The notes under the pieces are model-generated. The model was not told the origin of the DNA. It was given only the letters and a program-made list of their open reading frames with translations, and ran no database searches. The position numbers and the translations under genes were made by a program. Below are positions 1-64,000 of a stretch of DNA of 64,000 nt, one piece after another. Within the stretch, counting starts at the first letter, position 1, and every line of letters begins with the position of its first letter. The stretch comes from an uncultured Actinomycetes bacterium (GTDB lineage Bacteria; Actinomycetota; UBA4738; HRBIN12). The stretch lies in NCBI GenBank assembly GCA_964640965.1, contig CAZXJB010000001.1, forward strand, positions 6,150-70,149. The letters are read 5' to 3'.

Positions 1-565
1 TCACGAAGATCGGGAGCGCGACGAACGGCACCCACACGTACGCCAGGACGAGGTACACGGCGAACGGGCTGTAGAAGAGCCAGCGGATGCCCTCGTCCGG
101 ACCGATCAGCCCCGCGCTCCGCAGGAACGAGGTGATGAGCCCCTGCTCGCCGAGGATCACCCGCCAGGCGAGGACCCGGAGCAGGTAGCTGGTGAGGAAC
201 GGGGCGATGGTCACGAGCAGCAGCGTGTACTTCCGGCGCCCGGCCACGAGCGCGAGGAAGTAGGCGACCGGGTAGGCCATCACGAGCGAGGCGACCGAGA
301 CGATGAGCGACATGCGCACCGACTTCCAGAACAGGCCCAGGTAGACGTCGCTCTGCAGCAGGTCCGTCCAGGGGCGCAGGGACAGGTAGTGGTCCTGCGG
401 CAGCAGGGTGAGCGCCCCGACGCTGTAGGCGCCGACGAGCACGACCGGCACGACGAAGAACAGGACGAGGTAGCCGAGGGGTCCGGAGATCAGGCCCAGC
501 GTCGAGCGATCACGCCTCCGAGGCCGAGGCCGCGCACCCTCCGCCGCGAGCTCGATCGTGCCCAC
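1..565 (-). CDS. ABC transporter permease (PotB/PotC-like), partial; the C-terminus runs past the window start
   Basis: The minus-frame translation '...YLVLAYVWVPFVALPIFV' matches the conserved PotB mid-region and continues beyond base 1. A GTG start near 565 lies just downstream of the binding-protein stop. The protein is hydrophobic and TM-rich. Confidence 0.6.
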   Translation of the reverse strand, partial: MGTIELAAEGARPRPRRRDRSTLGLISGPLGYLVLFFVVPVVLVGAYSVGALTLLPQDHYLSLRPWTDLLQSDVYLGLFWKSVRMSLIVSVASLVMAYPVAYFLALVAGRRKYTLLLVTIAPFLTSYLLRVLAWRVILGEQGLITSFLRSAGLIGPDEGIRWLFYSPFAVYLVLAYVWVPFVALPIFV

Positions 566-579
566 CGCGCGCCTCCGAC

Positions 580-1644
580 TCAGGCGGCCTTGACCTCGTC
601 CCAGGCACGGTTGTACGCATCGCGGTTCGGCAGGTGCCGCCCGATCAGGCTCGCCGGCTCCGAGAGCGACCCGACAGGATCGTCGAGCCCGAAGACCTCG
701 ATCACCTCCGGGTCGAGGACGGACATATCGATCTTGAGGTTCGAGTGCCCGTAGCCCCACAGGCTCGTGAGCCGGGTCCCCACCGCCGGAGAGGCCCACG
801 CATCGGCGTACGCGTGCGCGTGGTGGTAGTTCTCGCTCTCGGCGTGGAGGATGAGCCCCTCGGCCCAGGACAGGACCCCCTCCTTCGGCTTGATGTAGGC
901 GACCGGGACCTCCTCGCGGAGCACCATCCACGCGTCCTGCCAGGCGTACGCGGCCCACACGTTGCCCTGGCGCACGTCATCCCACATCTGTGTGAAATCG
1001 ACCCAGATGCTGTGGACGTTCTTCTTCTTCTCGATGCAGTACTCCTTGCAGGCGTTCAGGTCCTCCGCCGTCATGTCGAAGACGTCGGACTCGACGCCGA
1101 GCACCAGGCCCGCCTGGATGAGGATCCACGGCGTGTCGAACCAGGAGATCCGCCCCTCGAGGGCGTCGTCGAACAGGTACGAGTACGAGTTGATGGACGG
1201 GTCGACGTGGTCGGTGCGGATGATCACCCCCGAGTACCCCCAGTCCAGCACGACCTCGTACTGCCTCCCGTCGAGCTGACCGAACGCCTGGAGGGCCGGG
1301 TTGAGGTCCGGCCAGTTCGAGATGAGGCTCGTGTCCCAGGGCTGGATGAGCCCGAGGTTCACGTAGTCCTGGATGTACTCGGTCTCGGGGTGCGACACGT
1401 CCCAGCGGTACCCGCCGGCGGTCTTCGCGATGGCCTGCTCGGTGTTGGTGAAGAAGGAGAACTTCGGCTCGGGGTAGCCCTTGCGGGCGTAGTCGCGCCA
1501 GATCCACTTCGCCTCGTAGCCCGCCCACTCGTACACGTGGAGCACACCCGGCTCCTCCTCGAGCGGGGGTCGCGTCGCCGTCGGGGAGGCCTCGCCCGGT
1601 CCCTCCGCGATCACGTTCTTCCGGCACGCGGCGAGCACGCCCAT
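580..1644 (-). CDS. ABC transporter substrate-binding lipoprotein, spermidine/putrescine PotD/PotF-like
   Basis: The 354-aa mature region resembles PotD-family binding proteins and carries a lipobox 'LAAC'. The N-terminal 230 codons of track ORF 580..2340 are Arg/Pro-rich wrong-frame sequence overlapping rpoD. The true start is ambiguous (ATG 1644, or a frameshifted ATG 1723 that has an AGGAGG RBS). Confidence 0.75.
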   Translation of the reverse strand: MGVLAACRKNVIAEGPGEASPTATRPPLEEEPGVLHVYEWAGYEAKWIWRDYARKGYPEPKFSFFTNTEQAIAKTAGGYRWDVSHPETEYIQDYVNLGLIQPWDTSLISNWPDLNPALQAFGQLDGRQYEVVLDWGYSGVIIRTDHVDPSINSYSYLFDDALEGRISWFDTPWILIQAGLVLGVESDVFDMTAEDLNACKEYCIEKKKNVHSIWVDFTQMWDDVRQGNVWAAYAWQDAWMVLREEVPVAYIKPKEGVLSWAEGLILHAESENYHHAHAYADAWASPAVGTRLTSLWGYGHSNLKIDMSVLDPEVIEVFGLDDPVGSLSEPASLIGRHLPNRDAYNRAWDEVKAA

Positions 1645-1799
1645 CCCGCCCGCCACCGCCAGGTACTTCAGGAACGCGCCGACCGGTCGGCGTCCGCAGC
1701 AGCGCGTCGAGCTCGCTCCGCATCCTCGCCTCCTGCCTCCGGGTTGGGCGGATGCTTGGGGCACGGGGTCCCGCCGCGCAAGGCCGTTGCGCGGCTCCG

Positions 1800-3122
1800 C
1801 TACTCGAGGTAGTCGCGGAGCTTCTGGCTGCGGCTGGGGTGCCGGAGCTTGGAGAGCGTCTTGCTCTCGATCTGCCGGATCCGCTCCCGGGTCACGCCGA
1901 ACTCGCGGCCGACCTCCTCCAGCGTGCGGGGATGCCCGTCGAGCAGCCCGAACCGGAGCTGGATGACCTTCTTCTCGCGCTCGGAGAGCGTGTGGAGCAC
2001 GGCCTCGAGCTGCTCCTGCAGCAGGATGAAGCTGGCCGCGTCGACGGGGACCACGGCGTCGGAGTCCTCGATGAAGTCGCCGAGGTGCGAGTCCTCCTCC
2101 TCCCCGATCGGCGTCTCGAGGCTGACCGGCTCCTGGCTCACCTTGAGGATCTCGCGGACCTTCTCGGCCGGGATGCCCATCTGCTTGCCGATCTCCTCCG
2201 CCGTGGGCTCGCGACCGAGGTCCTGCAGCAGCTGGCGCTGGATGCGCACGAGCTTGTTGATGGTCTCGACCATGTGCACGGGGATCCGGATGGTGCGCGC
2301 CTGGTCGGCGATCGCGCGCGTGATGGCCTGGCGGATCCACCAGGTGGCGTACGTGGAGAACTTGTAGCCCTTGGAGTAGTCGAACTTCTCGACGGCGCGG
2401 ATCAGGCCGAGGTTGCCCTCCTGGATGAGGTCCAGGAACAGCATCCCGCGCCCCACGTAGCGCTTGGCGATCGAGACCACCAGGCGGAGGTTGGCCTCGA
2501 TGAGCTTGCGCTTGGCGAGCTGGCCGTCCCGCTCCACCCGCCGGAGGAAGTCGTCCAGCTCCTCCCGCGTCTTCGGCTTCCAGGACTTGGTGATGCGGTC
2601 CCGGCCGATCCCCTCCACCTTGCCGAACCGCTCCTGCTGGTGCTCGCGGATCGCGACGACCGCCTCGAGCACGCGCCGCAGCTGCTTGCCGTCGACCTTG
2701 CCGTCGCCCTCCACGGCCTCACGCAGGGCCGTCGCGAACTCGCCCGCCTCGATCCGCCGCGCGAGATCGACCTCCTGGGCCGCGTTCAGGAGCGGCACCT
2801 TGCCGATCTCCTTCAGGTACATGCGGACGGGGTCGTTCGTCGGCGCCTTCAGGAGATCGACCTCGAGCGCGCGCTGCGCCGCGACGTCGGTCTCGTCGCC
2901 GGGGAGCTCGATCACCTCGATGCCCTCGCCGCGCAGGTGCTCCTCCACCTGCGAGAGGAACTCCTCGAGCTGCTCGGGCGAGAACTCCTCGACGGGCACG
3001 GCCTCGAGGAGGTCGTCGGAGGTCACGAACCCGCGCTCACGGCCGCGAGCGGTGATGGCCTCCTTCGCTTCCTCGAGACCCAGATCGCGGGCCGCTTCCG
3101 TCAAACGAGGCTCCTCGCGCAT
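1800..3122 (-). CDS. rpoD: RNA polymerase principal sigma factor (sigma-70, RpoD/SigA)
   Basis: Regions 1.2-4 are conserved ('[29 protein letters not shown]', '[19 protein letters not shown]'). The start is taken at ATG 3122 ('MREEPRL'). The upstream 75 codons of the track ORF look like spurious low-complexity sequence. Confidence 0.9.
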
Positions 3123-3172
3123 CGGTCCGAACGCTCGGGAAGTGTACGAGATGGCACCGACGGCGACCCCCG

Positions 3173-4954
3173 TCACACGGCGGGGACGCCCCGCCCCTCC
3201 CGGAGGCGGCGCAGGCGTCCGTCCGTCTCGATCAGCTCGCGGAACAGCTCGTCGTAGCCGGCGTCGGTGGTGGGGTTCATGCTCTGGAGCCGTCGGCGGA
3301 GCTCCTCGCTGCGACGTCGGAGCCGGAACTCCTCGAGGCGGCTCCACACCTCCTCGGCGTAGCCCGGGACGGCCTCCCCGTCGAGCGGCTCGAGCGCGAG
3401 GGCCGAGAGCGACCGCACCACGCGCTCGTCGCCTTCGGCGACCGCCCGGCGCAGGTCCCCGCCCACCGAGCGCAGGGCCGCGAACAGGGTCCGGGCCGTC
3501 CGGGTCTGGAAGTGCTCCTCGCTCAGACGCTCCCCGATCGCGCGATAGACGCCCTCGTCCCGCGCGAGCAGGCGCAGCATCTCCCGCTCGACCCGCTCCT
3601 GGGCGGTGGCGCGCGTGATCGCCTTCTCGGGCGCCACCGGTCGGCCCTCGCGCCGGCGCTGGAGCGCGAGCACGACCGAGCCCTCGGTCACCCCGACGAG
3701 CTCGGCGAGCAGGTGGGCGTACTCCGAGAGGCGGACGGGGTCGGTCAACCCCTCGAGCAGCGGCAGGGCCGCCGCCACCGCCGCGGCCTGGCCCTCGACC
3801 GTGGTCAGGTCGTGCCGTCCCACCACCCGGCGGAGCATGTACTCGACGAGGGGCTCCGCGGCAGCCGCCCGCTCCCGGAATGCCCGGCCGCCGTGGGTCC
3901 GGACGAAGTCGGCGGGGTCCTCGCCCTCGGGCAGGATCAGCACCACCGGCCGCAGCGGGTAGGTCTCCAGGAACGCGAAGGCCCGCTCGGCGGCGCGGGC
4001 GCCCGCCTCGTCGGAGTCGAAGGCGAGCACCATCCGCTGCGCGAACCGGGAGGCCGCGCGGAAGTGGCCCTCGCCCAGGGCGGTGCCGCAGGTCGCGACC
4101 ACGTTGTCAACCCCGGCCATGGCGAGCGCGATCACGTCGGTGTAGCCCTCGACCACCACGATCTCGCCGGTGCGGGCCACGGCCGCCTTCGCGCGGTGCA
4201 GGTTGTAGAGCACCTCCCCCTTGCGGTAGATGGGCGTCTCCGGCGAGTTCAGGTACTTCGGCCCGTCATCGCGCGCCCCCGGCAGCGCCCGAGCGCCGAA
4301 CCCCACGGCCCTGCCGGCGAGGTCGTGCACGGGGAACGTGACGCGGCCGCGGAAGCGGTCCCGCACGTTCCCATCGGCGTCGCGGAGCGCCAGCCCGGCC
4401 TCGAGGAGGATCTCGGTCGACAGCGAGCGCGCGAGCCGCCGGAGCAGGAAGTCCGGGTAGCCGGGCGCGTAGCCGATGCCGAACGCCTCCCACGCCTCGC
4501 GCTCGAACCCCCGCGAGCGCAGGTACGCGCGGGCCTCCTCGGCCTCGCGCCCCTCGAGGAGCATGCGGTGGTACAGGGCGGCGGCCTGCTCGTTCGCGCG
4601 GTGGAGCGCCTGGCGGCGGGAGGCGGCGCGGCGCTCGGCCGGGGAATCGCCCTCGTACCGGAGCGTGAGGCCCGCCTCCTTGGCCAGGCGCTCGACCGCC
4701 TCGGTGAACTCCAGGTGCTCGATCTGGCGCAGGAACGTGATGGCGTCGCCGCCGGCCCCGCAGCCGAAGCAGTAGAAGACCCCCTTGCTCGGCGAGACCG
4801 AGAACGAGGGGGTCTTCTCGGCGTGGAACGGGCACAGGCCGCTGTAGGCATCGTGCCCGGTCTTCTTGAGGGCGAGGTAGCCCGAGACGAGCTTCACGAT
4901 GTCGGTCCGCTCCCGGACCGCCTCGAGGTCCTCCTGCCTGATCCTCCCGGCCAC
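3173..4954 (-). CDS. dnaG: DNA primase DnaG
   Basis: It has the zinc-ribbon and TOPRIM motifs '[34 protein letters not shown]' and 'EGYTDVIAL'. A GTG start at 4954 has a purine-rich RBS. The first ~306 codons of track ORF 3173..5872 are wrong-frame. Confidence 0.9.
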
Positions 4955-4989
4955 GCTCGTCCTCTCCCGGAGCGGCCGCGGACGCGGCC

Positions 4990-6000
4990 CTACAGCATCC
5001 AGCCCTGGGGAAGGAAGAGCTGCTCGTACACGCGGAGGGCGTACCGATCCGTCATGCCGGCGATGTAGTCGGCGATGCGGGTCGGCAGGTCGCCCGGAGC
5101 CCGATGGTACTCCTCCGGGACGGCCTCGGGATGCTCGAGGTAGTAGGAGAACAGGGTCCGGACGAGCGCGATGGCCTTCTCCTGCTCCGATCGCGCCTCG
5201 GGCCGCAGGTAGACGCGCTCGAAGAGGAACCCCCGCAGGACGTCGAGCGCGTGGGCCACCGGCTCGGAGAGCCGGACCTCGGGGCCCTCGGCGCTCGAGC
5301 GCACGAGGTCCGTGACCAGGGTGTCGATGCGCCGCCCGTGGGTCGGACCGAGCACCTCGAGCACCTCCGCCGGCAGGTCCTCGGGCCCAAGGACCCCGGC
5401 TCGGACGGCGTCGTCGACGTCGTGGTTCACGTACGCGATCCGGTCCGCGAGGCGCACCACGGCGGCCTCGGGGGTCGCCGGCGGCGGCGTCGACCAGGGG
5501 TGGTGCAGGATCCCGTCCCGGACCTCCCAGGTCAGGTTGAGCCCCCGCCCCTCGTTCTCCAGGTGGTCCACGACCCGGAGGCTCTGCTCGTTGTGCCGGA
5601 ACGGGCGCCCGAGGAACGGCGAGAGCGCCTCCTCGCCGAGGTGCCCGAACGGCGTGTGGCCGAGGTCGTGCCCGAGCGCGATCGCCTCGGTGAGGTCCTC
5701 GTTCAGGCGCAGCGCCCGGGCGGCGGTGCGCGCGATCTGGGCCACCTCGAGCGTGTGCGTGAGCCGCACGCGGTAGTGGTCGCCCTCGGGGGCGAGGAAC
5801 ACCTGCGTCTTGTGCTTGAGCCGTCGGAACGCCTTGGAGTGGACGATGCGGTCGCGGTCGCGCTGGAAGCACGTCCGCAGGGGGTCGAGCGGCTCCTCGC
5901 GCTCGCGGCCCTTGCTCGCCTCCGAACGCGTGGCGTGCGGCGCGAGCGTCTCGCGCTCGATGCGCTCGGTCACCTCCCGTGGGCTCGCCATGCCCCGCAT
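4990..6000 (-). CDS. dgt: dGTP triphosphohydrolase-like HD-domain protein
   Basis: An HD motif ('HTLEVAQIAR', 'GHDLGHTPFGH') is present. It lies in the dgt-dnaG-rpoD arrangement typical of Actinobacteria. Confidence 0.85.
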   Translation of the reverse strand: MRGMASPREVTERIERETLAPHATRSEASKGREREEPLDPLRTCFQRDRDRIVHSKAFRRLKHKTQVFLAPEGDHYRVRLTHTLEVAQIARTAARALRLNEDLTEAIALGHDLGHTPFGHLGEEALSPFLGRPFRHNEQSLRVVDHLENEGRGLNLTWEVRDGILHHPWSTPPPATPEAAVVRLADRIAYVNHDVDDAVRAGVLGPEDLPAEVLEVLGPTHGRRIDTLVTDLVRSSAEGPEVRLSEPVAHALDVLRGFLFERVYLRPEARSEQEKAIALVRTLFSYYLEHPEAVPEEYHRAPGDLPTRIADYIAGMTDRYALRVYEQLFLPQGWML

Positions 6001-6030
6001 GCTAGCGCGGGGGGCCGACGCGGCCGCCGG

Positions 6031-6660
6031 TCACTCGCCGAGCACGCGGTAGTACAGGTACGCGAAGACCTCCCGGAGGTACCCCTCGAGCCGGGTCCGC
6101 CGCGAGCGCGCGGCGGAGCGCCAGGTCGCCGAGACGTACGCCTCGATCCCGAGGTCCCGCGCCATCCGGCGGATCCGCAGGTTGTGCCACGGGTCCGAGA
6201 CGAGGAAGGCCGAGACGAGGCCCCGCTCGCGCATCCACGAGGCCGCCGCGCGGAGGCTCTCCAGGGTGGTCGAGCCGACCGGCAGCGCCACCACCGCCTC
6301 CGGCGGCAGGCCGTGGTCGAGGAGCCACGCGCGGCCGGCCTCGGCCTCCGTCGAGACGTCGCCGAGCCGTCCGGCGCCGAGCACGAGCACCCGCTCGGCG
6401 CGTCCCTGCCGGTACAGGAGGGCGGCGTGCTCCAGGCGCCCCTCGAACACCGGCGAGGGCGCCCCCTGGTACTGGGCCGCCCCCAGGACCACGATCGCGT
6501 CCGCGCGATCGATCTCGCTCGCGTCGTCGTGGTGCGCCGCCGCCCACACCGCCCACGCGGTGAGGCCGAGGACCGCCCCGGCCCCGAGCGCGAGCAGGAG
6601 CGCGAGGCTCGCGACCGGGTGGCGCAGCGGGAAGCGGACGAGGCGGGCGGCGGTCCCCAC
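6031..6660 (-). CDS. DUF218/YdcF (ElyC/SanA-like) membrane-associated protein
   Basis: An N-terminal TM segment is followed by a 'VVLGAAQYQG...LVSDPWHNLR' DUF218-like core. A GTG start is proposed at 6660. Confidence 0.55.
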   Translation of the reverse strand: MGTAARLVRFPLRHPVASLALLLALGAGAVLGLTAWAVWAAAHHDDASEIDRADAIVVLGAAQYQGAPSPVFEGRLEHAALLYRQGRAERVLVLGAGRLGDVSTEAEAGRAWLLDHGLPPEAVVALPVGSTTLESLRAAASWMRERGLVSAFLVSDPWHNLRIRRMARDLGIEAYVSATWRSAARSRRTRLEGYLREVFAYLYYRVLGE

Positions 6661-6733
6661 GGGTCGATGGTAGCCACCCCGGGGGTGGTCGCCCTGGGGT
6701 GATCGCCCGGGGGAACCGCCGCCCCCGCCACGG

Positions 6734-7186
6734 TCAGCCGGTGGGGAGCACGCCCGCCTCACGGAGGACCGTCAGGAACCCCCGCCGGGTGAACCCGCTG
6801 CCGAGCGCGGCCCGCCGCCCGCACGGCCCCGGGACCTGCCAGCTGAGGACCCAGGTGCGCTCCGAGCCGCGCAGCACACCCTCCACGCCGGGCGCGGCCT
6901 CGACCGAGCCGGCGACGGGCAGCCCCTCGCCGAACTCCCCCGGGATCCCGGCGAAGAGATGGATCTCCCGGCCATCCTCGCTCACCAGGCCGACGCGGGT
7001 CCCGATGTGATCCGGGTACGGGTCCCGGAGCGACTCCGCGACCTGGAACCCCGCGGGCGACCCGATCCCCAACTCGCACACCGGGCGCTCGTCGTGGGGT
7101 TCCCCGTCCACGTCGGCGCCGACCGTGCACCCGGAGATCACGAGGCCCGCGAGGACCGACGCCGCGAGACGGATGCCCCGCCTCAC
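6734..7186 (-). CDS. hypothetical lipoprotein
   Basis: It has a signal peptide with lipobox 'LVISGC'. No homology was recognised. Confidence 0.5.
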   Translation of the reverse strand: MRRGIRLAASVLAGLVISGCTVGADVDGEPHDERPVCELGIGSPAGFQVAESLRDPYPDHIGTRVGLVSEDGREIHLFAGIPGEFGEGLPVAGSVEAAPGVEGVLRGSERTWVLSWQVPGPCGRRAALGSGFTRRGFLTVLREAGVLPTG

Positions 7187-7680
7187 GGCAGCGAGGCCGG
7201 GATCGGCCCGACCAGCGGCCCCGAGCCGTCGGGCGCCGCCTCCTGTCCGAGTCCCGCGTACAGCCCGCCGAGCGAGCGGACCCGCTCCGCGAGGATCGTC
7301 GCGGGATGCCCCGCGGCGCTCATCGCCTCGGCGAACTCCCGCGCCCCCTCCTCGGTCCGGAAGGCGGAGACGAGCGCGAACTCGCCCGCCCGTCCAACCT
7401 GCTCGCGGAAGCCCTGGAACTGCGCCACCGGAACGACGTAGTAGCCCTGCACATCCCCGAGCCCCATGGCGCGGTTCGCGGCCTCGGCCTCCTCACGCGT
7501 CTCGAACACCCCGCCGACGACGAGCACGAGCATCTCCCCCGCGCCCGTGTCCGGCTTCATCGTCGCGGGGACCCGCGGCACCTCCGGCCCGGGGGCGGTC
7601 CGCGCGACGACCGCCACCCCGGTGATCAGCGCGAGCACGCCGGCCGCCCAGACCGCCGCGCGGAGCAACGTCTTCCTCAT
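7183..7680 (-). CDS. secreted hypothetical protein, possibly SPOR-like peptidoglycan-binding
   Basis: A strong RBS GAGAGGAGGA precedes ATG 7680 with a 5-nt spacer. A signal peptide 'MRKTLLRAAVWAAGVLALITG' is present. The C-terminal 'YYVVPVAQFQGFREQ...FALVSAFRTEEGAREFAEAM' loosely resembles a SPOR repeat. Confidence 0.5.
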   Translation of the reverse strand: MRKTLLRAAVWAAGVLALITGVAVVARTAPGPEVPRVPATMKPDTGAGEMLVLVVGGVFETREEAEAANRAMGLGDVQGYYVVPVAQFQGFREQVGRAGEFALVSAFRTEEGAREFAEAMSAAGHPATILAERVRSLGGLYAGLGQEAAPDGSGPLVGPIPASLP

Positions 7681-7694
7681 CGCATCCTCCTCTC

Positions 7695-8315
7695 TCAGTA
7701 GCCGAACGCGTACTGGAAGTGCATGGGGTCGCAGAAGTCCAGGCCCCAGCGCCACCCGTGGTCCTTGAAGATGTAGGCGAAGTTCTTGTTCGTCGTGCTC
7801 GTGCACGAGCCCATCGGCTCGTACGAGGCCGAGATGTCGACGGCGATGCCCCACGCGTGGGTGCTCCAGGTCGTGGTGCCGTCGATGTACCGACACAGGT
7901 ACCCCCAGATCCCGCTCTTCGTGTACTGGCCGAGGTGCGCGTTCTGGATGTGGCCGTACACGTCGTTGTCCAGGTTGGTCGAGACGCCGCCCTTGCCCGA
8001 GACCATCTCCGTGCGGTAGCCGCCGAGCTTCTTGTGGAAGCGGATCCGGTAGGTCTTGCCGTTGTCGGCGGCCGTCCAGTCCATCCAGACCTTGGAGGCG
8101 GCGTCGCTGCAGGGCTGGCCGAACCGGTTGACGATCTGCGTGTAGCCGGTCGGCGTGGCCGGGTAGTTGTAGTGCCAGTCGCGCCAGCCCGCCTTCTGCC
8201 AGTGCCACCCGAGCGCGAGCGGCGCGAGCGCGACGAGCGCGACCACCACCGTGAGGGGGAGGAGGCGCGGCCTGCGACGGCCGCGGTCGGGGCGAGCGGA
8301 GCTGCCCATGTCCAC
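7695..8315 (-). CDS. secreted M15-family (VanY / D-Ala-D-Ala carboxypeptidase-like) zinc peptidase
   Basis: A signal/TM segment is followed by the metal-binding motifs 'STHAWGIAVDI' (SxHxxGxAxD) and 'DPMHFQY'. An AGGAGG RBS sits upstream. Confidence 0.6.
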   Translation of the reverse strand: MDMGSSARPDRGRRRPRLLPLTVVVALVALAPLALGWHWQKAGWRDWHYNYPATPTGYTQIVNRFGQPCSDAASKVWMDWTAADNGKTYRIRFHKKLGGYRTEMVSGKGGVSTNLDNDVYGHIQNAHLGQYTKSGIWGYLCRYIDGTTTWSTHAWGIAVDISASYEPMGSCTSTTNKNFAYIFKDHGWRWGLDFCDPMHFQYAFGY

Positions 8316-8330
8316 CTCCTCTGACTCGTG

Positions 8331-8382
8331 GGGGAGTCCTACGGGGGAGTCCTACGGGGGAGTCCCACGGGGGAGTCCCACG
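8331..8382. repeat. 13-bp direct tandem repeat x4 (GGGGAGTCC[T/C]ACG) plus a degenerate fifth unit, in the 5' leader of the M15 peptidase gene
   Basis: The repeat is read directly: ggggagtcctacg x2, then ggggagtcccacg x2, then ggggaggcgggga. Confidence 0.9.
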
Positions 8383-8481
8383 GGGGAGGCGGGGAGGACG
8401 CGAGCCTACCTCGCGGGGCGCGCTCGCGCATCGCCCGCCCGGGGGAGATCGCGCCCCGAGGCGGGGGATTCGACGCTCCGG

Positions 8482-11202
8482 CTACTTCGAGGCCGACTCC
8501 GCCGACCCGAGGACGGCCTGCGCGGCGGCCAGCCGAGCGGTCTCGATGCGGAAGGGCGAGCACGAGACGTAGTCGAGGCCGATCTCGTGGCAGAAGGCCA
8601 CGCTCGCCGGGTCGCCGCCGTGCTCGCCGCAGATGCCGAGGTGCAGGCGGGGGTTCGCGGCCCGCCCCTCCTCGACCGCGATCCGCATCAGCCGGCCGAT
8701 CCCGGTCCGGTCGATCGTGACGAACGGGTTGGCGGGCACGAGGCGCCGCTCCTCGTACATCGCGACGAACTTGCCGATGTCGTCCCGGCTGAACCCGAAG
8801 CCCATCTGCGTGAGGTCGTTCGTGCCGAAGGAGAAGAAGTCGGCGACCTCGGCGATCTCGCCGGCCGTGAGCGCCGCGCGGGGCACCTCGATCATCGTGC
8901 CCCACTCGAGGTGCTCGAGCTCGACGCCCTCGCGCTCGAGCACGTCCCGAGCCACGGGCTCGAGCTCGGCCCGCATCTGCTCGAGCTCGGCTCGCGTCGC
9001 GACGAGCGGGATCATGATCTCGACCCTCGGGTCCCCGCCCTCCTTCCGCACCACCGCGGCCGCCTCGCAGATCGCCCGGACCTGCATCGCGTACAGCCCG
9101 GGCTTCACGATGCCGAGCCGCACCCCGCGCAGGCCGAGCATCGGATTGGCCTCGTGGAGCTCGCGGACCTTCGCGAGGATCCTGCGCGCCTCGTCCAGCG
9201 GCATCCGCTCGCCGCGGACCTCGACCTCCTCCTCGGCGGTGAGCTCCGCCACCCTCGTCGCAACCGCGAGCTCCTCGAGGTTCGGCAGGAACTCGTGCAG
9301 GGGCGGGTCGAGCAGCCGCACCGTGACCGGCAGGCCGCTCATCGCCCGGAAGATCCCGACGAAGTCCCCCCGCTGCAGGGGCAGGAGCTCGTCGTAGGCC
9401 GCCTGCTCCTCGGCCGGGGTCTCGGCGAAGATCATCCGGCGCACGGCCGCGACCCGCTCCGGGCCGAGGAACATGTGCTCGGTCCGGGCGAGGCCGATGC
9501 CCTCCGCCCCGCGCTCGCGCGCGTTCGTCGCCTGCTCGGGGGTGTCGGCGTTCGCACGGACGCGGAGCCGCCGCACGCGATCGGCGTGGGCCATGAGGCG
9601 CTCGAAGGCCAGCCAGATCCTCTCCGACCTCGCGGCGGCGTCCCCGGCCCGAGCGCGCTCCAGGACCGACTCCTCGAGCGGGAGCTCCCCCACGTACACG
9701 TGCCCGGTGAACCCGTCGATCGTGATGACGTCGCCCTCGCGGACCGTGGTCCCGTTGGCGGTGAAGCTCCGCGAGCCGAGGTCGAGCTTGATCTGGTCGG
9801 CGCCGCAGACGGCGGGGATCCCCTCGCCGCGGGCCACCACGGCAGCGTGCGAGTTCGTGCCCCCCGCCGAGGTCAGGATGCCCTGGGAGACGATCATCCC
9901 GTGGTAGTCGTCGGGGGTCGTCTCGCGACGGACGAGGATCACCCGCTCGCCGCGGCCCGCCCACGCCTCGGCATCGTCCGCGCTGAAGACGACCCTGCCG
10001 GTGGCCGCGCCCGGGCTCGCGTTGAGGCCCCTGGCGATCGGCTCCCGCCCCTCGGCCCGCACGCGTCGCTTGAAGAGCTCCTCGAGGCGGTTCGCATCGA
10101 CCCGCAGCAGCGCCGTGTCCTCGTCGATGAGCCCCTCTTCGAGCATGTCGTAGGCCATGACCCACTCCGCGAGCGCGGTGCGCTTCCCGACGCGGGTCTG
10201 GAGGATCCAGAGCTTGCCCTTCTCGATCGTGAACTCGATGTCGCACATGTCCCGGTAGTGCATCTCGAGCGTGTGCATGACCTGCAGGAGCTCCCCGTAG
10301 GAGACGGGGTCCAGCCGCTCGAGCTCGGCGAGCGGCAGCGTGTTCCGGATCCCCGCCACGACGTCCTCCCCCTGGGCGTTCGGCAGGTAGTCGCCGTAGG
10401 GGACCTTCTCCCCCGTCGCCGGGTCGCGCGTGAAGGCCACGCCGGTGCCGGAGTCCTCGCCGCGGTTGCCGAAGACCATGGCGACCACGTTCACCGCGGT
10501 GCCGAGATCGTCGGGGATCCGGTTCTGGCGCCGGTAGTCGCGCGCGCGCTTGCCGTTCCAGCTCTTGAACACCGCCTCGATGGCCAGGCGCAGCTGGACC
10601 CTGGGGTCCTGGGGGAAGTCCTCGCCGACGTGCTCGCGGTAGACCCGCCGGAACTCCTCGATCAGAGCCTGGAGGTCCTCGGCGTCGAGGTCGGTGTCCT
10701 GCGCGCCCGGGAACTTCGCCTCCTTCGCCCGCTCGAGCGCCTCCTCGAACGCCTCCCCCGGCACCCCCATGACGATCTTCCCGAACATCTGGATGAACCG
10801 CCGATAGGCGTCCCGGGCGAAGCGCAGGTCCCCGCCCGAAGCCGCCGCGAGGCCCTCCACGGACGCGTCGTGCAGCCCGAGGTTCAGGACGGTGTCCATC
10901 ATGCCGGGCATGGAGAACTTCGCCCCCGAGCGGACCGAGACGAGGAGGGGATCCTCGGGATCGCCGAGGCGCCGACCCATCGTCGCCTCCAGCCGCGCGA
11001 GGTGCTCCTCGACCTCCTGCATCAGCCCCGGGGGGAAGTCGCCCTCGCGCAGGTACGCGAGGCAGGCCTCGGTCGTGATCGTGAACCCGGGCGGGACGGG
11101 CAGACCCATGTTCGTCATCTCGGCGAGGTTCGCGCCCTTCCCGCCGAGCAGGTCCTTCATGTCCTTGTTGCCCTCGTGGAAGTCGTACACGTACTTCGTC
11201 AC
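8482..11202 (-). CDS. ppdK: pyruvate, phosphate dikinase
   Basis: The 906-aa product starts 'MTKYVYDF...GGKGANLAEM' and contains the catalytic His region 'GGTNSHAAVVARG'. A GGGAGG RBS is present. Confidence 0.95.
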   Translation of the reverse strand: MTKYVYDFHEGNKDMKDLLGGKGANLAEMTNMGLPVPPGFTITTEACLAYLREGDFPPGLMQEVEEHLARLEATMGRRLGDPEDPLLVSVRSGAKFSMPGMMDTVLNLGLHDASVEGLAAASGGDLRFARDAYRRFIQMFGKIVMGVPGEAFEEALERAKEAKFPGAQDTDLDAEDLQALIEEFRRVYREHVGEDFPQDPRVQLRLAIEAVFKSWNGKRARDYRRQNRIPDDLGTAVNVVAMVFGNRGEDSGTGVAFTRDPATGEKVPYGDYLPNAQGEDVVAGIRNTLPLAELERLDPVSYGELLQVMHTLEMHYRDMCDIEFTIEKGKLWILQTRVGKRTALAEWVMAYDMLEEGLIDEDTALLRVDANRLEELFKRRVRAEGREPIARGLNASPGAATGRVVFSADDAEAWAGRGERVILVRRETTPDDYHGMIVSQGILTSAGGTNSHAAVVARGEGIPAVCGADQIKLDLGSRSFTANGTTVREGDVITIDGFTGHVYVGELPLEESVLERARAGDAAARSERIWLAFERLMAHADRVRRLRVRANADTPEQATNARERGAEGIGLARTEHMFLGPERVAAVRRMIFAETPAEEQAAYDELLPLQRGDFVGIFRAMSGLPVTVRLLDPPLHEFLPNLEELAVATRVAELTAEEEVEVRGERMPLDEARRILAKVRELHEANPMLGLRGVRLGIVKPGLYAMQVRAICEAAAVVRKEGGDPRVEIMIPLVATRAELEQMRAELEPVARDVLEREGVELEHLEWGTMIEVPRAALTAGEIAEVADFFSFGTNDLTQMGFGFSRDDIGKFVAMYEERRLVPANPFVTIDRTGIGRLMRIAVEEGRAANPRLHLGICGEHGGDPASVAFCHEIGLDYVSCSPFRIETARLAAAQAVLGSAESASK

Positions 11203-11284
11203 GATCTGCCTCCCGAGCTCACCGGCGTTCCCGCTCAGTCTACGGAGACCGGGGCCCGATGGGACCGTTCAGGACGCCGTGCGC

Positions 11285-12595
11285 TCAGCACACCGCGTTC
11301 AGGAACGGGAAGGGGTTCACGGCCTCCCCGCCCCCGGGGTGGTACTCGAAGTGGTCGTGCGGTCCGGAGGCGTTCCCCGTGCTGCCGACGAAGCCGATGA
11401 CGTCCCCGGCGTGGACCTCGCCGAGCCGCCCGTAGGCCGACAGGTGCGCGTTGTACACGTACCCGCCCTCGCCGTAGACCTTCACGGCGATGCCCCCGAG
11501 CAGGTTGTCCGCGGCGACGGCGACGCCGTCGAACGGCGCCCGGATCGGCGTCCCCGGCGGAGCGAAGATGTCGATCCCCTCGTGCAGGTGGAACCCCCCG
11601 CTCCAGCGCGGCGCGTGCCAGTCGTCGGCGTAGCTCATCGGCTGGTCCACCGGACACACGCGCAGGACCCCTTCGAGCGCGACGTCCACCCGGCCGAGCT
11701 CGCTGGGGAAGGCCTCGAGCCACGTCGCGACGAGCAGCTCGGCCACCACCATCTCCTGCGTGAGGTCCCGGTGCGTCGCGCGCACGCCGCGGAGATCCGC
11801 CTCGAGCTCCTCGATCCGCCCTCGCATCCGGGCGGCCTCCGCGAGCACCTCGGCCTCGCGGGCCCGGAGCTCCAGGCGCGCGCGGAGGGTCCGCCCGAGC
11901 TCGCTCCGGGCCCGGGCGAGCAGCGTCTCGGCCTCGGCGGTGACGCGAGGCTCCCCGGGGATCCCGCGAACGGCGGCGGCGACGGCGGCCGCCCGCGCGA
12001 GCTCCGCCCGCACCCGGTGCTCCTCCTCCGCCAGCCGCGCCTGCGCCCGGCGCAGGTCGGCGAGGAGCGCTCGCATCTGCTCGAGCCTCCGCTCGGCGTC
12101 CGCCCGCTCCGCCAGCAGGGCGATGCCGAGCCGGTCGTTCGCGCGCATCGCCCCGGTCACGACCACGAGCGGCGCTCGCAGGTCGGCGAGGGTCTCCGGG
12201 GCCTCCGGTCGCCCCGGCACCACGCCGGTCATCACGACCCCGGCGGCGAGGGTCCGGCGTCGCTCCCGCAGGCGGCCGAAGGCGGCGAGCCGTCGCTCGG
12301 CGCTCGCCGCCTGATCGCGGATCTCACCCAGACGCACGGCGACGTCCCGGGCGCGCCCTTGCAGCTCCGCGACCTGCGCAGCCAGGACGTCGAGCTGAGC
12401 CCCCACCTCCTCCAGGACCGCCCGGGCCGCCACGAGCCGCACGTCGGGTCCGACCGCGGCGCCCCCCGGGATCCCGCCCGCGAGCACGAGCGCCGCGACG
12501 AGCGCCCCCGCGAGCGCGAGCCGCGGGAGCGACGGCCTCAGGCGAGCTCGTCGACGCGGAGGATCGCGCCGGTCGCGTGCACCTCGGCGCTGCAT
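11285..12595 (-). CDS. M23 family (LytM) metallopeptidase with an N-terminal coiled-coil
   Basis: The C-terminal LytM domain shows 'HxxxD' and 'HDHFE' ('GIDIFAPPGTPIRAPFDGV...GSTGNASGPHDHFEYH'). A long Arg/Ala/Glu coiled-coil precedes it. The start is uncertain (ATG 12595 overlaps the upstream gene by 57 nt; GTG alternatives lie downstream). Confidence 0.8.
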   Translation of the reverse strand: MQRRGARDRRDPPRRRARLRPSLPRLALAGALVAALVLAGGIPGGAAVGPDVRLVAARAVLEEVGAQLDVLAAQVAELQGRARDVAVRLGEIRDQAASAERRLAAFGRLRERRRTLAAGVVMTGVVPGRPEAPETLADLRAPLVVVTGAMRANDRLGIALLAERADAERRLEQMRALLADLRRAQARLAEEEHRVRAELARAAAVAAAVRGIPGEPRVTAEAETLLARARSELGRTLRARLELRAREAEVLAEAARMRGRIEELEADLRGVRATHRDLTQEMVVAELLVATWLEAFPSELGRVDVALEGVLRVCPVDQPMSYADDWHAPRWSGGFHLHEGIDIFAPPGTPIRAPFDGVAVAADNLLGGIAVKVYGEGGYVYNAHLSAYGRLGEVHAGDVIGFVGSTGNASGPHDHFEYHPGGGEAVNPFPFLNAVC

Positions 12596-13275
12596 ACGAA
12601 CCCCCAGGATTGGCCCGGCCGCCAGTCCTCCTTGTTGTCCATGCCGGCGGCGAGCAGGCGACCGCTCCGATCGAGGAACGAGCACCCGAGCTGCGCGTAG
12701 GGGATGACCCGGCCGCTCGTGTTCTCGGCGATCCCGATGAGGTCCGAGTACCCGTAGCTGTGCGTGAGCTGCACGTCGTAGATCCGCACGAGACCCTCGA
12801 ACCCCGTGACCTCCACGCTCACGCCCTCGCCGTTCGGCACGTAGACGGTCTCGGTCACGGTCTCGGTCACGGTCTCGGTCACGACCTTCACCTTGGCCGC
12901 CCGGAGCTCCGCGATCCGCTCCCGCAGCTCCCCGACCCGGGCGGCGAGATCCGCCCGCGCGGCCTCGGCGGCCCGCAGCGCGTCCGCGGTCGCGTCGAGC
13001 TCCGCCCGCAGGGCCTCGATCTGCGTCGCCATCCGGTCCACGTCCCTCCGGGCGCCGACGGACCCGACCGCCCCGGCCGAGACGGCGAGGACCACGAACG
13101 CGAGGACCCACGTGAGCCGGCGCCGCCAGCGCCGGCGACGCCGGGTCGGCGGCCCGCCTCCGGGGCGGGATCTCGCGAGCTCGTCCTCCAGCAGGTCCCG
13201 GCTGACCATGAGCAGCCCCATGCCGGGGAGGAGCGGGTCGGGTGGAGCGGGCGGCGCTTCCAGGGTCGACCTCAT
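12538..13275 (-). CDS. membrane-anchored coiled-coil protein with a (VTET)n repeat; unknown function
   Basis: A TM segment 'LTWVLAFVVLAVSAGAV' and a coiled-coil are followed by 'VTETVTETVTETVYVP' and a C-terminal globular domain. Confidence 0.55.
   Translation of the reverse strand: MRSTLEAPPAPPDPLLPGMGLLMVSRDLLEDELARSRPGGGPPTRRRRRWRRRLTWVLAFVVLAVSAGAVGSVGARRDVDRMATQIEALRAELDATADALRAAEAARADLAARVGELRERIAELRAAKVKVVTETVTETVTETVYVPNGEGVSVEVTGFEGLVRIYDVQLTHSYGYSDLIGIAENTSGRVIPYAQLGCSFLDRSGRLLAAGMDNKEDWRPGQSWGFVCSAEVHATGAILRVDELA
12847..12882. repeat. 12-bp perfect tandem repeat x3 (ggtctcggtcac) encoding VTET repeats
   Basis: The repeat is read directly. Confidence 0.9.
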
Positions 13276-13364
13276 GCCTGCAGCCTGGCAGCGCACGCGC
13301 GGCCGGGGTTGGGTCGGGGAGCCCGCCACCGACGGGCCCTAGGTCCCGGACCCGAGGACCACGC

Positions 13365-14669
13365 TCACGCGGCGGCCCGCAGCGCCGTCAGGGTCGCCGG
13401 GTCGCTCGCGAACAGCACGCGGACGCTCGAGCCCTCGACCGGCAGGACCTCCGCGGCCTGCTCCCCCGCCGCGATCCAGGCGCCCATGGCCTCCGCGAAG
13501 CCCTGGGCGTCCTGCGGGCCGTCCCAGGCGGTCGCGAGCACCACCGCGACGCGCTCGCCGTCCGTCCAGGCCCGGTACAGCCCGCCGTCCCAGCCCGCCG
13601 CCGCCTCCTCCGCCGTCGAGGTCGAAAGACGCAGGCCGAGGGCGATCGCGAGCCAGGCCTCCCCCACCTCCTGCACGTCGAGATCCTCCCACCCGGGGCC
13701 GAGCGCCCGGCCGAGGTCCGGGACGTCCACCGGGGTCGGGACGTCCCCCGGGTAGCGGTCGGGGTGCATGATCTGCTCGGTCGAGACGGGCAGGTCGCGG
13801 AAGGCCCCGTCGATCGCCTGCGCGCCCCCGCGCGAGGAGAGCGCGCTCACGAACGCCTCGCCCTCGGTGTAGGGCCAGAGCTGCTGGCGCTCGATGAACG
13901 GGTCCACCGCGGCGGGGGCGGTGCCGGCCTCGGACGCGAGCTGCAGCTGCTCCTGGGGCGAGAGGTACGTGATCGCGTACCGGCTCATGAGGTGCGTCGC
14001 GTCCCCCTCGGTGAGCCCGATCGCGGCCGTGGCCGCCTCGTCGCGGCAGGAGGTCAGCAGCCGGTCGATGCGCTCGAGGCCGAAGTGCTGGTCGTCGAGG
14101 GCGTGCGTGAGCTCGTGGGCGAGGATCACCCGCGCGTACGGCGAGGGATGCTCGGTGCCGATGAACCGGAGCTCGCCCGTCAGCGTGTCGTAGTAGCCGA
14201 TGACCTGCCCCGACACGAAGCGCTCGAGCTCCTCGCGGATGCTCACCCCGGGCCCGATCACACCGATCGTCTGCCAGGCTCGGCTGCGGCGCTCGAGCAG
14301 CTCCCGCGGGTAGGAGTAGTCGAAGGAGTCGCGCAGGCCCTCGCGGAGCTCCGCCGGGGTCGAGGGCTCGGCCACGACGGGCTCGGTGAAGGTGAGGCCT
14401 CGGAGCTCCTCGACGGCGTCCATCACCTCGGTGACCGCCGGAGGGGTCGGTCCCTCGGGCGGCACCGGCTCGCTCCCGGGCGGCGGCCCGTAGTCGCAGA
14501 GCTTCGCCATCGCCCGGGCGGCCGAGCCGCTCGGGCTCGGGCTCGCGGGGGGGTTCGCCGTCGGCGTGGTCGGCGACGCGCTCGGGCTCGGCGGCGCCGC
14601 CCGCTCGCACGCGACGAGCACGAGCCCGAGGGCGACCACGAGGCCGAGGGCACGTCGGGCTCGCCTCAC
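13365..14669 (-). CDS. lipoprotein, putative secreted zinc metalloprotease (HExxH)
   Basis: It has lipobox 'LVLVAC', a Pro/Ser/Thr linker and the motif 'ILAHELTHALDDQH'. A GTG start at 14669 has a GGGGGGAG RBS. Confidence 0.65.
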   Translation of the reverse strand: MRRARRALGLVVALGLVLVACERAAPPSPSASPTTPTANPPASPSPSGSAARAMAKLCDYGPPPGSEPVPPEGPTPPAVTEVMDAVEELRGLTFTEPVVAEPSTPAELREGLRDSFDYSYPRELLERRSRAWQTIGVIGPGVSIREELERFVSGQVIGYYDTLTGELRFIGTEHPSPYARVILAHELTHALDDQHFGLERIDRLLTSCRDEAATAAIGLTEGDATHLMSRYAITYLSPQEQLQLASEAGTAPAAVDPFIERQQLWPYTEGEAFVSALSSRGGAQAIDGAFRDLPVSTEQIMHPDRYPGDVPTPVDVPDLGRALGPGWEDLDVQEVGEAWLAIALGLRLSTSTAEEAAAGWDGGLYRAWTDGERVAVVLATAWDGPQDAQGFAEAMGAWIAAGEQAAEVLPVEGSSVRVLFASDPATLTALRAAA

Positions 14670-14875
14670 GGCTCCCCCCGACCCGGCACGATCACCGCGG
14701 CGACCGAGAGCGCCGCCGCGGCGACCGAGAGCGCCGCCGAGACCCACAGCCGCCCCATGCCCCGCAGCTCGTCCAGCACCGCCCAAGCCAGGAACGCCGC
14801 CGCGAGCAGCAGGAGCCCGAAGGCGGCCCCGTACAGCCCGAGCGCGAGCGCCGTCGGCCGCCCGCCCCTCCTCAC
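14666..14875 (-). CDS. small two-TM membrane protein, 69 aa
   Basis: A GTG start overlaps the glyS stop (cTGTGAgg). Two hydrophobic helices are predicted. The gene contains a 21-bp perfect tandem duplication. Confidence 0.35.
14698..14739. repeat. 21-bp perfect tandem duplication (gcggcgaccgagagcgccgcc x2), in-frame, duplicating 'AALSVAA'
   Basis: The repeat is read directly. Confidence 0.9.
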
Positions 14876-16245
14876 AGACGGTCCCTCAGGTAGGCGACGA
14901 GGTTCGCGATCGGGATCCGGTCCTGCCGCATCGAGTCGCGCTCGCGGACGGTGACCTGCCGGTCCTGGAGCGTGTCGAAGTCGACCGTCACGCAGAACGG
15001 CGTGCCGACCTCGTCCTGCCGCCGGTACCGCCGGCCGATGGACCCCGCGTCGTCGTAGTCGCACATCCAGTGCACCTTGAGCAGGTCGAAGATCGCCCGG
15101 GCGTCGGGGATCAGCGCCTCGTTGCGAGACAGCGGCAGCACCGCCACCTTCGTCGGCGCGAGGTCCCTGTGGAGCTTCAGCACCACCCGCCGCTCGGTGC
15201 CGCCCGAGGCGGTCGGCGCCTCCTCCTCGTGGTAGGCGTCGATGAGGAACGCGAGCAGGCACCGGTCGACGCCCGCCGCCGGCTCGATCACGTACGGGTG
15301 GTAGCGGACCTGCTTGTCCTGATCGAAGTAGGTGAGGTCCTGGCCCGAGTGCTCCTCGTGCTGGCGCAGGTCGTAGTCGGTGCGGTTCGCGATGCCCTCG
15401 AGCTCGCCCCAGTCGGTGAACGGGTACCGGTACTCGATGTCCACGGTCCGCTTGGAGTAGTGCGAGAGCTCCTCGGGCGCGTGCTCGCGCACCCGCAGGT
15501 TCTCCTCCCGCATCCCGAGGTCCAGGTACCAGCGGTAGCGCTCGGCGATCCAGTACTCGTGCCACTCCTCGTCGGTGCCCGGCTCGACGAAGTACTCCAT
15601 CTCCATCTGCTCGAACTCGCGCATCCGGAAGATGAAGTTGCCCGGGGTGATCTCGTTGCGGAAGGACTTCCCGATCTGGGCGATGCCGAACGGGACCTTC
15701 TTCCGGCTCACCTGCTGGATCTGGACGAAGTCCACGAACATCCCCTGCGCCGTCTCCGGGCGCAGGTACACGACGCTCGCCTCGTCCTCGACCGGGCCCA
15801 TGTGCGTCTTGAACATCAGGTTGAAGTTGCGGGGCTCGGTGAAGCCGTGGTGCCCGCAGCTCGGGCAGACCGGGCGATGGGCGAGGTCGACCGTCGTCTC
15901 GTCCTCCTCGTGCCCGGACTGGGGCGCGTGGAAGCCGGGGATGTGGTCCGCCCGGAACCGCTGGTGGCACTGGAGGCACTCGACGAGCGGGTCGGTGAAG
16001 ACCTCGACGTGCCCCGAGGCCTCCCAGACCCTCGGCGACATGATGATCGCCGCCTCCAGGCCGACGACGTCGTCCCGGAGCTGGACCATCGAGCGCCACC
16101 AGGCGTTGCGGATGTTCCGCTTCAGCTCGACGCCGAGGGGCCCGTAGTCCCAGGACGAGCGGAGCCCCCCGTAGATCTCGCTGGACTGGAAGACGATCCC
16201 CCGCCGCTTGGCGAGGGAGGTGATGGCCTCCATCAGATCGGCCAC
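14872..16245 (-). CDS. glyS: glycine--tRNA ligase (class II, alpha2 type)
   Basis: The 457-aa product begins '[28 protein letters not shown]...[13 protein letters not shown]'. Confidence 0.95.
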
Positions 16246-16339
16246 GTGCTCGCTCCTTTCCCGGCCGCTGGCGGCGGCCGCTGGCGTCGAGCACAGTGTA
16301 CGGTGCAGCGCCCCGCCCGGACGGCCGATACCTGGAGTG

Positions 16340-16930
16340 ATGACCGCGCCGAGGACCTGCCGCGCGTGCGGGGCGCCGCTCCCGGGCGACGTCCGCTGGT
16401 GCCTGCGGTGCTACGAACCGGTGCGCGGGCTCAGCCCGCGGCCGCCCCAGCTGCCCCCGCTCCCCACGGTTCGCGAGCCGCCACCCGAGCCGCGCACGTC
16501 GCGGTGGCGGGCGGGACCGACCACCCTCGGCCCGGTCGGGCGGATCGTCTCGACGCTCGTGCTCGCCCTGTTCGCGCCCTGGCGCGGGCTCGTCGGCTTC
16601 GGCAGCGCGCTCGGACCGCTCATGCTCTGGTACCTCCTCGGCTACACGCTCATCGCCGTGGTGCTCCTGCCCCACATCTGGCGCCGGGAGCGCGTCCTCG
16701 ACCCGAGACCGACCGCGGCCGACCGCCTCCGAGCGCGCGCGGCCGCCGCAGCCCCTCGCCTCGCGCGCCCGATCCCTCCGATCCTGATCCTCGCCGCGCT
16801 CGGCCTCTGCGGGCTCATCGCCCTCGCCGTGGCCTGGACGACCATGGGGAGCGTCGGTCGCTACTACCTGGTGGCGATCGGCGTCACCGTCGGGGCCGGC
16901 CTGTTCCTCGCGATCTGGAACGAGCTGTAG
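16340..16930 (+). CDS. membrane protein with an N-terminal zinc ribbon (CxxC-x13-CxxC) and about four TM helices
   Basis: The motif '[21 protein letters not shown]' is present. ATG 16340 follows GGAG. The upstream 44 codons of the track ORF overlap glyS. Confidence 0.55.
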
Positions 16931-16953
16931 GCGACCCGGCCTAGACTTCGGCC

Positions 16954-18765
16954 GTGGACGTCCCGGGGTTCCTCGCCTCGCACCCGCCCTTCGACGAGCT
17001 CACGCCCGAACAGCTGCAGCGCGTCCTCGGCGCCCTGGAGATCGCGCACTTCCCGCCCGGGGCGGTGATCCTCGAGGAGGCCGGCGAGCCCGCCTCGCAC
17101 CTGTACGTGATCCGCAAGGGCACGGTCGAGATCCTCGACGACGGCCTCGTGATCGACGAGCTCGGCGAGGGCGAGGTCTTCGGGATGTGGTCGCTGCTCG
17201 GCCGCGTCGCGCCGAGCGCCACGGTGCGGGCCAAGGAGGACACGCTCTGCTACCTGCTCGGGGCCGATGTGGCGCAGGAGGTGCTCGCGACCCGCGCCGG
17301 CGCCGCCTTCGTCATCGCGGCCCTGCGCCGGCGGGCCGAGCGCGTCCGCCACGCCCTCGACGAGACGCCGTCCCCCGCCGGGCTGCGGCCGGTCGGCTCG
17401 CTGCTCCGACGGCCCCCGGTCACGTGCGCGCCGGAGCTCCCGGTGGCCGAGGCCGCCGCCCTCATGGCCCGCGAGCGGGTCTCGAGCCTGCTCGTCCCGC
17501 ACGGCGACGGTCGCCTCGGCATCCTCACCGACCGGGACCTCCGCACCCGCGTCGTGGCTCGCCGCCTGGATCCCGGGACCCCCGTCCGCGAGATCATGAC
17601 CCCCCGGGCCGTGACCGTCACCGCGGACGCGATGGCCGGCGAGGTGCTCCTCGCCATGCTCGAGCACGGCGTCCACCACCTGCCCGTCGTCGACCGCGCG
17701 GGGCGCGTGCTCGGGGTCGTCACGGACACCGACCTCATGGGGATCGGGCGTGAGACGCCGTTCGCGCTGAAGAGCGCGCTCGAGCGGGCCGCCGACCCCG
17801 ATGCCGTCGCCGCCGAGCTGCGCCGCCTGCCGGACGTCGTGGCCGCGCTCGTGGGATCCGGCACGGACCCCGTGCACATCGGGCACGTCGTCTCCTTCGC
17901 GATCGACGCGGCGACGAAGCGACTCATCGCGCTCGCGATCCGGGAGCTCGGGGAGCCGCCGACCCCGTGGGCGTGGCTCGCGCTCGGCAGCGCGGCGCGC
18001 CAGGAGCAGGCGATCCGCACCGACCAGGACCACGCCCTCGCCGTGGGGGGCGAGCCCGATGCGTTCGCCGGGATCGCCGAGCGCGTCGTCGCGGGGCTGG
18101 AGGCGGGCGGCATCCCGCGCTGCAACGCCGACGTCATGGCGAGCGACCCCCGGCTCCGCCTCACGCTCGAGGACTGGGTCCGGCGCTTCGAGGCGTGGAT
18201 GGCGGAGGAGGGACCGACGGGCAGCGAGCAGCTCTCGATCCTCGCCGACCAGCGGCAGGTGACGGGCCCGCTGGAGGCCGAAGCGGCGCTGGACGACGTC
18301 ATGGCCCGGGCCGCGGAGCACCCCCGGTTCCTCCGGCAGCTCGCCCGGCGGGCCCTCGACGAGCGCCCGCCCCTCGGCTTCGTCCGCGACCTGCAGGTCG
18401 AGCACCGGGGCGAGCACGCCGGCACGATCGACGTGAAGCACCGGGGCGTCGTGATCGTGAGCAACCTCGCCCGGGCCTACGCCGCCCGGGCGGGCATCAC
18501 GGCGAAGCGGACCCTCGAGCGCCTCCGGGCCGCGGAGACGGCGGGGGTGATCGACGCCGAGACCCGGGCGGACCTCGAGGAGGCCTTCGGGTTCCTCTGG
18601 GAGGTCCGGCTCCGGCACCAGGTCGAGCGCCACCGCGCCGGCCTTGCGCCCGACGACTTCGTCGACCCCCACGAGCTCGGGCCCGTCATTCGCCAGGGGC
18701 TGAAGGAGGCCTTCCGCGTCGTGCACCGGGCACAGCGCGCCCTCGCGCTCGAGCTCGGCCTCTGA
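16954..18765 (+). CDS. signalling protein with a cNMP-binding domain, a tandem CBS pair and a DUF294 nucleotidyltransferase with DUF294_C
   Basis: The cNMP fold 'GEVFGMWSLL' and two CBS motifs are present. The C-terminal architecture is typical of DUF294-family putative nucleotidyltransferases. Confidence 0.8.
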   Translation: MDVPGFLASHPPFDELTPEQLQRVLGALEIAHFPPGAVILEEAGEPASHLYVIRKGTVEILDDGLVIDELGEGEVFGMWSLLGRVAPSATVRAKEDTLCYLLGADVAQEVLATRAGAAFVIAALRRRAERVRHALDETPSPAGLRPVGSLLRRPPVTCAPELPVAEAAALMARERVSSLLVPHGDGRLGILTDRDLRTRVVARRLDPGTPVREIMTPRAVTVTADAMAGEVLLAMLEHGVHHLPVVDRAGRVLGVVTDTDLMGIGRETPFALKSALERAADPDAVAAELRRLPDVVAALVGSGTDPVHIGHVVSFAIDAATKRLIALAIRELGEPPTPWAWLALGSAARQEQAIRTDQDHALAVGGEPDAFAGIAERVVAGLEAGGIPRCNADVMASDPRLRLTLEDWVRRFEAWMAEEGPTGSEQLSILADQRQVTGPLEAEAALDDVMARAAEHPRFLRQLARRALDERPPLGFVRDLQVEHRGEHAGTIDVKHRGVVIVSNLARAYAARAGITAKRTLERLRAAETAGVIDAETRADLEEAFGFLWEVRLRHQVERHRAGLAPDDFVDPHELGPVIRQGLKEAFRVVHRAQRALALELGL

Positions 18766-18806
18766 CCCCCGCGCCGCGGGGGGCCGTCCGCGCCTCGCAC
18801 CTCGTC

Positions 18807-20240
18807 TCACACGTCGGAGAAGTAGACGTTCTTCACCTCGGTGTAGAGGTTCACGGCGTGCATGCCCATCTCGCGTCCGATGCCGCTCCGCTTGTACCCG
18901 CCGAAAGGCGCCTCGGTGTGCACGCTGCTCGAGGAGTTGACCGAGAGGACCCCGGTGCGGATGGCCTTGGCCACGCGGATCGCCCGCCCCAGGTTCTGCG
19001 TCCAGATCGAGCCCGACAGGCCGTACACCGTGTCGTTCGCCAGGCGGATGACCTCCTCCTCGTCGTCGAAGGGGATCATGCACGCGACCGGGCCGAAGAT
19101 CTCCTCCTGCGCCACACGCCACCGGTTGTCGACGTCGGCGAGCACCGTCGGGCGCAGGAAGTACCCGGGCCCCTCCGGGACCTCGCCGCCCGTGACCTTG
19201 CGCGCGCCCTCCTGCAGCCCGATCTCGATGTACTCGAGCGAGGTCCGCCGCTGCCCCTCGGAGATCAGCGGGCCCATCTCGGTCCCCTCGTCGAGCGGGT
19301 CGCCCACCGCGATCGAGGAGGTCCGCTTGGCGAAGCGCTCGACGAACTCGTCGTAGATCGGCCGCTGGATGAACGCCCTCGAGCGCGCGCAGCAGTCCTG
19401 CCCGGCGTTGTCGAAGACCGACCACACCGAGCTCTCCACGCAGGCATCCAGGTCGGCGTCGGCGAACACGATGTTCGCCGACTTGCCCCCGAGCTCGAGC
19501 GAGACCCGGGAGATGTTCTCCGCTGCCGCCCGCATCACCTGGGTGCCGACCTCGGTGGAGCCGGTGAAGCTGATCTTCGCCACGCGCGGGTCCGAGATCA
19601 GCGCGCCCGCCACCGAGGATCCGGGGCCGGGGAGGACGCTGAGCGTCCCCTCCGGCAGGCCGACCTCGGCGAGGATGTCGGCGAGCGCGAGGGCCGTGAG
19701 CGGCGTCTGCGAGGCTGGCTTCACCACCGCGGTGTTCCCGCATGCGAGCGCCGGCGCGATCTTCCAGGACGCGATGGCCGCCGGGAAGTTCCAGGGCGTG
19801 ATGAGGGCGCACACGCCCACCGGCTCTCGCAGCGTGACGTCGAGGCCCGGCGGCACGATCGGGATCGTCTCGCCGAAGATCTTGTTCGCCGCCCCACCCC
19901 AGTACTCGAAGACGTTCGCCACGATGTCGATCTCGCCGCGGGCCGCGTTGATCGGCTTCCCGCCGTTGCGGGCCTCCAGGCGGGCGAGCTCCTCCCGCCG
20001 CTCGCGGATCAGGAGCGAGGCGCGCGTGAGCAGCCTCCCCCGCTCCCTGGCGCTCGTGCGGGGCCACGGGCCCTCCTCGAAGGCCCGAGTCGCGATCTCG
20101 ACGGCGCGCCGGGCATCCTCCGGCCCGGCCTTGGCCACCACCGCCATCGGCTCGCCGGTCGCCGGCTCGATGACCTCGTAGGTCTCGCCCTCCGCGGCCG
20201 CGACCCGCTTCCCACCCAGCACGAGCATCTCCGCGCTCAT
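18807..20240 (-). CDS. NAD(P)-dependent aldehyde dehydrogenase
   Basis: ALDH motifs are present: 'ITPWNFP', 'GNTAVVKPAS', 'ELGGKSANIVFADAD', 'GQDCCARSRAF'. Confidence 0.9.
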   Translation of the reverse strand: MSAEMLVLGGKRVAAAEGETYEVIEPATGEPMAVVAKAGPEDARRAVEIATRAFEEGPWPRTSARERGRLLTRASLLIRERREELARLEARNGGKPINAARGEIDIVANVFEYWGGAANKIFGETIPIVPPGLDVTLREPVGVCALITPWNFPAAIASWKIAPALACGNTAVVKPASQTPLTALALADILAEVGLPEGTLSVLPGPGSSVAGALISDPRVAKISFTGSTEVGTQVMRAAAENISRVSLELGGKSANIVFADADLDACVESSVWSVFDNAGQDCCARSRAFIQRPIYDEFVERFAKRTSSIAVGDPLDEGTEMGPLISEGQRRTSLEYIEIGLQEGARKVTGGEVPEGPGYFLRPTVLADVDNRWRVAQEEIFGPVACMIPFDDEEEVIRLANDTVYGLSGSIWTQNLGRAIRVAKAIRTGVLSVNSSSSVHTEAPFGGYKRSGIGREMGMHAVNLYTEVKNVYFSDV

Positions 20241-20357
20241 CGCGAGGCCTCCTCCCCGAGACGTTAGCTGGATGATAGGGCCTCGGGTCGCTCACGTTCC
20301 TGTGCGCGCTGCTCTATGCTCGCGTGCGTCCGCAGGCACGATCGACAGGAGGTCGAC

Positions 20358-21137
20358 ATGGGACGCCTGGAGGGGAAGGTCGCCCTCATCACCGGGGGGG
20401 CGAGCGGGATGGGGATGGTGGCCTCCAAGCTGTTCGCCGCCGAGGGCGCGAAGGTGGTGCTCACCGACGTCGCGGACGAGGCGGGCGAGCGGGTCGCCGA
20501 CGAGATCCGGGCCGCCGGCGGGCAGGCCCACTACGTCCACGCCGACGTGAGCGTGGAGGACGAGGCCGCCGCGATGGTCCGCGCCGGCGTCGAGCGCTTC
20601 GGCGGGCTCCACGTGCTCTACAACAACGCCGGGGTGATGCTGCCCGACGACGGCTCGGTCACCACGACGGACGTGGCGATCTGGGACCGCACGCTCGCGA
20701 TCAACGTGAAGGGCGTCGCCTTCGGCTGCAAGCACGGGATCCCGGCGATGCTCGACTCCGGCGGCGGCTCGATCATCAACGTCGCCTCCTTCGTCGCGTG
20801 GATGGGCGCGGCGACCTCGCAGACGGCCTACACCGCCTCCAAGGGAGCGGTGCTGTCGATGACGCGCGAGATCGCCGTCGAGTACGCCCGCAAGGGCATC
20901 CGCTGCAACGCGCTCTGCCCGGGGCCGATCGAGACGCCGCTGCTCATGCAGCTGCTCTCGGACGAGGCCGCGCGCCAGCGCCGGTTCGTCCACATCCCGA
21001 TGGGCAGGCTCGGGAAGGCCGAGGAGCTCGCCAAGGCGGCCCTGTTCCTCGCCTCGGACGACTCCTCGTTCATGACCGGGGCCTCCCTCATCGTCGACGG
21101 CGGGATCACCGCCGCCTACGTGACGCCGGAGGACTGA
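20358..21137 (+). CDS. SDR family oxidoreductase
   Basis: It has the 'TGGASGMG' Rossmann motif and the 'YTASKGAV' catalytic motif. An AGGAGG RBS lies 6 nt before ATG 20358. Confidence 0.9.
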   Translation: MGRLEGKVALITGGASGMGMVASKLFAAEGAKVVLTDVADEAGERVADEIRAAGGQAHYVHADVSVEDEAAAMVRAGVERFGGLHVLYNNAGVMLPDDGSVTTTDVAIWDRTLAINVKGVAFGCKHGIPAMLDSGGGSIINVASFVAWMGAATSQTAYTASKGAVLSMTREIAVEYARKGIRCNALCPGPIETPLLMQLLSDEAARQRRFVHIPMGRLGKAEELAKAALFLASDDSSFMTGASLIVDGGITAAYVTPED

Positions 21138-21146
21138 ACGGGCGGG

Positions 21147-21425
21147 GTGCCGGGGTCGCTGCTCGCCTTCGGGGTCCCCACCTGGCCGACGGTCGGCCGC
21201 TCGTGGGATCCCTGGTCCCTCGCGCTCCCCCTGCTCGGGATCGTGATGGCGCGCACGCTGTTCGGGGTCCCGCTCACGGCGCGCTCCACGGCCGTCCTCG
21301 CGCTCGGTGGCACGGCGGCGGCGTGGCTCGTCCCGCCCCTCGGCCTGCTGCCCGCGATCGGGCTCGGCCTCCTCGCCCTCACCGCCTGGACGCTCGTCCG
21401 GCGGTCCCGGCCGAGGGAGCGCTGA
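21147..21425 (+). CDS. small hydrophobic membrane protein, 92 aa
   Basis: A GTG start lies 10 nt after the SDR stop. Three hydrophobic segments are predicted. Confidence 0.35.
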   Translation: MPGSLLAFGVPTWPTVGRSWDPWSLALPLLGIVMARTLFGVPLTARSTAVLALGGTAAAWLVPPLGLLPAIGLGLLALTAWTLVRRSRPRER

Positions 21426-21431
21426 CCCCCG

Positions 21432-22955
21432 CTACCCGGAGCCGAAGACCGGCGCGAGCGCGAAGTAGACCTCGCGGTAGCGGCGGTAGGCCTCCTCGTA
21501 CGCCTCGCGCCGCTCGGGGTCGGGCTCGTGCTCATCGGGCCGGAACGCGACGAACGCCTCCACCGCCTCAGCGACGGTGGCGTGCACACGGGCGCCCACG
21601 GCGGCGAGGATCGCCGCGCCCGTCGCGGTGGTCTCCACGCTCACCGGCACGCGGACCGGCAGACCCGTGACGTCGGCCTTGATCTGCCGCCACAGCGAGC
21701 CCTTCGCCCCGCCGCCCACGATCGTGAGGCGCCGGACCGCGAGGCCCGCCGCCCCCATCGCCTCGAGGATGTCGCGGAGGGCGAACGCGCTCCCCTCCAG
21801 GATCGCCCGGGTCATGTGCGCCCGGGTGTGCGCGAGCGTGAGCCCGTAGAACACGCCCCGAGCGGCGCCGTTCCACTCCGGCGCCATGGCGCCCTGCATG
21901 CAGGGCAGGAACACGAGCCCCTCGGCCCCGGGCGGGATGCGCTCGGCATCCCCCGCGAGCAGGTCGTAGGCGTCCCCGTCGCCGTTCGCCTCCGCCGCCC
22001 GCTCCGGGTGCCCGAACTGGTCCCGCCACCACCGGAGGTTCCCGCCCGAGACGAACCCGGGGTTCTCGAGCAGCCACGCGTCCGGATCGGCGTGCGGATG
22101 GCACTCGACGAGCATCGTCGGATCCTCGCGGGGCTCGGCCGAGGCCGCGCACACCGGCTCCGCCGTACCCACGACATCGCACACCTCCCCCGGTGCGAAC
22201 ACGCCCGCGCCGAGCGTCGCAGCCATCTCGTCGCCGCACCCGACGGCGACGACCGTCTCCGGCGCGAGGCCCGTGGCCTCAGCGAAAGCCCCCGTCACCG
22301 TCCCCACGGGCTGGGTGGCGGGCAGGACCTCGGGCAGCATCTCGACCGGGATCTCGGTCGCCTCCAGCACCTCCGCCGACCACGTGCGCGTGCGCGGGTC
22401 GAGCAGGGCGAGGGACGAGGCGTTCGAGAAGTCCACCGCGAGGACGCCCGTGACCTCGCGCAGCACGTAGCTGCCCGGCGGCATGAGCCGCCGGGCGCCC
22501 GACCAGACCTCCGGCTCCTCGTCGCGGACCCAGAGGGCCTTGAACACCGCGTGCGAGGAGTCCAGGTTCGCGCCCACCCGCCGGTAGAACTCCTCGGGCG
22601 CCATCCGCTCCGCGAGCCTCGCGGCCTGCGCCTCGGCGCGGCGATCCATCCAGATCATCGCCGGGCGGAGGGGCCGGCCTTCCCCGTCGCACACCACCAT
22701 GCCGTCGAGCTGCGACCCGAACGACAGGCCCCGCACGGCGGACGGGCCCTCGGGGACGTGCGCGAGCAGCTCGCGCACGCCGGCGATCACGGCCTCGGGC
22801 CAGGCGCGCGGATCCTGCTCCGCGGCCCCCGGGAACGGGAACGAGAGCTCGTAGGCCTGGTAGGAGGAGGCGACGAGGGTCCCGTCGGCCGAATAGAGGG
22901 CGCAGTTCGTGCCCTGGGACCCGACGTCGCACCCGATCACGTACGGCCCGCTCAC
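21432..22955 (-). CDS. FGGY-family carbohydrate kinase (xylulokinase/ribulokinase-like)
   Basis: 'YVIGCDVGSQG' and FGGY N- and C-domains are present. The GTG start overlaps the upstream stop (GTGA). Confidence 0.85.
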   Translation of the reverse strand: MSGPYVIGCDVGSQGTNCALYSADGTLVASSYQAYELSFPFPGAAEQDPRAWPEAVIAGVRELLAHVPEGPSAVRGLSFGSQLDGMVVCDGEGRPLRPAMIWMDRRAEAQAARLAERMAPEEFYRRVGANLDSSHAVFKALWVRDEEPEVWSGARRLMPPGSYVLREVTGVLAVDFSNASSLALLDPRTRTWSAEVLEATEIPVEMLPEVLPATQPVGTVTGAFAEATGLAPETVVAVGCGDEMAATLGAGVFAPGEVCDVVGTAEPVCAASAEPREDPTMLVECHPHADPDAWLLENPGFVSGGNLRWWRDQFGHPERAAEANGDGDAYDLLAGDAERIPPGAEGLVFLPCMQGAMAPEWNGAARGVFYGLTLAHTRAHMTRAILEGSAFALRDILEAMGAAGLAVRRLTIVGGGAKGSLWRQIKADVTGLPVRVPVSVETTATGAAILAAVGARVHATVAEAVEAFVAFRPDEHEPDPERREAYEEAYRRYREVYFALAPVFGSG

Positions 22956-24004
22956 GGCAGGATCACCATCTTCAGGCCCGCCCCGGCGCGGATCGTCTCG
23001 AAGGCCTCGGCGATGCGCTCGAGCGGGAACCGGTGCGTGACGACCCCGGCGAGGTCGTCCTTGCGCCGATCCAGGTAGCCCATCGTGATCCGGTACTGCC
23101 GGTGGGTCGCGCCGTAGGCCCCGAGGATCGCGAGCTCCTTGTAGTGCAGCTGGTTCATGTCGAGGGGGCTCACGGGGTCGTGCTTCGGCAGGCCGGCGAA
23201 GTACACGACGCGGGCGCGCTTGGCCGCCATCTCGAGCGCCGCCTGCTGCGCCGGCTTGGCCGGCGCGGCCACGCTGATGCGCTCGGCGCCGCGACCCTCC
23301 GTCCGCCGCATGACCTCCTCGACCCCGTTGTCCTCGCCCGCCACCCACGCGTCGTCCACGAAGCGTCCCACGACGCCGAGCGCGATCTCCAGGCGTTCGG
23401 CGTTCACGTCGCTCAGGTACACGCGGCCGGCCCCGCGGTCCCGGCACATCACCGCCTGCCAGCAGCCGATCGGCCCGGCGCCGAGGATCATCACCGTGTC
23501 GCCGAGCCCCACGTCGAGCACCTCGACCCCGTTCAGCGCGCACGCGAACGGGTCGGCCACGGTCGCGAGATCGGACGGCAGGTCCGGGGGCAGCGGGATG
23601 AGGTTCTTCGTCGCGATGGCCGGCACCGAGGCGACCTCCGCGTAGGCGCCCGGGAAGGGCTCGTAGCCGTACAGCAGGTGGCGCTCGCAGAGGTTCTGAT
23701 GCCCGTCCACGCACCAGCGGCAGTCCCCGCACGTGAGGATCGAGCCGAGGAAGACCCGCGAGCCCTTGGCCACGCCCGCGGGGAGCGCGGCCTCCGGGCC
23801 GACCTCCTCGAGCACCCCCACGGGCTCGTGCCCGAGCACCCAGGGGACCGGCGCGCGCGGGTCGCCGTTGAAGAACGTCCGCGCGTCGGTCCCGCAGATC
23901 CCGCACGCCTCGACCCGCAGCAGCGCGCCGCTCGGCTCGAGCTTCGGCTCCTCGGTCTCCCGGACCTCCACGGCGTTCACCGCCGTCATGAAGGCGGCCT
24001 TCAT
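22952..24004 (-). CDS. zinc-dependent MDR alcohol/polyol dehydrogenase (sorbitol/threonine dehydrogenase-like)
   Basis: Zinc and Rossmann motifs 'CGICGTDARTF', 'GHEPVG' and 'GAGPIGC' are present. ATG 24004 has a GGGGGTGAGGG RBS and an ATGA overlap. Confidence 0.85.
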   Translation of the reverse strand: MKAAFMTAVNAVEVRETEEPKLEPSGALLRVEACGICGTDARTFFNGDPRAPVPWVLGHEPVGVLEEVGPEAALPAGVAKGSRVFLGSILTCGDCRWCVDGHQNLCERHLLYGYEPFPGAYAEVASVPAIATKNLIPLPPDLPSDLATVADPFACALNGVEVLDVGLGDTVMILGAGPIGCWQAVMCRDRGAGRVYLSDVNAERLEIALGVVGRFVDDAWVAGEDNGVEEVMRRTEGRGAERISVAAPAKPAQQAALEMAAKRARVVYFAGLPKHDPVSPLDMNQLHYKELAILGAYGATHRQYRITMGYLDRRKDDLAGVVTHRFPLERIAEAFETIRAGAGLKMVILP

Positions 24005-24840
24005 GCCCTCACCCCCTCGAGCTCGGCCTGGAGCGCCTCGTGCGCGTCCTCCGCGCTCCACCGCTCGCGGATCACCCGGGACAGCGCCCGCGTGATCGCC
24101 TCCGGCGAGCGGTGCATGAAGATGTTCCTCCCGACCGAGCAGCCGATCGCCCCGGCCTCCACCGCCACCTGCATCCGCCACAGGAGCTCCCGATCCTCCA
24201 AGCGGGACCCACCGGCGAGCACGAGGGGGATGCCGCTCGCGGCTTCGACGAGCTTCGCGAAGGACCCGGGGTCCCCGGGCCAGTTCGTCTTCACGATGTC
24301 GGCGCCGAGCTCGGCGCACAGCCGGACGTTGCGGCGCAGGTACTCGAACCCGTACTGCTGCTTGAGCTCCTCGACCGTCGCGTAGGTCGTCGGGAACTCG
24401 GCCTCGGCGATGAACGGCATGCCGAGCTGCGCGCACTCACGCCCGACGCCGGCGAGGATCTCGATCATCTCGGGCTCGGTCTCCCCCCCGAGGGCCGTGA
24501 AGAGCACGACCGCGTCCGCGCCGAGCACGAGCGCCTCCTCGACCTCGGCGATCTGGACGATCCTCGGCCGATCCCCGTCCGGGTTCGCCGAGGCCGAGAG
24601 CAGCAACGCGAGCGAGGTGGTCGGCGAGAACGCCGGCTCCGCCACCCGGATCATGCCCTTGCTCATCATGATGACGTTCGCGCCGCCGGCGACCGCCTCC
24701 GCGGTGCGCTCGGTGATCCCCGCGAGCGGCTCGAGGAACGTCGGCGAGGTCATCCCGTGATCCAGGGCGCAGATGATCGAGACGCCCGCGGGGTCGATCA
24801 CCCGCTTCAACCGCATCGCCTTGCCCACCTCAGTACTCAC
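24001..24840 (-). CDS. DeoC/LacD/DhnA-type class I aldolase
   Basis: It has a TIM-barrel aldolase signature with the Schiff-base region 'DFIKTSTG'-like 'DIVKTNWPGD'. An AGGAGGAA RBS precedes GTG 24840. Confidence 0.7.
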   Translation of the reverse strand: MSTEVGKAMRLKRVIDPAGVSIICALDHGMTSPTFLEPLAGITERTAEAVAGGANVIMMSKGMIRVAEPAFSPTTSLALLLSASANPDGDRPRIVQIAEVEEALVLGADAVVLFTALGGETEPEMIEILAGVGRECAQLGMPFIAEAEFPTTYATVEELKQQYGFEYLRRNVRLCAELGADIVKTNWPGDPGSFAKLVEAASGIPLVLAGGSRLEDRELLWRMQVAVEAGAIGCSVGRNIFMHRSPEAITRALSRVIRERWSAEDAHEALQAELEGVRA

Positions 24841-25574
24841 GCATTCCTCCTTCCCGGACCCCTGCGAACGACGGAGAACTCGAACGCATCCACGAGGTGG
24901 TGCTCGTGCGAGGACACCACCGGCCGTCCCGACTCATCGAAATCCACCTGCCGCAGGTACAGCACCAGCGTGCCTCGGGGCACCTCGAGGAGCGACGCGA
25001 GGTGACGGTCGGCGCGGATCGGTCGGAAGGTCGCGAGCCCGTGGTGCACCACGATGCCGCGGTCGCGCTCCAGCACCTCGTAGACCGAGCCGGTGCGGAG
25101 CCGCTCGTGCACCGCGGGATCCTCGCCGATCACCCGCAGCGGCAGGATGTCGCGGGCGATCACCACCGGCTGCCCGTCGGCGGTGCGGACCCGATCGACC
25201 ACGAGCAGATCCTCGCCGGGCTCGACCTCGAGCCGCTCGGCCTCCTCCGCCCACGCGGCCTCGGTCCGGACCTCCGCCCGCTTGGTCCCCGGCTGCTTCC
25301 CCGAGGCTCGGATCGCGTCCGTGACCCCGAAGTTGGCGTCGAGGCTGTTCGGCATCCTCGGGCGGTCGACGACGAAGGTCCCCGCCCCGCGCGTCCGCCG
25401 CAGGAGCCCCTCCTCCTCCAGGGAGCGGAGCGCCTCGCGCAGCGTCGCCCGGGAGACCCCGAGCTCGGCCGCGAGCTGCGGCTCGGGCGGCAGCTGGCTG
25501 CCCGCGGGCGCCGCCAGGATCCGCTCGACGACGTCCCGCCGCACCGCGCTCGTCTTCGATCTCGCTCGCGCCAT
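24837..25574 (-). CDS. GntR-family transcriptional regulator (HutC subfamily, UTRA effector domain)
   Basis: An N-terminal wHTH 'LPPEPQLAAELGVSRATLREALRSLEEEGLLRR' and a C-terminal UTRA-like domain are present. Confidence 0.85.
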   Translation of the reverse strand: MARARSKTSAVRRDVVERILAAPAGSQLPPEPQLAAELGVSRATLREALRSLEEEGLLRRTRGAGTFVVDRPRMPNSLDANFGVTDAIRASGKQPGTKRAEVRTEAAWAEEAERLEVEPGEDLLVVDRVRTADGQPVVIARDILPLRVIGEDPAVHERLRTGSVYEVLERDRGIVVHHGLATFRPIRADRHLASLLEVPRGTLVLYLRQVDFDESGRPVVSSHEHHLVDAFEFSVVRRGPGRRNA

Positions 25575-25604
25575 GCGCCCTCCCGTCGGTGTGACCCACG
25601 ATAT

Positions 25605-25615
25605 TTGTCCGACAA
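25605..25615. promoter_or_regulatory. palindrome TTGTC-C-GACAA; candidate GntR operator in the divergent intergenic region
   Basis: An 11-bp dyad is read directly. It lies 31 bp upstream of the GntR start. Confidence 0.35.
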
Positions 25616-25683
25616 GCCGCCAGCGTCAACCCGCCATCAGCGGCCCCACCCTCGCCGTCAGCCCCGGGAACGGCCGCGACGCC

Positions 25684-25724
25684 TGTTTGACAAACTCGGC
25701 TGTTTGGGGCTCAATACCGCCCAA
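25684..25724. promoter_or_regulatory. dyad elements GTTTG-A-CAAAC (containing TTGACA) and GTTTGG-N12-CCAAAC; candidate operators or promoter
   Basis: The elements are read directly. They lie 45-85 bp upstream of the ethanolamine-permease start. Confidence 0.3.
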
Positions 25725-25766
25725 ACGTCCGACGGCCGGGTGCGTGGCCCGGGAGGAGGTGGCGCC

Positions 25767-27365
25767 GTGTCGGAACGCAGGAAGGTGGGCTCGGTCACCT
25801 ACGAGGAGGTGGGCGAGGAGTACTTCGAGAAGCGCGGCCTGCGGCGACATGCGGCCTTCTGGTCGCTCTGGTCGCTCGGCGTCGCGGCCGTCATCTCGGG
25901 AGACTTCTACGGCTGGAACGTCGGGCTCGACGCCGGGGGGTTCGGCGGCCTCCTCGTCGCCACGGTGGTCGTGGCGATCATGTACTACGGCCTGTGCTTC
26001 AGCATCGCCGAGATGTCCCCGGCGCTGCCCCACACCGGCGGCGCGTACTCCTTCGCGCGCTCCGCGATGGGCCCCTGGGGCGGGTTCATCACCGGCCTCG
26101 CCGAGAACATGGAGTACGTGATCACGCCGGCCGTCGTGGTGTCGGCGATGGGCTTCCTCATGCACGACATCATGAAGGGCCTCCTCGACGTCGCCGGGGA
26201 GCCCGTGTGGAACAGCCCGGTGACGTGGATGGCGGTCTTCTACGTGATCTTCGTCGGGATCAACATCTCCGGCATCGAGGCCACGATGCGCTTCACGGTC
26301 GCCGTGAACATCGTGGCGCTCGGGATCCTCGGGGTCTTCTTCATCGCGGCCCTCGTCTCCGGGAAGCTCGACACCGCGAACTGGACGGACATCACGCCGC
26401 AGGCGGGCGGGTCGACGTTCTTCCCCAAGGGTCTCGGCGGGATCTTCCCCGCGATCCCGTTCGCGATCTGGTTCTTCCTCGCGATCGAGGAGCTGCCGCT
26501 CGCGGCCGAGGAGTCGATGGACCCCCGTCGCGACATCCCGAGGGCCACGATCTGGGGGATGACGACCCTCGTCATCACCGGCGCGCTGACGCTGTTCCTG
26601 AACACCGGCGTCGTGCCCGCCTCGCAGCTCGGCGTCTCGGCCACGCCGCTGTTCGACGGCTTCAAGGCCATCTTCGGCGAGGGGACCTCGGCCGAGCTGC
26701 TCGGCCTCATCGGGCTCTTCGGCCTCATCGCGAGCTTCTTCACGATCATCTACGCGTACGGCCGCAACACCTACTCGCTGTCCCGGGCGGGGTACTTCCC
26801 CAAGTGGCTGTCGCTCACGCACGGGACGCGGAAGACCCCCCACGTGGCGCTGATCGCGGGCGCCGTCGTGGGCTACGCGCTCGCGGTCCTGATGTACTGG
26901 CTGGGCCAGCAGGAGGGCGAGCTCGCCGGCAAGGTCGTCGGCGCGCTCCTGTACATGGCGGTCTTCGGCGCGGTCATCTCCTACGCGATGCAGTGCCTGT
27001 CGTTCATCCTGCTGCGCCAGAAGATGCCGCACATCCAGCGGCCGTACCGGAGCCCGGTCGGCGAGTGGGGCGCGGCGATCGCGGGGATCATCGCCATCGT
27101 GTCGCTGATCTCGCTGTACGGGAACGCCGACTACCGTCCCGGCGTGGTGGGAACGCTGATCTACTTCGTCCTCGGGATGCTGTACTTCGCCATCGCCGGG
27201 CGGCACCGGCTGGTGCTCTCGCCGGAGGAGGAGTTCGCCCTCACGAAGGGCGAGCGCGGGATCCCCGACGAGGCCGGGTTCGTCGCCTCTCGCGAGGAGC
27301 AGGAGGCGATCCTCCGCGGCGAGAGCGGGGGAGGCACGGGCGGTGGGCAGACGCCCTCCGACTGA
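25767..27365 (+). CDS. APC-superfamily permease, ethanolamine permease (Eat/EutP)-like
   Basis: The product has about 12 TM helices. A GGGAGGAGGTGG RBS precedes GTG 25767. The first 290 codons of track ORF 24897..27365 are antisense to the GntR gene and were rejected. Confidence 0.8.
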   Translation: MSERRKVGSVTYEEVGEEYFEKRGLRRHAAFWSLWSLGVAAVISGDFYGWNVGLDAGGFGGLLVATVVVAIMYYGLCFSIAEMSPALPHTGGAYSFARSAMGPWGGFITGLAENMEYVITPAVVVSAMGFLMHDIMKGLLDVAGEPVWNSPVTWMAVFYVIFVGINISGIEATMRFTVAVNIVALGILGVFFIAALVSGKLDTANWTDITPQAGGSTFFPKGLGGIFPAIPFAIWFFLAIEELPLAAEESMDPRRDIPRATIWGMTTLVITGALTLFLNTGVVPASQLGVSATPLFDGFKAIFGEGTSAELLGLIGLFGLIASFFTIIYAYGRNTYSLSRAGYFPKWLSLTHGTRKTPHVALIAGAVVGYALAVLMYWLGQQEGELAGKVVGALLYMAVFGAVISYAMQCLSFILLRQKMPHIQRPYRSPVGEWGAAIAGIIAIVSLISLYGNADYRPGVVGTLIYFVLGMLYFAIAGRHRLVLSPEEEFALTKGERGIPDEAGFVASREEQEAILRGESGGGTGGGQTPSD

Positions 27366-27453
27366 GAGCGGAGCACCGATGGAGGTGGGGGCGGCGGCCG
27401 ATACGGCCGCCGCCTTCGTGAGGACCGAGGTACCGGAACCGTAAGGAGGGACG

Positions 27454-28836
27454 ATGCAGCGGCAGGGAACGTTGACGGCGAAGGAGCTCGAGGAGCTCGC
27501 CGACGCCGGTGAGGTCGACACCGTCCTGTGCATGTTCACCGACCTGCAGGGCCGGTTCATGGGCAAGCGCGTGATCCCGCACTTCTTCCTCGAGGAGATC
27601 CTCGGCGAGGAGGGCCTGCACGCGTGCCTGTACCTGCTCGCGATCGACATGGAGATGGAGCCGCTCCCCGGTTACCGGTACGCGAGCTGGGAGACCGGCT
27701 ACGGGGACTTCCGCATGGTCCCCGACCTGTCGACCCTGCGCTGGTGCCCGTGGCTCGAGAAGACCGTCATGGTGATCTGCGACATCGCCGACGAGGAGAC
27801 GCGGGAGCCGGTCGAGGTCGCGCCGCGCCAGATCCTGAAGCGGCAGATCGAGCGGGCCGCCCAGAAGGGCTACGTCTTCAAGACCGGGTCGGAGCTGGAG
27901 TTCTACCTCTTCAAGGACTCCTACGACGAGATCGCGGACTCCGGCTACCGGAACCTGCGGCCCACCTCCTCGTACATCATGGACTACCACATGCTCCAGA
28001 CGACGAAGGACGAGTGGGTCATCCGGCAGATCCGCAACGGCATGCTCGGTGCGGGGCTCCCCGTGGAGTTCAGCAAGGGCGAGTTCGGCAAGGGACAGCA
28101 CGAGATCAACATCACCTACGCGGACGCGCTCACGACGGCCGACTACCACGCCTTCTACAAGCACGGGGTCAAGGAGATCTGCGCGGCCAACGGCGTCGCC
28201 GCGACCTTCATGGCCAAGTGGTCGATGGCCGAGGCTGGGTCATCCTGCCACATGCACTCGAGCGTGTGGAACGCCGACGGCAGCGAGTCCCTGATGTGGG
28301 AGGAGTCGGCCCCGCACCACCTCTCGGAGACGGCGCGCTACTTCCTCGGCGGCCTCCTCGCGACCGCCCGTGAGATGGCCTGGATGTACGCGCCGTTCGT
28401 GAACTCCTACAAGCGGTACCAGCTGGGCTCGTGGGCGCCCACCGCGATCGTGTGGAGCCGCGACAACCGCACCTGCGGCTTCCGGGTGGTCGGGGAGCAC
28501 AAGGGCCTGCGGATCGAGAACCGGATCCCCGGCGCCGACGTGAACCCCTACCTCGGCTACGCGGCCACGATCGCGAGCGGTCTGTGGGGGATCGAGAACC
28601 GGGTGGAGGCGCCCGAGATGTTCGTCGGGAACGCCTACGAGGCCAAGGACGTCCCGCGCGTCCCGACCGCCCTCCACGAGGCGATCGAGACGTTCCGGGG
28701 AAGCCAGGTCGCCCGCGAGGCGTTCGGCGACTTCGTGTTCGAGCACCTGTTGAACACGGCGGAGCAGGAGCAGATCATCTTCGACAACACGGTCGTGACG
28801 GACTGGGAGCTCGCCCGCTACTTCGAGCGCGGCTGA
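27454..28836 (+). CDS. glutamine synthetase family protein (GS type I-like, gamma-glutamyl-ethanolamide/polyamine synthetase GlnA4/PuuA-like)
   Basis: The GS catalytic domain is recognisable ('ELEFYLF', 'KGEFGKGQHEINI', 'NSYKRY'). It sits immediately downstream of the ethanolamine-type permease. Confidence 0.9.
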   Translation: MQRQGTLTAKELEELADAGEVDTVLCMFTDLQGRFMGKRVIPHFFLEEILGEEGLHACLYLLAIDMEMEPLPGYRYASWETGYGDFRMVPDLSTLRWCPWLEKTVMVICDIADEETREPVEVAPRQILKRQIERAAQKGYVFKTGSELEFYLFKDSYDEIADSGYRNLRPTSSYIMDYHMLQTTKDEWVIRQIRNGMLGAGLPVEFSKGEFGKGQHEINITYADALTTADYHAFYKHGVKEICAANGVAATFMAKWSMAEAGSSCHMHSSVWNADGSESLMWEESAPHHLSETARYFLGGLLATAREMAWMYAPFVNSYKRYQLGSWAPTAIVWSRDNRTCGFRVVGEHKGLRIENRIPGADVNPYLGYAATIASGLWGIENRVEAPEMFVGNAYEAKDVPRVPTALHEAIETFRGSQVAREAFGDFVFEHLLNTAEQEQIIFDNTVVTDWELARYFERG

Positions 28837-28913
28837 GCTGACGCGACGAGCGGTCGGATCCCCGCGAGCCGCGGAGAGGGGAGGCGGAGCGGGACGGATC
28901 GAGGAGGAGGGCG

Positions 28914-29942
28914 ATGTCCGAGCTCAACGTGGTCGCCTACCGTCCTTCGCGCGCGGAGTACGCGTGGACGTTCGGGGGCGCCGCCCCGGTGAGGAAGGTG
29001 CGCCCCGGTGACGTCCTCGAGCTCTGGACGGACGACTGCTTCACGAGCCTCGTGCGCAGCGTCGACGATCTCGCCTCGAGCAAGATCGTGTTCCCGTTCC
29101 TGAACCCGCAGACCGGCCCCTTCTACGTCGAGGGCGCGGAGCCCGGCGACACCCTCGCCCTGCACTTCGTCTCGATCGAGCCGTCCCGTGACTGGGGGGT
29201 CTCGACGACGTTCCCGCTGTTCGGAGCGCTGACGTCCACCACCCGGACGGTCACGCTGCAGGACCCGCTCCCGGAGATCGTATGGATCTACCAGGTCGAC
29301 CGCGAGCGCCGCCTCGTGCGGTACGAGGCTCGAGCCGGCGACCACACCGTCGATCTCCCCCTCGACCCCATGCACGGCACGGTCGGGGTGGCGCCTCCGA
29401 ACCTCGAGGTGCGGTCCCCGCTGGTCCCGGACTCGCACGGCGGCAACATGGACACGCCCGAGATGCGCGTGGGGACGACCTGCTACCTCGGGGTGAACGT
29501 CGAGGGCGCGCTCTTCTCCATCGGGGACGGGCATTACCGGCAGGGCGAGGGCGAGACGTGTGGGGTCGCCGTCGAGGGCGCCATGGACACGACGCTCATC
29601 GTCGACCTCATCAAGGGCCGATCGACCCCGTGGCCCCGCCTGGAGGATGACCGGTACATCATGTCGGCCGGCTCGGCCCGGCCGCTCGAGGACGCGTTCC
29701 GCATCGCCCACGCGGATCTGATCGCATGGCTCGTGGAGGAGTTCGGTCTCGAGCGACTCGACGCCTACCAGCTCGTGACGCAGATCTCGGAGACGCCGAT
29801 CGCGAACGTGTGCGACCCCAACTACACCGTCGTCGCCAAGGCCCCGAAGCGGTACCTGCCGAGCGGCTCGGTCTACGACGGCGCCCACGGACGGCTGCGG
29901 GAGATGGCCGCCGGGTACCGGCGCGAGCGCGGCCTCGCCTGA
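28914..29942 (+). CDS. acetamidase/formamidase (FmdA_AmdA family)
   Basis: The protein begins 'MSELNVVAYRPSRAEYAWTF'. The fold matches FmdA_AmdA. A GGAGGAGG RBS is present. Confidence 0.85.
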   Translation: MSELNVVAYRPSRAEYAWTFGGAAPVRKVRPGDVLELWTDDCFTSLVRSVDDLASSKIVFPFLNPQTGPFYVEGAEPGDTLALHFVSIEPSRDWGVSTTFPLFGALTSTTRTVTLQDPLPEIVWIYQVDRERRLVRYEARAGDHTVDLPLDPMHGTVGVAPPNLEVRSPLVPDSHGGNMDTPEMRVGTTCYLGVNVEGALFSIGDGHYRQGEGETCGVAVEGAMDTTLIVDLIKGRSTPWPRLEDDRYIMSAGSARPLEDAFRIAHADLIAWLVEEFGLERLDAYQLVTQISETPIANVCDPNYTVVAKAPKRYLPSGSVYDGAHGRLREMAAGYRRERGLA

Positions 29943-29944
29943 GC

Positions 29945-30649
29945 ATGCGCCCGGTCGTCGGGATCCGGCATCACCTCCCCCACGAGCTCGGCGTGGTCGC
30001 CGAGGTGCTGGACGAGGAGCGCGTCCCCCACCGGTACCTGGACGCCTGGAGCGAGCCCGACTGGCCCGATCCCGACCACGTCTCCGGTCTGGTCGTGCTG
30101 GGCGGCGAGATGAACGCCGATGAGCTCACGACCTACCCGTTCCTCGCCCGGGAGCGGGCCTACCTGCGCGCGGCGGCCGACGCGGGCGTGCCGATCCTCG
30201 GCATCTGCCTCGGCGCCCAGGTGCTCGCCCGGGCCTTCGACGCGCCGGTCACCCCCTCGCCCGTGCCCGAGCTCGGGTTCCACCCGGTGACGACGACCCC
30301 CGCGGGATCGGCCGACCCGGTCCTCTCCCCCTTCGACGGGATCCCGGTGTTCCAGTGGCACGCCGACACGTTCGGCATCCCCACCGGCGCGGTCCACCTC
30401 GCTCGCGGGGACCGGGTCCCGAACCAGGCGTTCCGGGTCGGCCGCGCCTGCTACGCGGTGCAGTTCCATCCCGAGGCCACGCTCGAGGGGATCGCGGCGT
30501 GGGTCGACCGCTGGGAAGCGGATGTCCGGCGAACGGGTCGGGAGCCCGACGACCTGATCCGGGAGGCGGAGCACGCCTTGCCCGCGCAGCAGGAGGCCGG
30601 CCGGTCGGCGTTCCGAGCGTTCGCGGCCCTCGTGGCCGAGCGTGGCTAG
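29945..30649 (+). CDS. class I glutamine amidotransferase-like hydrolase (gamma-glutamyl-amine hydrolase PuuD-like)
   Basis: 'PILGICLGAQ' (nucleophile Cys) and 'VQFHPE' are present. The ATG lies 2 nt after the amidase stop. Confidence 0.8.
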   Translation: MRPVVGIRHHLPHELGVVAEVLDEERVPHRYLDAWSEPDWPDPDHVSGLVVLGGEMNADELTTYPFLARERAYLRAAADAGVPILGICLGAQVLARAFDAPVTPSPVPELGFHPVTTTPAGSADPVLSPFDGIPVFQWHADTFGIPTGAVHLARGDRVPNQAFRVGRACYAVQFHPEATLEGIAAWVDRWEADVRRTGREPDDLIREAEHALPAQQEAGRSAFRAFAALVAERG

Positions 30650-31488
30650 GCCTCGCCCTCCCAGGCGCCCGGCTCGCGGCCGAGCTCCCGATACCCCTCC
30701 CCGACCTCCTGGTACCACTTCCGAGCGGGACCGACCCTCGCGCGCAGCTTCCACCGGAGGCTCTTCGGCTTGGCCTCCACGAGTCGCCAGAGGTGGTCCA
30801 TCCGCTCCTCGACGAGCGCGCGCTGCCCGTCCGAGAGATCCGGGATCGTCTGCATGTATCGGCGGATCCGGTCGAGGTTCAGCGACACGGTGTAGTAGAA
30901 GCCCCACTCCCCCGAGAGCAGGTCCACGATCCGCGACGCGTCGAACGCCCCCGGGCTCTCGTGATCGGCGATCGGATGCTCGAGGAACAGGACGACCAGG
31001 TCCTTCAGGTCCTTCTCGTTGATCTCGACGATCTGGAGCTTCTCGAGCAGCAGGTCCGTGAGCGGGATCGTGACGGGGTCGAGGTCGAGCCTGCCGCGCA
31101 GGTCGATCGTGTGGCAGAAGTCGAGACGGTCGAGGAAGACGTCGACCCGGCGCCGCGCCCCCGAGGGATCGTGGAAGATGCGGCGGCCGACCCAGACGTC
31201 CATCGTGACCCCGCGCCCCCCGAGGACCTCGTACCCGAGCTCGGCGAACATCCGCTCGACCTGTCCGATCTCCCGGTCGTACCCCATGAAGTCGAGGTCG
31301 GTGAGGATCCGGTTCGTCTTCTCCAGCAGCCACACGTGCTGCGGGCACTGTCTGATGACCGCGAGCGCGCCCAGCAGCCGCAGGTGCACCCCGTGGGCGC
31401 GGGCGGCCTCGATGATCGTCTCGGCCTCCGCGACGAACTCCGGCCACGCCGAGAACGGCTCGCCGATCGGTCCGCTCGGCTCCTGCAT
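30646..31488 (-). CDS. hypothetical protein, possibly nucleotidyltransferase-fold
   Basis: The 280-aa product has a 'LLGALAV...ILTDLDF' segment loosely resembling the Pol-beta NTase G...DxD motif. Its start is 2 nt from the metallophosphoesterase stop. Confidence 0.5.
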   Translation of the reverse strand: MQEPSGPIGEPFSAWPEFVAEAETIIEAARAHGVHLRLLGALAVIRQCPQHVWLLEKTNRILTDLDFMGYDREIGQVERMFAELGYEVLGGRGVTMDVWVGRRIFHDPSGARRRVDVFLDRLDFCHTIDLRGRLDLDPVTIPLTDLLLEKLQIVEINEKDLKDLVVLFLEHPIADHESPGAFDASRIVDLLSGEWGFYYTVSLNLDRIRRYMQTIPDLSDGQRALVEERMDHLWRLVEAKPKSLRWKLRARVGPARKWYQEVGEGYRELGREPGAWEGEA

Positions 31489-31489
31489 C

Positions 31490-32452
31490 TCACCCCACCG
31501 TGAGGGCGTAGTTCTTCACACCCTTCTTCGGGTCCAGGATGACGAGCGACCCGCGGAGCACGCCCTCGTGGTACTCCGAGCCGGTGTTGATGCAGAGCGT
31601 CCGGCCGATCTTGATCCCGGCCGAGCACTCGTGGATGTGTCCGTGGAGCGACAGGAGCGGCTGCCACTTGCGGATGGCCTCGAGCACCGCCGTGCTGCCC
31701 ACCGGGATCATCTTCAGGCCACCCGCCTCCATCGTGGGCTTGAAGTCCTCGTCGAGCTCGGGCGCGAGATCGAGGTTGGAACCCCACGGCGGGGCATGCA
31801 CGTTGAAGATGCACCGGCTCATGTCGGGCACCTGGGCCGCGAGCTCGTCGATCTTCTGCGCGAGCACGTCCTCGGTCACGTCCCGTGGGCAGTTCCACGG
31901 GGTCACGTTCGCGTTCCCGACGGACAGGACGTAGTAGTCGTCGATCTCGATGACCCGTCCGTCGCCGTTCCGGATCGCGGTGCTCTTGTTGACGTAGTCG
32001 TCGATGAACTCGAGGTCGTCGTTGCCGGGCATCCAGATCGCGGGGGTCTTGCCGGGGTCCAGACGCTCGTCCGCGAGCCCGACCCACCCCTCCAGCACCT
32101 CCGCCATGTGCGTGCGGAACAGCTCCTCGACCTGCTCGGGCGTCTGGTACTGCGCTCGCTCCTCCGGCGTCATCCGTTGCGTGTAGTACCCCCGCTGACG
32201 CAGGGCCCGCTCGAGCTCCGCGAGCCCCCGGTCGTCGTCCACCCGCACCTCGGCGCCCTCGAACCGAGCCGTGTGGGAGCCATCGCGCTCCCGGACGATC
32301 GGCACGAGCATCTTCCCGGTCAGGTCCCCGCCCATGAGGAGGACGTCGGCACCGTAGTGCTGCGCGGCGTTCAGCCACTTGCGGAAGGTCGTCTCCGACC
32401 CGTGGACGTCCGTCGCGAAGAACAGCTTCAGCACCCGACACCTCCGTCCCAC
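31490..32452 (-). CDS. calcineurin-like metallophosphoesterase
   Basis: Metallophosphoesterase motifs 'FFATDVHGS', 'GGDLTGK', 'GNDD' and 'LHGHIHE' are present. Confidence 0.8.
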   Translation of the reverse strand: MGRRCRVLKLFFATDVHGSETTFRKWLNAAQHYGADVLLMGGDLTGKMLVPIVRERDGSHTARFEGAEVRVDDDRGLAELERALRQRGYYTQRMTPEERAQYQTPEQVEELFRTHMAEVLEGWVGLADERLDPGKTPAIWMPGNDDLEFIDDYVNKSTAIRNGDGRVIEIDDYYVLSVGNANVTPWNCPRDVTEDVLAQKIDELAAQVPDMSRCIFNVHAPPWGSNLDLAPELDEDFKPTMEAGGLKMIPVGSTAVLEAIRKWQPLLSLHGHIHECSAGIKIGRTLCINTGSEYHEGVLRGSLVILDPKKGVKNYALTVG

Positions 32453-32513
32453 GAGGGGGAGGGGGCTGCGCCGCCCTGCGTAACCCCCTCCACCCGTTCC
32501 ACCACCCCCGCCG

Positions 32514-34121
32514 TCACTCGGGGGGGACCTGCGAGAACTGCACCTTCAGCGGGATCCCCTTGCTCTGGTGGTAGAAGTGCGCGACCACGTAGATGATGAG
32601 CGGGATCACCAGCATCCCCAGGACCGTGATGTACTGGTTCGGCTCGGCGTCGCCCTTGAAGAACGGCTGCGCGACCGCCCACTCGGTGAAGATCGACACC
32701 GCGAGCGTGAGGAACCCCAGGATCGAGATCACGGGCACGCCTCCGATCCGCCGCTGGGTCGCCGGGGGGCCCGCCTCGAAGAGCTCGCGGCGCCGGTAGG
32801 GGTACACGATCCCCGCGATGCCCAAGACGATCCAGGCGACGAACCACGCCACGATCGAGTACAGGATCGCGGTCGAGTAGGCCGGGCTGTAGATGCCGAG
32901 CACCAGGAACACCTCCGCGGCGACGATCACCGCGACGATCGCCCACAGCGGCGCCCGGTACCGGGTCGCGATCTCCGAGAACCTGGTCGGGATGAGCCGG
33001 TCGAAGGACCAGGCGAACACGTTGCGGATCGGCGCGAAGCCGAGCCCCGCGAGGGAGACCCACGTCGCGACGATGAAGCACAGCCCGAAGAGCAGCTGCA
33101 GGATCGGGTTCCCCGTCATGAACGCCACGAGCAGCATCGGGACCGGCTCGCTCGAGGTGTGCTCGTGGACCAGGGCCGGCGGGAGCTTCGACGCATCGCT
33201 CGCCCAGATGGAGTCCAGCGAGTGCATGAAGTTCGTCCCGACGATCCCGTACACGAGCATGTAGAGGGCGAACCAGATCGCCATCTGCATCGCGAGGGAT
33301 CCGAAGAGCGCGAGCGCCTGGGACTTGGCCACCCCGCGGATCTCCCCCGCGAGGTTCGCCGAGAAGGTCTGCCCGAGCGTGTTCAGGTTGATGTACGTCA
33401 CCGCCGCGTACATCAGCGGCAGGAACGAGACCTTGAACAGCGCGCCCGCCTCCCTCCCCGCTTGGAGGACGGCGTCGTAGTCCGCGCCCGACAGGCGGTT
33501 GAAGTTGCCGCGGAACCCGTCCTGGCCGGTGACGATCAGGAGGAACCCGAGGATCGCCACGGCGAGCCACGCGAACGCGACGGCCCAGTAGGAGACCCGC
33601 ATCATCGCCTTGGCGCCCTTCAGGAACAGCCAGCCGGTCAGCACCAGGGCGGCGGTTCCGAGCAGGAACCGGACGATCGGCTGGTCGATGAAGTTCGCGA
33701 GGTCGATCCACCCCTGGCTCCCGCTGGAGATGCCGACCGCTCGGATCGCGTCGGCGAGGCCCCACCGGACCCACCAATCCTGGATCTGCCCCGTCCAGGA
33801 CAGCGCGGTGATGCTGATCGCGAAGGACGCGAACAGCCCCAGGCTCGGATGCAGCGTCCGGCTGATGTAGATGTACTCGCCGCCGGACCGCGGCATCGAG
33901 ACCGAGAAGTACCAGTACAACCCGGCGACCGGGAAGATCAGCAGGACGAACAGCACGCCGATCCCCATGTGCGCCCCGGGGAAGAACGCGGGCGCCCACA
34001 CGATGTACACGAGGGCGTACAGCAGCCCAGGGTTCATCGCGCAGTACATGAGGGCGTCACGGGCGCTGATCTGCCGCGTGAGGCCGGATGACTTGCGGAT
34101 GAACACGTCCTGCGTCGCCAT
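32514..34121 (-). CDS. APC-family amino acid/polyamine permease (PuuP-like)
   Basis: A 535-aa polytopic transporter. ATG 34121 has an AGAAGGGGGTGGA RBS. Confidence 0.85.
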   Translation of the reverse strand: MATQDVFIRKSSGLTRQISARDALMYCAMNPGLLYALVYIVWAPAFFPGAHMGIGVLFVLLIFPVAGLYWYFSVSMPRSGGEYIYISRTLHPSLGLFASFAISITALSWTGQIQDWWVRWGLADAIRAVGISSGSQGWIDLANFIDQPIVRFLLGTAALVLTGWLFLKGAKAMMRVSYWAVAFAWLAVAILGFLLIVTGQDGFRGNFNRLSGADYDAVLQAGREAGALFKVSFLPLMYAAVTYINLNTLGQTFSANLAGEIRGVAKSQALALFGSLAMQMAIWFALYMLVYGIVGTNFMHSLDSIWASDASKLPPALVHEHTSSEPVPMLLVAFMTGNPILQLLFGLCFIVATWVSLAGLGFAPIRNVFAWSFDRLIPTRFSEIATRYRAPLWAIVAVIVAAEVFLVLGIYSPAYSTAILYSIVAWFVAWIVLGIAGIVYPYRRRELFEAGPPATQRRIGGVPVISILGFLTLAVSIFTEWAVAQPFFKGDAEPNQYITVLGMLVIPLIIYVVAHFYHQSKGIPLKVQFSQVPPE

Positions 34122-34295
34122 CCATCCACCCCCTTCTCGCCCGGGCCCCCTCCCCGCGGGCGCGACGTCCCGGGCGTCGTCGGACCGCGCTAAGGGTAGG
34201 GCGGTCCCGTTCAACGGGCAAGACCGAGCCGCGCTCGGGCTGCCCACATCACGGAACGTGCCCTGTGCACGTTGAACACCCCGCCCGGCGAGGCG

Positions 34296-34571
34296 TCAGC
34301 CGGCCCCCTCGATCGCGAGGAGGAGCTGCACCAGGAGGATGGCGACCGCGTTCACCACGATCACGAGCGCGAGGTCGGGGTGCTCCACGGCGACCTCTCC
34401 TCTCGCGGCCGCGCGCAGCCGCGACCCAACGTGCACGAGCGCGACGAGGGCGAGCGCCGGCACCGCCACCTCGGGGCCGGCGAGCAGCACCCACCCGATG
34501 GCGAACAGGACGGCCAGCCACGCCGGCCGCCTGATCCGAGCCCGGTCCCGGCGCCTCATCCCGGGAGCCAT
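34296..34571 (-). CDS. small membrane protein (two predicted TM helices), 91 aa
   Basis: The product is hydrophobic ('WLAVLFAIGWVLLAGPEVAVPALALVALV...LVIVVNAVAILLVQLLLAI'). It lies between the GS-like gene and the permease. Confidence 0.3.
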   Translation of the reverse strand: MAPGMRRRDRARIRRPAWLAVLFAIGWVLLAGPEVAVPALALVALVHVGSRLRAAARGEVAVEHPDLALVIVVNAVAILLVQLLLAIEGAG

Positions 34572-34639
34572 GGTGCGCCCGCCGGGCACGAACGACCAGT
34601 CCGTCCGCACCGCGCAGGGAGGGCCGATCCGCCCTCGCG

Positions 34640-35968
34640 CTAGAAGAGCTCCAGGTACTCCCGCTGCTCCCAGTCGGTGATCCAGTCGTTGAACCGGGCG
34701 AGCTCGTAGCGCCGCATGACGAGGTAGGCCGTCACGAACTCCTCGCCGAAGAAGGCCCGGGTGGCCGGCTCCGCCTCGAACGCGTCGAGGGCCTCCTGGA
34801 TCGAGGTCGGGAGCTTCTCGAAGTCCTCGTCGTCCTCCGCGGGGATCCCCGGCTTGGAGGTCGGTCCCGGCTCGATCCGAGCCTCGATCCCCTGCAGACC
34901 GGCCTGCAGCAGCGCCGCGCCGATGAGGTAGGGGTTCGCGAGCGCCGAGGGGGCGCGGTACTCGAGGTGCCGCGACTGCAGCGAGCCCCCCTTCACACGC
35001 ACCAGCGCCGAGCGGTCCTCCAGTCCCCAGGAGACGTTCGTCGGGCTGAAGGTGTGGCGCCGGCGCCGTCGGTGGCAGTTCACGGTCGGAGCGATCACGG
35101 CGTCGATCGCCTTGGCGTACCGGAGCAGACCGCCGACGAAGTATCGGCAGGCCTCGGAGATCCCCAGCTCGTCCCCGTCGTCGCCGAACGCGTTCGTGCC
35201 GTCGTCCAGCCGCACGAGGGAGACGTGGGTGTGGTTCCCGCAGCCGGCCGAGCCGGCGAAGGGCTTCGACATGAAGGTCGCGAGCAACCCGTCCTGCCGC
35301 GCGATCTCCTTCACCCCGTTCCGGAAGGTGAACGCGTCGTCCGGACCCTTCAGCCCCCGGCTCGCCGCGCACGGGATCTCCCACTGCGAGCCCGCGTACT
35401 CGCAGTTCGCGGTGATGACCGACACCCCGATGCGCGGCATCTCCTCCAGGATGCGCCGGATCGTCGGCACGTAGTCGTTCCGGACGGTGTTGAAGATGTG
35501 GTACCCCTCGAACAGCGGCTCGTGCGTCTGCCCGTCGAGCAGGTAGAACTCGTACTCGGTCCCGATCACCGGCTCGAACCCCATCGCCCGACAGCGCTCG
35601 AGCGCCCGGCGGTACACGTGGCGCGGGGTCGCCTCCAGCGGGCTGCCGTCGTACCAGGTCGCATCGCAGATGAACCGACCGGTCGCCTCCACCCAGGGGA
35701 CCACCGCGGCGGTGTCGGGGTCGGGGTGCAGCAGCTGGTCCCCGTACATCCGCTCCTCGTTGTAGAGCGTGCCGGGGACCACGTCGGAGCGCGTGTCCAG
35801 GACGGAGGTCCCCCCGTACATGTTCAGCCCACGCTCGGCGTACCCGTCCGCGTGCTCGATCGGGACCGTCTTCGAGCGCGAGATGCCGTGCATGTCCGGG
35901 AGCTCGAACCGCACGAACCGGATCCCGTCGCTGCGCCACCGCTCGAGGATGGCTCCAACCTCGCTCAC
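34640..35968 (-). CDS. glutamine synthetase family protein (gamma-glutamylpolyamine synthetase GlnA2/GlnA3-like)
   Basis: The GS catalytic domain is recognisable ('GTEYEFYLL', 'NCHRRRR...'). An AGGAGGG RBS precedes GTG 35968 with a 5-nt spacer. Confidence 0.9.
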   Translation of the reverse strand: MSEVGAILERWRSDGIRFVRFELPDMHGISRSKTVPIEHADGYAERGLNMYGGTSVLDTRSDVVPGTLYNEERMYGDQLLHPDPDTAAVVPWVEATGRFICDATWYDGSPLEATPRHVYRRALERCRAMGFEPVIGTEYEFYLLDGQTHEPLFEGYHIFNTVRNDYVPTIRRILEEMPRIGVSVITANCEYAGSQWEIPCAASRGLKGPDDAFTFRNGVKEIARQDGLLATFMSKPFAGSAGCGNHTHVSLVRLDDGTNAFGDDGDELGISEACRYFVGGLLRYAKAIDAVIAPTVNCHRRRRRHTFSPTNVSWGLEDRSALVRVKGGSLQSRHLEYRAPSALANPYLIGAALLQAGLQGIEARIEPGPTSKPGIPAEDDEDFEKLPTSIQEALDAFEAEPATRAFFGEEFVTAYLVMRRYELARFNDWITDWEQREYLELF

Positions 35969-36012
35969 CTCATCCCTCCTTGTGCGTCGCCTCGCTTCGC
36001 CCCCGAGCTCAC

Positions 36013-36408
36013 CTACTCCGAGGCCACGGCGCTCACCCACCGCAGCAGGTCCCGCTCCGTGACGATCCCGACGAGTCGGGTCCCGTCGAGGACCGCCAGC
36101 CGGCGGACCCCCTTCGCGTTCATCAGGTCGAACGCCTGCTGGATGTCCGTGTCCGGGCGCACGGCGTGCACGGGCGCCGACATCACCTCTCGGATCGGTC
36201 GCCCAAGCAGGTCCGGATCGCCGAGGATCCGCCGGGTCAGGTCCCGCTCGGTGAAGATGCCGACCGCGTGATCGCCCTCGGTCACGAGGACGGATCCGAT
36301 GTCGTGCTCGACCATCGCTCGGACGGCGCTCGAGACCGGATCATCGGGCGCGACGCCGACCACGTTCACCGTCATGATCTCCCCGACCGCATCGGGCGCC
36401 TTCGTCAT
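36013..36408 (-). CDS. CBS-pair domain protein
   Basis: Two CBS motifs are present. A GGAGGGG RBS is present. Confidence 0.8.
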   Translation of the reverse strand: MTKAPDAVGEIMTVNVVGVAPDDPVSSAVRAMVEHDIGSVLVTEGDHAVGIFTERDLTRRILGDPDLLGRPIREVMSAPVHAVRPDTDIQQAFDLMNAKGVRRLAVLDGTRLVGIVTERDLLRWVSAVASE

Positions 36409-36474
36409 GTCCCCTCCGCTCCTCCTCCCTCGACGGCCGCGTCCCCTGTGCGACGCCTCGCCGGTCCGACCGCC

Positions 36475-38421
36475 TCACCGCCGGGAGCCCGTTCGGGACG
36501 CTCGGCGTCCGGCACCTCGCTCCCCGCGCGGTCCCGCGGGCGCCGTGAGCTCGCGGAGGCGGATGATCCGCAGGGCCATCATGAGGTCGAACCACCGAGC
36601 GGTCTCCGTCACGTCGAGCTCGGCCACCTGTCGGATCTTCTGGAACCGGAGCCGCAGGGTGTTCCGGTGCACGAAGAGGCGCTCGGCCGCGAGCTTCGCG
36701 TTCCCCATGCACTCCAGGTACACCTCGACGGTGCGGAACAGGTGGGTCCCCTTGGCCCGATCGTGCTCCACGAGGCGGTGCAGCCGCTCCTGGTAGACGT
36801 CCCGGACCTGCTGCTGCGCCACGTGGAAGAGGTGCCACTGGGCGCCGAGCTCGTCGAAGGTCACCGCCGCCCCCGGACCGCGGGTCGCGCGACCGATCAG
36901 CAGCGCGTTCCTCGCCTCCTCGAAGGCGTCCGGGTAGTCGTCCACGGCGCGGCAGAGCCGCGAGACCCCCACCGACACGAGCACGTCCTGACGTCGCTCG
37001 TGCGGCCGCTTCAGCTCGCACAGCCGCTCGGCGAGGCGATCCAGGCTCGTCGCCGGGGCCACGCGCAGGAGCGCCGTCAGCGTGTGGTCCCGATGCGTCG
37101 CGAGCGACCCCGGGAACCCACCCATGAGGTCCTGCCGGAGGGCCGACCACAGCCGATCGACGTCCGCCCCGCCGGTGCCCGCGGCGATCTCGAAGGCCGC
37201 GACCACGTGCGGCTGCCCGAGGTCCACCCCGAGCCGCAGCGCGCGACCCTCGAGGAGCTGCGCGTCGTCCTCACCGCGCGCGAGCGCCTCGAAGAGGTCG
37301 CGCACGACGTTGCGCTCCGTGAGGGTCTCGATGAGCCTCGCGTTCTGGACGGCGAGCGCCGCCTGGGACGCCAGGGTCAGCAGGAGCTCGCCGTCCTCCC
37401 GGTGCGGCGTGCCGGCCGATCTCGAGAGGCACGCGAGCACGCCGATCACGCGCTCCGACACGCGCATCGGCGCCACGAGCGCCGAGCGGGCCTGCGGCGC
37501 GATCAGGTCGAAGGCCCGGAAGGCCTCCGCGTGCTCGCGCCGCGACAGGGCGAGCGCCGAGGTCGCGCCGAGGAGCCGCGCCCACACCCCGTCCGCCGGA
37601 AGCGTCGGCGGCGGCCCGCCCATCGAGCCCGGCACGGCCTCCCAGAAGGCCTCGACCCCCAGGTGCCCGCCGGCCTCATCGAGCGCGAGGATGGCGGACC
37701 GGTCCGCCGCCACGAGCATCGCCGCCGTGCCGGCCAGCCGGTGCAGCACATGCCGCAGGGAGGAGGTCTGCACGACCGCCTGGCCGGCCTCCGCGAGCGT
37801 GTTCAGGACCTGCACCTGCCGGGCCTGCCGCTCGTACAGCTGCGCGTTCTCGACCGCCGTCGCGATGAGCACCGAGAGGGTGTTCATGAGGATGAGGTCG
37901 TCGTCGTCGAAGCGGTGGGGCGCCTCGGTGTGCATCGTGATGACGCCGATGAGCCGCCCGTTCGCGGAGATCACCGGGATCGTGAGGTAGGACTGGTACC
38001 GATCGTCGTTCAGCTCCGGGAAGCGCTTGAACCGAGGATCCTGGGTGGGGTTCTCCGTGATCATCCCCGGCTGGCGCGTGAGCGCGGTCCAGCCCGTGAG
38101 CCCCTCACCGAGGGCGAGCCCGAACCGACCGATCCACCGCTCGTAGCCCTCCACCCCCGCGCGGACGATGAGCCGCTCGCTCTCCTCGTCCCAGAGGTAC
38201 ACGAGGGCCCCGTGGCACCCGGTGAGCTCCTTGCAGAGGTGGACGACGTAGTCGAGCAGCTTGGCGACGTCGAGCGTCGAGGCCAGGCTCGCGAGGATCC
38301 CGAAGAGCGCCTCGGTCTCGCGCCGCTTGTCCCGGAGCATCTGACGCAGGGCCCGGGCGGCCTCCGCCGGCGGGGTCGCGAGGCCCCGTCGGGCGCTGCG
38401 GTGGGCCGCGGATCTCGTCAT
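36475..38421 (-). CDS. GAF-GAF-PucR(CdaR)-type transcriptional regulator
   Basis: Two GAF domains are followed by a C-terminal PucR HTH ('LFVHRNTLRLRFQKIRQV'). ATG 38421 has a GGAGG RBS. The upstream 174 codons of the track ORF were rejected. Confidence 0.8.
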   Translation of the reverse strand: MTRSAAHRSARRGLATPPAEAARALRQMLRDKRRETEALFGILASLASTLDVAKLLDYVVHLCKELTGCHGALVYLWDEESERLIVRAGVEGYERWIGRFGLALGEGLTGWTALTRQPGMITENPTQDPRFKRFPELNDDRYQSYLTIPVISANGRLIGVITMHTEAPHRFDDDDLILMNTLSVLIATAVENAQLYERQARQVQVLNTLAEAGQAVVQTSSLRHVLHRLAGTAAMLVAADRSAILALDEAGGHLGVEAFWEAVPGSMGGPPPTLPADGVWARLLGATSALALSRREHAEAFRAFDLIAPQARSALVAPMRVSERVIGVLACLSRSAGTPHREDGELLLTLASQAALAVQNARLIETLTERNVVRDLFEALARGEDDAQLLEGRALRLGVDLGQPHVVAAFEIAAGTGGADVDRLWSALRQDLMGGFPGSLATHRDHTLTALLRVAPATSLDRLAERLCELKRPHERRQDVLVSVGVSRLCRAVDDYPDAFEEARNALLIGRATRGPGAAVTFDELGAQWHLFHVAQQQVRDVYQERLHRLVEHDRAKGTHLFRTVEVYLECMGNAKLAAERLFVHRNTLRLRFQKIRQVAELDVTETARWFDLMMALRIIRLRELTAPAGPRGERGAGRRASRTGSRR

Positions 38422-38531
38422 CGCCGACCTCCGGGAGACGCCGAACGCTACCACCCGCCGCGCCCGATGGGAAGACGTGCGGAACAGTGCATCCCGCACA
38501 CGCGCCGACCCGGGCGCTCGACCGGGGGTCG

Positions 38532-39827
38532 CTACACCGCCCGGATGTAGCGCTCGCGCTCCCAGTCCGTCACGGTCTCCTGCCACGCCTTCAGCTCCCA
38601 CTCGCGCGAGGTGACGAAGTACCGGCTGAACGCCTCCCCGAGGGCCCCTCGCAGCCCGGCGTCCTCGCGGAACGCCCCGATCGCGGCCTCGAGGGAGCCG
38701 GGAAGCAGCGGGAGATCGGTCCTCGCGTAGGCATCCCCCGACTCGGCCGGAGGGGGGATGAGCCCCCGGCGCACGCCGTCGGCCGCCGAGGCGGCGATCG
38801 CCGCCAGGGCGAGGTACGGGTTGGCGTCGGCCCCGGGCCGGCGGCACTCGAAGCGCCACAGCTCGGGTCGGGCCGAGCGGATCGCGCGCACCGCGCAGGA
38901 CCGGTTCTCGTAGCCCCAGGTGGCGTTGATCGGCGCGAACCACCCCGGGACGAGCCGCTTGTACGAGTTGATCGTGGGGTTCAGCAGGAGCGATGCCGCC
39001 GGGAGGTGCTCGAGCAGCCCGGCGACGGCCGAGCCGAAGACCTCCGGGAGGGGCTCGCCGGGGTCGGCCCCCGCGAAGGCGTTCACGTCCCCCCGCCAGA
39101 AGGACATGTGGACGTGGCCGCTCGAGCCCTCCTCCCCGGGGACCGTCTTCGCGAGGAAGCTCGCTCGGAAGCCCATCGAGGCGGCCACCTGCTTCACGGC
39201 GAACTTCACGAGGGCCGCGTCGTCCGCCGCCCGGAGGCCGCGCCCGGGGGCCAGGTTCAGCTCGAGCAGCCCCGGACCGGCCTCCGTGTGCACGGCGGAG
39301 AGCCCCACCCCCAAGCCCTCGAGGGCGCGCACCAGCTCGTCGAGGAACCGGGCGTAGCCCCCGATCTCGTTGATGCTGTAGCTGATCCCCGTGGAGGTCG
39401 GCTGGCCCCGCTCGTCGAAGATGCGGATCTCGTACTCGATCGCCGCCATGACCTCGTAGCCGAGCTCCCCGACGTCGGCGAGGACCCGCCGATAGACCTC
39501 ACGGGTCGCGTACGCGCACGGGGAGCCGTCGGGCCAGCTCGGCGTGACCAGGCACAGCCGCCAGCCCGGGCGCCAGGTGAGCTCCCGCACGGAGTCCGGC
39601 TCGGGGTGGACGACCAGGTCCGGCGCCCCGACCCGGATCCCGAAGCGCTCGTAGTCCGAGATCGGGGTGTCGACGGGGTCGAGCCCGAGGAGCAGATCGG
39701 TCATGACCGTCCCGCGCTCCACCGCGGTCTCGAAGGCCGCGGGCCGCAGCGCCTTGCCGCGCAGCGACCCGTTCACGTCGGGCATCGCGAGCAGGATGAA
39801 CTCCTCGTGGGCGTCCGCGCCGCTCAT
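38532..39827 (-). CDS. glutamine synthetase family protein (gamma-glutamylpolyamine synthetase-like)
   Basis: The GS domain is recognisable ('EYEIRIF', 'SGHVHMSFW', 'NSYKRL'). ATG 39827 overlaps the upstream stop (ATGA). Confidence 0.9.
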   Translation of the reverse strand: MSGADAHEEFILLAMPDVNGSLRGKALRPAAFETAVERGTVMTDLLLGLDPVDTPISDYERFGIRVGAPDLVVHPEPDSVRELTWRPGWRLCLVTPSWPDGSPCAYATREVYRRVLADVGELGYEVMAAIEYEIRIFDERGQPTSTGISYSINEIGGYARFLDELVRALEGLGVGLSAVHTEAGPGLLELNLAPGRGLRAADDAALVKFAVKQVAASMGFRASFLAKTVPGEEGSSGHVHMSFWRGDVNAFAGADPGEPLPEVFGSAVAGLLEHLPAASLLLNPTINSYKRLVPGWFAPINATWGYENRSCAVRAIRSARPELWRFECRRPGADANPYLALAAIAASAADGVRRGLIPPPAESGDAYARTDLPLLPGSLEAAIGAFREDAGLRGALGEAFSRYFVTSREWELKAWQETVTDWERERYIRAV

Positions 39828-41188
39828 CGCCGCCCTCCGGCCAGCCGGTCCTTGATCCGCCGCTCGACGTCGACCATCGTCTCGGCCAGGCGCTCGAGCA
39901 TCTGCGTCAGCTCCTCCTCCGTGCTCGTGTAGGCCGGCGCGAACACCGTCTGGTCCCCCGCGTAGCCGTCCGCCTGGGGGTGGGTCGAGGTCACGAGGAG
40001 ACCGTGCTCGAGGGCCGCGTCGTCCACGAGCGCCCCGGCGTCGAGCTCCACGGGCAGGAAGGACCCCCCATCCCGCGGGTCCACGAGCTCGAACCCGAGC
40101 AGGAACCCCCGACCCCGGACCTCCCGCACGATCTCGCGTCCGGCGAGCGCCGCCCGCAGCTCCTCCAGCAGCCGCGGCCCCCGCTCCCGCACGCGCGTCA
40201 CGAGATCGCGCTCGAGGAGCAGGTCGATCACCCGCAGCCCGACGGCGCAGGACAGCGGCGCGCCGTCCCAGGTGTGGCCGAGGTCGAACTCCCGCGAGCC
40301 GCGGTCGACGGCCTCGTAGACGTGCGAGCGACATAGCACCGCGCCGAGGGGGGCGTGCCCGGCGCCGAGCGCCTTCCCGACCGCGACGATGTCGGGCTCG
40401 ATCGGCACCTGATCGGCCGCGAGCCAGGTCCCGACCCGACCGATCCCGGTCACGACCTCGTCGAAGCAGAGGAGGAACCCGTGGCGCTCGCGGCGCTCGG
40501 CCAGCCCCCGCCAGAACCGGTCGGGCGGCGCGTGCCCGGGCAGGGCTGCGGCGCCCACCGGCTCGCAGAGGAACGCCGCGATGCTGTCCCCCTCCGCCTC
40601 GAGGATCCGGTCGAGCGCCGCGAGCGCCGCCTCCCCGTCGGGATCGCCCGGACGCCCCGGCGGCGGGATGTGGCGGTGGTCGGCCAGGTACGGGGTGTAC
40701 GGCTCCTGCAGCGCCCGACGCCCGGTCAGCGCGAGCGTCCCCATCGTCGAGCCGTGGTAGGCCTGGGCCTGCGAGACCACGCGCCAGCGCCGGGTCTCGC
40801 CCCGCTCCACGTGGTACAGGCGGGCGAGCTGGACCATGGTCTCGACCGCCTCCGACCCGCCGGAGACGAAGCGGACCCTGGCCATGCCCGGCGCGACGAC
40901 CTCGGTCAGCCGCTCGGCCAGCCGCTCCTGAGGACCGCTCGTGAAGTGGTGGTTGTAGAAGTACGAGATGCGCTCGGCCTGCTCGGCCGCGGCCGCCGCG
41001 AGCTCGGGCACGCCGTGCCCGAGGCAGGTCACCATCGCCCCGCCGGAGCAGGCGTCGAGGATGCGCCGTCCGTCGACGGTGGTGAGCCACACCCCCTCGC
41101 CGCGCTCGACCTCCGGGTAGGCGAGGTCGAGGAAGCGGGGGAACACGTGCGTGGCGTCCGCCGTCACCGAGCCCGCCACCCGACTCAC
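39824..41188 (-). CDS. class III PLP-dependent aminotransferase
   Basis: The AT-III fold is recognisable ('FDEVVTGIGRVG', 'VAVGKALGAG'). GTG 41188 overlaps the upstream stop (GTGA). Confidence 0.85.
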   Translation of the reverse strand: MSRVAGSVTADATHVFPRFLDLAYPEVERGEGVWLTTVDGRRILDACSGGAMVTCLGHGVPELAAAAAEQAERISYFYNHHFTSGPQERLAERLTEVVAPGMARVRFVSGGSEAVETMVQLARLYHVERGETRRWRVVSQAQAYHGSTMGTLALTGRRALQEPYTPYLADHRHIPPPGRPGDPDGEAALAALDRILEAEGDSIAAFLCEPVGAAALPGHAPPDRFWRGLAERRERHGFLLCFDEVVTGIGRVGTWLAADQVPIEPDIVAVGKALGAGHAPLGAVLCRSHVYEAVDRGSREFDLGHTWDGAPLSCAVGLRVIDLLLERDLVTRVRERGPRLLEELRAALAGREIVREVRGRGFLLGFELVDPRDGGSFLPVELDAGALVDDAALEHGLLVTSTHPQADGYAGDQTVFAPAYTSTEEELTQMLERLAETMVDVERRIKDRLAGGRR

Positions 41189-41907
41189 CCCGCCCTCGTG
41201 GCGAGGCCGGCGTCCCCGCGGCCGAGCCCGGCGATCCCCTCGAGGAAGCCCTCGAAGAGCCGCCACGCCATGGCCTTGCTCGCCTCGGCCCGACGGCGGG
41301 TCTCCTCGAGGAGCGCATCGGGGTCCACGCCCTCGGCGTCGAGCTCGTGCCGGTAGGCGCGCACCCACTCGTCCATGATCCCCACCGTCACCTCGGGGTG
41401 GAACTGGAGGCCGAGGCTGCGCCCGGCCACGAACGCCTGCGGCCCGGCGTCGGACTCCGCGATGAGCGTGGCCCCCTCGGGGACGGTGAACGAGTCGAAG
41501 TGCCACTGGAACCACGGGCCCTCGGGGACGAGGTCGGGGCGTGAGCTCCGCACCGGCAGCCACCCGATCTCGGCGGTGGCGCGGAACCCCTCGCCCCCGA
41601 GGACCCGGGCGAGCAGCTGACCGCCGAAGCAGAGCCCCAGGATCGGCACGTCCGCCCCCACCGCCCGCTCCATGAGGCGCGCCTCCCTCTGGACGAACGG
41701 CTTCGTGTCGTCGAAGGCCGCGAACTCCGAGCCGAGCGAGACGATCAGGTCGAAGCGGCGGGGGTCAACGTCGCGCTCCTCGAGGTCGATGCGGTAGACG
41801 TCCACGTCGGCTCCGTGCTCGGCGAGCCACTCCGTCACGTGGCCCGGCGGCGTCGGGTCCTCGTGCTGGAGGATCAACGCCCGAAGGGGCCGATCGATCC
41901 CGGTCAT
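41185..41907 (-). CDS. class I glutamine amidotransferase-like protein
   Basis: 'ILGLCFGGQLL' and 'LQFHPE' are present. An AGGAGGTGGGG RBS precedes ATG 41907, with an ATGA overlap. Confidence 0.8.
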   Translation of the reverse strand: MTGIDRPLRALILQHEDPTPPGHVTEWLAEHGADVDVYRIDLEERDVDPRRFDLIVSLGSEFAAFDDTKPFVQREARLMERAVGADVPILGLCFGGQLLARVLGGEGFRATAEIGWLPVRSSRPDLVPEGPWFQWHFDSFTVPEGATLIAESDAGPQAFVAGRSLGLQFHPEVTVGIMDEWVRAYRHELDAEGVDPDALLEETRRRAEASKAMAWRLFEGFLEGIAGLGRGDAGLATRAG

Positions 41908-43277
41908 CCCCCCACCTCCTGCTTGGTCATCGGGTGCGCGTCGAGCTCGGCCTCGACCTCGTCCCACACGGCGCGGACCGCGTCGGCGAACCGGGCCACC
42001 ATCTCCCCGAGCTCCTCCTCGGGCGTCGTGAAGGGCGGCGCGAACAGGGTCTGGTCGCCCGCGTAGCCGTCCCGCGTCGGCTGGGTCGAGAGCGTGATGA
42101 GCCCCCGCTCGAAGGCGGCCCGGTCGATCCTGCCCGCCACGCGCAGCTCGGGCGGGAGGAACGAGGTGCCGTCGCGCGGGTCGGCGAAGGACACCCCGAG
42201 CAGGAAGCCGTGCCCGCGGACCTCCTGCACGATGGGGATGCCCTCCAGGGCGACGGCGAGCGCCTCGCGCAGCCCCGGACCCCGCTCGGCCACGCGCTCC
42301 ACGAGCCGCTCCGAGCGCAGCGCCTGCAGGACGGCGAGCCCGACCGCGCAGGCGAGCGGCGCCCCATCCCAGGTGTGCCCGAGGGGGAACCGCCGCGATC
42401 CCGTCGCGATCGCCTCGTACACGTGCCCCGCGCAGAGCACGGCGCCGATCGCCGTGTACCCCGCGCCCAGGCCCTTCGCGGTGGCGATGATATCCGGGGC
42501 GCAGGGGGTGGCCTCGCCGGCGAACCACCGACCGGTCCGCCCGACGCCCGTCACGACCTCGTCGAAGCAGACGAGGAAGCCGTGCCGCTCCCGGCGCTCC
42601 GCGAGCCCCTCCCAGAACCTGCGCGGCGGCGTGTACGCCGGGAGGGCCGCCGAGCTGATCGCCTCGCAGAAGAAGGCCGAGACGTTCTCCGGACCGGCCT
42701 CCTCGAGCGCCGCGTCCAGGGCCGCGAGGGTCGCCTCCCCCGTGGGGTCGAAGCGGGGGGTGGCCGGCGGGATGTGCAGGTGACGGGCGAAGTACGGCGT
42801 GAACGGGCCCTGGAGCCCGGGCCGACCGGTGAGCGCGAGGGTCTCCATCGTCGGCCCGTGGTAGGCCTGCGCTGGGGAGATCACGATCCAGCGCTGCGGC
42901 TCGCCGCGCTCGACGTGGTAGCTGCGGGCGAGCTGCACGGCCATCTCGTTCGCGTCCGAGCCGCTCGTCACGAAGCGCACGCGCGTGAAGCCAGGCGGCG
43001 CCAGCGCCGCGAGCTCCTCGGCGAGGCGCTCCTGCGCCGGGTTCGTGAGCCGCTCGTTGTGCACGAAGGCGAGGCGCTCGGCCTGCGCACGGGCCGCGGC
43101 GATGATGTCCCGCCGACCGTGGCCGAGGGTGGCGGCCATGGACCCCCCGCTCATCGCGTCGAGGTACCGGCGCCCGTCGGAGTCCTCCACCCACGCGCCC
43201 TCGCCCCGCACGATCTCGGGGTAGTCGCGCCCCAGCTCGAGCTGGAAGACCCGGCTCGCCTCGTTCGAAACGCTCAC
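41904..43277 (-). CDS. class III PLP-dependent aminotransferase (paralogue)
   Basis: It is collinear with the 39824..41188 product. GTG 43277 has a GGGGAGGTGGG RBS. Confidence 0.85.
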   Translation of the reverse strand: MSVSNEASRVFQLELGRDYPEIVRGEGAWVEDSDGRRYLDAMSGGSMAATLGHGRRDIIAAARAQAERLAFVHNERLTNPAQERLAEELAALAPPGFTRVRFVTSGSDANEMAVQLARSYHVERGEPQRWIVISPAQAYHGPTMETLALTGRPGLQGPFTPYFARHLHIPPATPRFDPTGEATLAALDAALEEAGPENVSAFFCEAISSAALPAYTPPRRFWEGLAERRERHGFLVCFDEVVTGVGRTGRWFAGEATPCAPDIIATAKGLGAGYTAIGAVLCAGHVYEAIATGSRRFPLGHTWDGAPLACAVGLAVLQALRSERLVERVAERGPGLREALAVALEGIPIVQEVRGHGFLLGVSFADPRDGTSFLPPELRVAGRIDRAAFERGLITLSTQPTRDGYAGDQTLFAPPFTTPEEELGEMVARFADAVRAVWDEVEAELDAHPMTKQEVGG

Positions 43278-43421
43278 GCGGCCCTGCCCACCTCCCCGTT
43301 CCCCCGAACCGAACCCCGCGGAGCCTATCCCACGTCGACCCCGCTGGGGAGCGCGCGCCCGCCGCGTCCCGCGGCGTCGCGCTGTGCACGGCGCATAGTC
43401 AGGTGGCGGCCGCCGGGCGGC

Positions 43422-44168
43422 TCAGTCGGTCCGTTCCTCGATGCCGCCGAACCGCCGGGAGCGCTTCTGGTAGTCGCGGATCGCCTCGTACAGGTGCTCG
43501 CGGTTGAAGTCCGGCCAGAGCACCGGCGTGAAGTAGAGCTCGGCGTAGGCCGCCTGCCAGAGCAGGAAGTTGCTGATCCGCTCCTCACCGCTCGTGCGGA
43601 TGATGAGGTCGGGGTCGGGCATGTCGGGCGCGTACAGCCGGCGCGAGATCGACTCGGGGGTGATCTTCTCCCCCTTCAGCCGTCCGGCGTCGTGGTCCGC
43701 GAGGAGCTTCTTCACGGCGTCCACGATCTCGGTGCGCCCGCCGTAGTTGAAGGCGATCGTGAGCGTCATCCCGGTGTTGTGCCGGGTGAGGGCCTCGGAG
43801 ATGTCCATCTCGCGCAGGACCGAGCGCGGGACCCGCCAGTCCCGGCGCCCGATCCAGCGGACGCGGACGTTCATGCGGTGGAGCTCGTCGCGACGGCGCC
43901 GCAGCAGCCCTCGGTTGAACCCCATGAGGTAGCGGACCTCGGCCTTCGGACGGTTCCAGTTCTCGGTCGAGAAGGCGAACATCGTGAGCCACCGCAGGCC
44001 GAGCTCGTTCGCCCCGACCGCGGTGTCCCACATCGCGGCCTCGCCCGCCGCGTGCCCCTCGGTCCGCGGCAGCCCGCGCTGCGTCGCCCAGCGCCCGTTC
44101 CCGTCCATCACGATGGCGACGTGCCGCGGGAGGCGCTCGGGGTCGAGGTCGGACAGGTACGAGCTCAC
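43422..44168 (-). CDS. uppS: isoprenyl transferase / undecaprenyl-diphosphate synthase
   Basis: 'HVAIVMDGNGRWA' and 'NYGGRTEIVDA' are present. The GTG start overlaps the recO stop. Confidence 0.9.
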   Translation of the reverse strand: MSSYLSDLDPERLPRHVAIVMDGNGRWATQRGLPRTEGHAAGEAAMWDTAVGANELGLRWLTMFAFSTENWNRPKAEVRYLMGFNRGLLRRRRDELHRMNVRVRWIGRRDWRVPRSVLREMDISEALTRHNTGMTLTIAFNYGGRTEIVDAVKKLLADHDAGRLKGEKITPESISRRLYAPDMPDPDLIIRTSGEERISNFLLWQAAYAELYFTPVLWPDFNREHLYEAIRDYQKRSRRFGGIEERTD

Positions 44169-44914
44169 GGCAGCGACCCCCGGACGAGCAGCGGGAGGCT
44201 CTTCATCCGCCGCTCGAGGTGGTACTCGGCGAACCCGAAGAGCAGCCGGCGGGCCTCGCGCCGGACCTGCGGATCGGGGGCGAGCGCGCCGGCCTCGGCG
44301 AACCCGCTTCCCCCGAGGGCCGAGAGCAGCCCGAGCGCCTCGGTCGAGACCGGCTCGGCGTCGGCGGCGGCGCAGGCCCGGCATACCCCGCCGCCCTGCG
44401 CGGTCGAGAACAGGCCCGGGCCGGGGCGGCCGCACTCGGCGCAGGCGGTCAGGCTCGGATGGAAGCCCGAGAGCGACAGGAGCTTGAGCAGGAAGGACTC
44501 GGCCACGGCCGCCGGATCGGGCGGGGCGGCCTCGAGGGCCCGCAGCCCGCCGAGGAGCAGCATGAACAGCCGGACGTTCCGCTCGTGCTCCTCGGCCACC
44601 TTGTCGGTCGCCTCGAGCATCGTCTCGGCGGCGGCGAGCAGCCCGAGGTCGCGGCGGATCGGGAGGAAGGGGCTGATGATCTCGGCCTGGCTGACGGTAT
44701 CCAGCGCGCCCCGCCCTCGGTAGAGCATGAGCGAGACGTGGGTGGTCGGCTCCAGGCGGGCCCCGAACCGGCTCGTGGTCTTGCGGATGCCCTTCGCGAC
44801 GGCCCGGACCTTGCCCGAGCCCTGGGTCATCACCGTCACGATCTTGTCCGCCTCGCCGAGCTTGGCGGCCCGCAGGACGACTCCCTGTTCCTTGTAGAGG
44901 GGCATCGCCCGCAT
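44165..44914 (-). CDS. recO: DNA repair protein RecO
   Basis: An OB-fold N-terminus and a Cys4 zinc motif 'CAECGRP...CRAC' are present. Confidence 0.85.
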   Translation of the reverse strand: MRAMPLYKEQGVVLRAAKLGEADKIVTVMTQGSGKVRAVAKGIRKTTSRFGARLEPTTHVSLMLYRGRGALDTVSQAEIISPFLPIRRDLGLLAAAETMLEATDKVAEEHERNVRLFMLLLGGLRALEAAPPDPAAVAESFLLKLLSLSGFHPSLTACAECGRPGPGLFSTAQGGGVCRACAAADAEPVSTEALGLLSALGGSGFAEAGALAPDPQVRREARRLLFGFAEYHLERRMKSLPLLVRGSLP

Positions 44915-44987
44915 CGTAGCGCCCGGACCCCTGCACGCAGGGACCTCGATGTTGCGGAAGTGTTGAATCGCGGGCCCGGCCCGTCGC

Positions 44988-45841
44988 CTAGGCCCCGATC
45001 GGGTGCCAGACGGTCTTGAACTCGGTGAGCGCGGTGATCTCGTAGGGGCTCTGCGCCGCGTCCGTGAACGGGTCCACCCGGGGCGCCCGGGTCACGCGCT
45101 TCATGTTCTCGGTGGCGAGCTCCTCGACCTGCGCGAGCATCTCCGCCGGCACGCCGGTGACGTCGATCGCGTTCACGTCCATGTGGCCGGCGAGCCAGGG
45201 CACGAGCTCGGTCGTGAAGCCGGTCAGGATGTTCACGACGCCGGCCGGGACGTCCGAGGTGGCGAGCACCTCCGCGAGCGTGACCGCCGGCAGCGGCGCA
45301 GGCTCGCTCGCGAGCACGACCGCGGTGTTCCCGCTCACGATCGCCGGAGCCAGACGCGAGACGAGCCCGAGGAGCGCCGGCTCCGCCGGGGCGACGACGC
45401 CGACGACGCCCATGGGCTCGGGGATCGTGAAGTTGAAGTACGGGCCGGCGACGGGGTTCGTCGCGCCGAGGACCTGGTGCACCTTGTCGGCCCAGCCCGC
45501 GTACCACACCCACCGGTCGATCGCCGCGTCGACCTCGCGCCGAGGCTCCGGCGAGCCGGCGTCGGCGAGCTCCGTCTCGAACTGCGCGCGGCGACCCTCC
45601 ATGAGCTCGGCCACCCGGTAGAGGATCTGGCCGCGGTGGTACGCGGTCAGGCCGGCCCACCCCGGCTGGGCCGTGCGCGCCGCCCGCACGGCGTCGCGGA
45701 GATCCTTGCGCGAGGCGCGGGCGGCGTGCGCGAGCAGGCGCCCACCGGGGGCGAGCACCTCGTAGGAGCGCCCCGACTCGCTGCGCGGGAACGCCCCAGC
45801 GATGAAGAGCTTGGCGGTCCGGCGCACGGGGAGGCGCTCGC

Positions 45842-45845
<4 letters not shown>
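44988..45845 (-). CDS. truncated ALDH-superfamily protein (NAD-binding half only, 285 aa); possible gene remnant
   Basis: It aligns to the ALDH N-terminal and cofactor domain ('GNTAVVLASE') but lacks the catalytic Cys/Glu region. GTG 45845 overlaps the ALDH stop (GTGA) with a GGGGGAG RBS. Confidence 0.55.
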
Positions 45846-47368
<1,523 letters not shown>

Positions 47369-47380
47369 CGCTCCCTCGGT

Positions 47381-48340
47381 CTAGTCGATCGTGAAGTAGT
47401 CCGGCCCCTGGTACCGACCGGTCCGCTCCTTGTGGATCTGCATCAGCACGTCGTTCAGCAGGCCCGAGGCGCCGATCCGGAACAGCTCCGGCCGCAGCCA
47501 GGCGCCGCCGAGGGTCTCGGAGAGCATCACCAGGTAGTGGATCGCCTGCTTCGCGGTCCGGACCCCGCCCGCCACCTTGATCCCCACCCGGCGACCGGTC
47601 TCGGCCTCGAAGTCCCGGGCGGCCTCCATCATGCAGAGCGCGGTCGGGGGCGTCGCGCCGACGCCGATCTTCCCGGTCGAGGTCTTGATGAAGTCCGCTC
47701 CCGCCGCCATCGCCAGGACCGAGGCCTGTCGCACCCGGTCGTAGCTGCCGAGCTCGCCGGTCTCGAGGATCACCTTGAGGTGTGCCTCCCCCGCCGCCTC
47801 GCGCGCCGCCACGAGCTCCTCGAACGCGCCGGCGTAGTCGCCGGCGAGCACGCGTGAGCGGTTCAGCACGATGTCGACCTCGTCGGCGCCCATCTCGACC
47901 GCCGCGCGGATCTCGGCGAGCCGCGCCTCGAGGGGGCCGAGCCCCGAGGGGAAGCTCCCGGCCACGCTCGCGACCCGCACCGGGCTCCCCCGGAGCTCCC
48001 GGACGGCCACCGGGACGAGCTCCGGGTAGATGCACACGGCCGCGACCGGGGGGATGGAGGGGTCGAAGGGGTCCGGGCGCCGCGCCTTCGCGCACATCGC
48101 GACGACCTTGCCGGGCGTGTCGACGCCCTCCAGGGTCGTGAGATCCATGCAGCGGATCGCGAGGTCGAGGGCGAAGAGCTTCGCGTCGCGCTTGATCGAG
48201 CGCCTCCCGAGCGCGGCCGCGCGCTCCTCGAGCCCCACCGCGTCCACCGCGGCCGTCCGGGTCGCCAGACGCACGGCCTCCCGCGGCGCGTACCGCGCGA
48301 GCCCGCCGGCTCCGCTCCGGACCTCGGCCGCTCGGCTCAT
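47381..48340 (-). CDS. deoC: deoxyribose-phosphate aldolase
   Basis: The DeoC barrel with 'DFIKTSTG' and 'VKVAGGVRT' is present. It has the long N-terminal extension typical of actinobacterial DeoC. Confidence 0.8.
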   Translation of the reverse strand: MSRAAEVRSGAGGLARYAPREAVRLATRTAAVDAVGLEERAAALGRRSIKRDAKLFALDLAIRCMDLTTLEGVDTPGKVVAMCAKARRPDPFDPSIPPVAAVCIYPELVPVAVRELRGSPVRVASVAGSFPSGLGPLEARLAEIRAAVEMGADEVDIVLNRSRVLAGDYAGAFEELVAAREAAGEAHLKVILETGELGSYDRVRQASVLAMAAGADFIKTSTGKIGVGATPPTALCMMEAARDFEAETGRRVGIKVAGGVRTAKQAIHYLVMLSETLGGAWLRPELFRIGASGLLNDVLMQIHKERTGRYQGPDYFTID

Positions 48341-48410
48341 GGACCGCCATGGTACGGCGCCGAGCGCCGGATGGGCTATGCTGCGGGCTCCGGTCCGGAG
48401 AGGGGTGAGG

Positions 48411-48773
48411 GTGGGCAGGCTCGCGTCCGCGCTGGTGGCGGTGCTCGCGCTCGGCGCCGCGGCGTGCGGGCGGGCCGCCCCGACGGCCGAGGACTGCGTG
48501 GACCTCACGGCGGGCTCCACGGCCCACGTGGAGATCGCGGACTTCCGCTACCTGCCCGGCTGCTTCACGATGCGCGGGGCCCAGGGGCTCACGGTCGCCA
48601 ACGACGACGGGGCCGACCACACGTTCACCCTCCGGGGCACCGGGGTCGACCTCGAGGTCGCGGGCTCGGGGAGCGCCGAGATCGGGCCGCTCGCCGCCGA
48701 GGCGGACCTCGGCACGTACGACCTGATCTGCCGCTACCACCCGGACATGCGGGGCACCGTCGCGCTCCGCTGA
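48411..48773 (+). CDS. cupredoxin-like (blue copper) lipoprotein
   Basis: It has lipobox 'LGAAAC' and C-terminal copper ligands 'CRYHPDM'. A GGAGAGGGGTGAGG RBS precedes GTG 48411. Confidence 0.6.
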   Translation: MGRLASALVAVLALGAAACGRAAPTAEDCVDLTAGSTAHVEIADFRYLPGCFTMRGAQGLTVANDDGADHTFTLRGTGVDLEVAGSGSAEIGPLAAEADLGTYDLICRYHPDMRGTVALR

Positions 48774-48820
48774 GCCCCCGACCTGCGCGACGACCGGCCC
48801 GCGATGGGCTATCCTCCGCC

Positions 48821-48836
48821 CACCCGAGTTCGGGTG
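48821..48836. promoter_or_regulatory. perfect palindrome CACCCGA-GT-TCGGGTG upstream of the second cupredoxin gene
   Basis: The palindrome is read directly. It lies 30 bp before ATG 48866. Confidence 0.3.
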
Positions 48837-48865
48837 AGGACCTGCGGGCCTGGGAAGGAGGCAGG

Positions 48866-49276
48866 ATGCGCGTCGCGGCGATCGTCCTCGCGGCCTCGCT
48901 CGCCCTCGTGGCGTGCACGGGGAAGTACAAGCCGGAGGGGACTGCCGGGGCCGTCGGTCAGCCGGGCGCCGACGCGACGCCCGCGGCGTCCGGACCGCCC
49001 GCCGACTGCGAGGACCAGACGGCGAGCGCCGCCACCCTCGAGGTCTCCGACTTCGCGTTCCACCCCACCTGCCTGCGCGTGAGCGCCGGCGGCACGCTCC
49101 AGATCCGCAACGAGGACGCCTCGGCCCACTCGTTCACGGTCTCGGGCGGCGCGATCGACGAGACGCTCGAGTCGGGCAGCACCCACCGGATCCGGCTCGG
49201 GGCCCTCGAGCCGGGGACCTACGCCTTCAACTGCCGGTTCCACCCGCCGATGACCGGCACGCTGATCGTGGGGTAG
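48866..49276 (+). CDS. cupredoxin-like (blue copper) lipoprotein, paralogue
   Basis: It has lipobox 'LVAC' and ligands 'H...CRFHPPM'. A GGAAGGAGG RBS is present. Confidence 0.7.
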   Translation: MRVAAIVLAASLALVACTGKYKPEGTAGAVGQPGADATPAASGPPADCEDQTASAATLEVSDFAFHPTCLRVSAGGTLQIRNEDASAHSFTVSGGAIDETLESGSTHRIRLGALEPGTYAFNCRFHPPMTGTLIVG

Positions 49277-49284
49277 GACGCGCC

Positions 49285-50169
49285 TCACAGCCCGAGCCGC
49301 TCGAGCGCGCGCGGGTCCCGCTGCCACTCCCTGAGGACCTTCACGCGGAGGTCGAGGAACACGCGCGTCCCGAGGACGAGCTCCATCTCCTCGCGGGCGC
49401 GCGTGCCGATCGTCTTCAGCATCTGGCCGCCCTTGCCGATCACGATGCCCTTCTGCGACTCGCGCTCGACGACGATCGTGGCGGTCACGCGGGTGAGGTC
49501 GTCCTCGCGCTCGATCTCCTCGACCATCACCGCGATCGAGTGGGGCACCTCCTCGCGGGTGAGCGCGAGCGCCTTCTCCCGCACGATCTCCGCCAGGCGG
49601 ATCTCGAGCGGGAGGTCGGTGACCTCCCCGGGCGGGTACAGCATCGGGCCCTCGGGGAGCCGCTCGACGATCAGGTCGCGGAGCAGGTCCACCCCCCGAC
49701 CCGTCTTGGCCGAGACCGGGACGATCTCCTCGAAGGGCGCGAGCTCGGCGGCGGCCGCGAGCTGCGGGAGCTCGTCCTCCCGGCGGCGCAGGAGGTCGAC
49801 CTTGTTCACGGCGCAGAGCGCCGGGACGCCCGCGCGCGCCACCTGCCGCTCGGCCACGTACGCGTCGCCGCGCCCCACGCCCGCCGCCGCGTCCACGACG
49901 AGCACGACGGCGTCCACCCCCGTGGTCGCCTCGTCCACCACCTCGTTCAACCGCTCGCCGAGGAGCGTCCTCGGCTTGTGGAACCCGGGCGTGTCGGTGA
50001 ACACGACCTGGTACGCCTCGGTCGTGAGGATCCCGCGGATGCCGCGCCGCGTCGTCTGCGGCTTGTCCGAGACGATCGCCACCTTCTGCCCGACGAGGGC
50101 GTTCACGAGCGTCGACTTCCCGACGTTCGGCCGGCCGACGACCGCGACGATGCCCGAGCGGAAGCTCAC
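49285..50169 (-). CDS. era: GTPase Era
   Basis: G-motifs 'GRPNVGKST', 'DTPG' and 'NKVD' and a KH domain are present. The GTG start overlaps the cdd stop. Confidence 0.9.
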   Translation of the reverse strand: MSFRSGIVAVVGRPNVGKSTLVNALVGQKVAIVSDKPQTTRRGIRGILTTEAYQVVFTDTPGFHKPRTLLGERLNEVVDEATTGVDAVVLVVDAAAGVGRGDAYVAERQVARAGVPALCAVNKVDLLRRREDELPQLAAAAELAPFEEIVPVSAKTGRGVDLLRDLIVERLPEGPMLYPPGEVTDLPLEIRLAEIVREKALALTREEVPHSIAVMVEEIEREDDLTRVTATIVVERESQKGIVIGKGGQMLKTIGTRAREEMELVLGTRVFLDLRVKVLREWQRDPRALERLGL

Positions 50170-50588
50170 GGCCGCACGAACGAGGAGCGATCGAAGGCGG
50201 CGGGCAGGAGGTCGCGCAGCCGCCAGGAGGCCCGACGACCCTTGAGCGTCTCCGAGACGACGAGCATCTCCGGGCCGAACTCGTGGAGGACCTGCCGGCA
50301 CCCGCCGCAGGGCGGGGTCGGCTCGTCCTCCCCGGCGACGACGGCGACCGCCTGGATCGCCCGCCGGCCGGCGCGCACGGCCGCGGCCACGGCGTTCCGC
50401 TCCGCGCACACCGAGAGCGGGTACGAGGCGTTCTCGACGTTCACCCCCGAGTAGATGCGGCCGTCGGCCAGGACCGCCGCCCCCACGTGGAACCCCGAGT
50501 ACGGCGCGTAGGCCCGCCGCCTCGCCGTCCGAGCCGCAGCCAGGAGCCGCTCGATCTCCTCCCTGGACGGTCCCGCCCGGGGACTCAC
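50166..50588 (-). CDS. cdd: cytidine deaminase
   Basis: The zinc-ligand motifs 'CAERNA' and 'PCGGCRQ' are present. The GTG start overlaps the upstream stop. Confidence 0.85.
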   Translation of the reverse strand: MSPRAGPSREEIERLLAAARTARRRAYAPYSGFHVGAAVLADGRIYSGVNVENASYPLSVCAERNAVAAAVRAGRRAIQAVAVVAGEDEPTPPCGGCRQVLHEFGPEMLVVSETLKGRRASWRLRDLLPAAFDRSSFVRP

Positions 50589-51850
50589 GCCGTGGTCACC
50601 TCCTCCTGCGAGCCCTCGGGCTCGCGACGGCTGATGAGGACCTTCGCGATCCGCCGGCCCCGGACCTGCTCGGCCGTGAACACGAGATCGCCGTACCGCA
50701 CCTCCTGCCCCTCCTGCGGGATCTGCCCGAGGAGTCCGAGCACGAGCCCCCCGACCGTGTCCCACCCGTCGTGGGGCAGCTCCACGCCGAGGAGCTCGTT
50801 CACCTCGTCGATCGAGACCCTCCCGTTCACGCGGTACACGCCCTCGCGGACCTCGACCACCTGCGGCTCCTCCCGGTCGTACTCATCGGCGATCTCGCCC
50901 ACGAGCTCCTCGAGCAGATCCTCCATGGTGACCAGCCCGACCACCGAGCCGTACTCGTCGGTCACGAGCGCCACGTGGAACTTCTGGCGCTGCATCTCGC
51001 GGAGCAGGTCCGCGACCTTCTTCGACTCCGGGACGAAGTGGGCCTCGCGGACGATCTCGGTGAGCGGCATGTCGCGCCTGCCCTGGTGCAGCGCCTTCAG
51101 CACGTCCTTCGCGAACACGAAGCCGACCACATCGTCGAGGTCTCCCCGGTAGACGGGGATGCGGGAGAAGCCGTGCTGGAGGACCAGCGCTTGGACGTCC
51201 CGCAGCGTGCCCCCGGCCTCGATCGTCACGATGTCCGGCCGCGGCACCATCACCTCGCGCACGATGGTGTCGCCGAACTCGAAGATCGAGTGGATCAGCT
51301 CCTTCTCCTCGCGCTCGATGCTCCCCTCCTCGTGCCCCGCCTCGGCCATCGCGCGCAGATCGGCCTCGGACACGAACGGCCCCTGCCGGAGCCCCTTGCC
51401 CGGCAGCAGGACGTTCGCGAGGCCGATGAGGGCTCGCGTCGGCGCCGCGAGCAGCCGGCCGAGGAACCACACGAAGGGCGCGAGCGCGAGCGCCGCGCGG
51501 TCGCTGTGGAGCACGCCGAAGGTCTTGGCCATCGCCTCGACGACCACGAAGTAGAGGAGGGTGAACCCGACCGAGACCAGCGTGATCCCGAGGCCGCCGA
51601 AGCTGCGCTCGGCGAGGATCGCGACGACGATCGCCGAGCCGTTCTGGCAGAACATCACCGCGAGGTACACGGCGTTCAGGTACCGCGGCGGATCCGCCTC
51701 GATCCGCTCGAGCAGGGCGGCGTTGCGGTGTCGCTCCTCCACGAGCGCGAGGGCCCGCACGCGCGTCATCCGCGTGAGCGCCGCCTCCGAGACCGCGAGC
51801 ACCGTCCCGAGGGCGACGAGGAACACGACGAGCGCCCACAGCCAGGTCAC
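50585..51850 (-). CDS. hemolysin-family / CNNM (DUF21-CBS-CorC_HlyC) protein
   Basis: A DUF21 TM domain, a CBS pair and a C-terminal CorC domain are present. GTG 51850 overlaps the ybeY stop. Confidence 0.85.
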   Translation of the reverse strand: MTWLWALVVFLVALGTVLAVSEAALTRMTRVRALALVEERHRNAALLERIEADPPRYLNAVYLAVMFCQNGSAIVVAILAERSFGGLGITLVSVGFTLLYFVVVEAMAKTFGVLHSDRAALALAPFVWFLGRLLAAPTRALIGLANVLLPGKGLRQGPFVSEADLRAMAEAGHEEGSIEREEKELIHSIFEFGDTIVREVMVPRPDIVTIEAGGTLRDVQALVLQHGFSRIPVYRGDLDDVVGFVFAKDVLKALHQGRRDMPLTEIVREAHFVPESKKVADLLREMQRQKFHVALVTDEYGSVVGLVTMEDLLEELVGEIADEYDREEPQVVEVREGVYRVNGRVSIDEVNELLGVELPHDGWDTVGGLVLGLLGQIPQEGQEVRYGDLVFTAEQVRGRRIAKVLISRREPEGSQEEVTTA

Positions 51851-52284
51851 GGGACCCGCACCCCCGAGTACCGCTCCTGCAGGGCCCACATCCGAGCGCG
51901 CTCGTCCTCCTCCTCGTGGTCGTGCCCGAGCAGGTGCAGGATGCCGTGCACGAGCAGCAGCCGCACCTCAGCAGCCGGATCCGCCGGGTTGTTGCGGGCC
52001 GCCACGGCCGGGCAGATCACCACGTCGCCGAGCAGGCGGACGCTCTCCTCGTCCACCTCGTCGAGGGGGAAGGCGAGCACGTCCGTCGGACCGGGCTCGC
52101 CGAGGTACCGCTCTTGCAGCTCGGCCATCTCCTCCTCGGTGACGAAGGAGACCGAGAGCTCCGAGGCCGCCGCCCCCTCCCCGCGCAGGACGGCCTCCGC
52201 GAGCGCGACGAGCGCCTCCCGGTCGACCGGCCGGTCCTGCCGGTCGTCCACGAGCACCCTGGGGCTATGGTCCCCGTCAGCCAT
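51847..52284 (-). CDS. ybeY: rRNA maturation endoribonuclease YbeY
   Basis: The 'HGILHLLGHDH' zinc motif is present. Confidence 0.9.
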   Translation of the reverse strand: MADGDHSPRVLVDDRQDRPVDREALVALAEAVLRGEGAAASELSVSFVTEEEMAELQERYLGEPGPTDVLAFPLDEVDEESVRLLGDVVICPAVAARNNPADPAAEVRLLLVHGILHLLGHDHEEEDERARMWALQERYSGVRVP

Positions 52285-54331
52285 CGCCGCGCGCCCGTCG
52301 CTCCGCGTGCAGGCGGTACGCCTCCACGATGTCCTGCACGATCCGGTGTCGGACCACGTCCCGCGCCGTCAGGTGGACGAACTCGATCCCCTCGATCCCC
52401 GCGAGGATCTCCTCCATCATCGTGAGGCCCGAGGTCTGCCCCGGCGGCAGGTCGATCTGCGTGACGTCCCCGTTCACGACCACCTTGGAGCCGAACCCGA
52501 GCCGGGTGAGGAACATCTTCATCTGCTCCGGGGTGGTGTTCTGCGCCTCGTCCAAGATGATGAACGCATCATTCAGGGTGTTGTGCGTGACGAGGAAGTC
52601 CTCCGTGACGTACAGCCCATCCGCGGCAGCCACGGCGATGCACACGCTCTCACGCTCCCCGGCCGGCTCGATCGCCTCCACGTAGCGTCTGGGCGCGGCA
52701 CCGCCGATGGCGAGGTACGTCCGGAGCTTCCTCGTCAGCCGGAACGGCGCCATGCCCGGTGGCAGGCGGATGTCGAGGACGTGCGCGTCGGCTCGGTGGT
52801 GCACGGGGCGACCCTGGGCGTTGCCGGGAGGACGCCCGGCCGACGCCCGCACCCTCCGGTACACGACGCCGCCGAGGGAACGGACGAGGAAGACGACGTC
52901 GTCGGCCAGACGTGATGAGGTCGTCGAGTACTGGATCCGGCACCGCCGGCCCGCCTGCGTCACCGGTCCGCCGTCGGTGTCGAGCAGCCCCTGCAGGACC
53001 GCGAGACGCACCTCGGGCGTGTTCCACAGGTACTCCTCGGGCACGAACTTCGTTCCCGAGCGAACGCCCGCGAGACCGAGGTCCCGCAGGAGCTGCGTGA
53101 CGGGGTTCGCAACGATCACACCGCCTCGCCCGCCGGAACGGTTGCGCAGGACGTAGTCGCAACGACCCCGATGGACGAGCTCGATCCCCGGCAGCGCTTC
53201 CTCCAGCGCGAGGACGAGCTCCGGATCCCGGGTCGAGAACGACGGGGTCGTCGAGGTGGTCAAGCACCCATCGCCGAGGAGGAGGCCGAGCACGTAGGGA
53301 TCCAGCGGTACCTCCCGCGGCGCGAGCACGGCCGGTGCGGCGAGCAGCGGCAGCTCGAACCGATGGGCGTGCGCCGCACGCAGCCGGCCCACCATCTCCT
53401 CCGTCCGAAGGACGCGGTACCTCCGCCCGGAACGGCGATCGGCCGCGGTGCGGACGGCCCACAGGTGGTCCGCGGTGCAGAGCGTCGACGCCCCATCCTG
53501 GGCGTGCAGGCGGAACACCGGCTTGCGGCCCTGCGGATAGACGCCGAGCACGTAGGTCGGGGCGCCGTCCGACCCGATCACGAGGTCGCCGACGCGCAGC
53601 GAGCCGATCGGGATGAAGCCCGTGGGGGTCAGCACCAGGCTGTCCACCGGCTGGGCCCTGCCCCGCATGTAGGCGAGGGGGGCGACCTCGATCGTCCCCC
53701 GCTCCATGAGCCGCGGCAGGCTGTCTGCGCCGGTCATCTCGAACAGCGCGTCGTACAGCGGCTTCATGTAGGGGTCGATCTTCTCGTAGAGGGTCCCCGG
53801 CAGGAAGCCGAGCCGCTCGCCGGCCTCGACCGCCGGTCGCGTGAGGATGATGCGCGAGACCTGCTTGTCCTGGAGCGCCCGCACCGCCGTCGCCACCGCG
53901 AGGTAGGTCTTGCCCGTCCCCGCCGGCCCGATCGCGAACGTGACGGTGGCCCGCCGCATCGCGTCGACGTACCGCTTCTGCCCGAGGGTCTTGGGCGCGA
54001 TCCCCTTGCCCCGGCTCGTGAGCAGGACGTCGCCCAGGACCTCCGTCGGGCGCGCCTCCTCGCCCTTGATGAGCTCGATCGAGCGCCCGACGGAGGCCGC
54101 GGTGAGCTCGTGCCCGCGCTCGAGCAGCGCGACGAGCTCCTCGAAGAGGAGCCCCACGCGCTCGGCCTCCTCGGCCGGGCCCGTGATCGTGATCTCGTTG
54201 CCGCGGACCACGATCTCCGAGTCGAACGCCGCCTCGACGAGCTTGAGCAGCTCGTCGCGCTGACCGAGGAGGGCGACCATGGTGTGGTCACCGGGCACGA
54301 GGATCTTCACCTGGGTCCGCGTCTCACCCAA
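52277..54331 (-). CDS. phoH: PhoH-like P-loop ATPase interrupted by a 359-aa intein
   Basis: The extein reads 'GPAGTGKTY' (Walker A) ... 'IEVAPLAYMRGR' | intein | 'TLNDAFIILDEAQNTT'. The spliced host protein would be about 325 aa, the normal PhoH size. Confidence 0.85.
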   Translation of the reverse strand: MGETRTQVKILVPGDHTMVALLGQRDELLKLVEAAFDSEIVVRGNEITITGPAEEAERVGLLFEELVALLERGHELTAASVGRSIELIKGEEARPTEVLGDVLLTSRGKGIAPKTLGQKRYVDAMRRATVTFAIGPAGTGKTYLAVATAVRALQDKQVSRIILTRPAVEAGERLGFLPGTLYEKIDPYMKPLYDALFEMTGADSLPRLMERGTIEVAPLAYMRGRAQPVDSLVLTPTGFIPIGSLRVGDLVIGSDGAPTYVLGVYPQGRKPVFRLHAQDGASTLCTADHLWAVRTAADRRSGRRYRVLRTEEMVGRLRAAHAHRFELPLLAAPAVLAPREVPLDPYVLGLLLGDGCLTTSTTPSFSTRDPELVLALEEALPGIELVHRGRCDYVLRNRSGGRGGVIVANPVTQLLRDLGLAGVRSGTKFVPEEYLWNTPEVRLAVLQGLLDTDGGPVTQAGRRCRIQYSTTSSRLADDVVFLVRSLGGVVYRRVRASAGRPPGNAQGRPVHHRADAHVLDIRLPPGMAPFRLTRKLRTYLAIGGAAPRRYVEAIEPAGERESVCIAVAAADGLYVTEDFLVTHNTLNDAFIILDEAQNTTPEQMKMFLTRLGFGSKVVVNGDVTQIDLPPGQTSGLTMMEEILAGIEGIEFVHLTARDVVRHRIVQDIVEAYRLHAERRARGDG
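52580..53656 (-). other. intein with a LAGLIDADG homing-endonuclease domain inserted in the PhoH Walker-B-proximal region
   Basis: The N-terminal block 'AQPVDSLVLTPTGFIPIG' (Ala1) and the C-terminal 'LVTHN' followed by +1 Thr are present. LAGLIDADG-like motifs 'LGLLLGDGCL' and 'VLQGLLDTDGG' are present. Confidence 0.75.
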
Positions 54332-54443
54332 ACGTCAGCGTCCGGGGCTCCTCCCCGTTCCCTCCTCGGTCGATGACCGACCGCCGCTCATCGGGCGGCC
54401 TCTGCTCGCATCGTACCCCGAGCGGCGGGCCCGCTCGCGCCGC

Positions 54444-54794
54444 TCATCCCGGGGGCCAGCTCATCGGCCGCCCGCCCAGCAGGTGCACGTGCAGGTGGTA
54501 CACGTGCTGCCCGCCCTCGCGGCCGACGTTCGTCACCAGGCGCCACCCGCGGTCCTCCAGCCCCTCGGCGCGCGCCACCTGACGCGCGGCGCGGAACAGG
54601 TCGGCGAGCATCGCCGCGTGCCGCTCCTCGATCTCCGCCGCCGAGGCCAGGTGCTCCTTCGGGATGAGCTGGACGTGGACCGGCGCGACGGGCGCGATGT
54701 CGCGCAAGGCCATCACCGTCTCGCTCGCGAAGAGCACCTCGGCCGGCTCCTCCCCGGCGACGATCCGGCAGAACACGCAGCTCGAGCCGTTCAC
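54444..54794 (-). CDS. HIT-family (histidine triad) protein
   Basis: The motifs 'CVFCRI' and 'HLHVHLLGG' are present. Confidence 0.85.
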   Translation of the reverse strand: MNGSSCVFCRIVAGEEPAEVLFASETVMALRDIAPVAPVHVQLIPKEHLASAAEIEERHAAMLADLFRAARQVARAEGLEDRGWRLVTNVGREGGQHVYHLHVHLLGGRPMSWPPG

Positions 54795-55906
54795 CGGAGC
54801 TCCTCCGGCTCGGGCTTGCGCAGCACCGCGGCCTCCCGCGCGCGGCGGCCCGCGACCTGGCCCCGGAGCTCGGCGAAGCGCTCGAGCAGCTCCCGCTCCT
54901 GCTTGGTGAGGTCGGTGGGCGTCCGGACGCGGATCGTCACGAACAGGTCCCCGCGTCCGCGTCGGCCGAGGCTCGGCAGCCCCTTGCCCCGGAGGCGCAC
55001 GACCGTCCCCGAGGCCGTCCCGGGCTCGATCCGGATGCGCTCGGTCCCTTCGAGGGTGGCCACCTCGAGCTCGGCCCCGAGCGCGGCCTGCACCATCGGG
55101 ACCTCGAGGACGGCGAAGAGGTCCTGCCCCCGACGCTCGAAGATCGGATGCTCCGCGACCCGGACCTGCAGGTAGAGGTCACCGGGTCGACCCCCCGCCA
55201 CGCCGGCGTTCCCGGCCCCGGAGATGCGCAGCTCCAGCCCGTCCGCGACCCCGGGCGGGAGCTCGACGGGGACGACCCGGACGGCCGCGACGCGCCCCCC
55301 TCCCCGGCACCGCCGGCACGGCGTGAGGATCTCCTCCCCCGTGCCCTCGCAGTCGCCGCACGGCCGCGCCGTCATCACCGTGCCGAAGATGCTGCGGCGG
55401 ACCTCCTGCACCTGCCCGGTGCCGCCGCAGGTGCGGCACCGGGTCGGGCCCGTGCCGGGCTCCGCCCCCGTGCCAGCGCAGGACGGGCACGGCTCGAGGC
55501 GCTCCACCTCGACCTCGCGATGGGTGCCGAACGCCGCCTCCTCGAAGCCGATCGAGACCTCCGCGTACAGGTCCTCGCCCGCCCGCGTCCGCGTCCGGCG
55601 GGTGACGGTCCGACGTCCGAACCCGCCCGTGCCGAAGAAGGCCTCGAAGATGTCGGCGACGTCCCCGAAGGGGAAGTCCATCGGGCCCAGGCCCTGCCCG
55701 TACCGGTCGTACTGCGCCCGCTTGTCGGGGTCGGAGAGGATCTCGTAGGCGGCGGCGATCTCCTTGAACCGCTCCTCCGCGTCGTGCGAGCGGTTGACGT
55801 CCGGGTGGTACTGCCGGGCCAGCCGCCGGTACGCGCGCTTGATCTCCTCCTGCGTCGCGTCGCGGGGAACCCCGAGGATCTCGTAGAGGTCGCGGGTGCG
55901 GGCCAT
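54791..55906 (-). CDS. dnaJ: chaperone DnaJ
   Basis: The J-domain 'YHPD', a G/F region and four CxxCxGxG repeats are present. Confidence 0.9.
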   Translation of the reverse strand: MARTRDLYEILGVPRDATQEEIKRAYRRLARQYHPDVNRSHDAEERFKEIAAAYEILSDPDKRAQYDRYGQGLGPMDFPFGDVADIFEAFFGTGGFGRRTVTRRTRTRAGEDLYAEVSIGFEEAAFGTHREVEVERLEPCPSCAGTGAEPGTGPTRCRTCGGTGQVQEVRRSIFGTVMTARPCGDCEGTGEEILTPCRRCRGGGRVAAVRVVPVELPPGVADGLELRISGAGNAGVAGGRPGDLYLQVRVAEHPIFERRGQDLFAVLEVPMVQAALGAELEVATLEGTERIRIEPGTASGTVVRLRGKGLPSLGRRGRGDLFVTIRVRTPTDLTKQERELLERFAELRGQVAGRRAREAAVLRKPEPEELR

Positions 55907-55912
55907 GGCCGG

Positions 55913-56953
55913 CTAGGCGCCGAGCTCGGTCGCGAGCTCGGTCAGCCGCCGGGCGACGGCCCGCACCGAGGCGACGACCGAGAGGTAGTCCATGGCGGTC
56001 GGCCCCACGACCCCGATGGTACCGAGCGCGGTCTCCCCCGCGCGGAACGGCGCGGAGACGAGCGAGGCCTCCCACTCGCGCGTCGTGGGGTGCTCGGCGC
56101 CGATCGTGACCGAGACGTCGTCGGCGGAGGTGACCTCGCGGAGCAGCCGCACGAGCTCGGACTCGCGCTCGAGCGCCTCGAACAGCCTCCGGACCGTCTC
56201 CCGGCGCCAGTGCGCCGCCTCGTCGGCGAGGTTCGCCACCCCTCCGATGACGATGTGGTGCGCGCGCGAGCCCTCCTGCATGCGGGCGAGCGCGTCGGAG
56301 ACCCCGAGCAGGAGCTCGCGCTCCGCGCCGGGCGCGGCGCCCGCCATCCGCAGCGCCGCCGCCTGCGCCTCGGCCACGCCCTTGCCCCCGAGCGCCTGCT
56401 GGAAGCGCCGCTCGACGGCCTCGAGCTCGCCGTCCCGCAGGCCCTCGGGTCGCTCGATGAGCAGCTTCTCGACGCCGCCGTGCTGCCCAACGATGAGGAC
56501 CATCACCGCCTGCCCGAGCTCGATGAGCTCGACGCGCAGGACCGTGTCCTCCCCGGCCGCCGGCGGCACCGCCAGGCCCGCGTACTGCGTCACGCGCGAG
56601 AGCAACCTCGTCGTGCCCCGCAGCACCTCCTCGAGGTCCAGCACGGTCTCGGCGAAGAACCCCGCGATCGCCCGCCGCTGCTGCTCCCGCAGCCGACCGC
56701 CCCGGGGCAGCGTGTCGACGTACTTGCGGTAGCCGGCGTCCGTCGGGATCCGGCCGGCCGACGTGTGCGGGTGGGTGAGGTACCCGAGCTCCTCGAGGGC
56801 CGCCATCTCGTTGCGGATCGTGGCGGCCGACACGCCGAGGCCCGAGCGCTCGGCGATCGTCTCGCTCCCGACGGGCTCGCCGCTGCGGACGTACTCCTCG
56901 ACGACCGCCCGCAGAACGGCGAGCTTGCGCGCGCCGAGCTCCGCTTCCACCAT
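55913..56953 (-). CDS. hrcA: heat-inducible transcription repressor HrcA
   Basis: An N-terminal wHTH and the HrcA C-domain are recognisable. Confidence 0.9.
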   Translation of the reverse strand: MVEAELGARKLAVLRAVVEEYVRSGEPVGSETIAERSGLGVSAATIRNEMAALEELGYLTHPHTSAGRIPTDAGYRKYVDTLPRGGRLREQQRRAIAGFFAETVLDLEEVLRGTTRLLSRVTQYAGLAVPPAAGEDTVLRVELIELGQAVMVLIVGQHGGVEKLLIERPEGLRDGELEAVERRFQQALGGKGVAEAQAAALRMAGAAPGAERELLLGVSDALARMQEGSRAHHIVIGGVANLADEAAHWRRETVRRLFEALERESELVRLLREVTSADDVSVTIGAEHPTTREWEASLVSAPFRAGETALGTIGVVGPTAMDYLSVVASVRAVARRLTELATELGA

Positions 56954-56959
56954 GGCCGA

Positions 56960-56986
56960 TTGGCAGTCTACCCTTGGGAGTGCTAG
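56960..56986. promoter_or_regulatory. CIRCE-like inverted repeat (HrcA operator)
   Basis: The hrcA sense strand reads CTAGCACTC-N9-GACTGCCAA, against consensus TTAGCACTC-N9-GAGTGCTAA. It lies immediately upstream of the hrcA start. Confidence 0.65.
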
Positions 56987-57021
56987 GCGGGCCGGAGCAT
57001 CCGGCGCGCTACGCTTGAGTC

Positions 57022-58128
57022 GTGAGCGAGTCGGACGCGTACCGGGCGCACTGGGAGGACGAGCAGGACGGCGCGGCGCTGTACCGAGCGCTCGCCGAGG
57101 GGGCCGAGGGCGAGCAGCGGGAGATCTTCCTCGCGCTGGCCGCGGCCGAGGAGCGGCACGCCCGTCACTGGGCGGGCAAGCTCGTCGAGCTCGGCCTGCC
57201 CGAGCCCCGACCCGAGGAGCACCGGCCGAGCCCGCGGACCCGCCTGCTCATCTGGCTCACCCGCCGCTTCGGACCGCGCGCCGTGCTGCCGATCGTCGAG
57301 CGTGCCGAGATCAGCGACGCAGCCCATTACGACGACGTCCCCGCGGCCAAGCCCCAGATGGCCGTGGACGAGCGCATCCACGCGCGCGTGCTCGCGGGCC
57401 TCTCCCCCGCCTCCGTCCGCGGCGGGATCGTCCGCGGCGAGCGGTGGCACCGGGGCGACGCCTCGGGCGCCCTCCGGGCGGCGATCTTCGGCGCGAACGA
57501 CGGCCTCGTCTCGAACCTCGCGCTCGTGATGGGCGTGGCCGGCGGCCAGGCCTCGGGCCGCGTGATCCTGCTCGCGGGGGTGGCGGGGCTGCTCGCGGGC
57601 GCCTTCTCGATGGGTGCCGGGGAGTACGTCTCGGTCCGGTCCCAGCGCGAGCTGTTCGAGCGTGAGATCGCCCTCGAGGCCGAGGAGATCCGGATCATGC
57701 CGGAGGAGGAGCAGAACGAGCTCGCGCTCATCTACCGGGCCAAGGGCATCCCGAAGGAGGAGGCCGAGGCGCTCGCCAGGGCCATCTTCTCGGACCCCGC
57801 GCACGCCCTGGACACGAAGGCCCGGGAGGAGCTCGGCCTGAACCCGGAGGAGCTCGGCTCGCCCTGGGGCGTGGCGGTCTCGAGCTTCGTCTCCTTCGCG
57901 CTCGGCGCGATCGTGCCGGTGATCCCCTACGCGATCGGCTCGGGCGTCGCGGCGTTCTGGGCGGCGGTGCTCGCCGCGGCCGTGGCCCTGTTCGCGATCG
58001 GGGCGGGGGTCGGCCTGCTCACGGGCCGCTCGTTCGTGCGGGGCGGCCTCCGGCAGCTGTTCATCGGGGCGCTCGCGGCGACCGCCACCTTCGGCATCGG
58101 CCGGCTCATCGGGGTCTCCGTCAGCTGA
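57022..58128 (+). CDS. VIT1/CCC1-family iron/manganese transporter with an N-terminal ferritin-like domain
   Basis: A rubrerythrin/ferritin-like N-domain is followed by the VIT membrane domain ('GANDGLVSN...'). Confidence 0.8.
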   Translation: MSESDAYRAHWEDEQDGAALYRALAEGAEGEQREIFLALAAAEERHARHWAGKLVELGLPEPRPEEHRPSPRTRLLIWLTRRFGPRAVLPIVERAEISDAAHYDDVPAAKPQMAVDERIHARVLAGLSPASVRGGIVRGERWHRGDASGALRAAIFGANDGLVSNLALVMGVAGGQASGRVILLAGVAGLLAGAFSMGAGEYVSVRSQRELFEREIALEAEEIRIMPEEEQNELALIYRAKGIPKEEAEALARAIFSDPAHALDTKAREELGLNPEELGSPWGVAVSSFVSFALGAIVPVIPYAIGSGVAAFWAAVLAAAVALFAIGAGVGLLTGRSFVRGGLRQLFIGALAATATFGIGRLIGVSVS

Positions 58129-58228
58129 CCTGCCTCGGCGGGCAACCGATCGCCGGCCCCGCGCGTCAACAGGGGCGGAAAGGGGGGCAGCCGCGCTGAT
58201 CGACGAGTGGCAGATCCGGGAGTTCCTC

Positions 58229-58708
58229 GTGACCGGCTACCCACGCCTCGTGGCCGCCGTGGCCCTGGTGAGCGGCAGCCGCCCGGCCGCCGAGGACGCC
58301 GTCCAGGAGGCGCTCCTGCGCGCCTGGGAGCGCTCGGAGCGCGGGGAGGCCATCGAGTCGCTGCCCGCCTGGGTCACGACGGTCTCGCTGAACCTCGCCC
58401 GGAGCGGACTGCGTCGGGTGCTCGCCGAGCGCCGGGCCCGGGCCCGGCTCGACCGAGCCGACCCGGCGGACCTCGGGGATGAGGATCGGATCGACCTCGA
58501 ACGGGCGCTCGCGGCACTGCCCCGCCGTCAGCGGGAGGCCGTGGTCCTCCGCTACTACCTGGGCATGGACACGCGGGAGGTCGCCGAGGCGCTGCGGATC
58601 CACGAGGGGACGGTGAAGAGCACGCTCTTCCGCGCTCGAGCCGCCATCGCGCGCGCGCTGGGTGTCCCCGAGACCGAGGAGGCGAACGACGTTGACCAGG
58701 CTCGATGA
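58229..58708 (+). CDS. ECF-type RNA polymerase sigma factor (short; the N-terminus may be incomplete)
   Basis: Sigma region 2 ('AEDAVQEALLRAWER') and region 4 ('EVAEALRIHEGTVKSTLFRAR') are present. The only in-frame canonical start is GTG 58229. Confidence 0.65.
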   Translation: MTGYPRLVAAVALVSGSRPAAEDAVQEALLRAWERSERGEAIESLPAWVTTVSLNLARSGLRRVLAERRARARLDRADPADLGDEDRIDLERALAALPRRQREAVVLRYYLGMDTREVAEALRIHEGTVKSTLFRARAAIARALGVPETEEANDVDQAR

Positions 58709-60707
58709 GCGGCTGCGACGCGAGCTGGAGCGGGCCGCCCGGCCCGCCGACCCCACCGGCGTCTACGAGGAGCTGATCCGCCGGCGCGAGCGGCGCCGCA
58801 TCGTCCGCCGCGTGGAGGCGGGGTTCGTCGCCTTCGCCGTGAGCGTGGGGAGCATCGTGGGGATCTGGGTCCTCGTCCGCGGGTCCGAGGGCGGCACGGT
58901 GGCCACCCCCGGCCCCGGGGACGAGATCGCGGCCCTGCTGTACCGCTCGCCTTTCGGGCAGCCGCCGACGGACGGAGGGGCGTGGCAGCCCACATCCCTC
59001 GAGCTCGCGCTGATCTCGGCCCGGGACGGCTCGATCCGGACCCTCCTGTCGTCACGAGGTGAGGTCTCCGGGGATCGCATCCTCTCCACCCCCAGCTGGT
59101 CGCCGGACGGGAGCACCCTCGCGTTCTGGCGCGTCCCCGATCGAGCGCGCGCGGATCCGCCGGGCCTGTACACGATCGATGCCGAGGGCGGTCCGCCGAA
59201 GCTCCTGCTCGAGACCGAGCTGTCGATCCAGGACCTCGCCTGGTCCCCGGACGGCACGCGCGTCGCGTTCGTCGGCCTGGAGCCCACCGACGGGACGGAG
59301 CTCGACTGGCCGACCGCGATCTACACGGTGGCGGCCGACGGTTCCGGCCCGGTTGCTCGGCTCCCGATCGAGGGCCCGATCCGGGACCTCGCCTGGTCCC
59401 CCGACGGCTCGCTCCTCGCGATCACGCGGCTCGCCCCCGGGGGTGAGGGCGGCCTCCAGGCCCGACTGATCACCGAGGACATCTACCTCGTGGACCCCGT
59501 GGACGGGAGCATCACGCGCCTCACCGACGACGGGCGGTCCTCCGACCCCGCCTGGTCGCCCGACGGGCGCCAGATCGCCTTCACGAGCAGCGGCGAGACC
59601 CCGCTCCCGGGGCTCTTCGTGATGAACGCGGACGGGAGCGGGCGGCGCCGGCTGACCTTCCCGGACGGCGCGGACGCCAGCCCGACCTGGTCGCCCGACG
59701 GGCGGTGGATCGCCGTCGCGCGGTCCACGCTCAGCCCGAGCGGCGCGAGCGGGCCCATCGGGGGCTCCTCCTGCCAGGTGGTGCTGGTCGCCGCCGACGG
59801 CTCCGGGGAGCGCGTCCTCGTGGACGGCCCCATCGACGGCGCCTGCGCGACCGAGCTCGCCTGGCGTCCCGCCCCGGTCGCCACCTCACCGACGGACCAG
59901 GTCTCCGAGGCACCGAGCCCCCTCCCGACGACCTCGCCCTCCACCGCGAGCCCGGCCCCGGCCAGCCCCTCCCCGGTGCCAGATCTCGCCGCGGGGTGCG
60001 GCCTCTCCGCGATCCAGGGCGACTACGACGGGGACGGCGTCCTCGACGTCGCGGTCGTCGCGACCCTCTCCGCCGACGGCAGCTGCCCCGAGCCCGGCAA
60101 GGGCGAGACGTACCTCGGCATCGGCTTCGGCCAGACCGAGCAGGACGTGGGCGCCGGGACCTTCGGCGCGGACCTCGCCTTCGGCCCGCTCGAGTGCGGC
60201 GCGGACGTCGGCTGTCGGGTGTTCGCGGCCCCCGACCTCGACGGGGACGGGACGGCGGAGATCGCGGTCGTCCAGGACGCGGGGGCCAGCGCCGAGATCC
60301 TCGGCCTGTACCGGATGGAGATCTGCGGGCCGGCCCAGGACTGCCTCACCTCCTCCTGGATCTCCGCCATCGAGGTCGCCGAGCCCGGTGACCCCACCCT
60401 CCCGCTGGAGCCCGGGCCCGCGCGGATCCTGTGGGGCGGCTCGGTCGTCGAGTCCTACGGCGCGTACTGCGGCCCGATGGAGGGCGACCCGCCGACCGAT
60501 GAGACGGGCTTCGTCGTGTGGCGTGCGTCCGCCGATGCCGCCGGCTCGGGAGCGACGGTGCACGAGGCGCTGCTCCAGCTCCGGGGGGCGCGCCTGCGGG
60601 TGGTCGCGACCCACGACTACGAGGTCCCGTCGACGGCGGCCGGCCTTCCCCCCGGTGGCGGCTCCGACCTGTGCGGGGCGCCGGTGGCGGGCCCGGGCGG
60701 GGACTGA
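58662..60707 (+). CDS. membrane-anchored anti-sigma-like protein with a TolB/PD40 beta-propeller and a C-terminal FG-GAP/VCBS-like domain
   Basis: A single TM 'GFVAFAVSVGSIVGIWVLV' is followed by repeated 'WSPDG' PD40 motifs and 'DGDGVLDVAVV' / 'DLDGDGTAEIAVV' FG-GAP-like repeats. The start overlaps the sigma gene (GTG 58662 or TTG 58692). Confidence 0.65.
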   Translation: MSPRPRRRTTLTRLDERLRRELERAARPADPTGVYEELIRRRERRRIVRRVEAGFVAFAVSVGSIVGIWVLVRGSEGGTVATPGPGDEIAALLYRSPFGQPPTDGGAWQPTSLELALISARDGSIRTLLSSRGEVSGDRILSTPSWSPDGSTLAFWRVPDRARADPPGLYTIDAEGGPPKLLLETELSIQDLAWSPDGTRVAFVGLEPTDGTELDWPTAIYTVAADGSGPVARLPIEGPIRDLAWSPDGSLLAITRLAPGGEGGLQARLITEDIYLVDPVDGSITRLTDDGRSSDPAWSPDGRQIAFTSSGETPLPGLFVMNADGSGRRRLTFPDGADASPTWSPDGRWIAVARSTLSPSGASGPIGGSSCQVVLVAADGSGERVLVDGPIDGACATELAWRPAPVATSPTDQVSEAPSPLPTTSPSTASPAPASPSPVPDLAAGCGLSAIQGDYDGDGVLDVAVVATLSADGSCPEPGKGETYLGIGFGQTEQDVGAGTFGADLAFGPLECGADVGCRVFAAPDLDGDGTAEIAVVQDAGASAEILGLYRMEICGPAQDCLTSSWISAIEVAEPGDPTLPLEPGPARILWGGSVVESYGAYCGPMEGDPPTDETGFVVWRASADAAGSGATVHEALLQLRGARLRVVATHDYEVPSTAAGLPPGGGSDLCGAPVAGPGGD

Positions 60708-60709
60708 GC

Positions 60710-60759
60710 CTCAGCCGGCGAGGGCGAGGACGAGCTCAGCCGGCGAGGGCGAGGACGAG
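60710..60759. repeat. 25-bp perfect tandem duplication (ctcagccggcgagggcgaggacgag x2) spanning the hemW stop codon
   Basis: The repeat is read directly. Confidence 0.9.
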
Positions 60760-61832
60760 CTCGTTCAGCACAAGCATGCCGCGCTCGGTCGGCACAAGCG
60801 CCCCGTCCGCCCGCCGCAGGAGGCCGGCCTCGAGCAGCGGGCAGGCGGCGCTCGGCTCCGCCCAGGAGGCCGGGACGCCCTCGAGGATGCGCAGGCGCAG
60901 GAACACCTCCTCGAGGCGCGCCTCCTCGGGCCCGAGGCGCTCCTCGCCGCCGATCGGGAGCTCGCCCGCTTCCACCCGTCGCACGTACTCCTGGGGCGGT
61001 CGGACGTTCCACCAGCGGCGCTCGCCGCGGTAGGAGTGCGCGCCAGCGCCGAGCCCGAGGTAGGGCTCGCGCCGCCAGTACCCGAGGTTGTGCCGGCACT
61101 CGAACCCCGGCCTGGCCCAGTTCGAGACCTCGTAGTGCCGGTACCCGGCCGCGCCGAGGAGCTCGCAGGCGAGGGCGAACATCTCGGCCTGCAGATCCGG
61201 GTCCGGAGCGGGCCGCAGCCCGAGCGCGACCTGCCGTCCGAGCGGGGTCCCCGGCTCGACCGTGAGGGCGTAGGCGCTCACGTGCTCGGGCCCGAGGGCG
61301 ATCGCCTCGCGGAGCGTCCGCTCCCAGGAGGCGAGCGTCTCGCCCTCCGCCCCGTAGATCAGGTCCAGGTTCACGTCCTCGAAGCCCGCCTGGCGAGCGG
61401 CGGCCATCGCCCGACGGACCGAGTCCGGACCATGCACCCGTTCGAGCGACGCGAGCACCGCGGGATCGAAGGACTGCGCGCCCATCGACAGGCGCGTGAC
61501 CCCGGCCTCGCGCAGGGCCGCGAGCTTCGCGGCGTCCACCGTGTCCGGGTTCGCCTCGACCGAGACCTCGGCCCCCGGTGCGATCCGGAAGCGCTCCCGG
61601 AGGGCCGCGAGGACCGCCGTCAGGTCCCCCGCGGGGAGCGTCGTCGGGGTCCCGCCGCCCACGAACACGCTGCGGACCTCCTCCTCCGCCCAGGCCGGCG
61701 CGGCGAGCTCGGCCTCGCGGATCAAGGCTCGGACGTACGGCGCGCGCAGGTGCTCCAGCCCCGCGTACGCGTTGAAGTCGCAGTACCCGCAGCGGGTGAG
61801 GCAGAAGGGCACGTGGACGTAGATGCCCGCGC

Positions 61833-61836
<4 letters not shown>
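60736..61836 (-). CDS. hemW: radical SAM heme chaperone HemW (HemN-like)
   Basis: The radical-SAM motif '[10 protein letters not shown]' and the HemN_C domain are present. ATG 61836 overlaps the lepA stop (ATGA). Confidence 0.85.
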
Positions 61837-63653
<1,817 letters not shown>

Positions 63654-63716
63654 CGTACGGGCCGGCGGGCGGGGAGCCGCGGGCGCCCCGTATCGCCCCT
63701 GGTACACTCCACGGCC

Positions 63717-64000
63717 GTGGCGAACATCAGGTCGCAGATCAAGCGCAACCGCCAGGCCGCCAAGGCTCGCCTGCGGAACAAGTCGGTCCGCTCGGCGCTG
63801 AAGACCGCGCGGAAGAAGGTGCGGCTCGCGCTCGGCCAGGGCGACGTCGAGAGCGCCCTCGCGCGGGCTCGCGAGGCCAGCCGCGCCTACGACAAGGCCG
63901 CCTCGAAGGGGGTCCTCCACAAGCGGGCCGCGGCGCGGCACAAGTCCCGGCTCGCCCGCGCGGTGAACCGGGCCCTCGCCACGGGCGCCGGCGAGCGCTA
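63717..64000 (+). CDS. rpsT: 30S ribosomal protein S20, partial (runs past the window end)
   Basis: '[29 protein letters not shown]...' matches S20. A GTG start is present. It is divergent from lepA. Confidence 0.8.

What the first reader, a model, noticed from the sequence alone, without database searches (positions are those of the whole stretch)
8316..8481. A 13-bp tandem repeat array (x4 plus a degenerate unit) lies in the leader of a secreted M15 peptidase
GGGGAGTCC(T/C)ACG is repeated head-to-tail four times. Two 'T' units are followed by two 'C' units, which suggests stepwise duplication. The array starts only 16 nt upstream of the peptidase RBS and sits just downstream of GC-rich hairpins after the ppdK stop. 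Such an array could be a variable-number repeat modulating expression (slipped-strand phase variation), a multimeric regulator-binding site, or a leader RNA structure. A 13-bp period is not helical, which argues against classic response-regulator direct repeats.
Basis: seen in the sequence. Interest (0 to 1): 0.5.

Follow-up and report, generated by a model that had tools for sequence, protein, structure and literature searches.

The report
Variable repeat inside a ribosome-site hairpin
A real 13-base repeat that varies between strains sits in the loop of a conserved RNA hairpin hiding the ribosome-binding site of a cell-wall peptidase gene; at most it probably fine-tunes that gene's translation.

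Summary
The repeat is real. Tandem Repeats Finder reports 8330-8388, period 13, 4.5 copies, 97% matches. The genes lie on the minus strand, so in the mRNA sense the unit is CTCCCCC plus 6 nt, present five times (8388-8324).

Eighty-plus orthologous ppdK-to-M15-peptidase loci from uncultured Actinomycetota share one short leader:
- a TANNNT -10-like box;
- a C-rich tract holding CCACCTCC, the exact complement of the ribosome-binding site GGAGGTGG;
- an 8-14 nt loop, then the ribosome-binding site.

The array is an expansion of "3' half of that complementary tract plus loop" inside the hairpin loop. It occurs only in one subclade with at least 93% nucleotide identity, and its sister lineages carry a single unit.

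Copy number and unit sequence both vary. Two assemblies identical over 6.9 kb differ only by one 13-nt unit. CTCCCCC is invariant in every unit, while the 6-nt spacer differs at about half its sites.

Equilibrium folding keeps the ribosome-binding site sequestered at every copy number tested, so an on/off switch is unlikely. The best reading is a slippage-generated, transcribed variable repeat that at most tunes translation. A protein-binding array, any Rfam family and a coding repeat are not supported. Effects on expression remain untested.

The parts
8482..11202 (-). ppdK (pyruvate phosphate dikinase), the upstream gene; stop codon TAG at 8484-8482
   Evidence: Pfam PPDK_N, PEP-utilizers and PEP-utilizers_C. 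The ppdK-to-peptidase gene order is conserved in most of the 80 orthologous loci.
8427..8471 (-). Conserved upstream boxes: GAATCCCCCG (8471-8462), GATCTCCCCCG (8450-8440) and GGGCGATGCG (8436-8427, equivalent to TGGTGATGCG in orthologues). Probably a promoter or operator region, or the ppdK terminator.
   Evidence: GG-GAT and the C-run are invariant in the alignment of 55 orthologues. Function was not determined.
8403..8408 (-). -10-like hexamer TAGGCT (TANNNT); the predicted transcription start is about 8397-8395
   Evidence: T, A and T of TANNNT are nearly invariant in 55 orthologues at a fixed distance from the C-tract. In about 30 orthologues a GAAC-N4-GTTC box abuts it. The transcription start was not mapped.
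8385..8397 (-). Ancestral C-rich tracts: distal CCTCCCC (8397-8391) and proximal anti-SD CCGCCTCC (8392-8385), which pairs with GGAGGTGG through one G.U pair
   Evidence: RNAalifold on 55 orthologues predicts only this helix, 7 pairs kept in 50-55 of 55 sequences. In the window the SD's predicted partners are these positions, with probability 0.97-1.0.
8324..8388 (-). The 13-nt array: CTCCCCCGTGGGA x2, CTCCCCCGTAGGA x2, CTCCCCCACGAGT x1. The last unit is the ancestral loop; unit 1 overlaps the 3' half of the anti-SD.
   Evidence: Orthologues without the array have only ...GCCTCCCCCACGAG(A/C)C....
8312..8319 (-). Shine-Dalgarno sequence GGAGGTGG
   Evidence: GGAGGTG is invariant in 55 orthologues. 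It is the exact complement of the conserved CCACCTCC.
7695..8309 (-). M15_4 metallopeptidase gene (204 aa, N-terminal membrane anchor or signal), start ATG at 8309
   Evidence: Pfam PF13539, E = 4.6e-12. There are 354 homologues, many called from this start.

Best explanation
The array is a lineage-specific, fast-evolving 13-nt minisatellite. It arose by slipped-strand duplication of the segment CTCCCCC+ACGAGT. That segment is the 3' half of a cis anti-Shine-Dalgarno tract plus the apical loop of a hairpin that sequesters the ribosome-binding site. The hairpin sits in the short 5' leader of a conserved, membrane-anchored M15 cell-wall peptidase gene.

Shown:
- The repeat is real.
- Its position is between the conserved anti-SD (CCGCCTCC) and the SD (GGAGGTGG).
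- The hairpin is conserved across more than 55 orthologues, and the array is absent from them.
- The array-bearing alleles form one clade.
- Copy number differs by exactly one unit between otherwise identical DNA.
- Unit spacers diverge while CTCCCCC stays invariant.

Inferred:
- Transcription starts a few nt after the TANNNT box, so the whole array is in the mRNA.
- The array stretches the hairpin loop from about 10-14 nt to about 65 nt without opening the SD at equilibrium.
- Its effect, if any, is therefore quantitative. The likely route is kinetic or co-transcriptional: delayed closure of the anti-SD:SD helix, or transient pairing with the extra CUCC tracts. That would tune translation of a potentially lytic enzyme rather than switch it on and off.

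I put about 0.85 on the structural description and about 0.4 on a measurable effect of copy number on expression.
For: - The repeat is real and unique in the window.
- The conserved leader has TANNNT, CCACCTCC and GGAGGTG invariant or nearly so. The only consensus helix is anti-SD:SD.
- Median P(SD unpaired) is 0.005, against 0.25 for composition-matched shuffles; 56 of 59 leaders fall below their shuffles.
- The leader is 25-28 nt long in most orthologues and 67-80 nt in array alleles.
- Array alleles: window and L001 have 5 units; L008 5; L168 4; L002, L005, L006, L007 and L161 5; L003 and L004 4. L009-L014, L083, L113, L167, L169 and all more distant loci have 1.
- L002 against L004: 6,920 bp, 0 mismatches, 1 gap.
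- Array-bearing alleles are monophyletic on the peptidase gene.
- CTCCCCC is invariant, against 0.51 differences per site in the spacer.
- A period of 13 is not a multiple of 3, so the repeat is not coding.
Against: - Equilibrium folding predicts almost no change in SD occlusion: 0-8 extra units give P(unpaired) 0.007-0.064 and an opening free energy of 17-20 kcal/mol.
- The natural 5- and 4-unit alleles give identical values from 30 to 75 C, so a functional effect is not supported thermodynamically.
- The extra C-tracts are not the predicted partners of the SD.
- The arrays are no more stable than shuffles (z from -1.3 to +0.3).
- The transcription start is unmapped.
- The copy-number difference rests on short-read metagenome assemblies.
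- The invariance of CTCCCCC is not explained by this model alone.
Confidence: 0.55

Rival explanations
1. Neutral passenger. The hairpin loop tolerates insertions, the C-run is slippage-prone, and the array has no effect on expression; it simply drifts in copy number and sequence.
For: - The array is absent from more than 70 orthologous leaders that keep the hairpin.
- Folding predicts no change in SD occlusion with copy number.
- The arrays are not unusually structured.
- Other lineages show sporadic partial C-tract duplications, for example L066 CCTCCCCGCCGTG|CCTCCCCCGAAAC, L039 and L046.
Against: - CTCCCCC is invariant in all 8 distinct units while the adjacent 6 nt differ at 0.51 per site.
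- L168 has four units with four different spacers, which argues for constraint on each C-tract.
- All five array haplotypes hold 4-5 units despite 3-7% divergence of the adjacent gene.
Confidence: 0.27
2. DNA-level G-quadruplex. The array puts 6-7 runs of G5 on the template (+) strand just downstream of the promoter. That could form an intramolecular G-quadruplex, or an i-motif on the C strand, that impedes RNA polymerase or replication and also drives instability.
For: - Array alleles have 6-7 runs of at least 3 C/G, against 2-3 in array-less leaders.
- The best 25-nt-window G4Hunter magnitude is 1.8-2.2.
- Invariant tracts with variable, constant-length spacers are the pattern expected of a G-quadruplex.
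Against: - The loops are 8 nt, outside the canonical limit of 7 or fewer.
- The conserved CT of CTCCCCC is not needed for a G-quadruplex.
- The spacers themselves contain GGG complementary to the C-runs, which favours the duplex or a hairpin.
Confidence: 0.08
3. Binding platform. The repeated CUCCCCC (RNA) or GGGGGAG (DNA) recruits several copies of a factor that normally binds the ancestral C-rich leader. The factor could be a protein or a G-rich small RNA.
For: - Conserved 7-nt core with a variable spacer.
- The three Cs after CCUCC are nearly invariant in 55 orthologues although they lie in the loop.
Against: - The 13-bp period is out of helical phase.
- The array lies downstream of the -10-like box.
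- CCTCCCCC is not enriched elsewhere in the window: 14 found against 10.9 expected.
- No candidate factor was identified.
- The array is absent from nearly all orthologues.
Confidence: 0.07
4. Assembly artefact. The copy-number difference, or the array length itself, is produced by short-read assemblers.
For: - All the data are metagenome assemblies.
- The Logan contig L001 ends exactly at the 5' edge of the array.
Against: - The same array was recovered independently in the window and L001.
- The 5-unit allele appears in five assemblies and the 4-unit allele in two, on slightly different haplotypes: L003 has 3 SNPs against L002, L004 has none.
- The perfectly periodic runs (35-50 nt) are shorter than reads and than typical final k-mer sizes.
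Confidence: 0.03

Closest known systems
Haemophilus influenzae hmw1A/hmw2A 5'-UTR heptanucleotide repeat (ATCTTTC)n (PMC12721329)
   Same: It is a tandem repeat between promoter and start codon that is transcribed as part of the 5' UTR and folds into a long hairpin with a G-rich partner. Copy number varies between strains, and the effect on expression is graded rather than on/off.
   Different: In hmw the effect is proven and depends on RNase III, and arrays are long (11 or more units of 7 nt). Here the unit is 13 nt with 4-5 copies, and it derives from the anti-SD and loop of an SD-sequestering hairpin. The organisms are uncultured environmental Actinomycetota, and no expression data exist.
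SD-sequestering leader hairpins (cis anti-SD; expression platforms of translational riboswitches and RNA thermometers)
   Same: An 8-nt anti-SD (CCACCUCC or CCGCCUCC, a mimic of the 16S 3' tail, from my own knowledge of that sequence) pairs with an extended SD. The pairing is conserved in orthologues, and the SD is predicted to be occluded far beyond what base composition gives.
   Different: No aptamer or ligand-binding domain was found: Rfam gives nothing and no other conserved helix appears. Predicted melting is negligible up to 75 C, so it does not behave like a classical thermometer in silico. A variable repeat inside the loop is not a feature of those families.
Helicobacter pylori tlpB leader G-repeat targeted by the small RNA RepG (PMC8295292)
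   Same: A length-variable homopolymer-rich repeat in an mRNA leader whose length sets translation gradually, through C/U-rich to G-rich pairing.
   Different: There the repeat is a simple G-run and the partner is a trans-acting small RNA. Here the repeat is C-rich, 13 nt long, and the G-rich partner is the gene's own SD in cis.
Actinobacterial 6C small RNA with C-rich loops (PMC6486639)
   Same: [quoted passage not shown]
   Different: 6C is a trans-acting small RNA with a defined two-hairpin fold. There is no Rfam 6C match here, and these tracts act in cis within a leader.

Membership tests
Bacterial intergenic variable-number tandem repeat (contingency or rheostat locus) | Head-to-tail repeats of high identity | tested here: met
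   Tandem Repeats Finder gives 4.5 copies at 97% matches, and there are four exact copies.
Bacterial intergenic variable-number tandem repeat (contingency or rheostat locus) | Copy number differs between closely related genomes | tested here: met
   L002 and L004 show 0 mismatches over 6,920 bp and one 13-nt gap. Lineages carry 5, 4 or 1 units.
Bacterial intergenic variable-number tandem repeat (contingency or rheostat locus) | Copy number changes expression of the adjacent gene | tested here: inconclusive
   Only equilibrium folding could be run, and it predicts no change in SD occlusion. No expression data are available.
Bacterial intergenic variable-number tandem repeat (contingency or rheostat locus) | High-frequency, reversible change within a clonal population | not testable with these tools
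   This needs read-level or culture data.
SD-sequestering leader hairpin | A cis sequence complementary to the SD, conserved across orthologues | tested here: met
   CCACCTCC pairs with GGAGGTGG; 7 pairs are kept in 50-55 of 55 sequences.
SD-sequestering leader hairpin | SD occluded more than base composition predicts | tested here: met
   Median P(unpaired) is 0.005 against 0.25 for shuffles; 56 of 59 leaders are lower than their shuffles.
SD-sequestering leader hairpin | Opening in response to a signal (temperature, ligand or protein) | tested here: inconclusive
   In silico the SD stays closed from 30 to 75 C. No ligand domain was found.
Any described RNA family (Rfam 15, including the ydaO riboswitch and 6C) | Covariance-model match | tested here: not met
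   No relevant match at E up to 10 in the window region or at E up to 1 in nine orthologous loci.
Direct-repeat regulator-binding site (response-regulator or iteron type) | Repeats in helical phase, upstream of or overlapping the promoter, and conserved in orthologues | tested here: not met
   The period is 13 bp. The array lies downstream of the conserved TANNNT box and is absent from more than 70 orthologues.
Intramolecular G-quadruplex motif (template strand) | Four or more G-runs of at least 3 | tested here: met
   Array alleles carry 6-7 such runs, against 2-3 in array-less leaders.
Intramolecular G-quadruplex motif (template strand) | Loops between G-runs of 7 nt or fewer | tested here: not met
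   All loops are 8 nt. There are 0 canonical matches; matches appear only when loops up to 12 nt are allowed.

The most novel reading that the evidence does not exclude
Each unit's invariant CUCCCCC is under selection because the array is a multi-copy, copy-number-tunable decoy that mimics the 16S 3' tail. In that reading it would be a heritable rheostat for translation of a lytic cell-wall peptidase, acting kinetically on the conserved anti-SD:SD hairpin. Such a rheostat in free-living, uncultured Actinomycetota would extend contingency-locus logic beyond host-adapted pathogens.
Probability: 0.2. Interest if true: 0.65.

Novelty: new member of a known kind. Interest (0 to 1): 0.36.

Why it matters
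If copy number does tune translation, this would be a transcribed variable repeat built from the anti-SD element itself, in environmental high-GC bacteria. Contingency-type repeats are rarely described in such organisms.

Independently of the array, the comparison uncovers a deeply conserved leader across a large uncultured Actinomycetota clade. It has a -10 box, a 16S-tail-mimicking anti-SD and an extended SD, often with a LexA-like box. This implies tight, possibly DNA-damage-linked, control of a membrane-anchored M15 peptidase encoded next to ppdK.

If the array is neutral, it is simply a good strain-typing marker for these uncultured lineages.

Tried and rejected
- **Rfam.** I scanned the window region at E up to 10 and nine orthologous loci at E up to 1. 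There was no riboswitch, 6C or ydaO match; the only hits were chance miRNA and small-RNA matches.
- **Sigma-70 promoter and terminator scan of 7600-9000.** It found no promoter-like site and one terminator-like site inside ppdK. The scanner's consensus does not suit high-GC actinobacterial promoters.
- **Dispersed-repeat idea.** The 13-mer with up to 2 mismatches is not enriched outside the array (16 found against 10.5 expected). CCTCCCCC is not enriched either.
- **Metagenome scan with GGAGGTGGASATGGGCAGC.** Of 72 hits, only 3 were the peptidase locus: L113, L161 and L163, the last being the same contig as L004. The rest were chance matches.
- **Selected self-structure in the array.** Rejected, because z-scores are -1.3 to +0.3 against shuffles.
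- **RNA thermometer tuned by loop size.** Not supported by predicted melting.
- **Extra units as the equilibrium partner of the SD.** Not supported by the predicted partner lists.
- **LexA box in the window's own leader.** None found at up to 1 mismatch.
- **Other readings.** A CRISPR array is excluded because there are no spacers. A coding repeat is excluded because the period of 13 is not a multiple of 3. The + strand ORF 8328-8720 runs antisense to ppdK, and I regard it as a high-GC artefact.

Full report
**Observation**

The + strand of 8331-8382 carries four exact head-to-tail copies of GGGGAGTCC(T/C)ACG, two T units and then two C units. Tandem Repeats Finder reports 8330-8388, period 13, 4.5 copies, 97% matches and score 104, the second-highest score in the window. 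The spaced motif CTCCCCC-N6-CTCCCCC occurs four times, all here, against 0.31 expected. The repeat is therefore real and not a chance match.

**Orientation and anatomy**

Both flanking genes are on the minus strand.
- ppdK runs 11202-8482 and carries Pfam PPDK_N, PEP-utilizers and PEP-utilizers_C.
- A 204-aa Peptidase_M15_4 protein with an N-terminal hydrophobic anchor runs 8309-7695.

Read in the gene sense, the intergenic region is:
- ppdK stop codon TAG at 8484-8482;
- GAATCCCCCG at 8471-8462;
- GATCTCCCCCG at 8450-8440;
- GGGCGATGCG at 8436-8427;
- TAGGCT at 8408-8403;
- CCTCCCC GCCTCC at 8397-8385;
- the array, then CAGA;
- GGAGGTGG at 8319-8312;
- ATG at 8309.

In this sense the natural unit is CTCCCCC plus 6 nt, present five times: CTCCCCCGTGGGA twice, CTCCCCCGTAGGA twice and CTCCCCCACGAGT once (8388-8324).

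**Orthologues**

I collected orthologous loci in four ways:
- exact-protein look-ups;
- a GTDB genome scan with an alignment of 31 homologues (80 loci, all uncultured Actinomycetota MAGs);
- a metagenome pattern scan;
- a tblastn check of gene order, which showed the ppdK-to-peptidase arrangement in most loci.

Printing the intergenic regions and aligning 55 array-less leaders showed a strongly conserved architecture:
- two GAATC(C/G)CCCG boxes;
- TGGTGATGCG;
- a palindrome;
- a nearly invariant TANNNT;
- a C-rich tract YCTCYCCCACCTCCCCC;
- 8-14 variable nt;
- an invariant GGAGGTG(G);
- a start codon 3-8 nt later.

CCACCTCC is the exact reverse complement of GGAGGTGG. RNAalifold predicts this as the only consensus helix, with 7 pairs kept in 50-55 of 55 sequences. 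There are no compensatory changes, as expected when one arm is the ribosome-constrained Shine-Dalgarno sequence (SD).

The predicted mean probability that GGAGG is unpaired has a median of 0.005. Leaders whose upstream part was shuffled give 0.25, and 56 of 59 native leaders fall below their own shuffles. The conserved element is therefore a short leader, 25-28 nt from the -10 box to the SD, whose cis anti-SD sequesters an extended SD. The anti-SD mimics the 16S rRNA 3' tail, as far as I recall that sequence. Rfam has no family matching the window or nine orthologues.

**Where the array sits and how it arose**

In the window the anti-SD is CCGCCTCC (8392-8385, one G.U pair). The array lies between it and the SD, in the apical loop of the hairpin. 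Array-less relatives read ...GCCTCCCCCACGAG(A/C)C..AAGGAGGTGG (L009-L014, L083, L113, L167, L169). That sequence is exactly one unit. The array is thus a tandem multiplication of "3' half of the anti-SD plus loop".

The alleles recovered, written as the 6-nt spacers of successive units, are:

| Allele | Units | Spacers |
|---|---|---|
| window, L001 | 5 | GTGGGA, GTGGGA, GTAGGA, GTAGGA, ACGAGT |
| L008 | 5 | TCGGGC, TCGGGC, TCGGGGC, GTAGGA, ACGAGT |
| L168 | 4 | TCGGGC, GTGGGC, ACAGGA, ACGAGT |
| L002, L005, L006, L007, L161 | 5 | TGGAGC, ACGGGT x3, ACGAGT |
| L003, L004 | 4 | TGGAGC, ACGGGT x2, ACGAGT |

- On a neighbour-joining tree of the peptidase gene the array-bearing alleles form one clade (at least 93% nucleotide identity). 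Their sister lineages lack the array. This implies a single origin followed by turnover.
- L002 and L004 are identical over 6,920 bp apart from one 13-nt gap. L003 carries the same 4-unit allele on a haplotype with 3 SNPs. Copy number therefore changes faster than point substitution.
- An assembly artefact is unlikely. The periodic runs are 35-50 nt, and each allele was recovered in at least two independent assemblies. It is still not formally excluded.

**A constraint I cannot explain**

Among the 8 distinct 13-nt units, positions 1-7 (CTCCCCC) show no difference, while the spacer differs at 0.51 sites per site. L168 has four units with four different spacers. Recent duplication would homogenise whole units, and neutral drift would also hit the C-tract. 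Something therefore constrains each C-tract.

**What does the array do?**

I tested what could be computed.
- In a synthetic series of 0-8 extra units the SD stays sequestered. P(unpaired) is 0.007-0.064 and the free energy of opening is 17-20 kcal/mol.
- The natural 5- and 4-unit alleles L002 and L003 give identical values from 30 to 75 C. Removing the array from the window allele changes P(unpaired) only from 0.007 to 0.001.
- The SD's predicted partners remain the ancestral tracts, not the new units.
- The arrays alone fold no better than dinucleotide shuffles (z from -1.3 to +0.3).

At equilibrium the array is therefore a tolerated loop insertion. An on/off phase switch and a loop-tuned thermometer are not supported. 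What remains is a kinetic effect. The SD is now transcribed about 65 nt rather than about 12 nt after its anti-SD, with competing CUCC tracts and G-rich spacers in between. The alternatives are a DNA-level effect or no effect at all.

On the DNA level the array creates 6-7 G5 runs on the template strand, against 2-3 in array-less leaders. The loops are 8 nt, outside the canonical G-quadruplex definition. A protein-binding array is unlikely for four reasons:
- it lies downstream of the -10-like box;
- its period is out of helical phase;
- it is absent from almost all orthologues;
- its core is not enriched elsewhere in the window.

**Promoter inference**

TANNNT is nearly invariant at a fixed distance from the C-tract. 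In about 30 orthologues a GAAC-N4-GTTC palindrome with variable N4 abuts it; this was usually the only such site in a 7.5-kb locus. It matches the actinobacterial LexA motif tCGAAC-N4-GNNCGa reported for Streptomyces venezuelae (PMC9380542). Operators overlapping a -10 box fit a promoter here, which places the array in the 5' UTR. The window's own clade lacks this box. The transcription start was not mapped.

**Comparison with known systems**

- The closest precedent is the transcribed (ATCTTTC)n repeat in the Haemophilus influenzae hmw1A 5' UTR. It forms a long hairpin with a G-rich arm and grades expression through RNase III (PMC12721329).
- The Helicobacter pylori tlpB G-repeat targeted by RepG (PMC8295292) and the C-rich loops of the mycobacterial 6C small RNA (PMC6486639) share the C-rich to G-rich pairing logic.
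- The present case differs in three ways. The unit derives from the anti-SD and loop of a conserved SD hairpin, the organisms are environmental uncultured Actinomycetota, and no functional data exist.

**Verdict**

"Phase variation" and "regulator-binding site" are not.

I class the array as a new member of a known kind, a transcribed intergenic variable repeat. It has moderate interest because of its position inside a conserved anti-SD hairpin and the unexplained invariance of its C-tracts.

Noticed in passing
L051:3424-3435, L042:3427-3438, L015:3392-3403 and about 27 other orthologous loci; absent at window 8409-8430: A GAAC-N4-GTTC palindrome with variable N4 sits directly upstream of the TANNNT box of the peptidase leader in about 30 orthologues. 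It matches the actinobacterial LexA (SOS) box consensus and suggests DNA-damage control of this M15 peptidase. The window's clade has lost it.
   Followed up: partly
window 8471-8462, 8450-8440, 8436-8427 (minus strand): Two direct GAATC(C/G)CCCG-type boxes lie about 21 nt apart. A quasi-palindrome ATCCCCC..GGNGAT is centred roughly 43 nt upstream of the predicted start, with GG-GAT invariant in 55 orthologues and some paired changes (TCACC/GGTGA against TCCCC/GGGGA). It could be an operator or activator site, or the ppdK terminator hairpin.
   Followed up: partly
L074:3352-3501, L076:3334-3483, L069, L075, L090 leaders: In a more distant clade (50-55% protein identity) the anti-SD is CCUCCUCC, which by my recollection of the 16S 3' tail matches it even more closely. 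It is presented in the loop of a conserved CCGG/CCGG stem just upstream of GGAAGGAGGUG. This is a different architecture for the same SD-masking theme.
   Followed up: no
L066:3330-3439, L061, L080, L039:3358-3467, L046:1086-1195: Independent partial duplications of the C-tract appear in other lineages. Examples are CCTCCCCGCCGTG|CCTCCCCCGAAAC at a 13-nt spacing and three CTCCCC tracts in L039. Even the standard leader looks like a 9-nt duplication (CCTCTCCCA|CCTCCCCCG). The site seems recurrently slippage-prone.
   Followed up: partly
window 32462-32439 (minus strand): A second leader in the same genome has a C-tract facing its SD: CCTCCCCCTCGTGGGACGGAGGTG, just upstream of an ORF beginning MLKLFFATDVHG. 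Its loop resembles the array unit CTCCCCCGTGGGA.
   Followed up: no
L001:1-20 (Logan contig of SRR11582145): This contig is otherwise identical to the window but ends exactly at the 5' edge of the array. That could reflect a branch in the assembly graph caused by copy-number heterogeneity in the sample.
   Followed up: no
window 60695-60762: This is the highest-scoring tandem repeat in the window: period 25, 2.6 copies, 93% matches, score 111, unit GGGCGAGGACGAGCTCAGCCGGCGA. The period is not a multiple of 3. Overlapping ORFs on both strands made its context unclear.
   Followed up: no
window about 3173-13111 (minus strand); L002: A conserved gene neighbourhood: M23 peptidase, ppdK, M15_4 peptidase, two small proteins with no Pfam match (165 and 150 aa), DUF218, an HD-domain dGTPase-like protein, and DnaG. 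Two cell-wall peptidases bracket ppdK.
   Followed up: no

What the first reader, a model, noticed from the sequence alone, without database searches (positions are those of the whole stretch)
25767..43277. About 17.5 kb of redundant gamma-glutamylation-type polyamine/ethanolamine catabolic genes
Three glutamine-synthetase-family paralogues sit at 27454, 34640(-) and 38532(-). Each is adjacent to transport or downstream-pathway genes. An ethanolamine-type APC permease, a formamidase/acetamidase and a GATase1 hydrolase lie on the plus strand. A PuuP-like APC permease, a CBS protein, a GAF-PucR regulator and a GS/aminotransferase/GATase1/aminotransferase operon with 4-nt overlaps lie on the minus strand. 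By analogy with Streptomyces GlnA2/GlnA3/GlnA4 and E. coli Puu, these would detoxify or assimilate polyamines and ethanolamine through gamma-glutamyl intermediates. Two aminotransferases and two GATase1 genes in one coupled operon is unusual. The substrate of each GS-like enzyme cannot be assigned from sequence alone.
Basis: partly seen in the sequence, partly recalled or inferred. Interest (0 to 1): 0.55.

Follow-up and report, generated by a model that had tools for sequence, protein, structure and literature searches.

The report
Three-module gamma-glutamyl amine catabolism island
An uncultured hot-spring/soil actinobacterium carries a conserved gene island with three glutamine-synthetase look-alikes that cannot make glutamine. 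They most likely tag ethanolamine and other amines with glutamate so the amines can be broken down, which is a known strategy; one four-gene arrangement in the island has not been studied.

Summary
Three Gln-synt_C genes sit at 27454-28836(+), 34640-35968(-) and 38532-39827(-), with the described neighbours and three real 4-nt overlaps.

Corrections:
- The minus-strand operon has one GATase1, not two.
- The second permease is not PuuP-like.
- Two interior genes (30646-32434) were missed.
- The paralogues share only 28-32% identity, so they are not redundant.

All three keep the metal, ATP and glutamate residues but replace the E327 flap with W/F/F and lack the ammonium site. They are gamma-glutamyl-amine ligases, not glutamine synthetases.

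GS1 groups (100% bootstrap) with the ethanolamine gamma-glutamylase of Chromohalobacter (PDB 5dm3) and lies beside an ethanolamine permease.

AT-GATase1-AT-GS3 is intact in 56 of 60 related MAG loci. The same ALDH type lies within 3 kb downstream of GS3 in 31 of 62 loci. No PuuB-like oxidase occurs in the window or the loci. I infer a transaminase-driven Puu/Spu-like route for a diamine; the substrate is unproven. The substrate of the GS2 module is unknown.

Verdict: a new variant of a known kind, of moderate interest.

The parts
18807..20291 (-). Aldehyde dehydrogenase, candidate gamma-glutamyl-aldehyde dehydrogenase.
   Evidence: Pfam Aldedh 586 bits. 38.5% identical to E. coli PuuC, 50.6% to the ALDH of the Paenarthrobacter TC1 ipu cluster, and 48% to the ALDH of the YJN-5 ALDH-AT-GS operon. 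Its 71-81% orthologue lies within 3 kb downstream of GS3, on the opposite strand in nearly all cases, in 31 of 62 loci. It lies next to SDR-permease-GS1 in L057 and L074. No NCBIfam equivalog is reached.
20268..21137 (+). SDR oxidoreductase, candidate gamma-glutamylethanolamide dehydrogenase. The true start is probably about 30 codons further in.
   Evidence: Pfam adh_short_C2 219.7 bits, with the match starting at residue 37-45. 60% identical to the T. roseum SDR encoded between the GS1 orthologue and eat. It directly heads the permease-GS1 operon in L057, L074 and KatS3mg013.
25767..27365 (+). Ethanolamine permease (APC, EAT family)
   Evidence: TIGR00908 384.8 bits against a cut-off of 381.75. 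53% identical to the annotated T. roseum eat.
27454..28836 (+). GS1: GS-like ligase, predicted ethanolamine gamma-glutamylase (gamma-glutamylethanolamide synthetase)
   Evidence: Gln-synt_C 5e-93. PDB 11zs 466 bits and 5dm3 421 bits. 51% identical to the Paracoccus Eto-cluster GS and 56% to the T. roseum GS. The clade has 100% bootstrap. E327 is replaced by W.
28914..29942 (+). FmdA/AmdA-family amidase; role unassigned
   Evidence: Pfam FmdA_AmdA 85 bits. Full-length match to PDB 5ubu, a 'putative acetamidase/formamidase' (245 bits). Not a formamidase equivalog: 57 bits against a cut-off of 500. It travels with the GS1 operon in L002 and KatS3mg013, but occurs without GS1 in L033.
29945..30649 (+). 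GATase1 (GAT1), predicted gamma-glutamyl-amide hydrolase that releases glutamate
   Evidence: Pfam GATase 51.7 bits. Catalytic GICLGAQ and HPE motifs are present. 35-38% identical to GATases encoded beside GS-like genes in Rhizobium ACO-34A and Paenarthrobacter TC1. No hit to E. coli PuuD.
30646..31488 (-). Conserved hypothetical protein (280 aa), last gene of the GS2 operon
   Evidence: No Pfam or NCBIfam hit; NTP_transf_5 only at E=0.08. 3961 homologues, the 120 best listed all at least 68% identical and from metagenomes or MAGs, those named being Actinomycetota. The AF2 model is poor, pLDDT 59.5. It follows the metallophosphoesterase gene in L002, L033, L034 and KatS3mg013.
31490..32434 (-). 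Metallophosphoesterase (314 aa)
   Evidence: The exact 314-aa product is P0189. Sources name homologues 'metallophosphoesterase' or 'Icc-related phosphoesterase'. AF2 pLDDT 93.7. The best folds are the uncharacterised aq_1956 and TT1561.
32514..34121 (-). APC-superfamily permease (APC2); substrate unknown
   Evidence: AA_permease_2 50.4 bits and no NCBIfam hit. No BLAST hit to PuuP. 86-94% conserved next to GS2 in L002, L026, L033 and L034.
34296..34571 (-). 91-aa hydrophobic small ORF between GS2 and APC2
   Evidence: Read from the sequence. A similar 89-aa gene is called at the same position in KatS3mg013.
34640..35968 (-). GS2: GS-like gamma-glutamyl-amine ligase; substrate unknown
   Evidence: Gln-synt_C 6e-87. 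E327 is replaced by F. Best named relative: the Rhizobium ACO-34A GS at 45%, itself next to a GATase1. The clade with the Rhizobium ACO-34A GS has 100% bootstrap support, and the wider clade adding the second T. roseum GS has 99%. It lies divergent upstream of AT1 in 33 of 53 loci.
36013..36408 (-). Stand-alone CBS-pair protein
   Evidence: Pfam CBS x2, 105 bits. It is replaced by a DUF6885 protein at the same position in KatS3mg013.
36475..38421 (-). GAF-GAF-GGDEF_2-PucR(HTH_30) transcriptional regulator
   Evidence: Pfam. In KatS3mg013 the same architecture sits divergent to AT1 and heads the GS2 operon. 31% identical over 224 aa to the GAF protein next to ipuC on pTC1.
38532..39827 (-). GS3: GS-like gamma-glutamyl-amine ligase; predicted diamine or other amine substrate
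   Evidence: Gln-synt_C 5.6e-85. E327 is replaced by F, and N264 by E. Best relatives in cultured organisms are about 35% identical IpuC-like proteins. It forms its own clade. Orthologues at 65-90% identity occur in 79 loci.
39824..41188 (-). AT2: class III (omega-) aminotransferase
   Evidence: Aminotran_3 263.6 bits. The PLP lysine is present (VGKALGAG). 58% identical to AT1 and 55% to the YJN-5 operon AT.
41185..41907 (-). GATase1 (GAT2), predicted gamma-glutamyl-amide hydrolase
   Evidence: GATase 44.7 bits. GLCFGGQ and HPE motifs are present. Best PDB hit is 7d54, the stand-alone glutaminase of M. smegmatis (identity per PMC12958103).
41904..43277 (-). AT1: class III (omega-) aminotransferase, first gene of the coupled four-gene operon
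   Evidence: Aminotran_3 258.6 bits. The PLP lysine is present (TAKGLGAG). The best PDB hits are class III aminotransferases: 3i4j, 6io1, 6gwi 'putrescine aminotransferase' and 9j4z 'polyamine:pyruvate transaminase'.

Best explanation
The region is an amine-catabolism island. It is built from three separate gamma-glutamylation modules, each centred on a glutamine-synthetase-like ATP-dependent ligase. Each ligase joins glutamate to an organic amine instead of ammonia.

Module A (ethanolamine):
- The permease at 25767 imports ethanolamine.
- GS1 makes gamma-glutamylethanolamide.
- The SDR at 20268 and the ALDH at 18807 oxidise it to gamma-glutamylglycine.
- GATase1 at 29945, or the FmdA-like amidase at 28914, releases glycine plus glutamate.

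Module C (AT1-GATase1-AT2-GS3, translationally coupled):
- GS3 glutamylates one amino group of a diamine-type substrate.
- One omega-transaminase converts the free distal amine to an aldehyde. This takes the place of the PuuB/PauB oxidase, which is absent.
- The ALDH oxidises the aldehyde.
- The GATase1 removes glutamate.
- The second transaminase deaminates the released omega-amino acid.

Module B (GS2, small membrane protein, APC permease, metallophosphoesterase, unknown protein) handles a third, unidentified amine. The GAF-PucR regulator lies between modules B and C and probably controls them.

Shown: gene content, active-site pattern, clade membership of GS1, and conserved synteny. Inferred: every substrate, the order of steps, and the regulator's targets.
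For: - Active sites: all ligase chemistry residues are kept and the ammonium/flap residues are lost in all three. None passes the GlnA, PuuA or type III cut-offs.
- GS1: 100% bootstrap clade with 5dm3/Csal_0679 and the Paracoccus RpiR-TRAP-GS-ALDH-FeADH cluster, which matches the published ethanolamine pathway (PMC10132767, PMC6529630).
- T. roseum has GS(56%)-SDR(60%)-eat(53%) in one operon.
- The permease passes the TIGR00908 cut-off.
- In L057 and L074 the layout is ALDH<->SDR-permease-GS1-GATase1-AT1-GATase1-AT2-GS3. In KatS3mg013 it is SDR-small ORF-permease-GS1-GATase1-Fmd.
- Module C is intact in 56 of 60 loci. The ALDH orthologue lies within 3 kb downstream of GS3, on the opposite strand in nearly all cases, in 31 of 62.
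- Both aminotransferases keep the PLP lysine and both GATases keep Cys/His/Glu.
- AT1 and AT2 resemble amine:pyruvate and putrescine/polyamine transaminases.
- There is no PuuB-like oxidase in the window or in the 79 loci.
- A cultured Paenarthrobacter carries an ALDH(48%)-AT(55%)-GS operon.
- The same GATase1 subtype sits beside GS-like genes in Rhizobium, Paenarthrobacter and Microbacterium.
- Pseudomonas spuA/spuB/spuC combine the same three families, and SpuC is described as deaminating gamma-glutamylputrescine (PMC10606097).
Against: - No substrate has been tested, and GS3 and GS2 have no characterised relative above 45% identity.
- GS3's nearest named relatives are IpuC-like monoalkylamine enzymes that work with P450s, not transaminases.
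- Module C has no transporter of its own in most genomes.
- The window's ALDH and SDR are 5-18 kb from the GS genes, separated by a sugar-type operon.
- The known ethanolamine pathway uses an FGase-family hydrolase, an Fe-ADH and a TRAP transporter. None of these is present here, so three steps rest on non-orthologous replacement.
- The best PDB match of the GATases is a glutaminase.
- The roles of the FmdA-like amidase, the CBS protein, the metallophosphoesterase and the 280-aa protein are unexplained.
Confidence: 0.62

Rival explanations
1. Module C encodes two parallel routes rather than one sequential pathway. AT1 and AT2 would act directly on free amines or omega-amino acids (PatA/SpuC/GabT-like aminotransferase route). 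GS3 plus GATase1 would form a separate gamma-glutamyl buffering or detoxification cycle for the same or another amine.
For: The aminotransferases' nearest PDB relatives are class III aminotransferases, several labelled putrescine or polyamine:pyruvate transaminases, whose labels name free amines rather than gamma-glutamylated ones. E. coli and Pseudomonas run both routes side by side (PMC8998196, PMC10606097). Gene order (AT-GATase-AT-GS) does not follow the proposed reaction order.
Against: The four genes are tightly coupled by translation and their order is conserved in 56 of 60 loci. The ALDH-AT-GS operon in Paenarthrobacter has no second route. A GS-like ligase plus a hydrolase with no intervening chemistry would be a futile ATP-consuming cycle.
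Confidence: 0.2
2. Module C is biosynthetic. The GATase1 would supply ammonia from glutamine, and the aminotransferases would aminate aldehydes. GS3 would ligate glutamate to the product, making a gamma-glutamyl-amine or polyamine-like metabolite that is core to this lineage.
For: The operon lies directly after the housekeeping genes uppS and recO, with only a 144-nt gap. It has no transporter. It is 65-90% conserved across class-level diversity, including Acidimicrobiia. The best PDB hit for the GATase is a genuine glutaminase (PMC12958103).
Against: It recurs next to permeases, an aldehyde dehydrogenase, a PucR-type catabolic regulator and other catabolic GS-like modules. The stand-alone GATase1 has no synthase partner. 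Its relatives in cultured bacteria sit in degradative plasmid clusters.
Confidence: 0.1
3. One or more of the three proteins is a working glutamine synthetase, so the cluster is ordinary nitrogen assimilation.
For: The best PDB hits of GS2 and GS3 are labelled plain 'glutamine synthetase', apparently genuine enzymes such as the Methanothermococcus one (186-209 bits). All ligase residues are intact.
Against: The E327 flap is aromatic in all three and in all orthologues, and D50, S53 and Y179 are not conserved. Scores fall far below the GlnA cut-off: 208-257 bits against 429. Each gene is partnered with a GATase1 hydrolase, aminotransferases or a permease.
Confidence: 0.03

Closest known systems
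Ethanolamine gamma-glutamylation pathway (Chromohalobacter salexigens Csal_0678-0679 cluster, Agrobacterium, Phaeobacter Eto cluster; Streptomyces coelicolor GlnA4)
   Same: GS1 is 47-51% identical to Csal_0679 (PDB 5dm3) and to the Paracoccus Eto-type GS, in one 100%-bootstrap clade. It is adjacent to an ethanolamine transporter. A dehydrogenase pair and a hydrolase are available (PMC10132767, PMC6529630).
   Different: The transporter is an APC 'eat' permease, not TRAP. The alcohol dehydrogenase candidate is an SDR, as in T. roseum, not an Fe-ADH. The hydrolase candidate is a GATase1 or an FmdA-like amidase, not the formylglutamate-amidohydrolase family. The ALDH and SDR are displaced 5 kb upstream. 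Orthology to GlnA4 itself was not tested.
Pseudomonas aeruginosa/putida spuA-spuB-spuC and pauA-D polyamine gamma-glutamylation system
   Same: It combines the same three enzyme families, GS-like ligase, class I amidotransferase-type hydrolase and class III amine:pyruvate aminotransferase, in one locus, plus an ALDH. SpuC is described as deaminating gamma-glutamylputrescine (PMC10606097).
   Different: Here there are two paralogous aminotransferases (58% identical) flanking the hydrolase. By Pfam and NCBIfam the GATase1 is a generic class-I (GMP-synthase-like) amidotransferase with only a short partial Peptidase_C26 match, and it has no BLAST hit to the C26 enzyme PuuD. There are no PauB oxidases and no ABC polyamine transporter.
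E. coli Puu pathway (PuuP-PuuA-PuuB-PuuC-PuuD-PuuE)
   Same: The logic is the same: ligase, oxidation of the distal amine to an aldehyde, ALDH (38.5% identical to PuuC), hydrolase, then omega-amino-acid aminotransferase (29-31% identical to PuuE).
   Different: There is no PuuB, PuuD or PuuP homologue. The GS-like proteins are 27-28% identical to PuuA and score below the PuuA NCBIfam cut-off (194-244 bits against 650).
IpuC-type gamma-glutamyl-alkylamide clusters on Micrococcales plasmids (Paenarthrobacter aurescens TC1 pTC1, Microbacterium pYJNG)
   Same: These hold the nearest named relatives of GS3 (about 35%). They have the same GATase1 subtype, the same ALDH subtype (50.6%), and a GAF-domain regulator next to the ligase.
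   Different: Those clusters modify the gamma-glutamyl intermediate with a P450/ferredoxin system. The window has aminotransferases and no P450.
ALDH-AT-GS operon of Paenarthrobacter sp. YJN-5 plasmid pYJN5-2 (uncharacterised)
   Same: The aminotransferase is 55% identical to both AT1 and AT2, and the ALDH is 48% identical to the window ALDH. They are coupled to a GS-like ligase.
   Different: It has a single aminotransferase and no GATase1. Its GS belongs nearer GS1 (45%) than GS3 (34%). It is flanked by 5-oxoprolinase pxpABC genes.

Membership tests
Bona fide glutamine synthetase type I (GlnA) | Ammonium-site and flap residues D50, S53, Y179 and E327 (Salmonella numbering) | tested here: not met
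   E327 is replaced by W/F/F in a well-aligned block. D50, S53 and Y179 are not conserved in either of two MAFFT alignments.
Bona fide glutamine synthetase type I (GlnA) | Score at or above the TIGR00653 curated cut-off (429 bits) | tested here: not met
   GS1 239.9 bits, GS2 257.3 bits, GS3 208.6 bits.
GS-like gamma-glutamyl-amine ligases (PuuA/PauA/GlnA3/GlnA4/IpuC kind) | Gln-synt_C fold with metal, ATP and glutamate residues retained (E129, E131, E212, E220, H269, H271, R321, R339, R344, E357, R359) | tested here: met
   All eleven are retained in GS1, GS2 and GS3 and in their MAG orthologues.
GS-like gamma-glutamyl-amine ligases (PuuA/PauA/GlnA3/GlnA4/IpuC kind) | Bulky non-acidic residue in place of the E327 flap (F331 in GlnA4, W296 in PauA7 per PMC6529630; Y in PuuA) | tested here: met
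   W327, F307 and F297 in GS1, GS2 and GS3 respectively.
GS-like gamma-glutamyl-amine ligases (PuuA/PauA/GlnA3/GlnA4/IpuC kind) | ATP-dependent gamma-glutamylation of an organic amine, with no glutamine synthesis | not testable with these tools
   This needs an enzyme assay.
Ethanolamine gamma-glutamylase (Csal_0679 / Eto GS / GlnA4 function) | Close sequence relationship to a biochemically assigned member | tested here: met
   GS1 scores 421 bits (about 47% identity) against 5dm3 and is 51% identical to the Paracoccus Eto GS. The clade has 100% bootstrap.
Ethanolamine gamma-glutamylase (Csal_0679 / Eto GS / GlnA4 function) | Genomic linkage to an ethanolamine transporter and to alcohol and aldehyde dehydrogenases | tested here: met
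   An adjacent permease passes TIGR00908. The SDR and ALDH lie 5 kb upstream in the window and are directly fused to the operon in L057, L074 and KatS3mg013.
Ethanolamine gamma-glutamylase (Csal_0679 / Eto GS / GlnA4 function) | Orthology to Streptomyces coelicolor GlnA4 (SCO1613) | not tested
Only the residue spacing reported in PMC6529630 could be compared; it is collinear with GS1.
PuuA (gamma-glutamylputrescine synthetase equivalog NF045547) | Score at or above 650 bits | tested here: not met
   194, 244 and 201 bits. 27-28% identity to E. coli PuuA.
PuuD / peptidase C26 gamma-glutamyl-GABA hydrolase | Full-length Peptidase_C26 match and similarity to PuuD | tested here: not met
   Only a 29-33-residue C26 stretch around the nucleophile matches (25 bits). 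There is no BLAST hit to E. coli PuuD. The catalytic Cys and the His-x-Glu motif are present.
PuuP putrescine importer | Sequence similarity to E. coli PuuP | tested here: not met
   The permease at 32514-34121 has no BLAST hit to PuuP. The ethanolamine permease shows only 21% identity over 245 aa.
Class III omega-aminotransferases | Aminotran_3 fold with the PLP-binding lysine and the preceding aspartate | tested here: met
   263.6 and 258.6 bits. The motifs FDEVVTG...K(A/G)LGAG are in both proteins.
PucR-family transcriptional regulators | GGDEF_2 domain plus C-terminal HTH_30 | tested here: met
   PF17853 61 bits and PF13556 64 bits, preceded by two GAF domains.

The most novel reading that the evidence does not exclude
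AT1-GATase1-AT2-GS3, together with the ALDH that lies within 3 kb downstream of GS3 in half of the related loci, is an uncharacterised, oxygen-independent version of the gamma-glutamyl diamine/polyamine pathway. One transaminase would work on the gamma-glutamylated amine, replacing the PuuB/PauB oxidase. Its 58%-identical paralogue would work on the released omega-amino acid. The pathway is a near-universal core trait of a large uncultured lineage of soil and hot-spring Actinomycetota. In those genomes up to four GS-like paralogues form one 'gamma-glutamylation island' for scavenging organic nitrogen.
Probability: 0.35. Interest if true: 0.5.

Novelty: new variant of a known kind. Interest (0 to 1): 0.36.

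Why it matters
Gamma-glutamylation is the main non-toxic route by which bacteria use or detoxify ethanolamine and polyamines. It has been studied only in a few cultured Proteobacteria, Streptomyces and mycobacteria.

This island shows that an abundant uncultured actinobacterial lineage keeps three or four ancient, non-redundant GS-like ligases side by side. The 120 best GS3 hits in metagenomes are all at least 76% identical.

One ligase can be assigned to ethanolamine with a different set of accessory enzymes. Another sits in a conserved transaminase-based operon with no oxidase. If that operon is confirmed, it adds an oxygen-independent variant of the Puu/Pau pathway and offers thermostable omega-transaminases and gamma-glutamyl ligases of practical interest. 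It would also help correct the routine misannotation of such genes as 'glutamine synthetase' and 'GMP synthase' in MAG-based nitrogen-cycle inventories.

Tried and rejected
- Exact-match look-up of the window's GS3 on public contigs failed twice, although the protein is in the collection. The source contig is known only as a 73,091-nt NCBI record.
- Taxonomy could not be refined. 'bacterium HR12' is unclassified. There is no rRNA, tRNA or Rfam element in the window.
- Placing the proteins with Streptomyces or Mycobacterium GlnA2/3/4 and with Pseudomonas PauA1-7 was not possible, because those sequences are in none of the accessible collections. I substituted E. coli GlnA and PuuA, PDB-derived 5dm3 and 11zs, and plasmid-borne relatives.
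- The identity of PDB 11zs could not be established.
- The sigma-70 promoter and intrinsic-terminator scan gave nothing above background.
- The AF2 model of the 280-aa protein was too poor to search (pLDDT 59.5). The fold search for the metallophosphoesterase returned only uncharacterised or generic family members.
- The context of the second T. roseum GS-like gene was uninformative.
- I rejected ALDH 45842-47368 as the pathway's second dehydrogenase. It sits with deoC and is only 43% identical to the GS3-linked ALDH type.
- I rejected the GntR/UTRA gene at 24837-25574 as the ethanolamine regulator. It overlaps the aldolase gene by 4 nt and belongs to the inserted sugar-type operon.

Full report
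**1. What is in the sequence**

The window is about 72% G+C. I therefore called genes from third-position GC and start-codon context. Nine of the ten products I looked up, and the 314-aa version of the tenth, are exact matches to proteins already called on a 73,091-nt NCBI contig.

Plus strand:
- 25767-27365: ethanolamine permease (TIGR00908, 384.8 bits against a cut-off of 381.75).
- 27454-28836: GS1 (Gln-synt_C, 5e-93).
- 28914-29942: FmdA/AmdA-family amidase.
- 29945-30649: GATase1.

Minus strand, all co-directional from recO and uppS downwards:
- 41904-43277: AT1.
- 41185-41907: GATase1.
- 39824-41188: AT2.
- 38532-39827: GS3.
- 36475-38421: GAF-GAF-GGDEF_2-PucR regulator.
- 36013-36408: CBS pair.
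- 34640-35968: GS2.
- 34296-34571: 91-aa hydrophobic ORF.
- 32514-34121: APC permease.
- 31490-32434: metallophosphoesterase.
- 30646-31488: conserved hypothetical protein.

The overlaps ATGA, GTGA and ATGA at 41904-07, 41185-88 and 39824-27 are real.

- The coupled operon has one GATase1, not two.
- The second permease has no detectable similarity to PuuP.
- Two interior genes were missed.
- The three GS-like proteins share only 28-32% identity, so they are not redundant.
- Relevant genes lie outside the span (section 3).

**2. The three ligases are not glutamine synthetases**

I aligned them with E. coli GlnA and PuuA. All three keep every metal, ATP, phosphate and glutamate ligand: E129, E131, E212, E220, H269, H271, R321, R339, R344, E357 and R359.

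The E327 flap glutamate becomes W (GS1) or F (GS2, GS3). D50, S53 and Y179 are not conserved. A second, 30-sequence alignment gives the same result for the window proteins and their orthologues. The identities at the D50, S53 and Y179 columns depend on the alignment; the E327 replacement does not.

This is the pattern published for GlnA4 (F331) and PauA7 (W296) (PMC6529630). It differs from GlnA2, which is reported to retain D50, Y179 and E327 (PMC8998196).

None of the three reaches the curated cut-offs for GlnA, type III GS or PuuA.

**3. GS1 module: ethanolamine**

- GS1's best solved relatives are 11zs (466 bits) and 5dm3 (421 bits, about 47% identity). 5dm3 is the Chromohalobacter salexigens GS-like protein Csal_0679; I know this assignment from memory of the PDB entry. 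A glutamylation-based ethanolamine pathway in that organism is cited in PMC6529630 and PMC10132767.
- In the plasmid collection, GS1 is 51% identical to a Paracoccus alcaliphilus GS in an RpiR-TRAP-GS-ALDH-FeADH cluster. That cluster mirrors the published Eto operon of Phaeobacter (PMC10132767).
- GS1 is 56% identical to a Thermomicrobium roseum GS in a GS-SDR-eat operon.
- A neighbour-joining tree puts GS1 and its MAG orthologues in a 100%-bootstrap clade with these proteins. IpuC-like proteins form the sister group.
- The window's SDR at 20268-21137 is 60% identical to the T. roseum SDR. The permease is 53% identical to T. roseum eat.
- In related MAGs the SDR is physically part of the operon. 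L057 and L074 read ALDH<->SDR-permease-GS1-GATase1-.... KatS3mg013 reads SDR-small ORF-permease-GS1-GATase1-Fmd.
- In the window a kinase/Zn-ADH/aldolase/GntR block (21432-25574) is inserted between the SDR and the permease.

I conclude that module A is an ethanolamine gamma-glutamylation pathway. Its transporter (APC), alcohol dehydrogenase (SDR) and hydrolase (GATase1 and/or FmdA-like) replace the TRAP, Fe-ADH and FGase-family proteins of the characterised version and are not orthologous to them. The FmdA-like protein is a full-length homologue of an uncharacterised structural-genomics protein (5ubu). Its role is open.

**4. AT1-GATase1-AT2-GS3: a conserved, unstudied operon**

A scan of one genome per species with GS3 returned 79 loci. 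All are uncultured genomes (MAGs), nearly all labelled Actinomycetota or Acidimicrobiia, at 65-90% identity. The closest are the hot-spring bins HRbin12 and QQ.bins.69. The protein collection holds over 4,000 relatives, and the best 120 are all at least 76% identical.

Synteny across the loci:
- The four genes occur in the same order and orientation in 56 of 60 loci that have enough flank.
- GS2 is divergent immediately upstream in 33 of 53 loci.
- Permease-GS1 is co-directional upstream in 7 of 53 loci.
- An aldehyde dehydrogenase lies within 3 kb downstream of GS3, on the opposite strand in nearly all cases, in 31 of 62 loci. Its orthologue in the window (72-81% identical) is the gene at 18807-20291.

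Enzyme features:
- Both aminotransferases keep the PLP lysine. They are 58% identical to each other.
- Their best solved relatives are class III aminotransferases, including entries named putrescine aminotransferase and polyamine:pyruvate transaminase.
- Both GATases keep the Cys nucleophile and the His-x-Glu motif. By Pfam and NCBIfam they are generic class-I (GMP-synthase-like) amidotransferases with only a short partial Peptidase_C26 match, and they have no BLAST hit to PuuD. Their best PDB match is the stand-alone M. smegmatis glutaminase 7d54 (PMC12958103).
- The same GATase subtype sits beside GS-like genes in Rhizobium ACO-34A, Paenarthrobacter TC1 and Microbacterium.
- E. coli PuuB has no homologue in the window or in any of the 79 loci. 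PuuD and PuuP have none in the window.
- A cultured Paenarthrobacter plasmid carries a duplicated ALDH-AT-GS operon. Its aminotransferase is 55% identical to AT1 and AT2, and its ALDH is 48% identical to the window ALDH.

Proposed mechanism, inferred and not shown:
1. GS3 gamma-glutamylates one amino group of a diamine-type substrate.
2. A transaminase converts the distal amine to an aldehyde. The gamma-glutamyl group prevents cyclisation of the amino-aldehyde.
3. The ALDH oxidises the aldehyde.
4. The GATase1 releases glutamate and an omega-amino acid.
5. The second transaminase deaminates the omega-amino acid.

This is the Puu/Pau logic with a transaminase in place of the oxidase. The Pseudomonas literature already ascribes that role to SpuC, which is encoded with spuA (amidotransferase) and spuB (GS-like) (PMC10606097).

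The main caveat is GS3 itself. Its nearest named relatives, at about 35% identity, are IpuC-like monoalkylamine ligases in P450-based clusters. Those clusters also carry a GAF regulator 31% identical to the window's.

**5. GS2 module**

GS2 forms a clade with the Rhizobium ACO-34A GS (100% bootstrap; 45% identity), which is itself preceded by a GATase1, and, one node out, with a second T. roseum GS (99% bootstrap). Haloarchaeal GS-like proteins, encoded next to class III aminotransferases, are 35-37% identical. A Haloferax GlnA-2 has glutamate-putrescine ligase activity (PMC8394153), but I could not test its relationship to GS2.

GS2 travels with the small membrane ORF, the APC permease, the metallophosphoesterase and the 280-aa protein in L002, L033, L034 and KatS3mg013. 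The metallophosphoesterase model is confident (pLDDT 93.7), but its best fold matches are uncharacterised.

In KatS3mg013 the GAF-PucR regulator heads this operon, divergent from AT1. A DUF6885 protein stands where the window has the CBS protein. The substrate of this module is unknown. A phosphorylated amine that the phosphoesterase would release is a speculation only.

**6. Comparison, novelty and score**

The island works like the known gamma-glutamylation pathways (Puu, Pau/Spu, GlnA3/GlnA4, Eto, Ipu). GS1 can be filed in the ethanolamine gamma-glutamylase clade. GS2 and GS3 cannot be filed under PuuA, GlnA, or the GlnA2 residue pattern.

The AT-GATase1-AT-GS operon, the accessory-enzyme replacements in the ethanolamine module, and the packing of three paralogue modules (four in relatives) into one island are variants, not a new principle.

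I rate it a new variant of a known kind, with interest 0.36. It is a solid, well-conserved and mis-annotated catabolic island in an abundant uncultured lineage, with one operon worth biochemical follow-up. It would not surprise a specialist.

Noticed in passing
window 34296-34571 (-): A 91-aa hydrophobic small ORF (about two membrane helices) lies in the 518-nt gap between GS2 and the APC permease. A similar 89-aa gene is called at the same position in KatS3mg013 (L088 6863-7132). It may be a permease accessory subunit.
   Followed up: partly
window 44988-45842 (-): A 284-aa ALDH-like protein has only the N-terminal NAD-binding half (Pfam Aldedh positions 5-233 of 461), joined to a short C-terminal tail, with no catalytic domain. 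It sits between a full ALDH (45842-47368, followed by deoC at 47381-48547) and recO. GC3 still looks coding. It could be a remnant or a real truncated paralogue.
   Followed up: partly
window 21432-25574 (-): An FGGY kinase, Zn-ADH, DhnA-type aldolase and GntR/UTRA operon is inserted between the SDR and the ethanolamine permease. In L057, L074 and KatS3mg013 the SDR is joined directly to the permease operon.
   Followed up: partly
window 16945-18765 (+): A cNMP-binding, CBS-pair, DUF294 nucleotidyltransferase signalling protein is encoded next to the ALDH. A second, stand-alone CBS-pair protein lies in the island at 36013-36408.
   Followed up: no
related loci, e.g. L004 732-5686 and L010 549-4988: Many related MAGs carry a fourth GS-like paralogue paired with an Amidohydro_2 protein and another APC permease, upstream of GS2. 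This gives four GS-like genes in one island. In this paralogue R359 is replaced by K.
   Followed up: partly
related loci, 110-160 nt upstream of AT1 (e.g. L004, L010, L013, L061): A conserved motif, G(T/G)TATACCGTG-N17-20-CCGCAACG, occurs in the GS2<->AT1 divergent intergenic region of about 20 relatives. Its reverse complement contains TATAAC, so it may be the GS2 promoter -10 element or an operator. It is not present as such in the window, where uppS precedes AT1.
   Followed up: partly
L094 (Paenarthrobacter sp. YJN-5 plasmid pYJN5-2) 7573-11740 and 13622-17789: A duplicated ALDH-aminotransferase-GS-like operon is flanked by 5-oxoprolinase pxpA/B/C genes, pdxS and IS21 copies. This hints that the glutamyl moiety may leave as 5-oxoproline in that system.
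   Followed up: partly
window 26000-34000: G+C drops to 0.68-0.70 over the ethanolamine and GS2 modules, against 0.72-0.75 in the flanks. This may reflect membrane-protein content or a different history.
   Followed up: no
window 30646-31488 (-): The 280-aa hypothetical protein has thousands of homologues, the 120 best listed all at least 68% identical and from metagenomes or MAGs (those named being Actinomycetota), and no Pfam domain. The invariant LLGALAV and DLDF motifs resemble the G[SA]/DxD signature of Pol-beta-type nucleotidyltransferases. The AF2 model was too poor (pLDDT 59.5) to test this.
   Followed up: partly

Follow-up and report, generated by a model that had tools for sequence, protein, structure and literature searches.

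At this locus, three co-directional genes on the minus strand of the window (the whole 64,000-nt stretch of DNA that was analysed) encode a permease, a metallophosphoesterase (MPE), and a nucleotidyltransferase (NTase)-fold protein, with gaps of 79 nt between permease and MPE and 1 nt between MPE and NTase. These genes and their neighbours are as follows.

34640..36040, minus strand: GS-like gene of the gamma-glutamyl-amine-ligase type, upstream on the same strand (context, not core)
34296..34571, minus strand: small hydrophobic ORF, 91 aa, between the GS-like gene and the permease (read from sequence; cassette membership uncertain)
32514..34121, minus strand: divergent APC-superfamily permease, 535 aa (first cassette gene)
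32441..32445, minus strand: ribosome-binding site GGAGG, 6 nt upstream of the MPE GTG (read directly from sequence)
31490..32434, minus strand: MPE, 314 aa, COG2129/aq_1956/TT1561-like (second cassette gene)
30646..31488, minus strand: NTase-fold protein, 280 aa, of an undescribed DUF1814/NTP_transf_5-related family (third cassette gene)
29942-30649, plus strand: class-I glutamine amidotransferase-like hydrolase (context, not core)
28914-29942, plus strand: FmdA/AmdA-family amidase (context, not core)

The first-pass annotation had placed an MPE and a 280-aa ORF 1 nt apart on the minus strand, an arrangement that stands with one correction to the MPE start. The junction reads ...GTG GGG TGA g ATG CAG..., with the MPE stop ending at 31490, a single intervening base, and the NTase ATG at 31488. 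While the mechanical MPE ORF begins at 32452, the likely true start is the GTG at 32434, because the GGAGG precedes it at the right place and the resulting length falls in line with its homologues (313-315 aa, including one with 100% identity); the protein then opens with MLKLFFATDVHGS. The permease ATG at 34121 agrees with 535-aa homologues. Both the MPE and the NTase-like ORF are real genes, given more than 7800 homologues of the former (identity up to 100%) and 3961 of the latter (up to 94%).

On the opposite strand, the amidase and amidotransferase-like pair is convergent on the NTase gene, their 3′ ends overlapping by 4 nt. The GS-like gene matches Pfam Gln-synt_C at 292 bits and falls under every NCBIfam equivalog cut-off, and the 91-aa ORF, in which no Pfam domain was found, shares 49% identity with a called gene of 89 aa that occupies the equivalent place in another locus (L001). 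An ethanolamine permease is encoded within the window itself. A promoter and terminator scan of 30000-35000 gave no signal beyond shuffled expectation, and an Rfam search of 30000-36500 (E-value mode) for a riboswitch upstream of the permease returned only a chance snoRNA-like match (E 0.4).

A conserved three-gene cassette

The MPE and NTase genes had been read as an interruption of coherent polyamine genes, with no obvious role in that pathway. Instead, the pair and the upstream gene form a conserved trio—APC permease, MPE, and DUF1814-like NTase—that is not an insertion and that lies beside nitrogen-compound genes. Among NTase-centred genome loci with enough flank, the MPE was present in 48 of 51 and the permease in 45 of 51; well-flanked MPE-centred metagenome loci held the NTase in 17 of 21 and the permease in 20 of 21, and every further MPE-centred look-up likewise contained an unannotated NTase homologue. 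Adjacency of NTase and MPE is far beyond chance, and the co-conservation that the first-pass annotation had singled out for checking is borne out by these counts.

The trio was found in Actinomycetota, Chloroflexota, Alphaproteobacteria, Bathyarchaeia, Asgard archaea, and haloarchaea; its carriers, mostly uncultured bacteria and archaea from soils, peat, sediments, and brines, are represented by genomes and metagenome contigs numbering in the thousands. Thermoleophilia, Hyphomicrobiales, and Methylomirabilota are also among the carriers. Gene order is shuffled between lineages, and pairwise distances of NTase, MPE, and permease correlate at r = 0.95-0.97 (Mantel p <= 0.001). One contig carries two whole paralogous trios, 41-54% identical, the trio having been duplicated as a unit. 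Among cultured organisms, Halobellus limi CGMCC 1.10331 has the full trio, on plasmid NZ_CP031312 (DV707_RS16305, RS18515, and RS16315); Thermomicrobium roseum keeps the permease and MPE, and no NTase of this family was found adjacent to them, so the NTase is not obligatory. A 602-aa protein following the T. roseum MPE was considered as a possible NTase fusion and rejected, as it is a tandem CN_hydrolase.

The genes around the cassette always belong to amine, amide, amino-alcohol, or ureide catabolism, and their identities vary: GS-like ligases, choline/ethanolamine-kinase-like kinases, DMGDH-like enzymes, amidohydrolases, Aminotran_3, and Fe-ADH with ALDH, as well as an RMM-type microcompartment locus. 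In 24/80 loci a GS-like gene adjoins the trio. Loci L001-L006, L008, and L009 have an FmdA homologue immediately downstream of the NTase, with none in L007, and in Streptosporangiaceae-type loci the gene just ahead of NTase and MPE encodes a fusion of PfkB kinase and SIS isomerase. Neither glycerol-phosphate nor Pho-regulon genes were present in any neighbourhood examined; a glycerophosphodiester cargo (GPC/GPE), which we considered, stays a guess without such genes nearby.

Protein families and catalytic motifs

Judged from conserved residues, both soluble proteins retain complete predicted catalytic motifs. For the 280-aa protein, the first-pass annotation had pointed to a weak Pol-beta-like 'G...DLD' segment and proposed a check for an NTase fold with catalytic Asp/Glu residues. 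Structure comparison recognises the minimal alpha/beta core of the Pol-beta-like NTase superfamily, and the 'G...DLD' segment corresponds to G40...D64-L-D66, both Asp being invariant across 54 diverse relatives. The superfamily motif set (hG[GS]...[DE]h[DE]h and, from an adjacent strand, a third carboxylate) is present: motif I is L39-G40-A41, D64-L-D66-F67 is invariant, and D116, kept in at least 90% of relatives, sits in a predicted strand (115-119). Together the motifs run G40; R60-x3-D64-L-D66; D116; K150; K159-D160-x-x-D163, with D64, D66, D116, K150, and D163 invariant or nearly so. The C-terminal helical domain is rich in aromatic residues (DWGFYYT, W246, W258-Y259), and this acceptor-side domain contains 9 of the 12 invariant residues.

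DUF1814 proteins are defined by four motifs—I, hG[GS]; II, an Arg before DhD; III, a Lys in a hydrophobic helix; and IV, +DxxD (PMC3985639)—and each has a counterpart here (G40; R60-I-L-T-D64-L-D66; K150 in LLEKLQIV; K159-D160-L-K-D163) that is invariant or nearly so in the alignment. Motif I has Ala at its second position, as is on record for DUF1814 homologues. By motif, MenT and AbiEii are the closest relatives, and these act on tRNA, not small molecules. The window NTase nonetheless differs from DUF1814 proteins (AbiEii, MenT1/3/4; PF08843) in its longer spacer between motifs I and II (23 residues, against about 15), in an extra aromatic-rich helical domain of about 120 residues, and in its chromosomal metabolic context. 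Its partners are the MPE and APC permease, whereas AbiEii and MenT are paired with the AbiEi or MenA antitoxin; neither an AbiEi (COG5340) nor a MenA gene was found in the NTase loci examined, where MPE and permease are the neighbours in nearly all. The PF08843 HMM gave no match to the window NTase at E <= 0.1 and matched just 3 of the 54 relatives (best E 5.7e-4).

NTP_transf_5 (PF14907) is the only Pfam family with recurrent matches, weak ones in 29 of the 54 relatives (best E 5.3e-7); the window NTase itself scores 12.9 bits (E 0.08), short of the gathering threshold of 31.2. NTase homologues on contigs carry the flag 'PF14907 (weak)', and the sole paper retrieved for this accession terms the family uncharacterised. 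Searches of PDB sequences, with the single NTase sequence and with a profile, yielded chance matches only. By structure, its nearest relatives include ANT(2'') and LnuA, which are O-nucleotidyltransferases of small molecules, though identity to ANT(2'')-Ia and LnuA is 12-17% and TM-scores reach only 0.35-0.39 over the query; unlike the window NTase, both are antibiotic-resistance enzymes of about 160-180 aa that have no C-terminal domain and no linked permease or MPE. One apparent Rosetta-stone fusion, a 396-aa NTase homologue (P0278), joins a truncated IclR-like HTH to the NTase and is probably a gene-call artefact.

The calcineurin-like assignment of the phosphoesterase is upheld by a four-layer beta-sandwich MPE fold and by all seven metal ligands (D9, H11, D37, N138, H213, H266, H268). 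Across 33 sequences, D9-x-H11, G36-D37, G137-N138-D139-D140, H213, G265-H266, and H268 are invariant, and motif III is an invariant GNDD in which Asp replaces the non-ligand His. The window MPE scores 19.8 bits against PF00149 (gathering score 21.5), and several homologues bear precomputed PF00149, PF12850, or PF14582 assignments. A PDB search with the single sequence gave chance matches only, whereas the family profile has LpxH as its best match (E 8e-5). Nearest to the MPE are the uncharacterised aq_1956 and TT1561 (COG2129, Pfam Metallophos_3), both deposited as hypothetical proteins; compared with these and with MPPED2, the window MPE has a cap insertion of about 90 residues, which together with the loops is rich in invariant positions, and the invariant GNDD. 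The motif-III His is likewise absent from LpxH (GNRD), a UDP-2,3-diacylglucosamine pyrophosphatase that cleaves a UDP-linked pyrophosphate, and from YfcE-type diesterases (GNCD), of which YfcE hydrolyses diesters and not monoesters (PMC4320098).

The permease belongs to the APC superfamily, with AA_permease_2 and AA_permease scores of 50.6 and 40.1 bits (cut-offs 27 and 24.6). It reached no NCBIfam family or subfamily, TIGR00909 matches being weak and confined to relatives, and a sequence search of the PDB gave no match. At a mean identity of 34%, against 46% for NTase and MPE, it is the fast-evolving member of the trio, with a conserved cytoplasmic N-terminal tail (F-x-R-K-[AS]-S-G-L-x-R) and a conserved extreme C-terminus (KG[IV]D...[FY]xE[IV]PPE). 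We set aside the N-terminal RKASGL as a modification site, given its likeness to what we take to be a motif commonly preceding TM1 in APC transporters.

Probable role in nitrogen-compound uptake, and competing readings

A search of the literature on the three families found no functional study. The NTase–MPE pair very probably works with the permease in uptake or catabolism of a nitrogen compound. Our leading reading, put forward tentatively, is that the cassette constitutes a transporter-coupled module of nucleotidyl transfer and phosphodiester hydrolysis for organic nitrogen uptake. The permease would import a nitrogen compound that is cationic or zwitterionic, an amino alcohol or its phospho(di)ester being the most plausible type; the NTase, by analogy with the action of ANT(2'') and LnuA on small molecules, would spend an NTP to attach a nucleotidyl group, or a nucleotide-linked phosphoryl group, to the cargo or its head group at a hydroxyl or phosphate; and the MPE, lacking the motif-III His like YfcE and LpxH, might then cleave that nucleotide-linked phosphodiester or pyrophosphate bond. 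The freed product would enter lineage-specific enzymes, in the window the GS-like ligases, FmdA-type amidase, and amidotransferase-like hydrolase. This specific order of chemistry, nucleotidylylation of the cargo followed by hydrolysis, is itself somewhat doubtful. Such a cycle looks wasteful of energy in a catabolic route, the NTase is not obligatory and its closest motif relatives act on tRNA, and a phosphodiester cargo has no support from glycerol-phosphate or Pho-regulon neighbours. Moreover, the NTase C-terminal domain and the MPE cap and loops carry many invariant residues while neighbouring enzymes differ by lineage, so one constant target fits better than varied cargoes.

That constancy also favours the main rival, a reversible covalent switch in which the NTase would write, and the MPE erase, a mark (nucleotidyl or phosphoryl) on one of the transport-complex proteins, be it permease, MPE, or NTase, turning uptake on and off; we regard it as possible, though improbable. 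Pairing an NTase with a phosphohydrolase follows the logic of known writer/eraser systems such as GlnD, GlnE, and SpoT, and in GlnD-GlnK-AmtB and GlnE-GS an NTase-fold writer and a phosphohydrolase eraser control proteins of nitrogen uptake and assimilation, much as proposed here. The analogy is functional only; the cassette lacks a PII protein and ACT or HD domains and its putative eraser is an MPE. The switch is further favoured by the DUF1814 motifs of the NTase, whose DUF1814 relatives act on macromolecules and autophosphorylate, by the one-to-one co-divergence of paralogues, and by the cytoplasmic tails that the permease keeps despite its fast evolution. However, neither enzyme has a sensor domain, no Ser, Thr, or Tyr is invariant in the C-terminal tail (its aromatic position is F, Y, H, or W), and the T. 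roseum permease retains its tails with no NTase adjacent. It would be unusual for every transporter paralogue to have a writer/eraser pair of its own, and enzyme-type regulators sharing an operon with a transporter are rare.

The trio could also represent a new transporter-coupled nucleotidyl-transfer system common to Bacteria and Archaea, which we hold no likelier than the switch. In a trapping form, akin to group translocation, imported cargo would receive its nucleotidyl group at the permease, to be resolved afterwards by the dedicated phosphodiesterase; in a switch form, a self-contained write/erase nucleotidylylation would be docked on the conserved cytoplasmic tails of the permease and gate organic-nitrogen uptake. 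If true, it would give functions to three large uncharacterised families and a non-toxin housekeeping role to DUF1814-type NTases. More generally, as all three proteins are at present 'hypothetical' or generically named, solving their roles would annotate three large families, show that MenT/AbiEii-type NTases have non-toxin relatives, and clarify organic-nitrogen scavenging in the carriers, hard-to-culture lineages with a central part in carbon and nitrogen turnover. Either new small-molecule chemistry that depends on nucleotides or a new form of transporter regulation may come to light, and the cultured carriers H. limi and T. roseum make the question testable.

An anabolic role, in which the NTase and nearby kinases would turn the imported compound into an amino alcohol or sugar activated with NDP or NMP and the MPE would be a pathway phosphatase or proofreading hydrolase, draws on choline/ethanolamine-kinase-family genes in 13 of 80 loci, on the presence of FKRP, a CDP-alcohol phosphotransferase, among the NTase fold matches, and on the PfkB-SIS fusion, which together with NTase and MPE gives Streptosporangiaceae-type loci all four kinds of activity that a nucleotide-sugar pathway uses. 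Whether likened to Lic/Kennedy-type CDP-choline/CDP-ethanolamine synthesis or to the isomerase-kinase-phosphatase-NTase logic of ADP-heptose synthesis, it seems unlikely. A second-messenger pathway, with the NTase making a signalling nucleotide, the MPE degrading it, and the permease as the regulated target, is less likely still; it takes up the nucleotide-signalling suggestion of the first-pass annotation. Least probable is a defence module, whether a toxin like MenT/AbiEii to which the MPE is the antidote or one of another kind. The first-pass annotation had allowed for a defence-type module when it proposed an NTase-phosphoesterase pair; the pair stands, and the defence reading does not. 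PADLOC gave nothing for the NTase, and a comparison with known anti-phage systems, CBASS-type CD-NTase systems included, by protein model, linked effector, and defence-island or phage occurrence did not place the genes among them. A scan of viral contigs gave no viral homologues, and the COG5340/MenA-type antitoxin is absent. Conservation is high (about 70-94% within the clade and about 40% between domains), and the genes show stable synteny in metabolic operons with an obligatory permease partner, unlike mobile, patchy toxin-antitoxin and defence genes.

Three genes and their products

Three genes run in one direction on the minus strand of the window, which has a G+C content of 68–76% and whose nearest relatives are Actinomycetota metagenome-assembled genomes:

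34121-32514, minus strand: APC-type permease, 535 aa
32434-31490, minus strand: metallophosphoesterase (MPE), 314 aa
31488-30646, minus strand: nucleotidyltransferase (NTase)-like ORF, 280 aa

A 79-nt gap lies between the permease and the MPE, and one base lies between the MPE stop and the 280-aa ATG (TGA g ATG), in agreement with the first-pass annotation, which had described two minus-strand genes 1 nt apart. Its coordinates for this pair are correct except at the MPE start: we prefer GTG 32434 to position 32452 of the mechanical ORF list because it sits 6 nt past a GGAGG and reproduces the length and N-terminus of all MPE homologues, including one with 100% identity. At their 3′ ends, the 280-aa gene and a convergent amidotransferase-like gene share 4 nt. 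Within the 518-nt gap between the permease and a glutamine synthetase (GS)-like gene is a hydrophobic 91-aa ORF (34296-34571, minus strand), with no Pfam domain and 49% identity to the product of a called gene (89 aa) that occupies the corresponding place in a related 1.4-Mb Actinomycetota contig (L001, 7863-8132); the module may include it as a small membrane subunit.

The 280-aa protein matches Pfam NTP_transf_5 (PF14907) at 12.9 bits (E 0.08; cut-off 31.2), and an NCBIfam search gave no meaningful match. A word-indexed search returned 3961 matching proteins at E ≤ 1e-3, and an exhaustive one 1910 representatives of 50% identity clusters (1276 at E ≤ 1e-10); among the matches listed, close homologues carried no Pfam domain and were all called ‘hypothetical’ where the source gave a name. 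Aligning 54 diverse members, 31–75% identical to the window protein, revealed 12 invariant columns (D64, D66, H126, K150, D163, W195, T200, N204, R249, G253, W258 and Y259) and 18 others at least 90% conserved, including R37, G40, A43, R60, D116, K159 and D160. PF14907 was detected in 29 of these 54 (best E 5e-7), and a few matched other NTase families (AbiEii, DUF6036, MdcG). The window protein fits the four-motif definition of DUF1814/AbiEii NTases (PMC3985639)—motif I at G40; motif II as R60-x3-D64-L-D66, with its characteristic Arg; motif III as K150, a Lys in a hydrophobic helix; and the motif IV ‘+DxxD’ as K159-D160-L-K-D163. Since all four are present, we assign the protein, by sequence, as an NTase with intact catalytic motifs, from a family hitherto undescribed. 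It would work like DUF1814 enzymes and is related both to them and to NTP_transf_5, but falls below the HMM threshold of each and has different genomic partners from DUF1814. An aromatic-rich helical C-terminal domain (DWGFYYT..NL; PKS..WK.RA..G...WY) holds 9 of the 12 invariant residues, which would imply that the same acceptor or partner has been kept across the whole family.

The MPE scores 19.8 bits against Pfam Metallophos (cut-off 21.5) and has more than 7800 homologues. Across 33 sequences, with identity down to 47%, none of the seven metal ligands varies (D9, H11, D37, N138, H213, H266 and H268), nor do many non-ligand residues of the substrate loops and a cap insertion of ~90 residues; motif III reads GNDD, with an invariant Asp in place of the usual His. 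The protein is a genuine calcineurin-like MPE and falls in the uncharacterised COG2129 group. Divergent within the APC superfamily, the permease reached no NCBIfam family; its relatives match TIGR00909 only weakly. At a mean identity of 34%, versus 46% for its partners, the permease is the fastest-evolving of the three. Its cytoplasmic tails are strongly conserved, above all the extreme C-terminus, KG[IV]D...[FY]xE[IV]PPE.

Conservation of the trio

Close relatives (~70–94% identity) keep the order permease–MPE–NTase, with a convergent FmdA/AmdA amidase gene, as well as GS-like genes, close by. Scanning one genome per species with the NTase family alignment yielded 552 confirmed loci, the best 80 of which were analysed, counting neighbours by tblastn and ORF clustering. 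These 80 span bacteria—Actinomycetota, Chloroflexota, Alphaproteobacteria (Hyphomicrobium, Methyloceanibacter, Dongiaceae), Methylomirabilota and Bacillota—and archaea, namely Bathyarchaeia, Nitrososphaerales, Thor-, Odin- and Hermodarchaeota, and Thermococci. An MPE homologue was found in 69/80 and a permease in 63/80, rising to 48/51 and 45/51 where at least 3.5 kb flanked the NTase on each side. Gene order varied: GS-like–MPE–permease–NTase (n = 20, mostly Alphaproteobacteria), NTase–MPE–permease (n = 13) and permease–MPE–NTase, the last with convergent and divergent variants, all occurred. Reciprocally, among 80 MPE-centred metagenome loci, the 21 with at least 2.8 kb on each side contained a permease in 20 cases and an NTase in 17, and every additional MPE-centred contig inspected held an unannotated NTase homologue. 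The pair is therefore co-conserved, and the NTase fold proposed for the 280-aa protein in the first-pass annotation likewise holds.

Pairwise distances of the three proteins correlate at r = 0.95–0.97 (Mantel p ≤ 0.001; 49 loci, uncorrected for the species tree). Two contigs each carry two full paralogous trios:

L173, trio sets: 8110-11726 and 15632-20187
L178, segments of the two trio sets: 217-975, 5014-5760, 7315-9957 and 11909-14530

The paralogous components of L173 are 41–54% identical, and its sets adjoin different amidohydrolases (CN_hydrolase/M20 versus AAT/S58). MPE and permease are the tightest core of the trio: in Thermomicrobium roseum DSM 5159 (L175; megaplasmid NC_011961.1, 780240-784642) a 602-aa tandem CN_hydrolase follows these two, an NTase of the trio family is absent beside them, and the permease retains both conserved tails. 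This locus is a natural ‘NTase-less’ variant.

Neighbouring genes

Neighbours vary with lineage, yet all are genes of organic-nitrogen catabolism or regulation. The initial impression that the pair has no obvious role among the amine genes does not hold. Among the best 80 of the 552 loci, GS-like ligases occur in 24, the alphaproteobacterial form exceeding the ‘type III glutamate-ammonia ligase’ equivalog cut-off; Actinomycetota and Chloroflexota contribute choline/ethanolamine-kinase-family kinases (13 loci) and DMGDH/sarcosine-dehydrogenase-like FAD+GcvT enzymes (11 loci), alongside CBS proteins and DeoR, TetR or GntR regulators. In five loci, at least four of them from Chloroflexota, a CBS-only protein directly follows the NTase gene, hinting at a recurrent nucleotide-sensing partner; examples are:

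L043, 5772-6587: CBS-only protein
L068, 6798-7607: CBS-only protein
L074, 6751-7560: CBS-only protein

In the window, a CBS-pair gene (36013-36408, minus strand) overlaps the start (36040) of a mechanically called GS-like ORF by 28 nt.

One actinobacterial trio (L004, 1523-8151) adjoins a microcompartment locus resembling the RMM-type amino-alcohol microcompartment, with shell proteins, EutN, an APH-family kinase, Aminotran_3, Aldedh and SDR. Bathyarchaeia and Nitrososphaerales MAGs and unassigned metagenome contigs, some archaeal, carry a PuuE-like deacetylase-family hydrolase, CN_hydrolase, M20, S58 and AAT hydrolases, and Aminotran_3. Streptosporangiaceae-type loci (L167, 249-10421; L177, 3331-13866) join an frl-like half (GntR/APC/PfkB/SIS) to a ureide-like half, in the order GntR–(trio-type permease)–(PfkB+SIS fusion)–NTase–MPE–LOG-like–amidohydrolase–(Asp/Glu-type racemase)–allantoicase.

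The window's other permease (25767-27365, plus strand) matches the TIGR00908 ethanolamine permease at 384.8 bits, above the equivalog cut-off of 381.75, while both GS-like genes fall below all equivalog cut-offs; Streptomyces GS-like enzymes gamma-glutamylate ethanolamine (GlnA4) or polyamines (GlnA2) (PMC6529630, PMC8998196). On these grounds ‘amine/ethanolamine modules’ is the safer label for the flanks, and the module comprising this permease, a GS-like ligase (27454-28836), the FmdA/AmdA amidase and the amidotransferase-like hydrolase may handle ethanolamine rather than polyamines. An Rfam search of 30000-36500 revealed no riboswitch. Upstream of the amine genes lies a long ORF (36475-38943, minus strand); its syntenic counterpart in L001 encodes a 633-aa GAF-GAF-GGDEF_2-HTH_30 (PucR-like) regulator, and it is probably a local transcription factor.

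Possible functions

Permease, MPE and NTase are conserved and inherited together as a unit in a nitrogen-catabolic setting, and the active sites of the two soluble proteins are intact. We infer that the NTase and MPE between them form and cleave a phosphodiester or pyrophosphate bond linked to a nucleotide, and that they do so in association with transport. Cargo processing is the reading we rank first, if tentatively: the permease would import a cationic or zwitterionic nitrogen compound, amino alcohols being the most recurrent theme; the NTase, whose aromatic/acidic C-domain would suit a cationic head group, would nucleotidylylate this compound or its phosphate; and the MPE would hydrolyse the adduct, handing the product to lineage-specific enzymes. 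Such a cycle is, however, apparently futile energetically, the enzyme pockets are invariant whereas the neighbours vary, and T. roseum lacks the NTase. The main rival, which we regard as doubtful, is a write/erase switch acting on the transport complex. DUF1814 relatives act on macromolecules and autophosphorylate, the permease tails are conserved, paralogues co-diverge one-to-one, and the NTase C-domain and MPE cap are invariant, all of which support a switch; yet a sensor domain is absent and the permease tail has no conserved modifiable residue.

Anabolic activation along Lic/Kennedy or ADP-heptose lines seems improbable, and a second-messenger pair a little more so. A toxin–antitoxin or defence module is very improbable; PADLOC and a viral-contig scan gave no defence signal, and the defence reading raised in the first-pass annotation does not hold.

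We found no description of an APC permease–MPE–NTase cassette in the searchable literature; what is new here is the conserved association, not described before, and, in the superfamilies of NTases, MPEs and APC transporters, the families that make it up. That this association is a transporter-coupled nucleotidylylation system is a speculative proposal which, if true, would make it a new kind of system. The trio is widespread and tightly conserved, occurs in both Bacteria and Archaea, and has carriers in culture on which it could be tested. In the haloarchaeon Halobellus limi, a candidate experimental host, the full trio (L174; plasmid NZ_CP031312.1, 382277-389795) adjoins an IclR regulator, an Fe-ADH and an ALDH, the latter two having GbsB-type choline dehydrogenase and betaine-aldehyde dehydrogenase, respectively, as best NCBIfam matches, both below cut-off.
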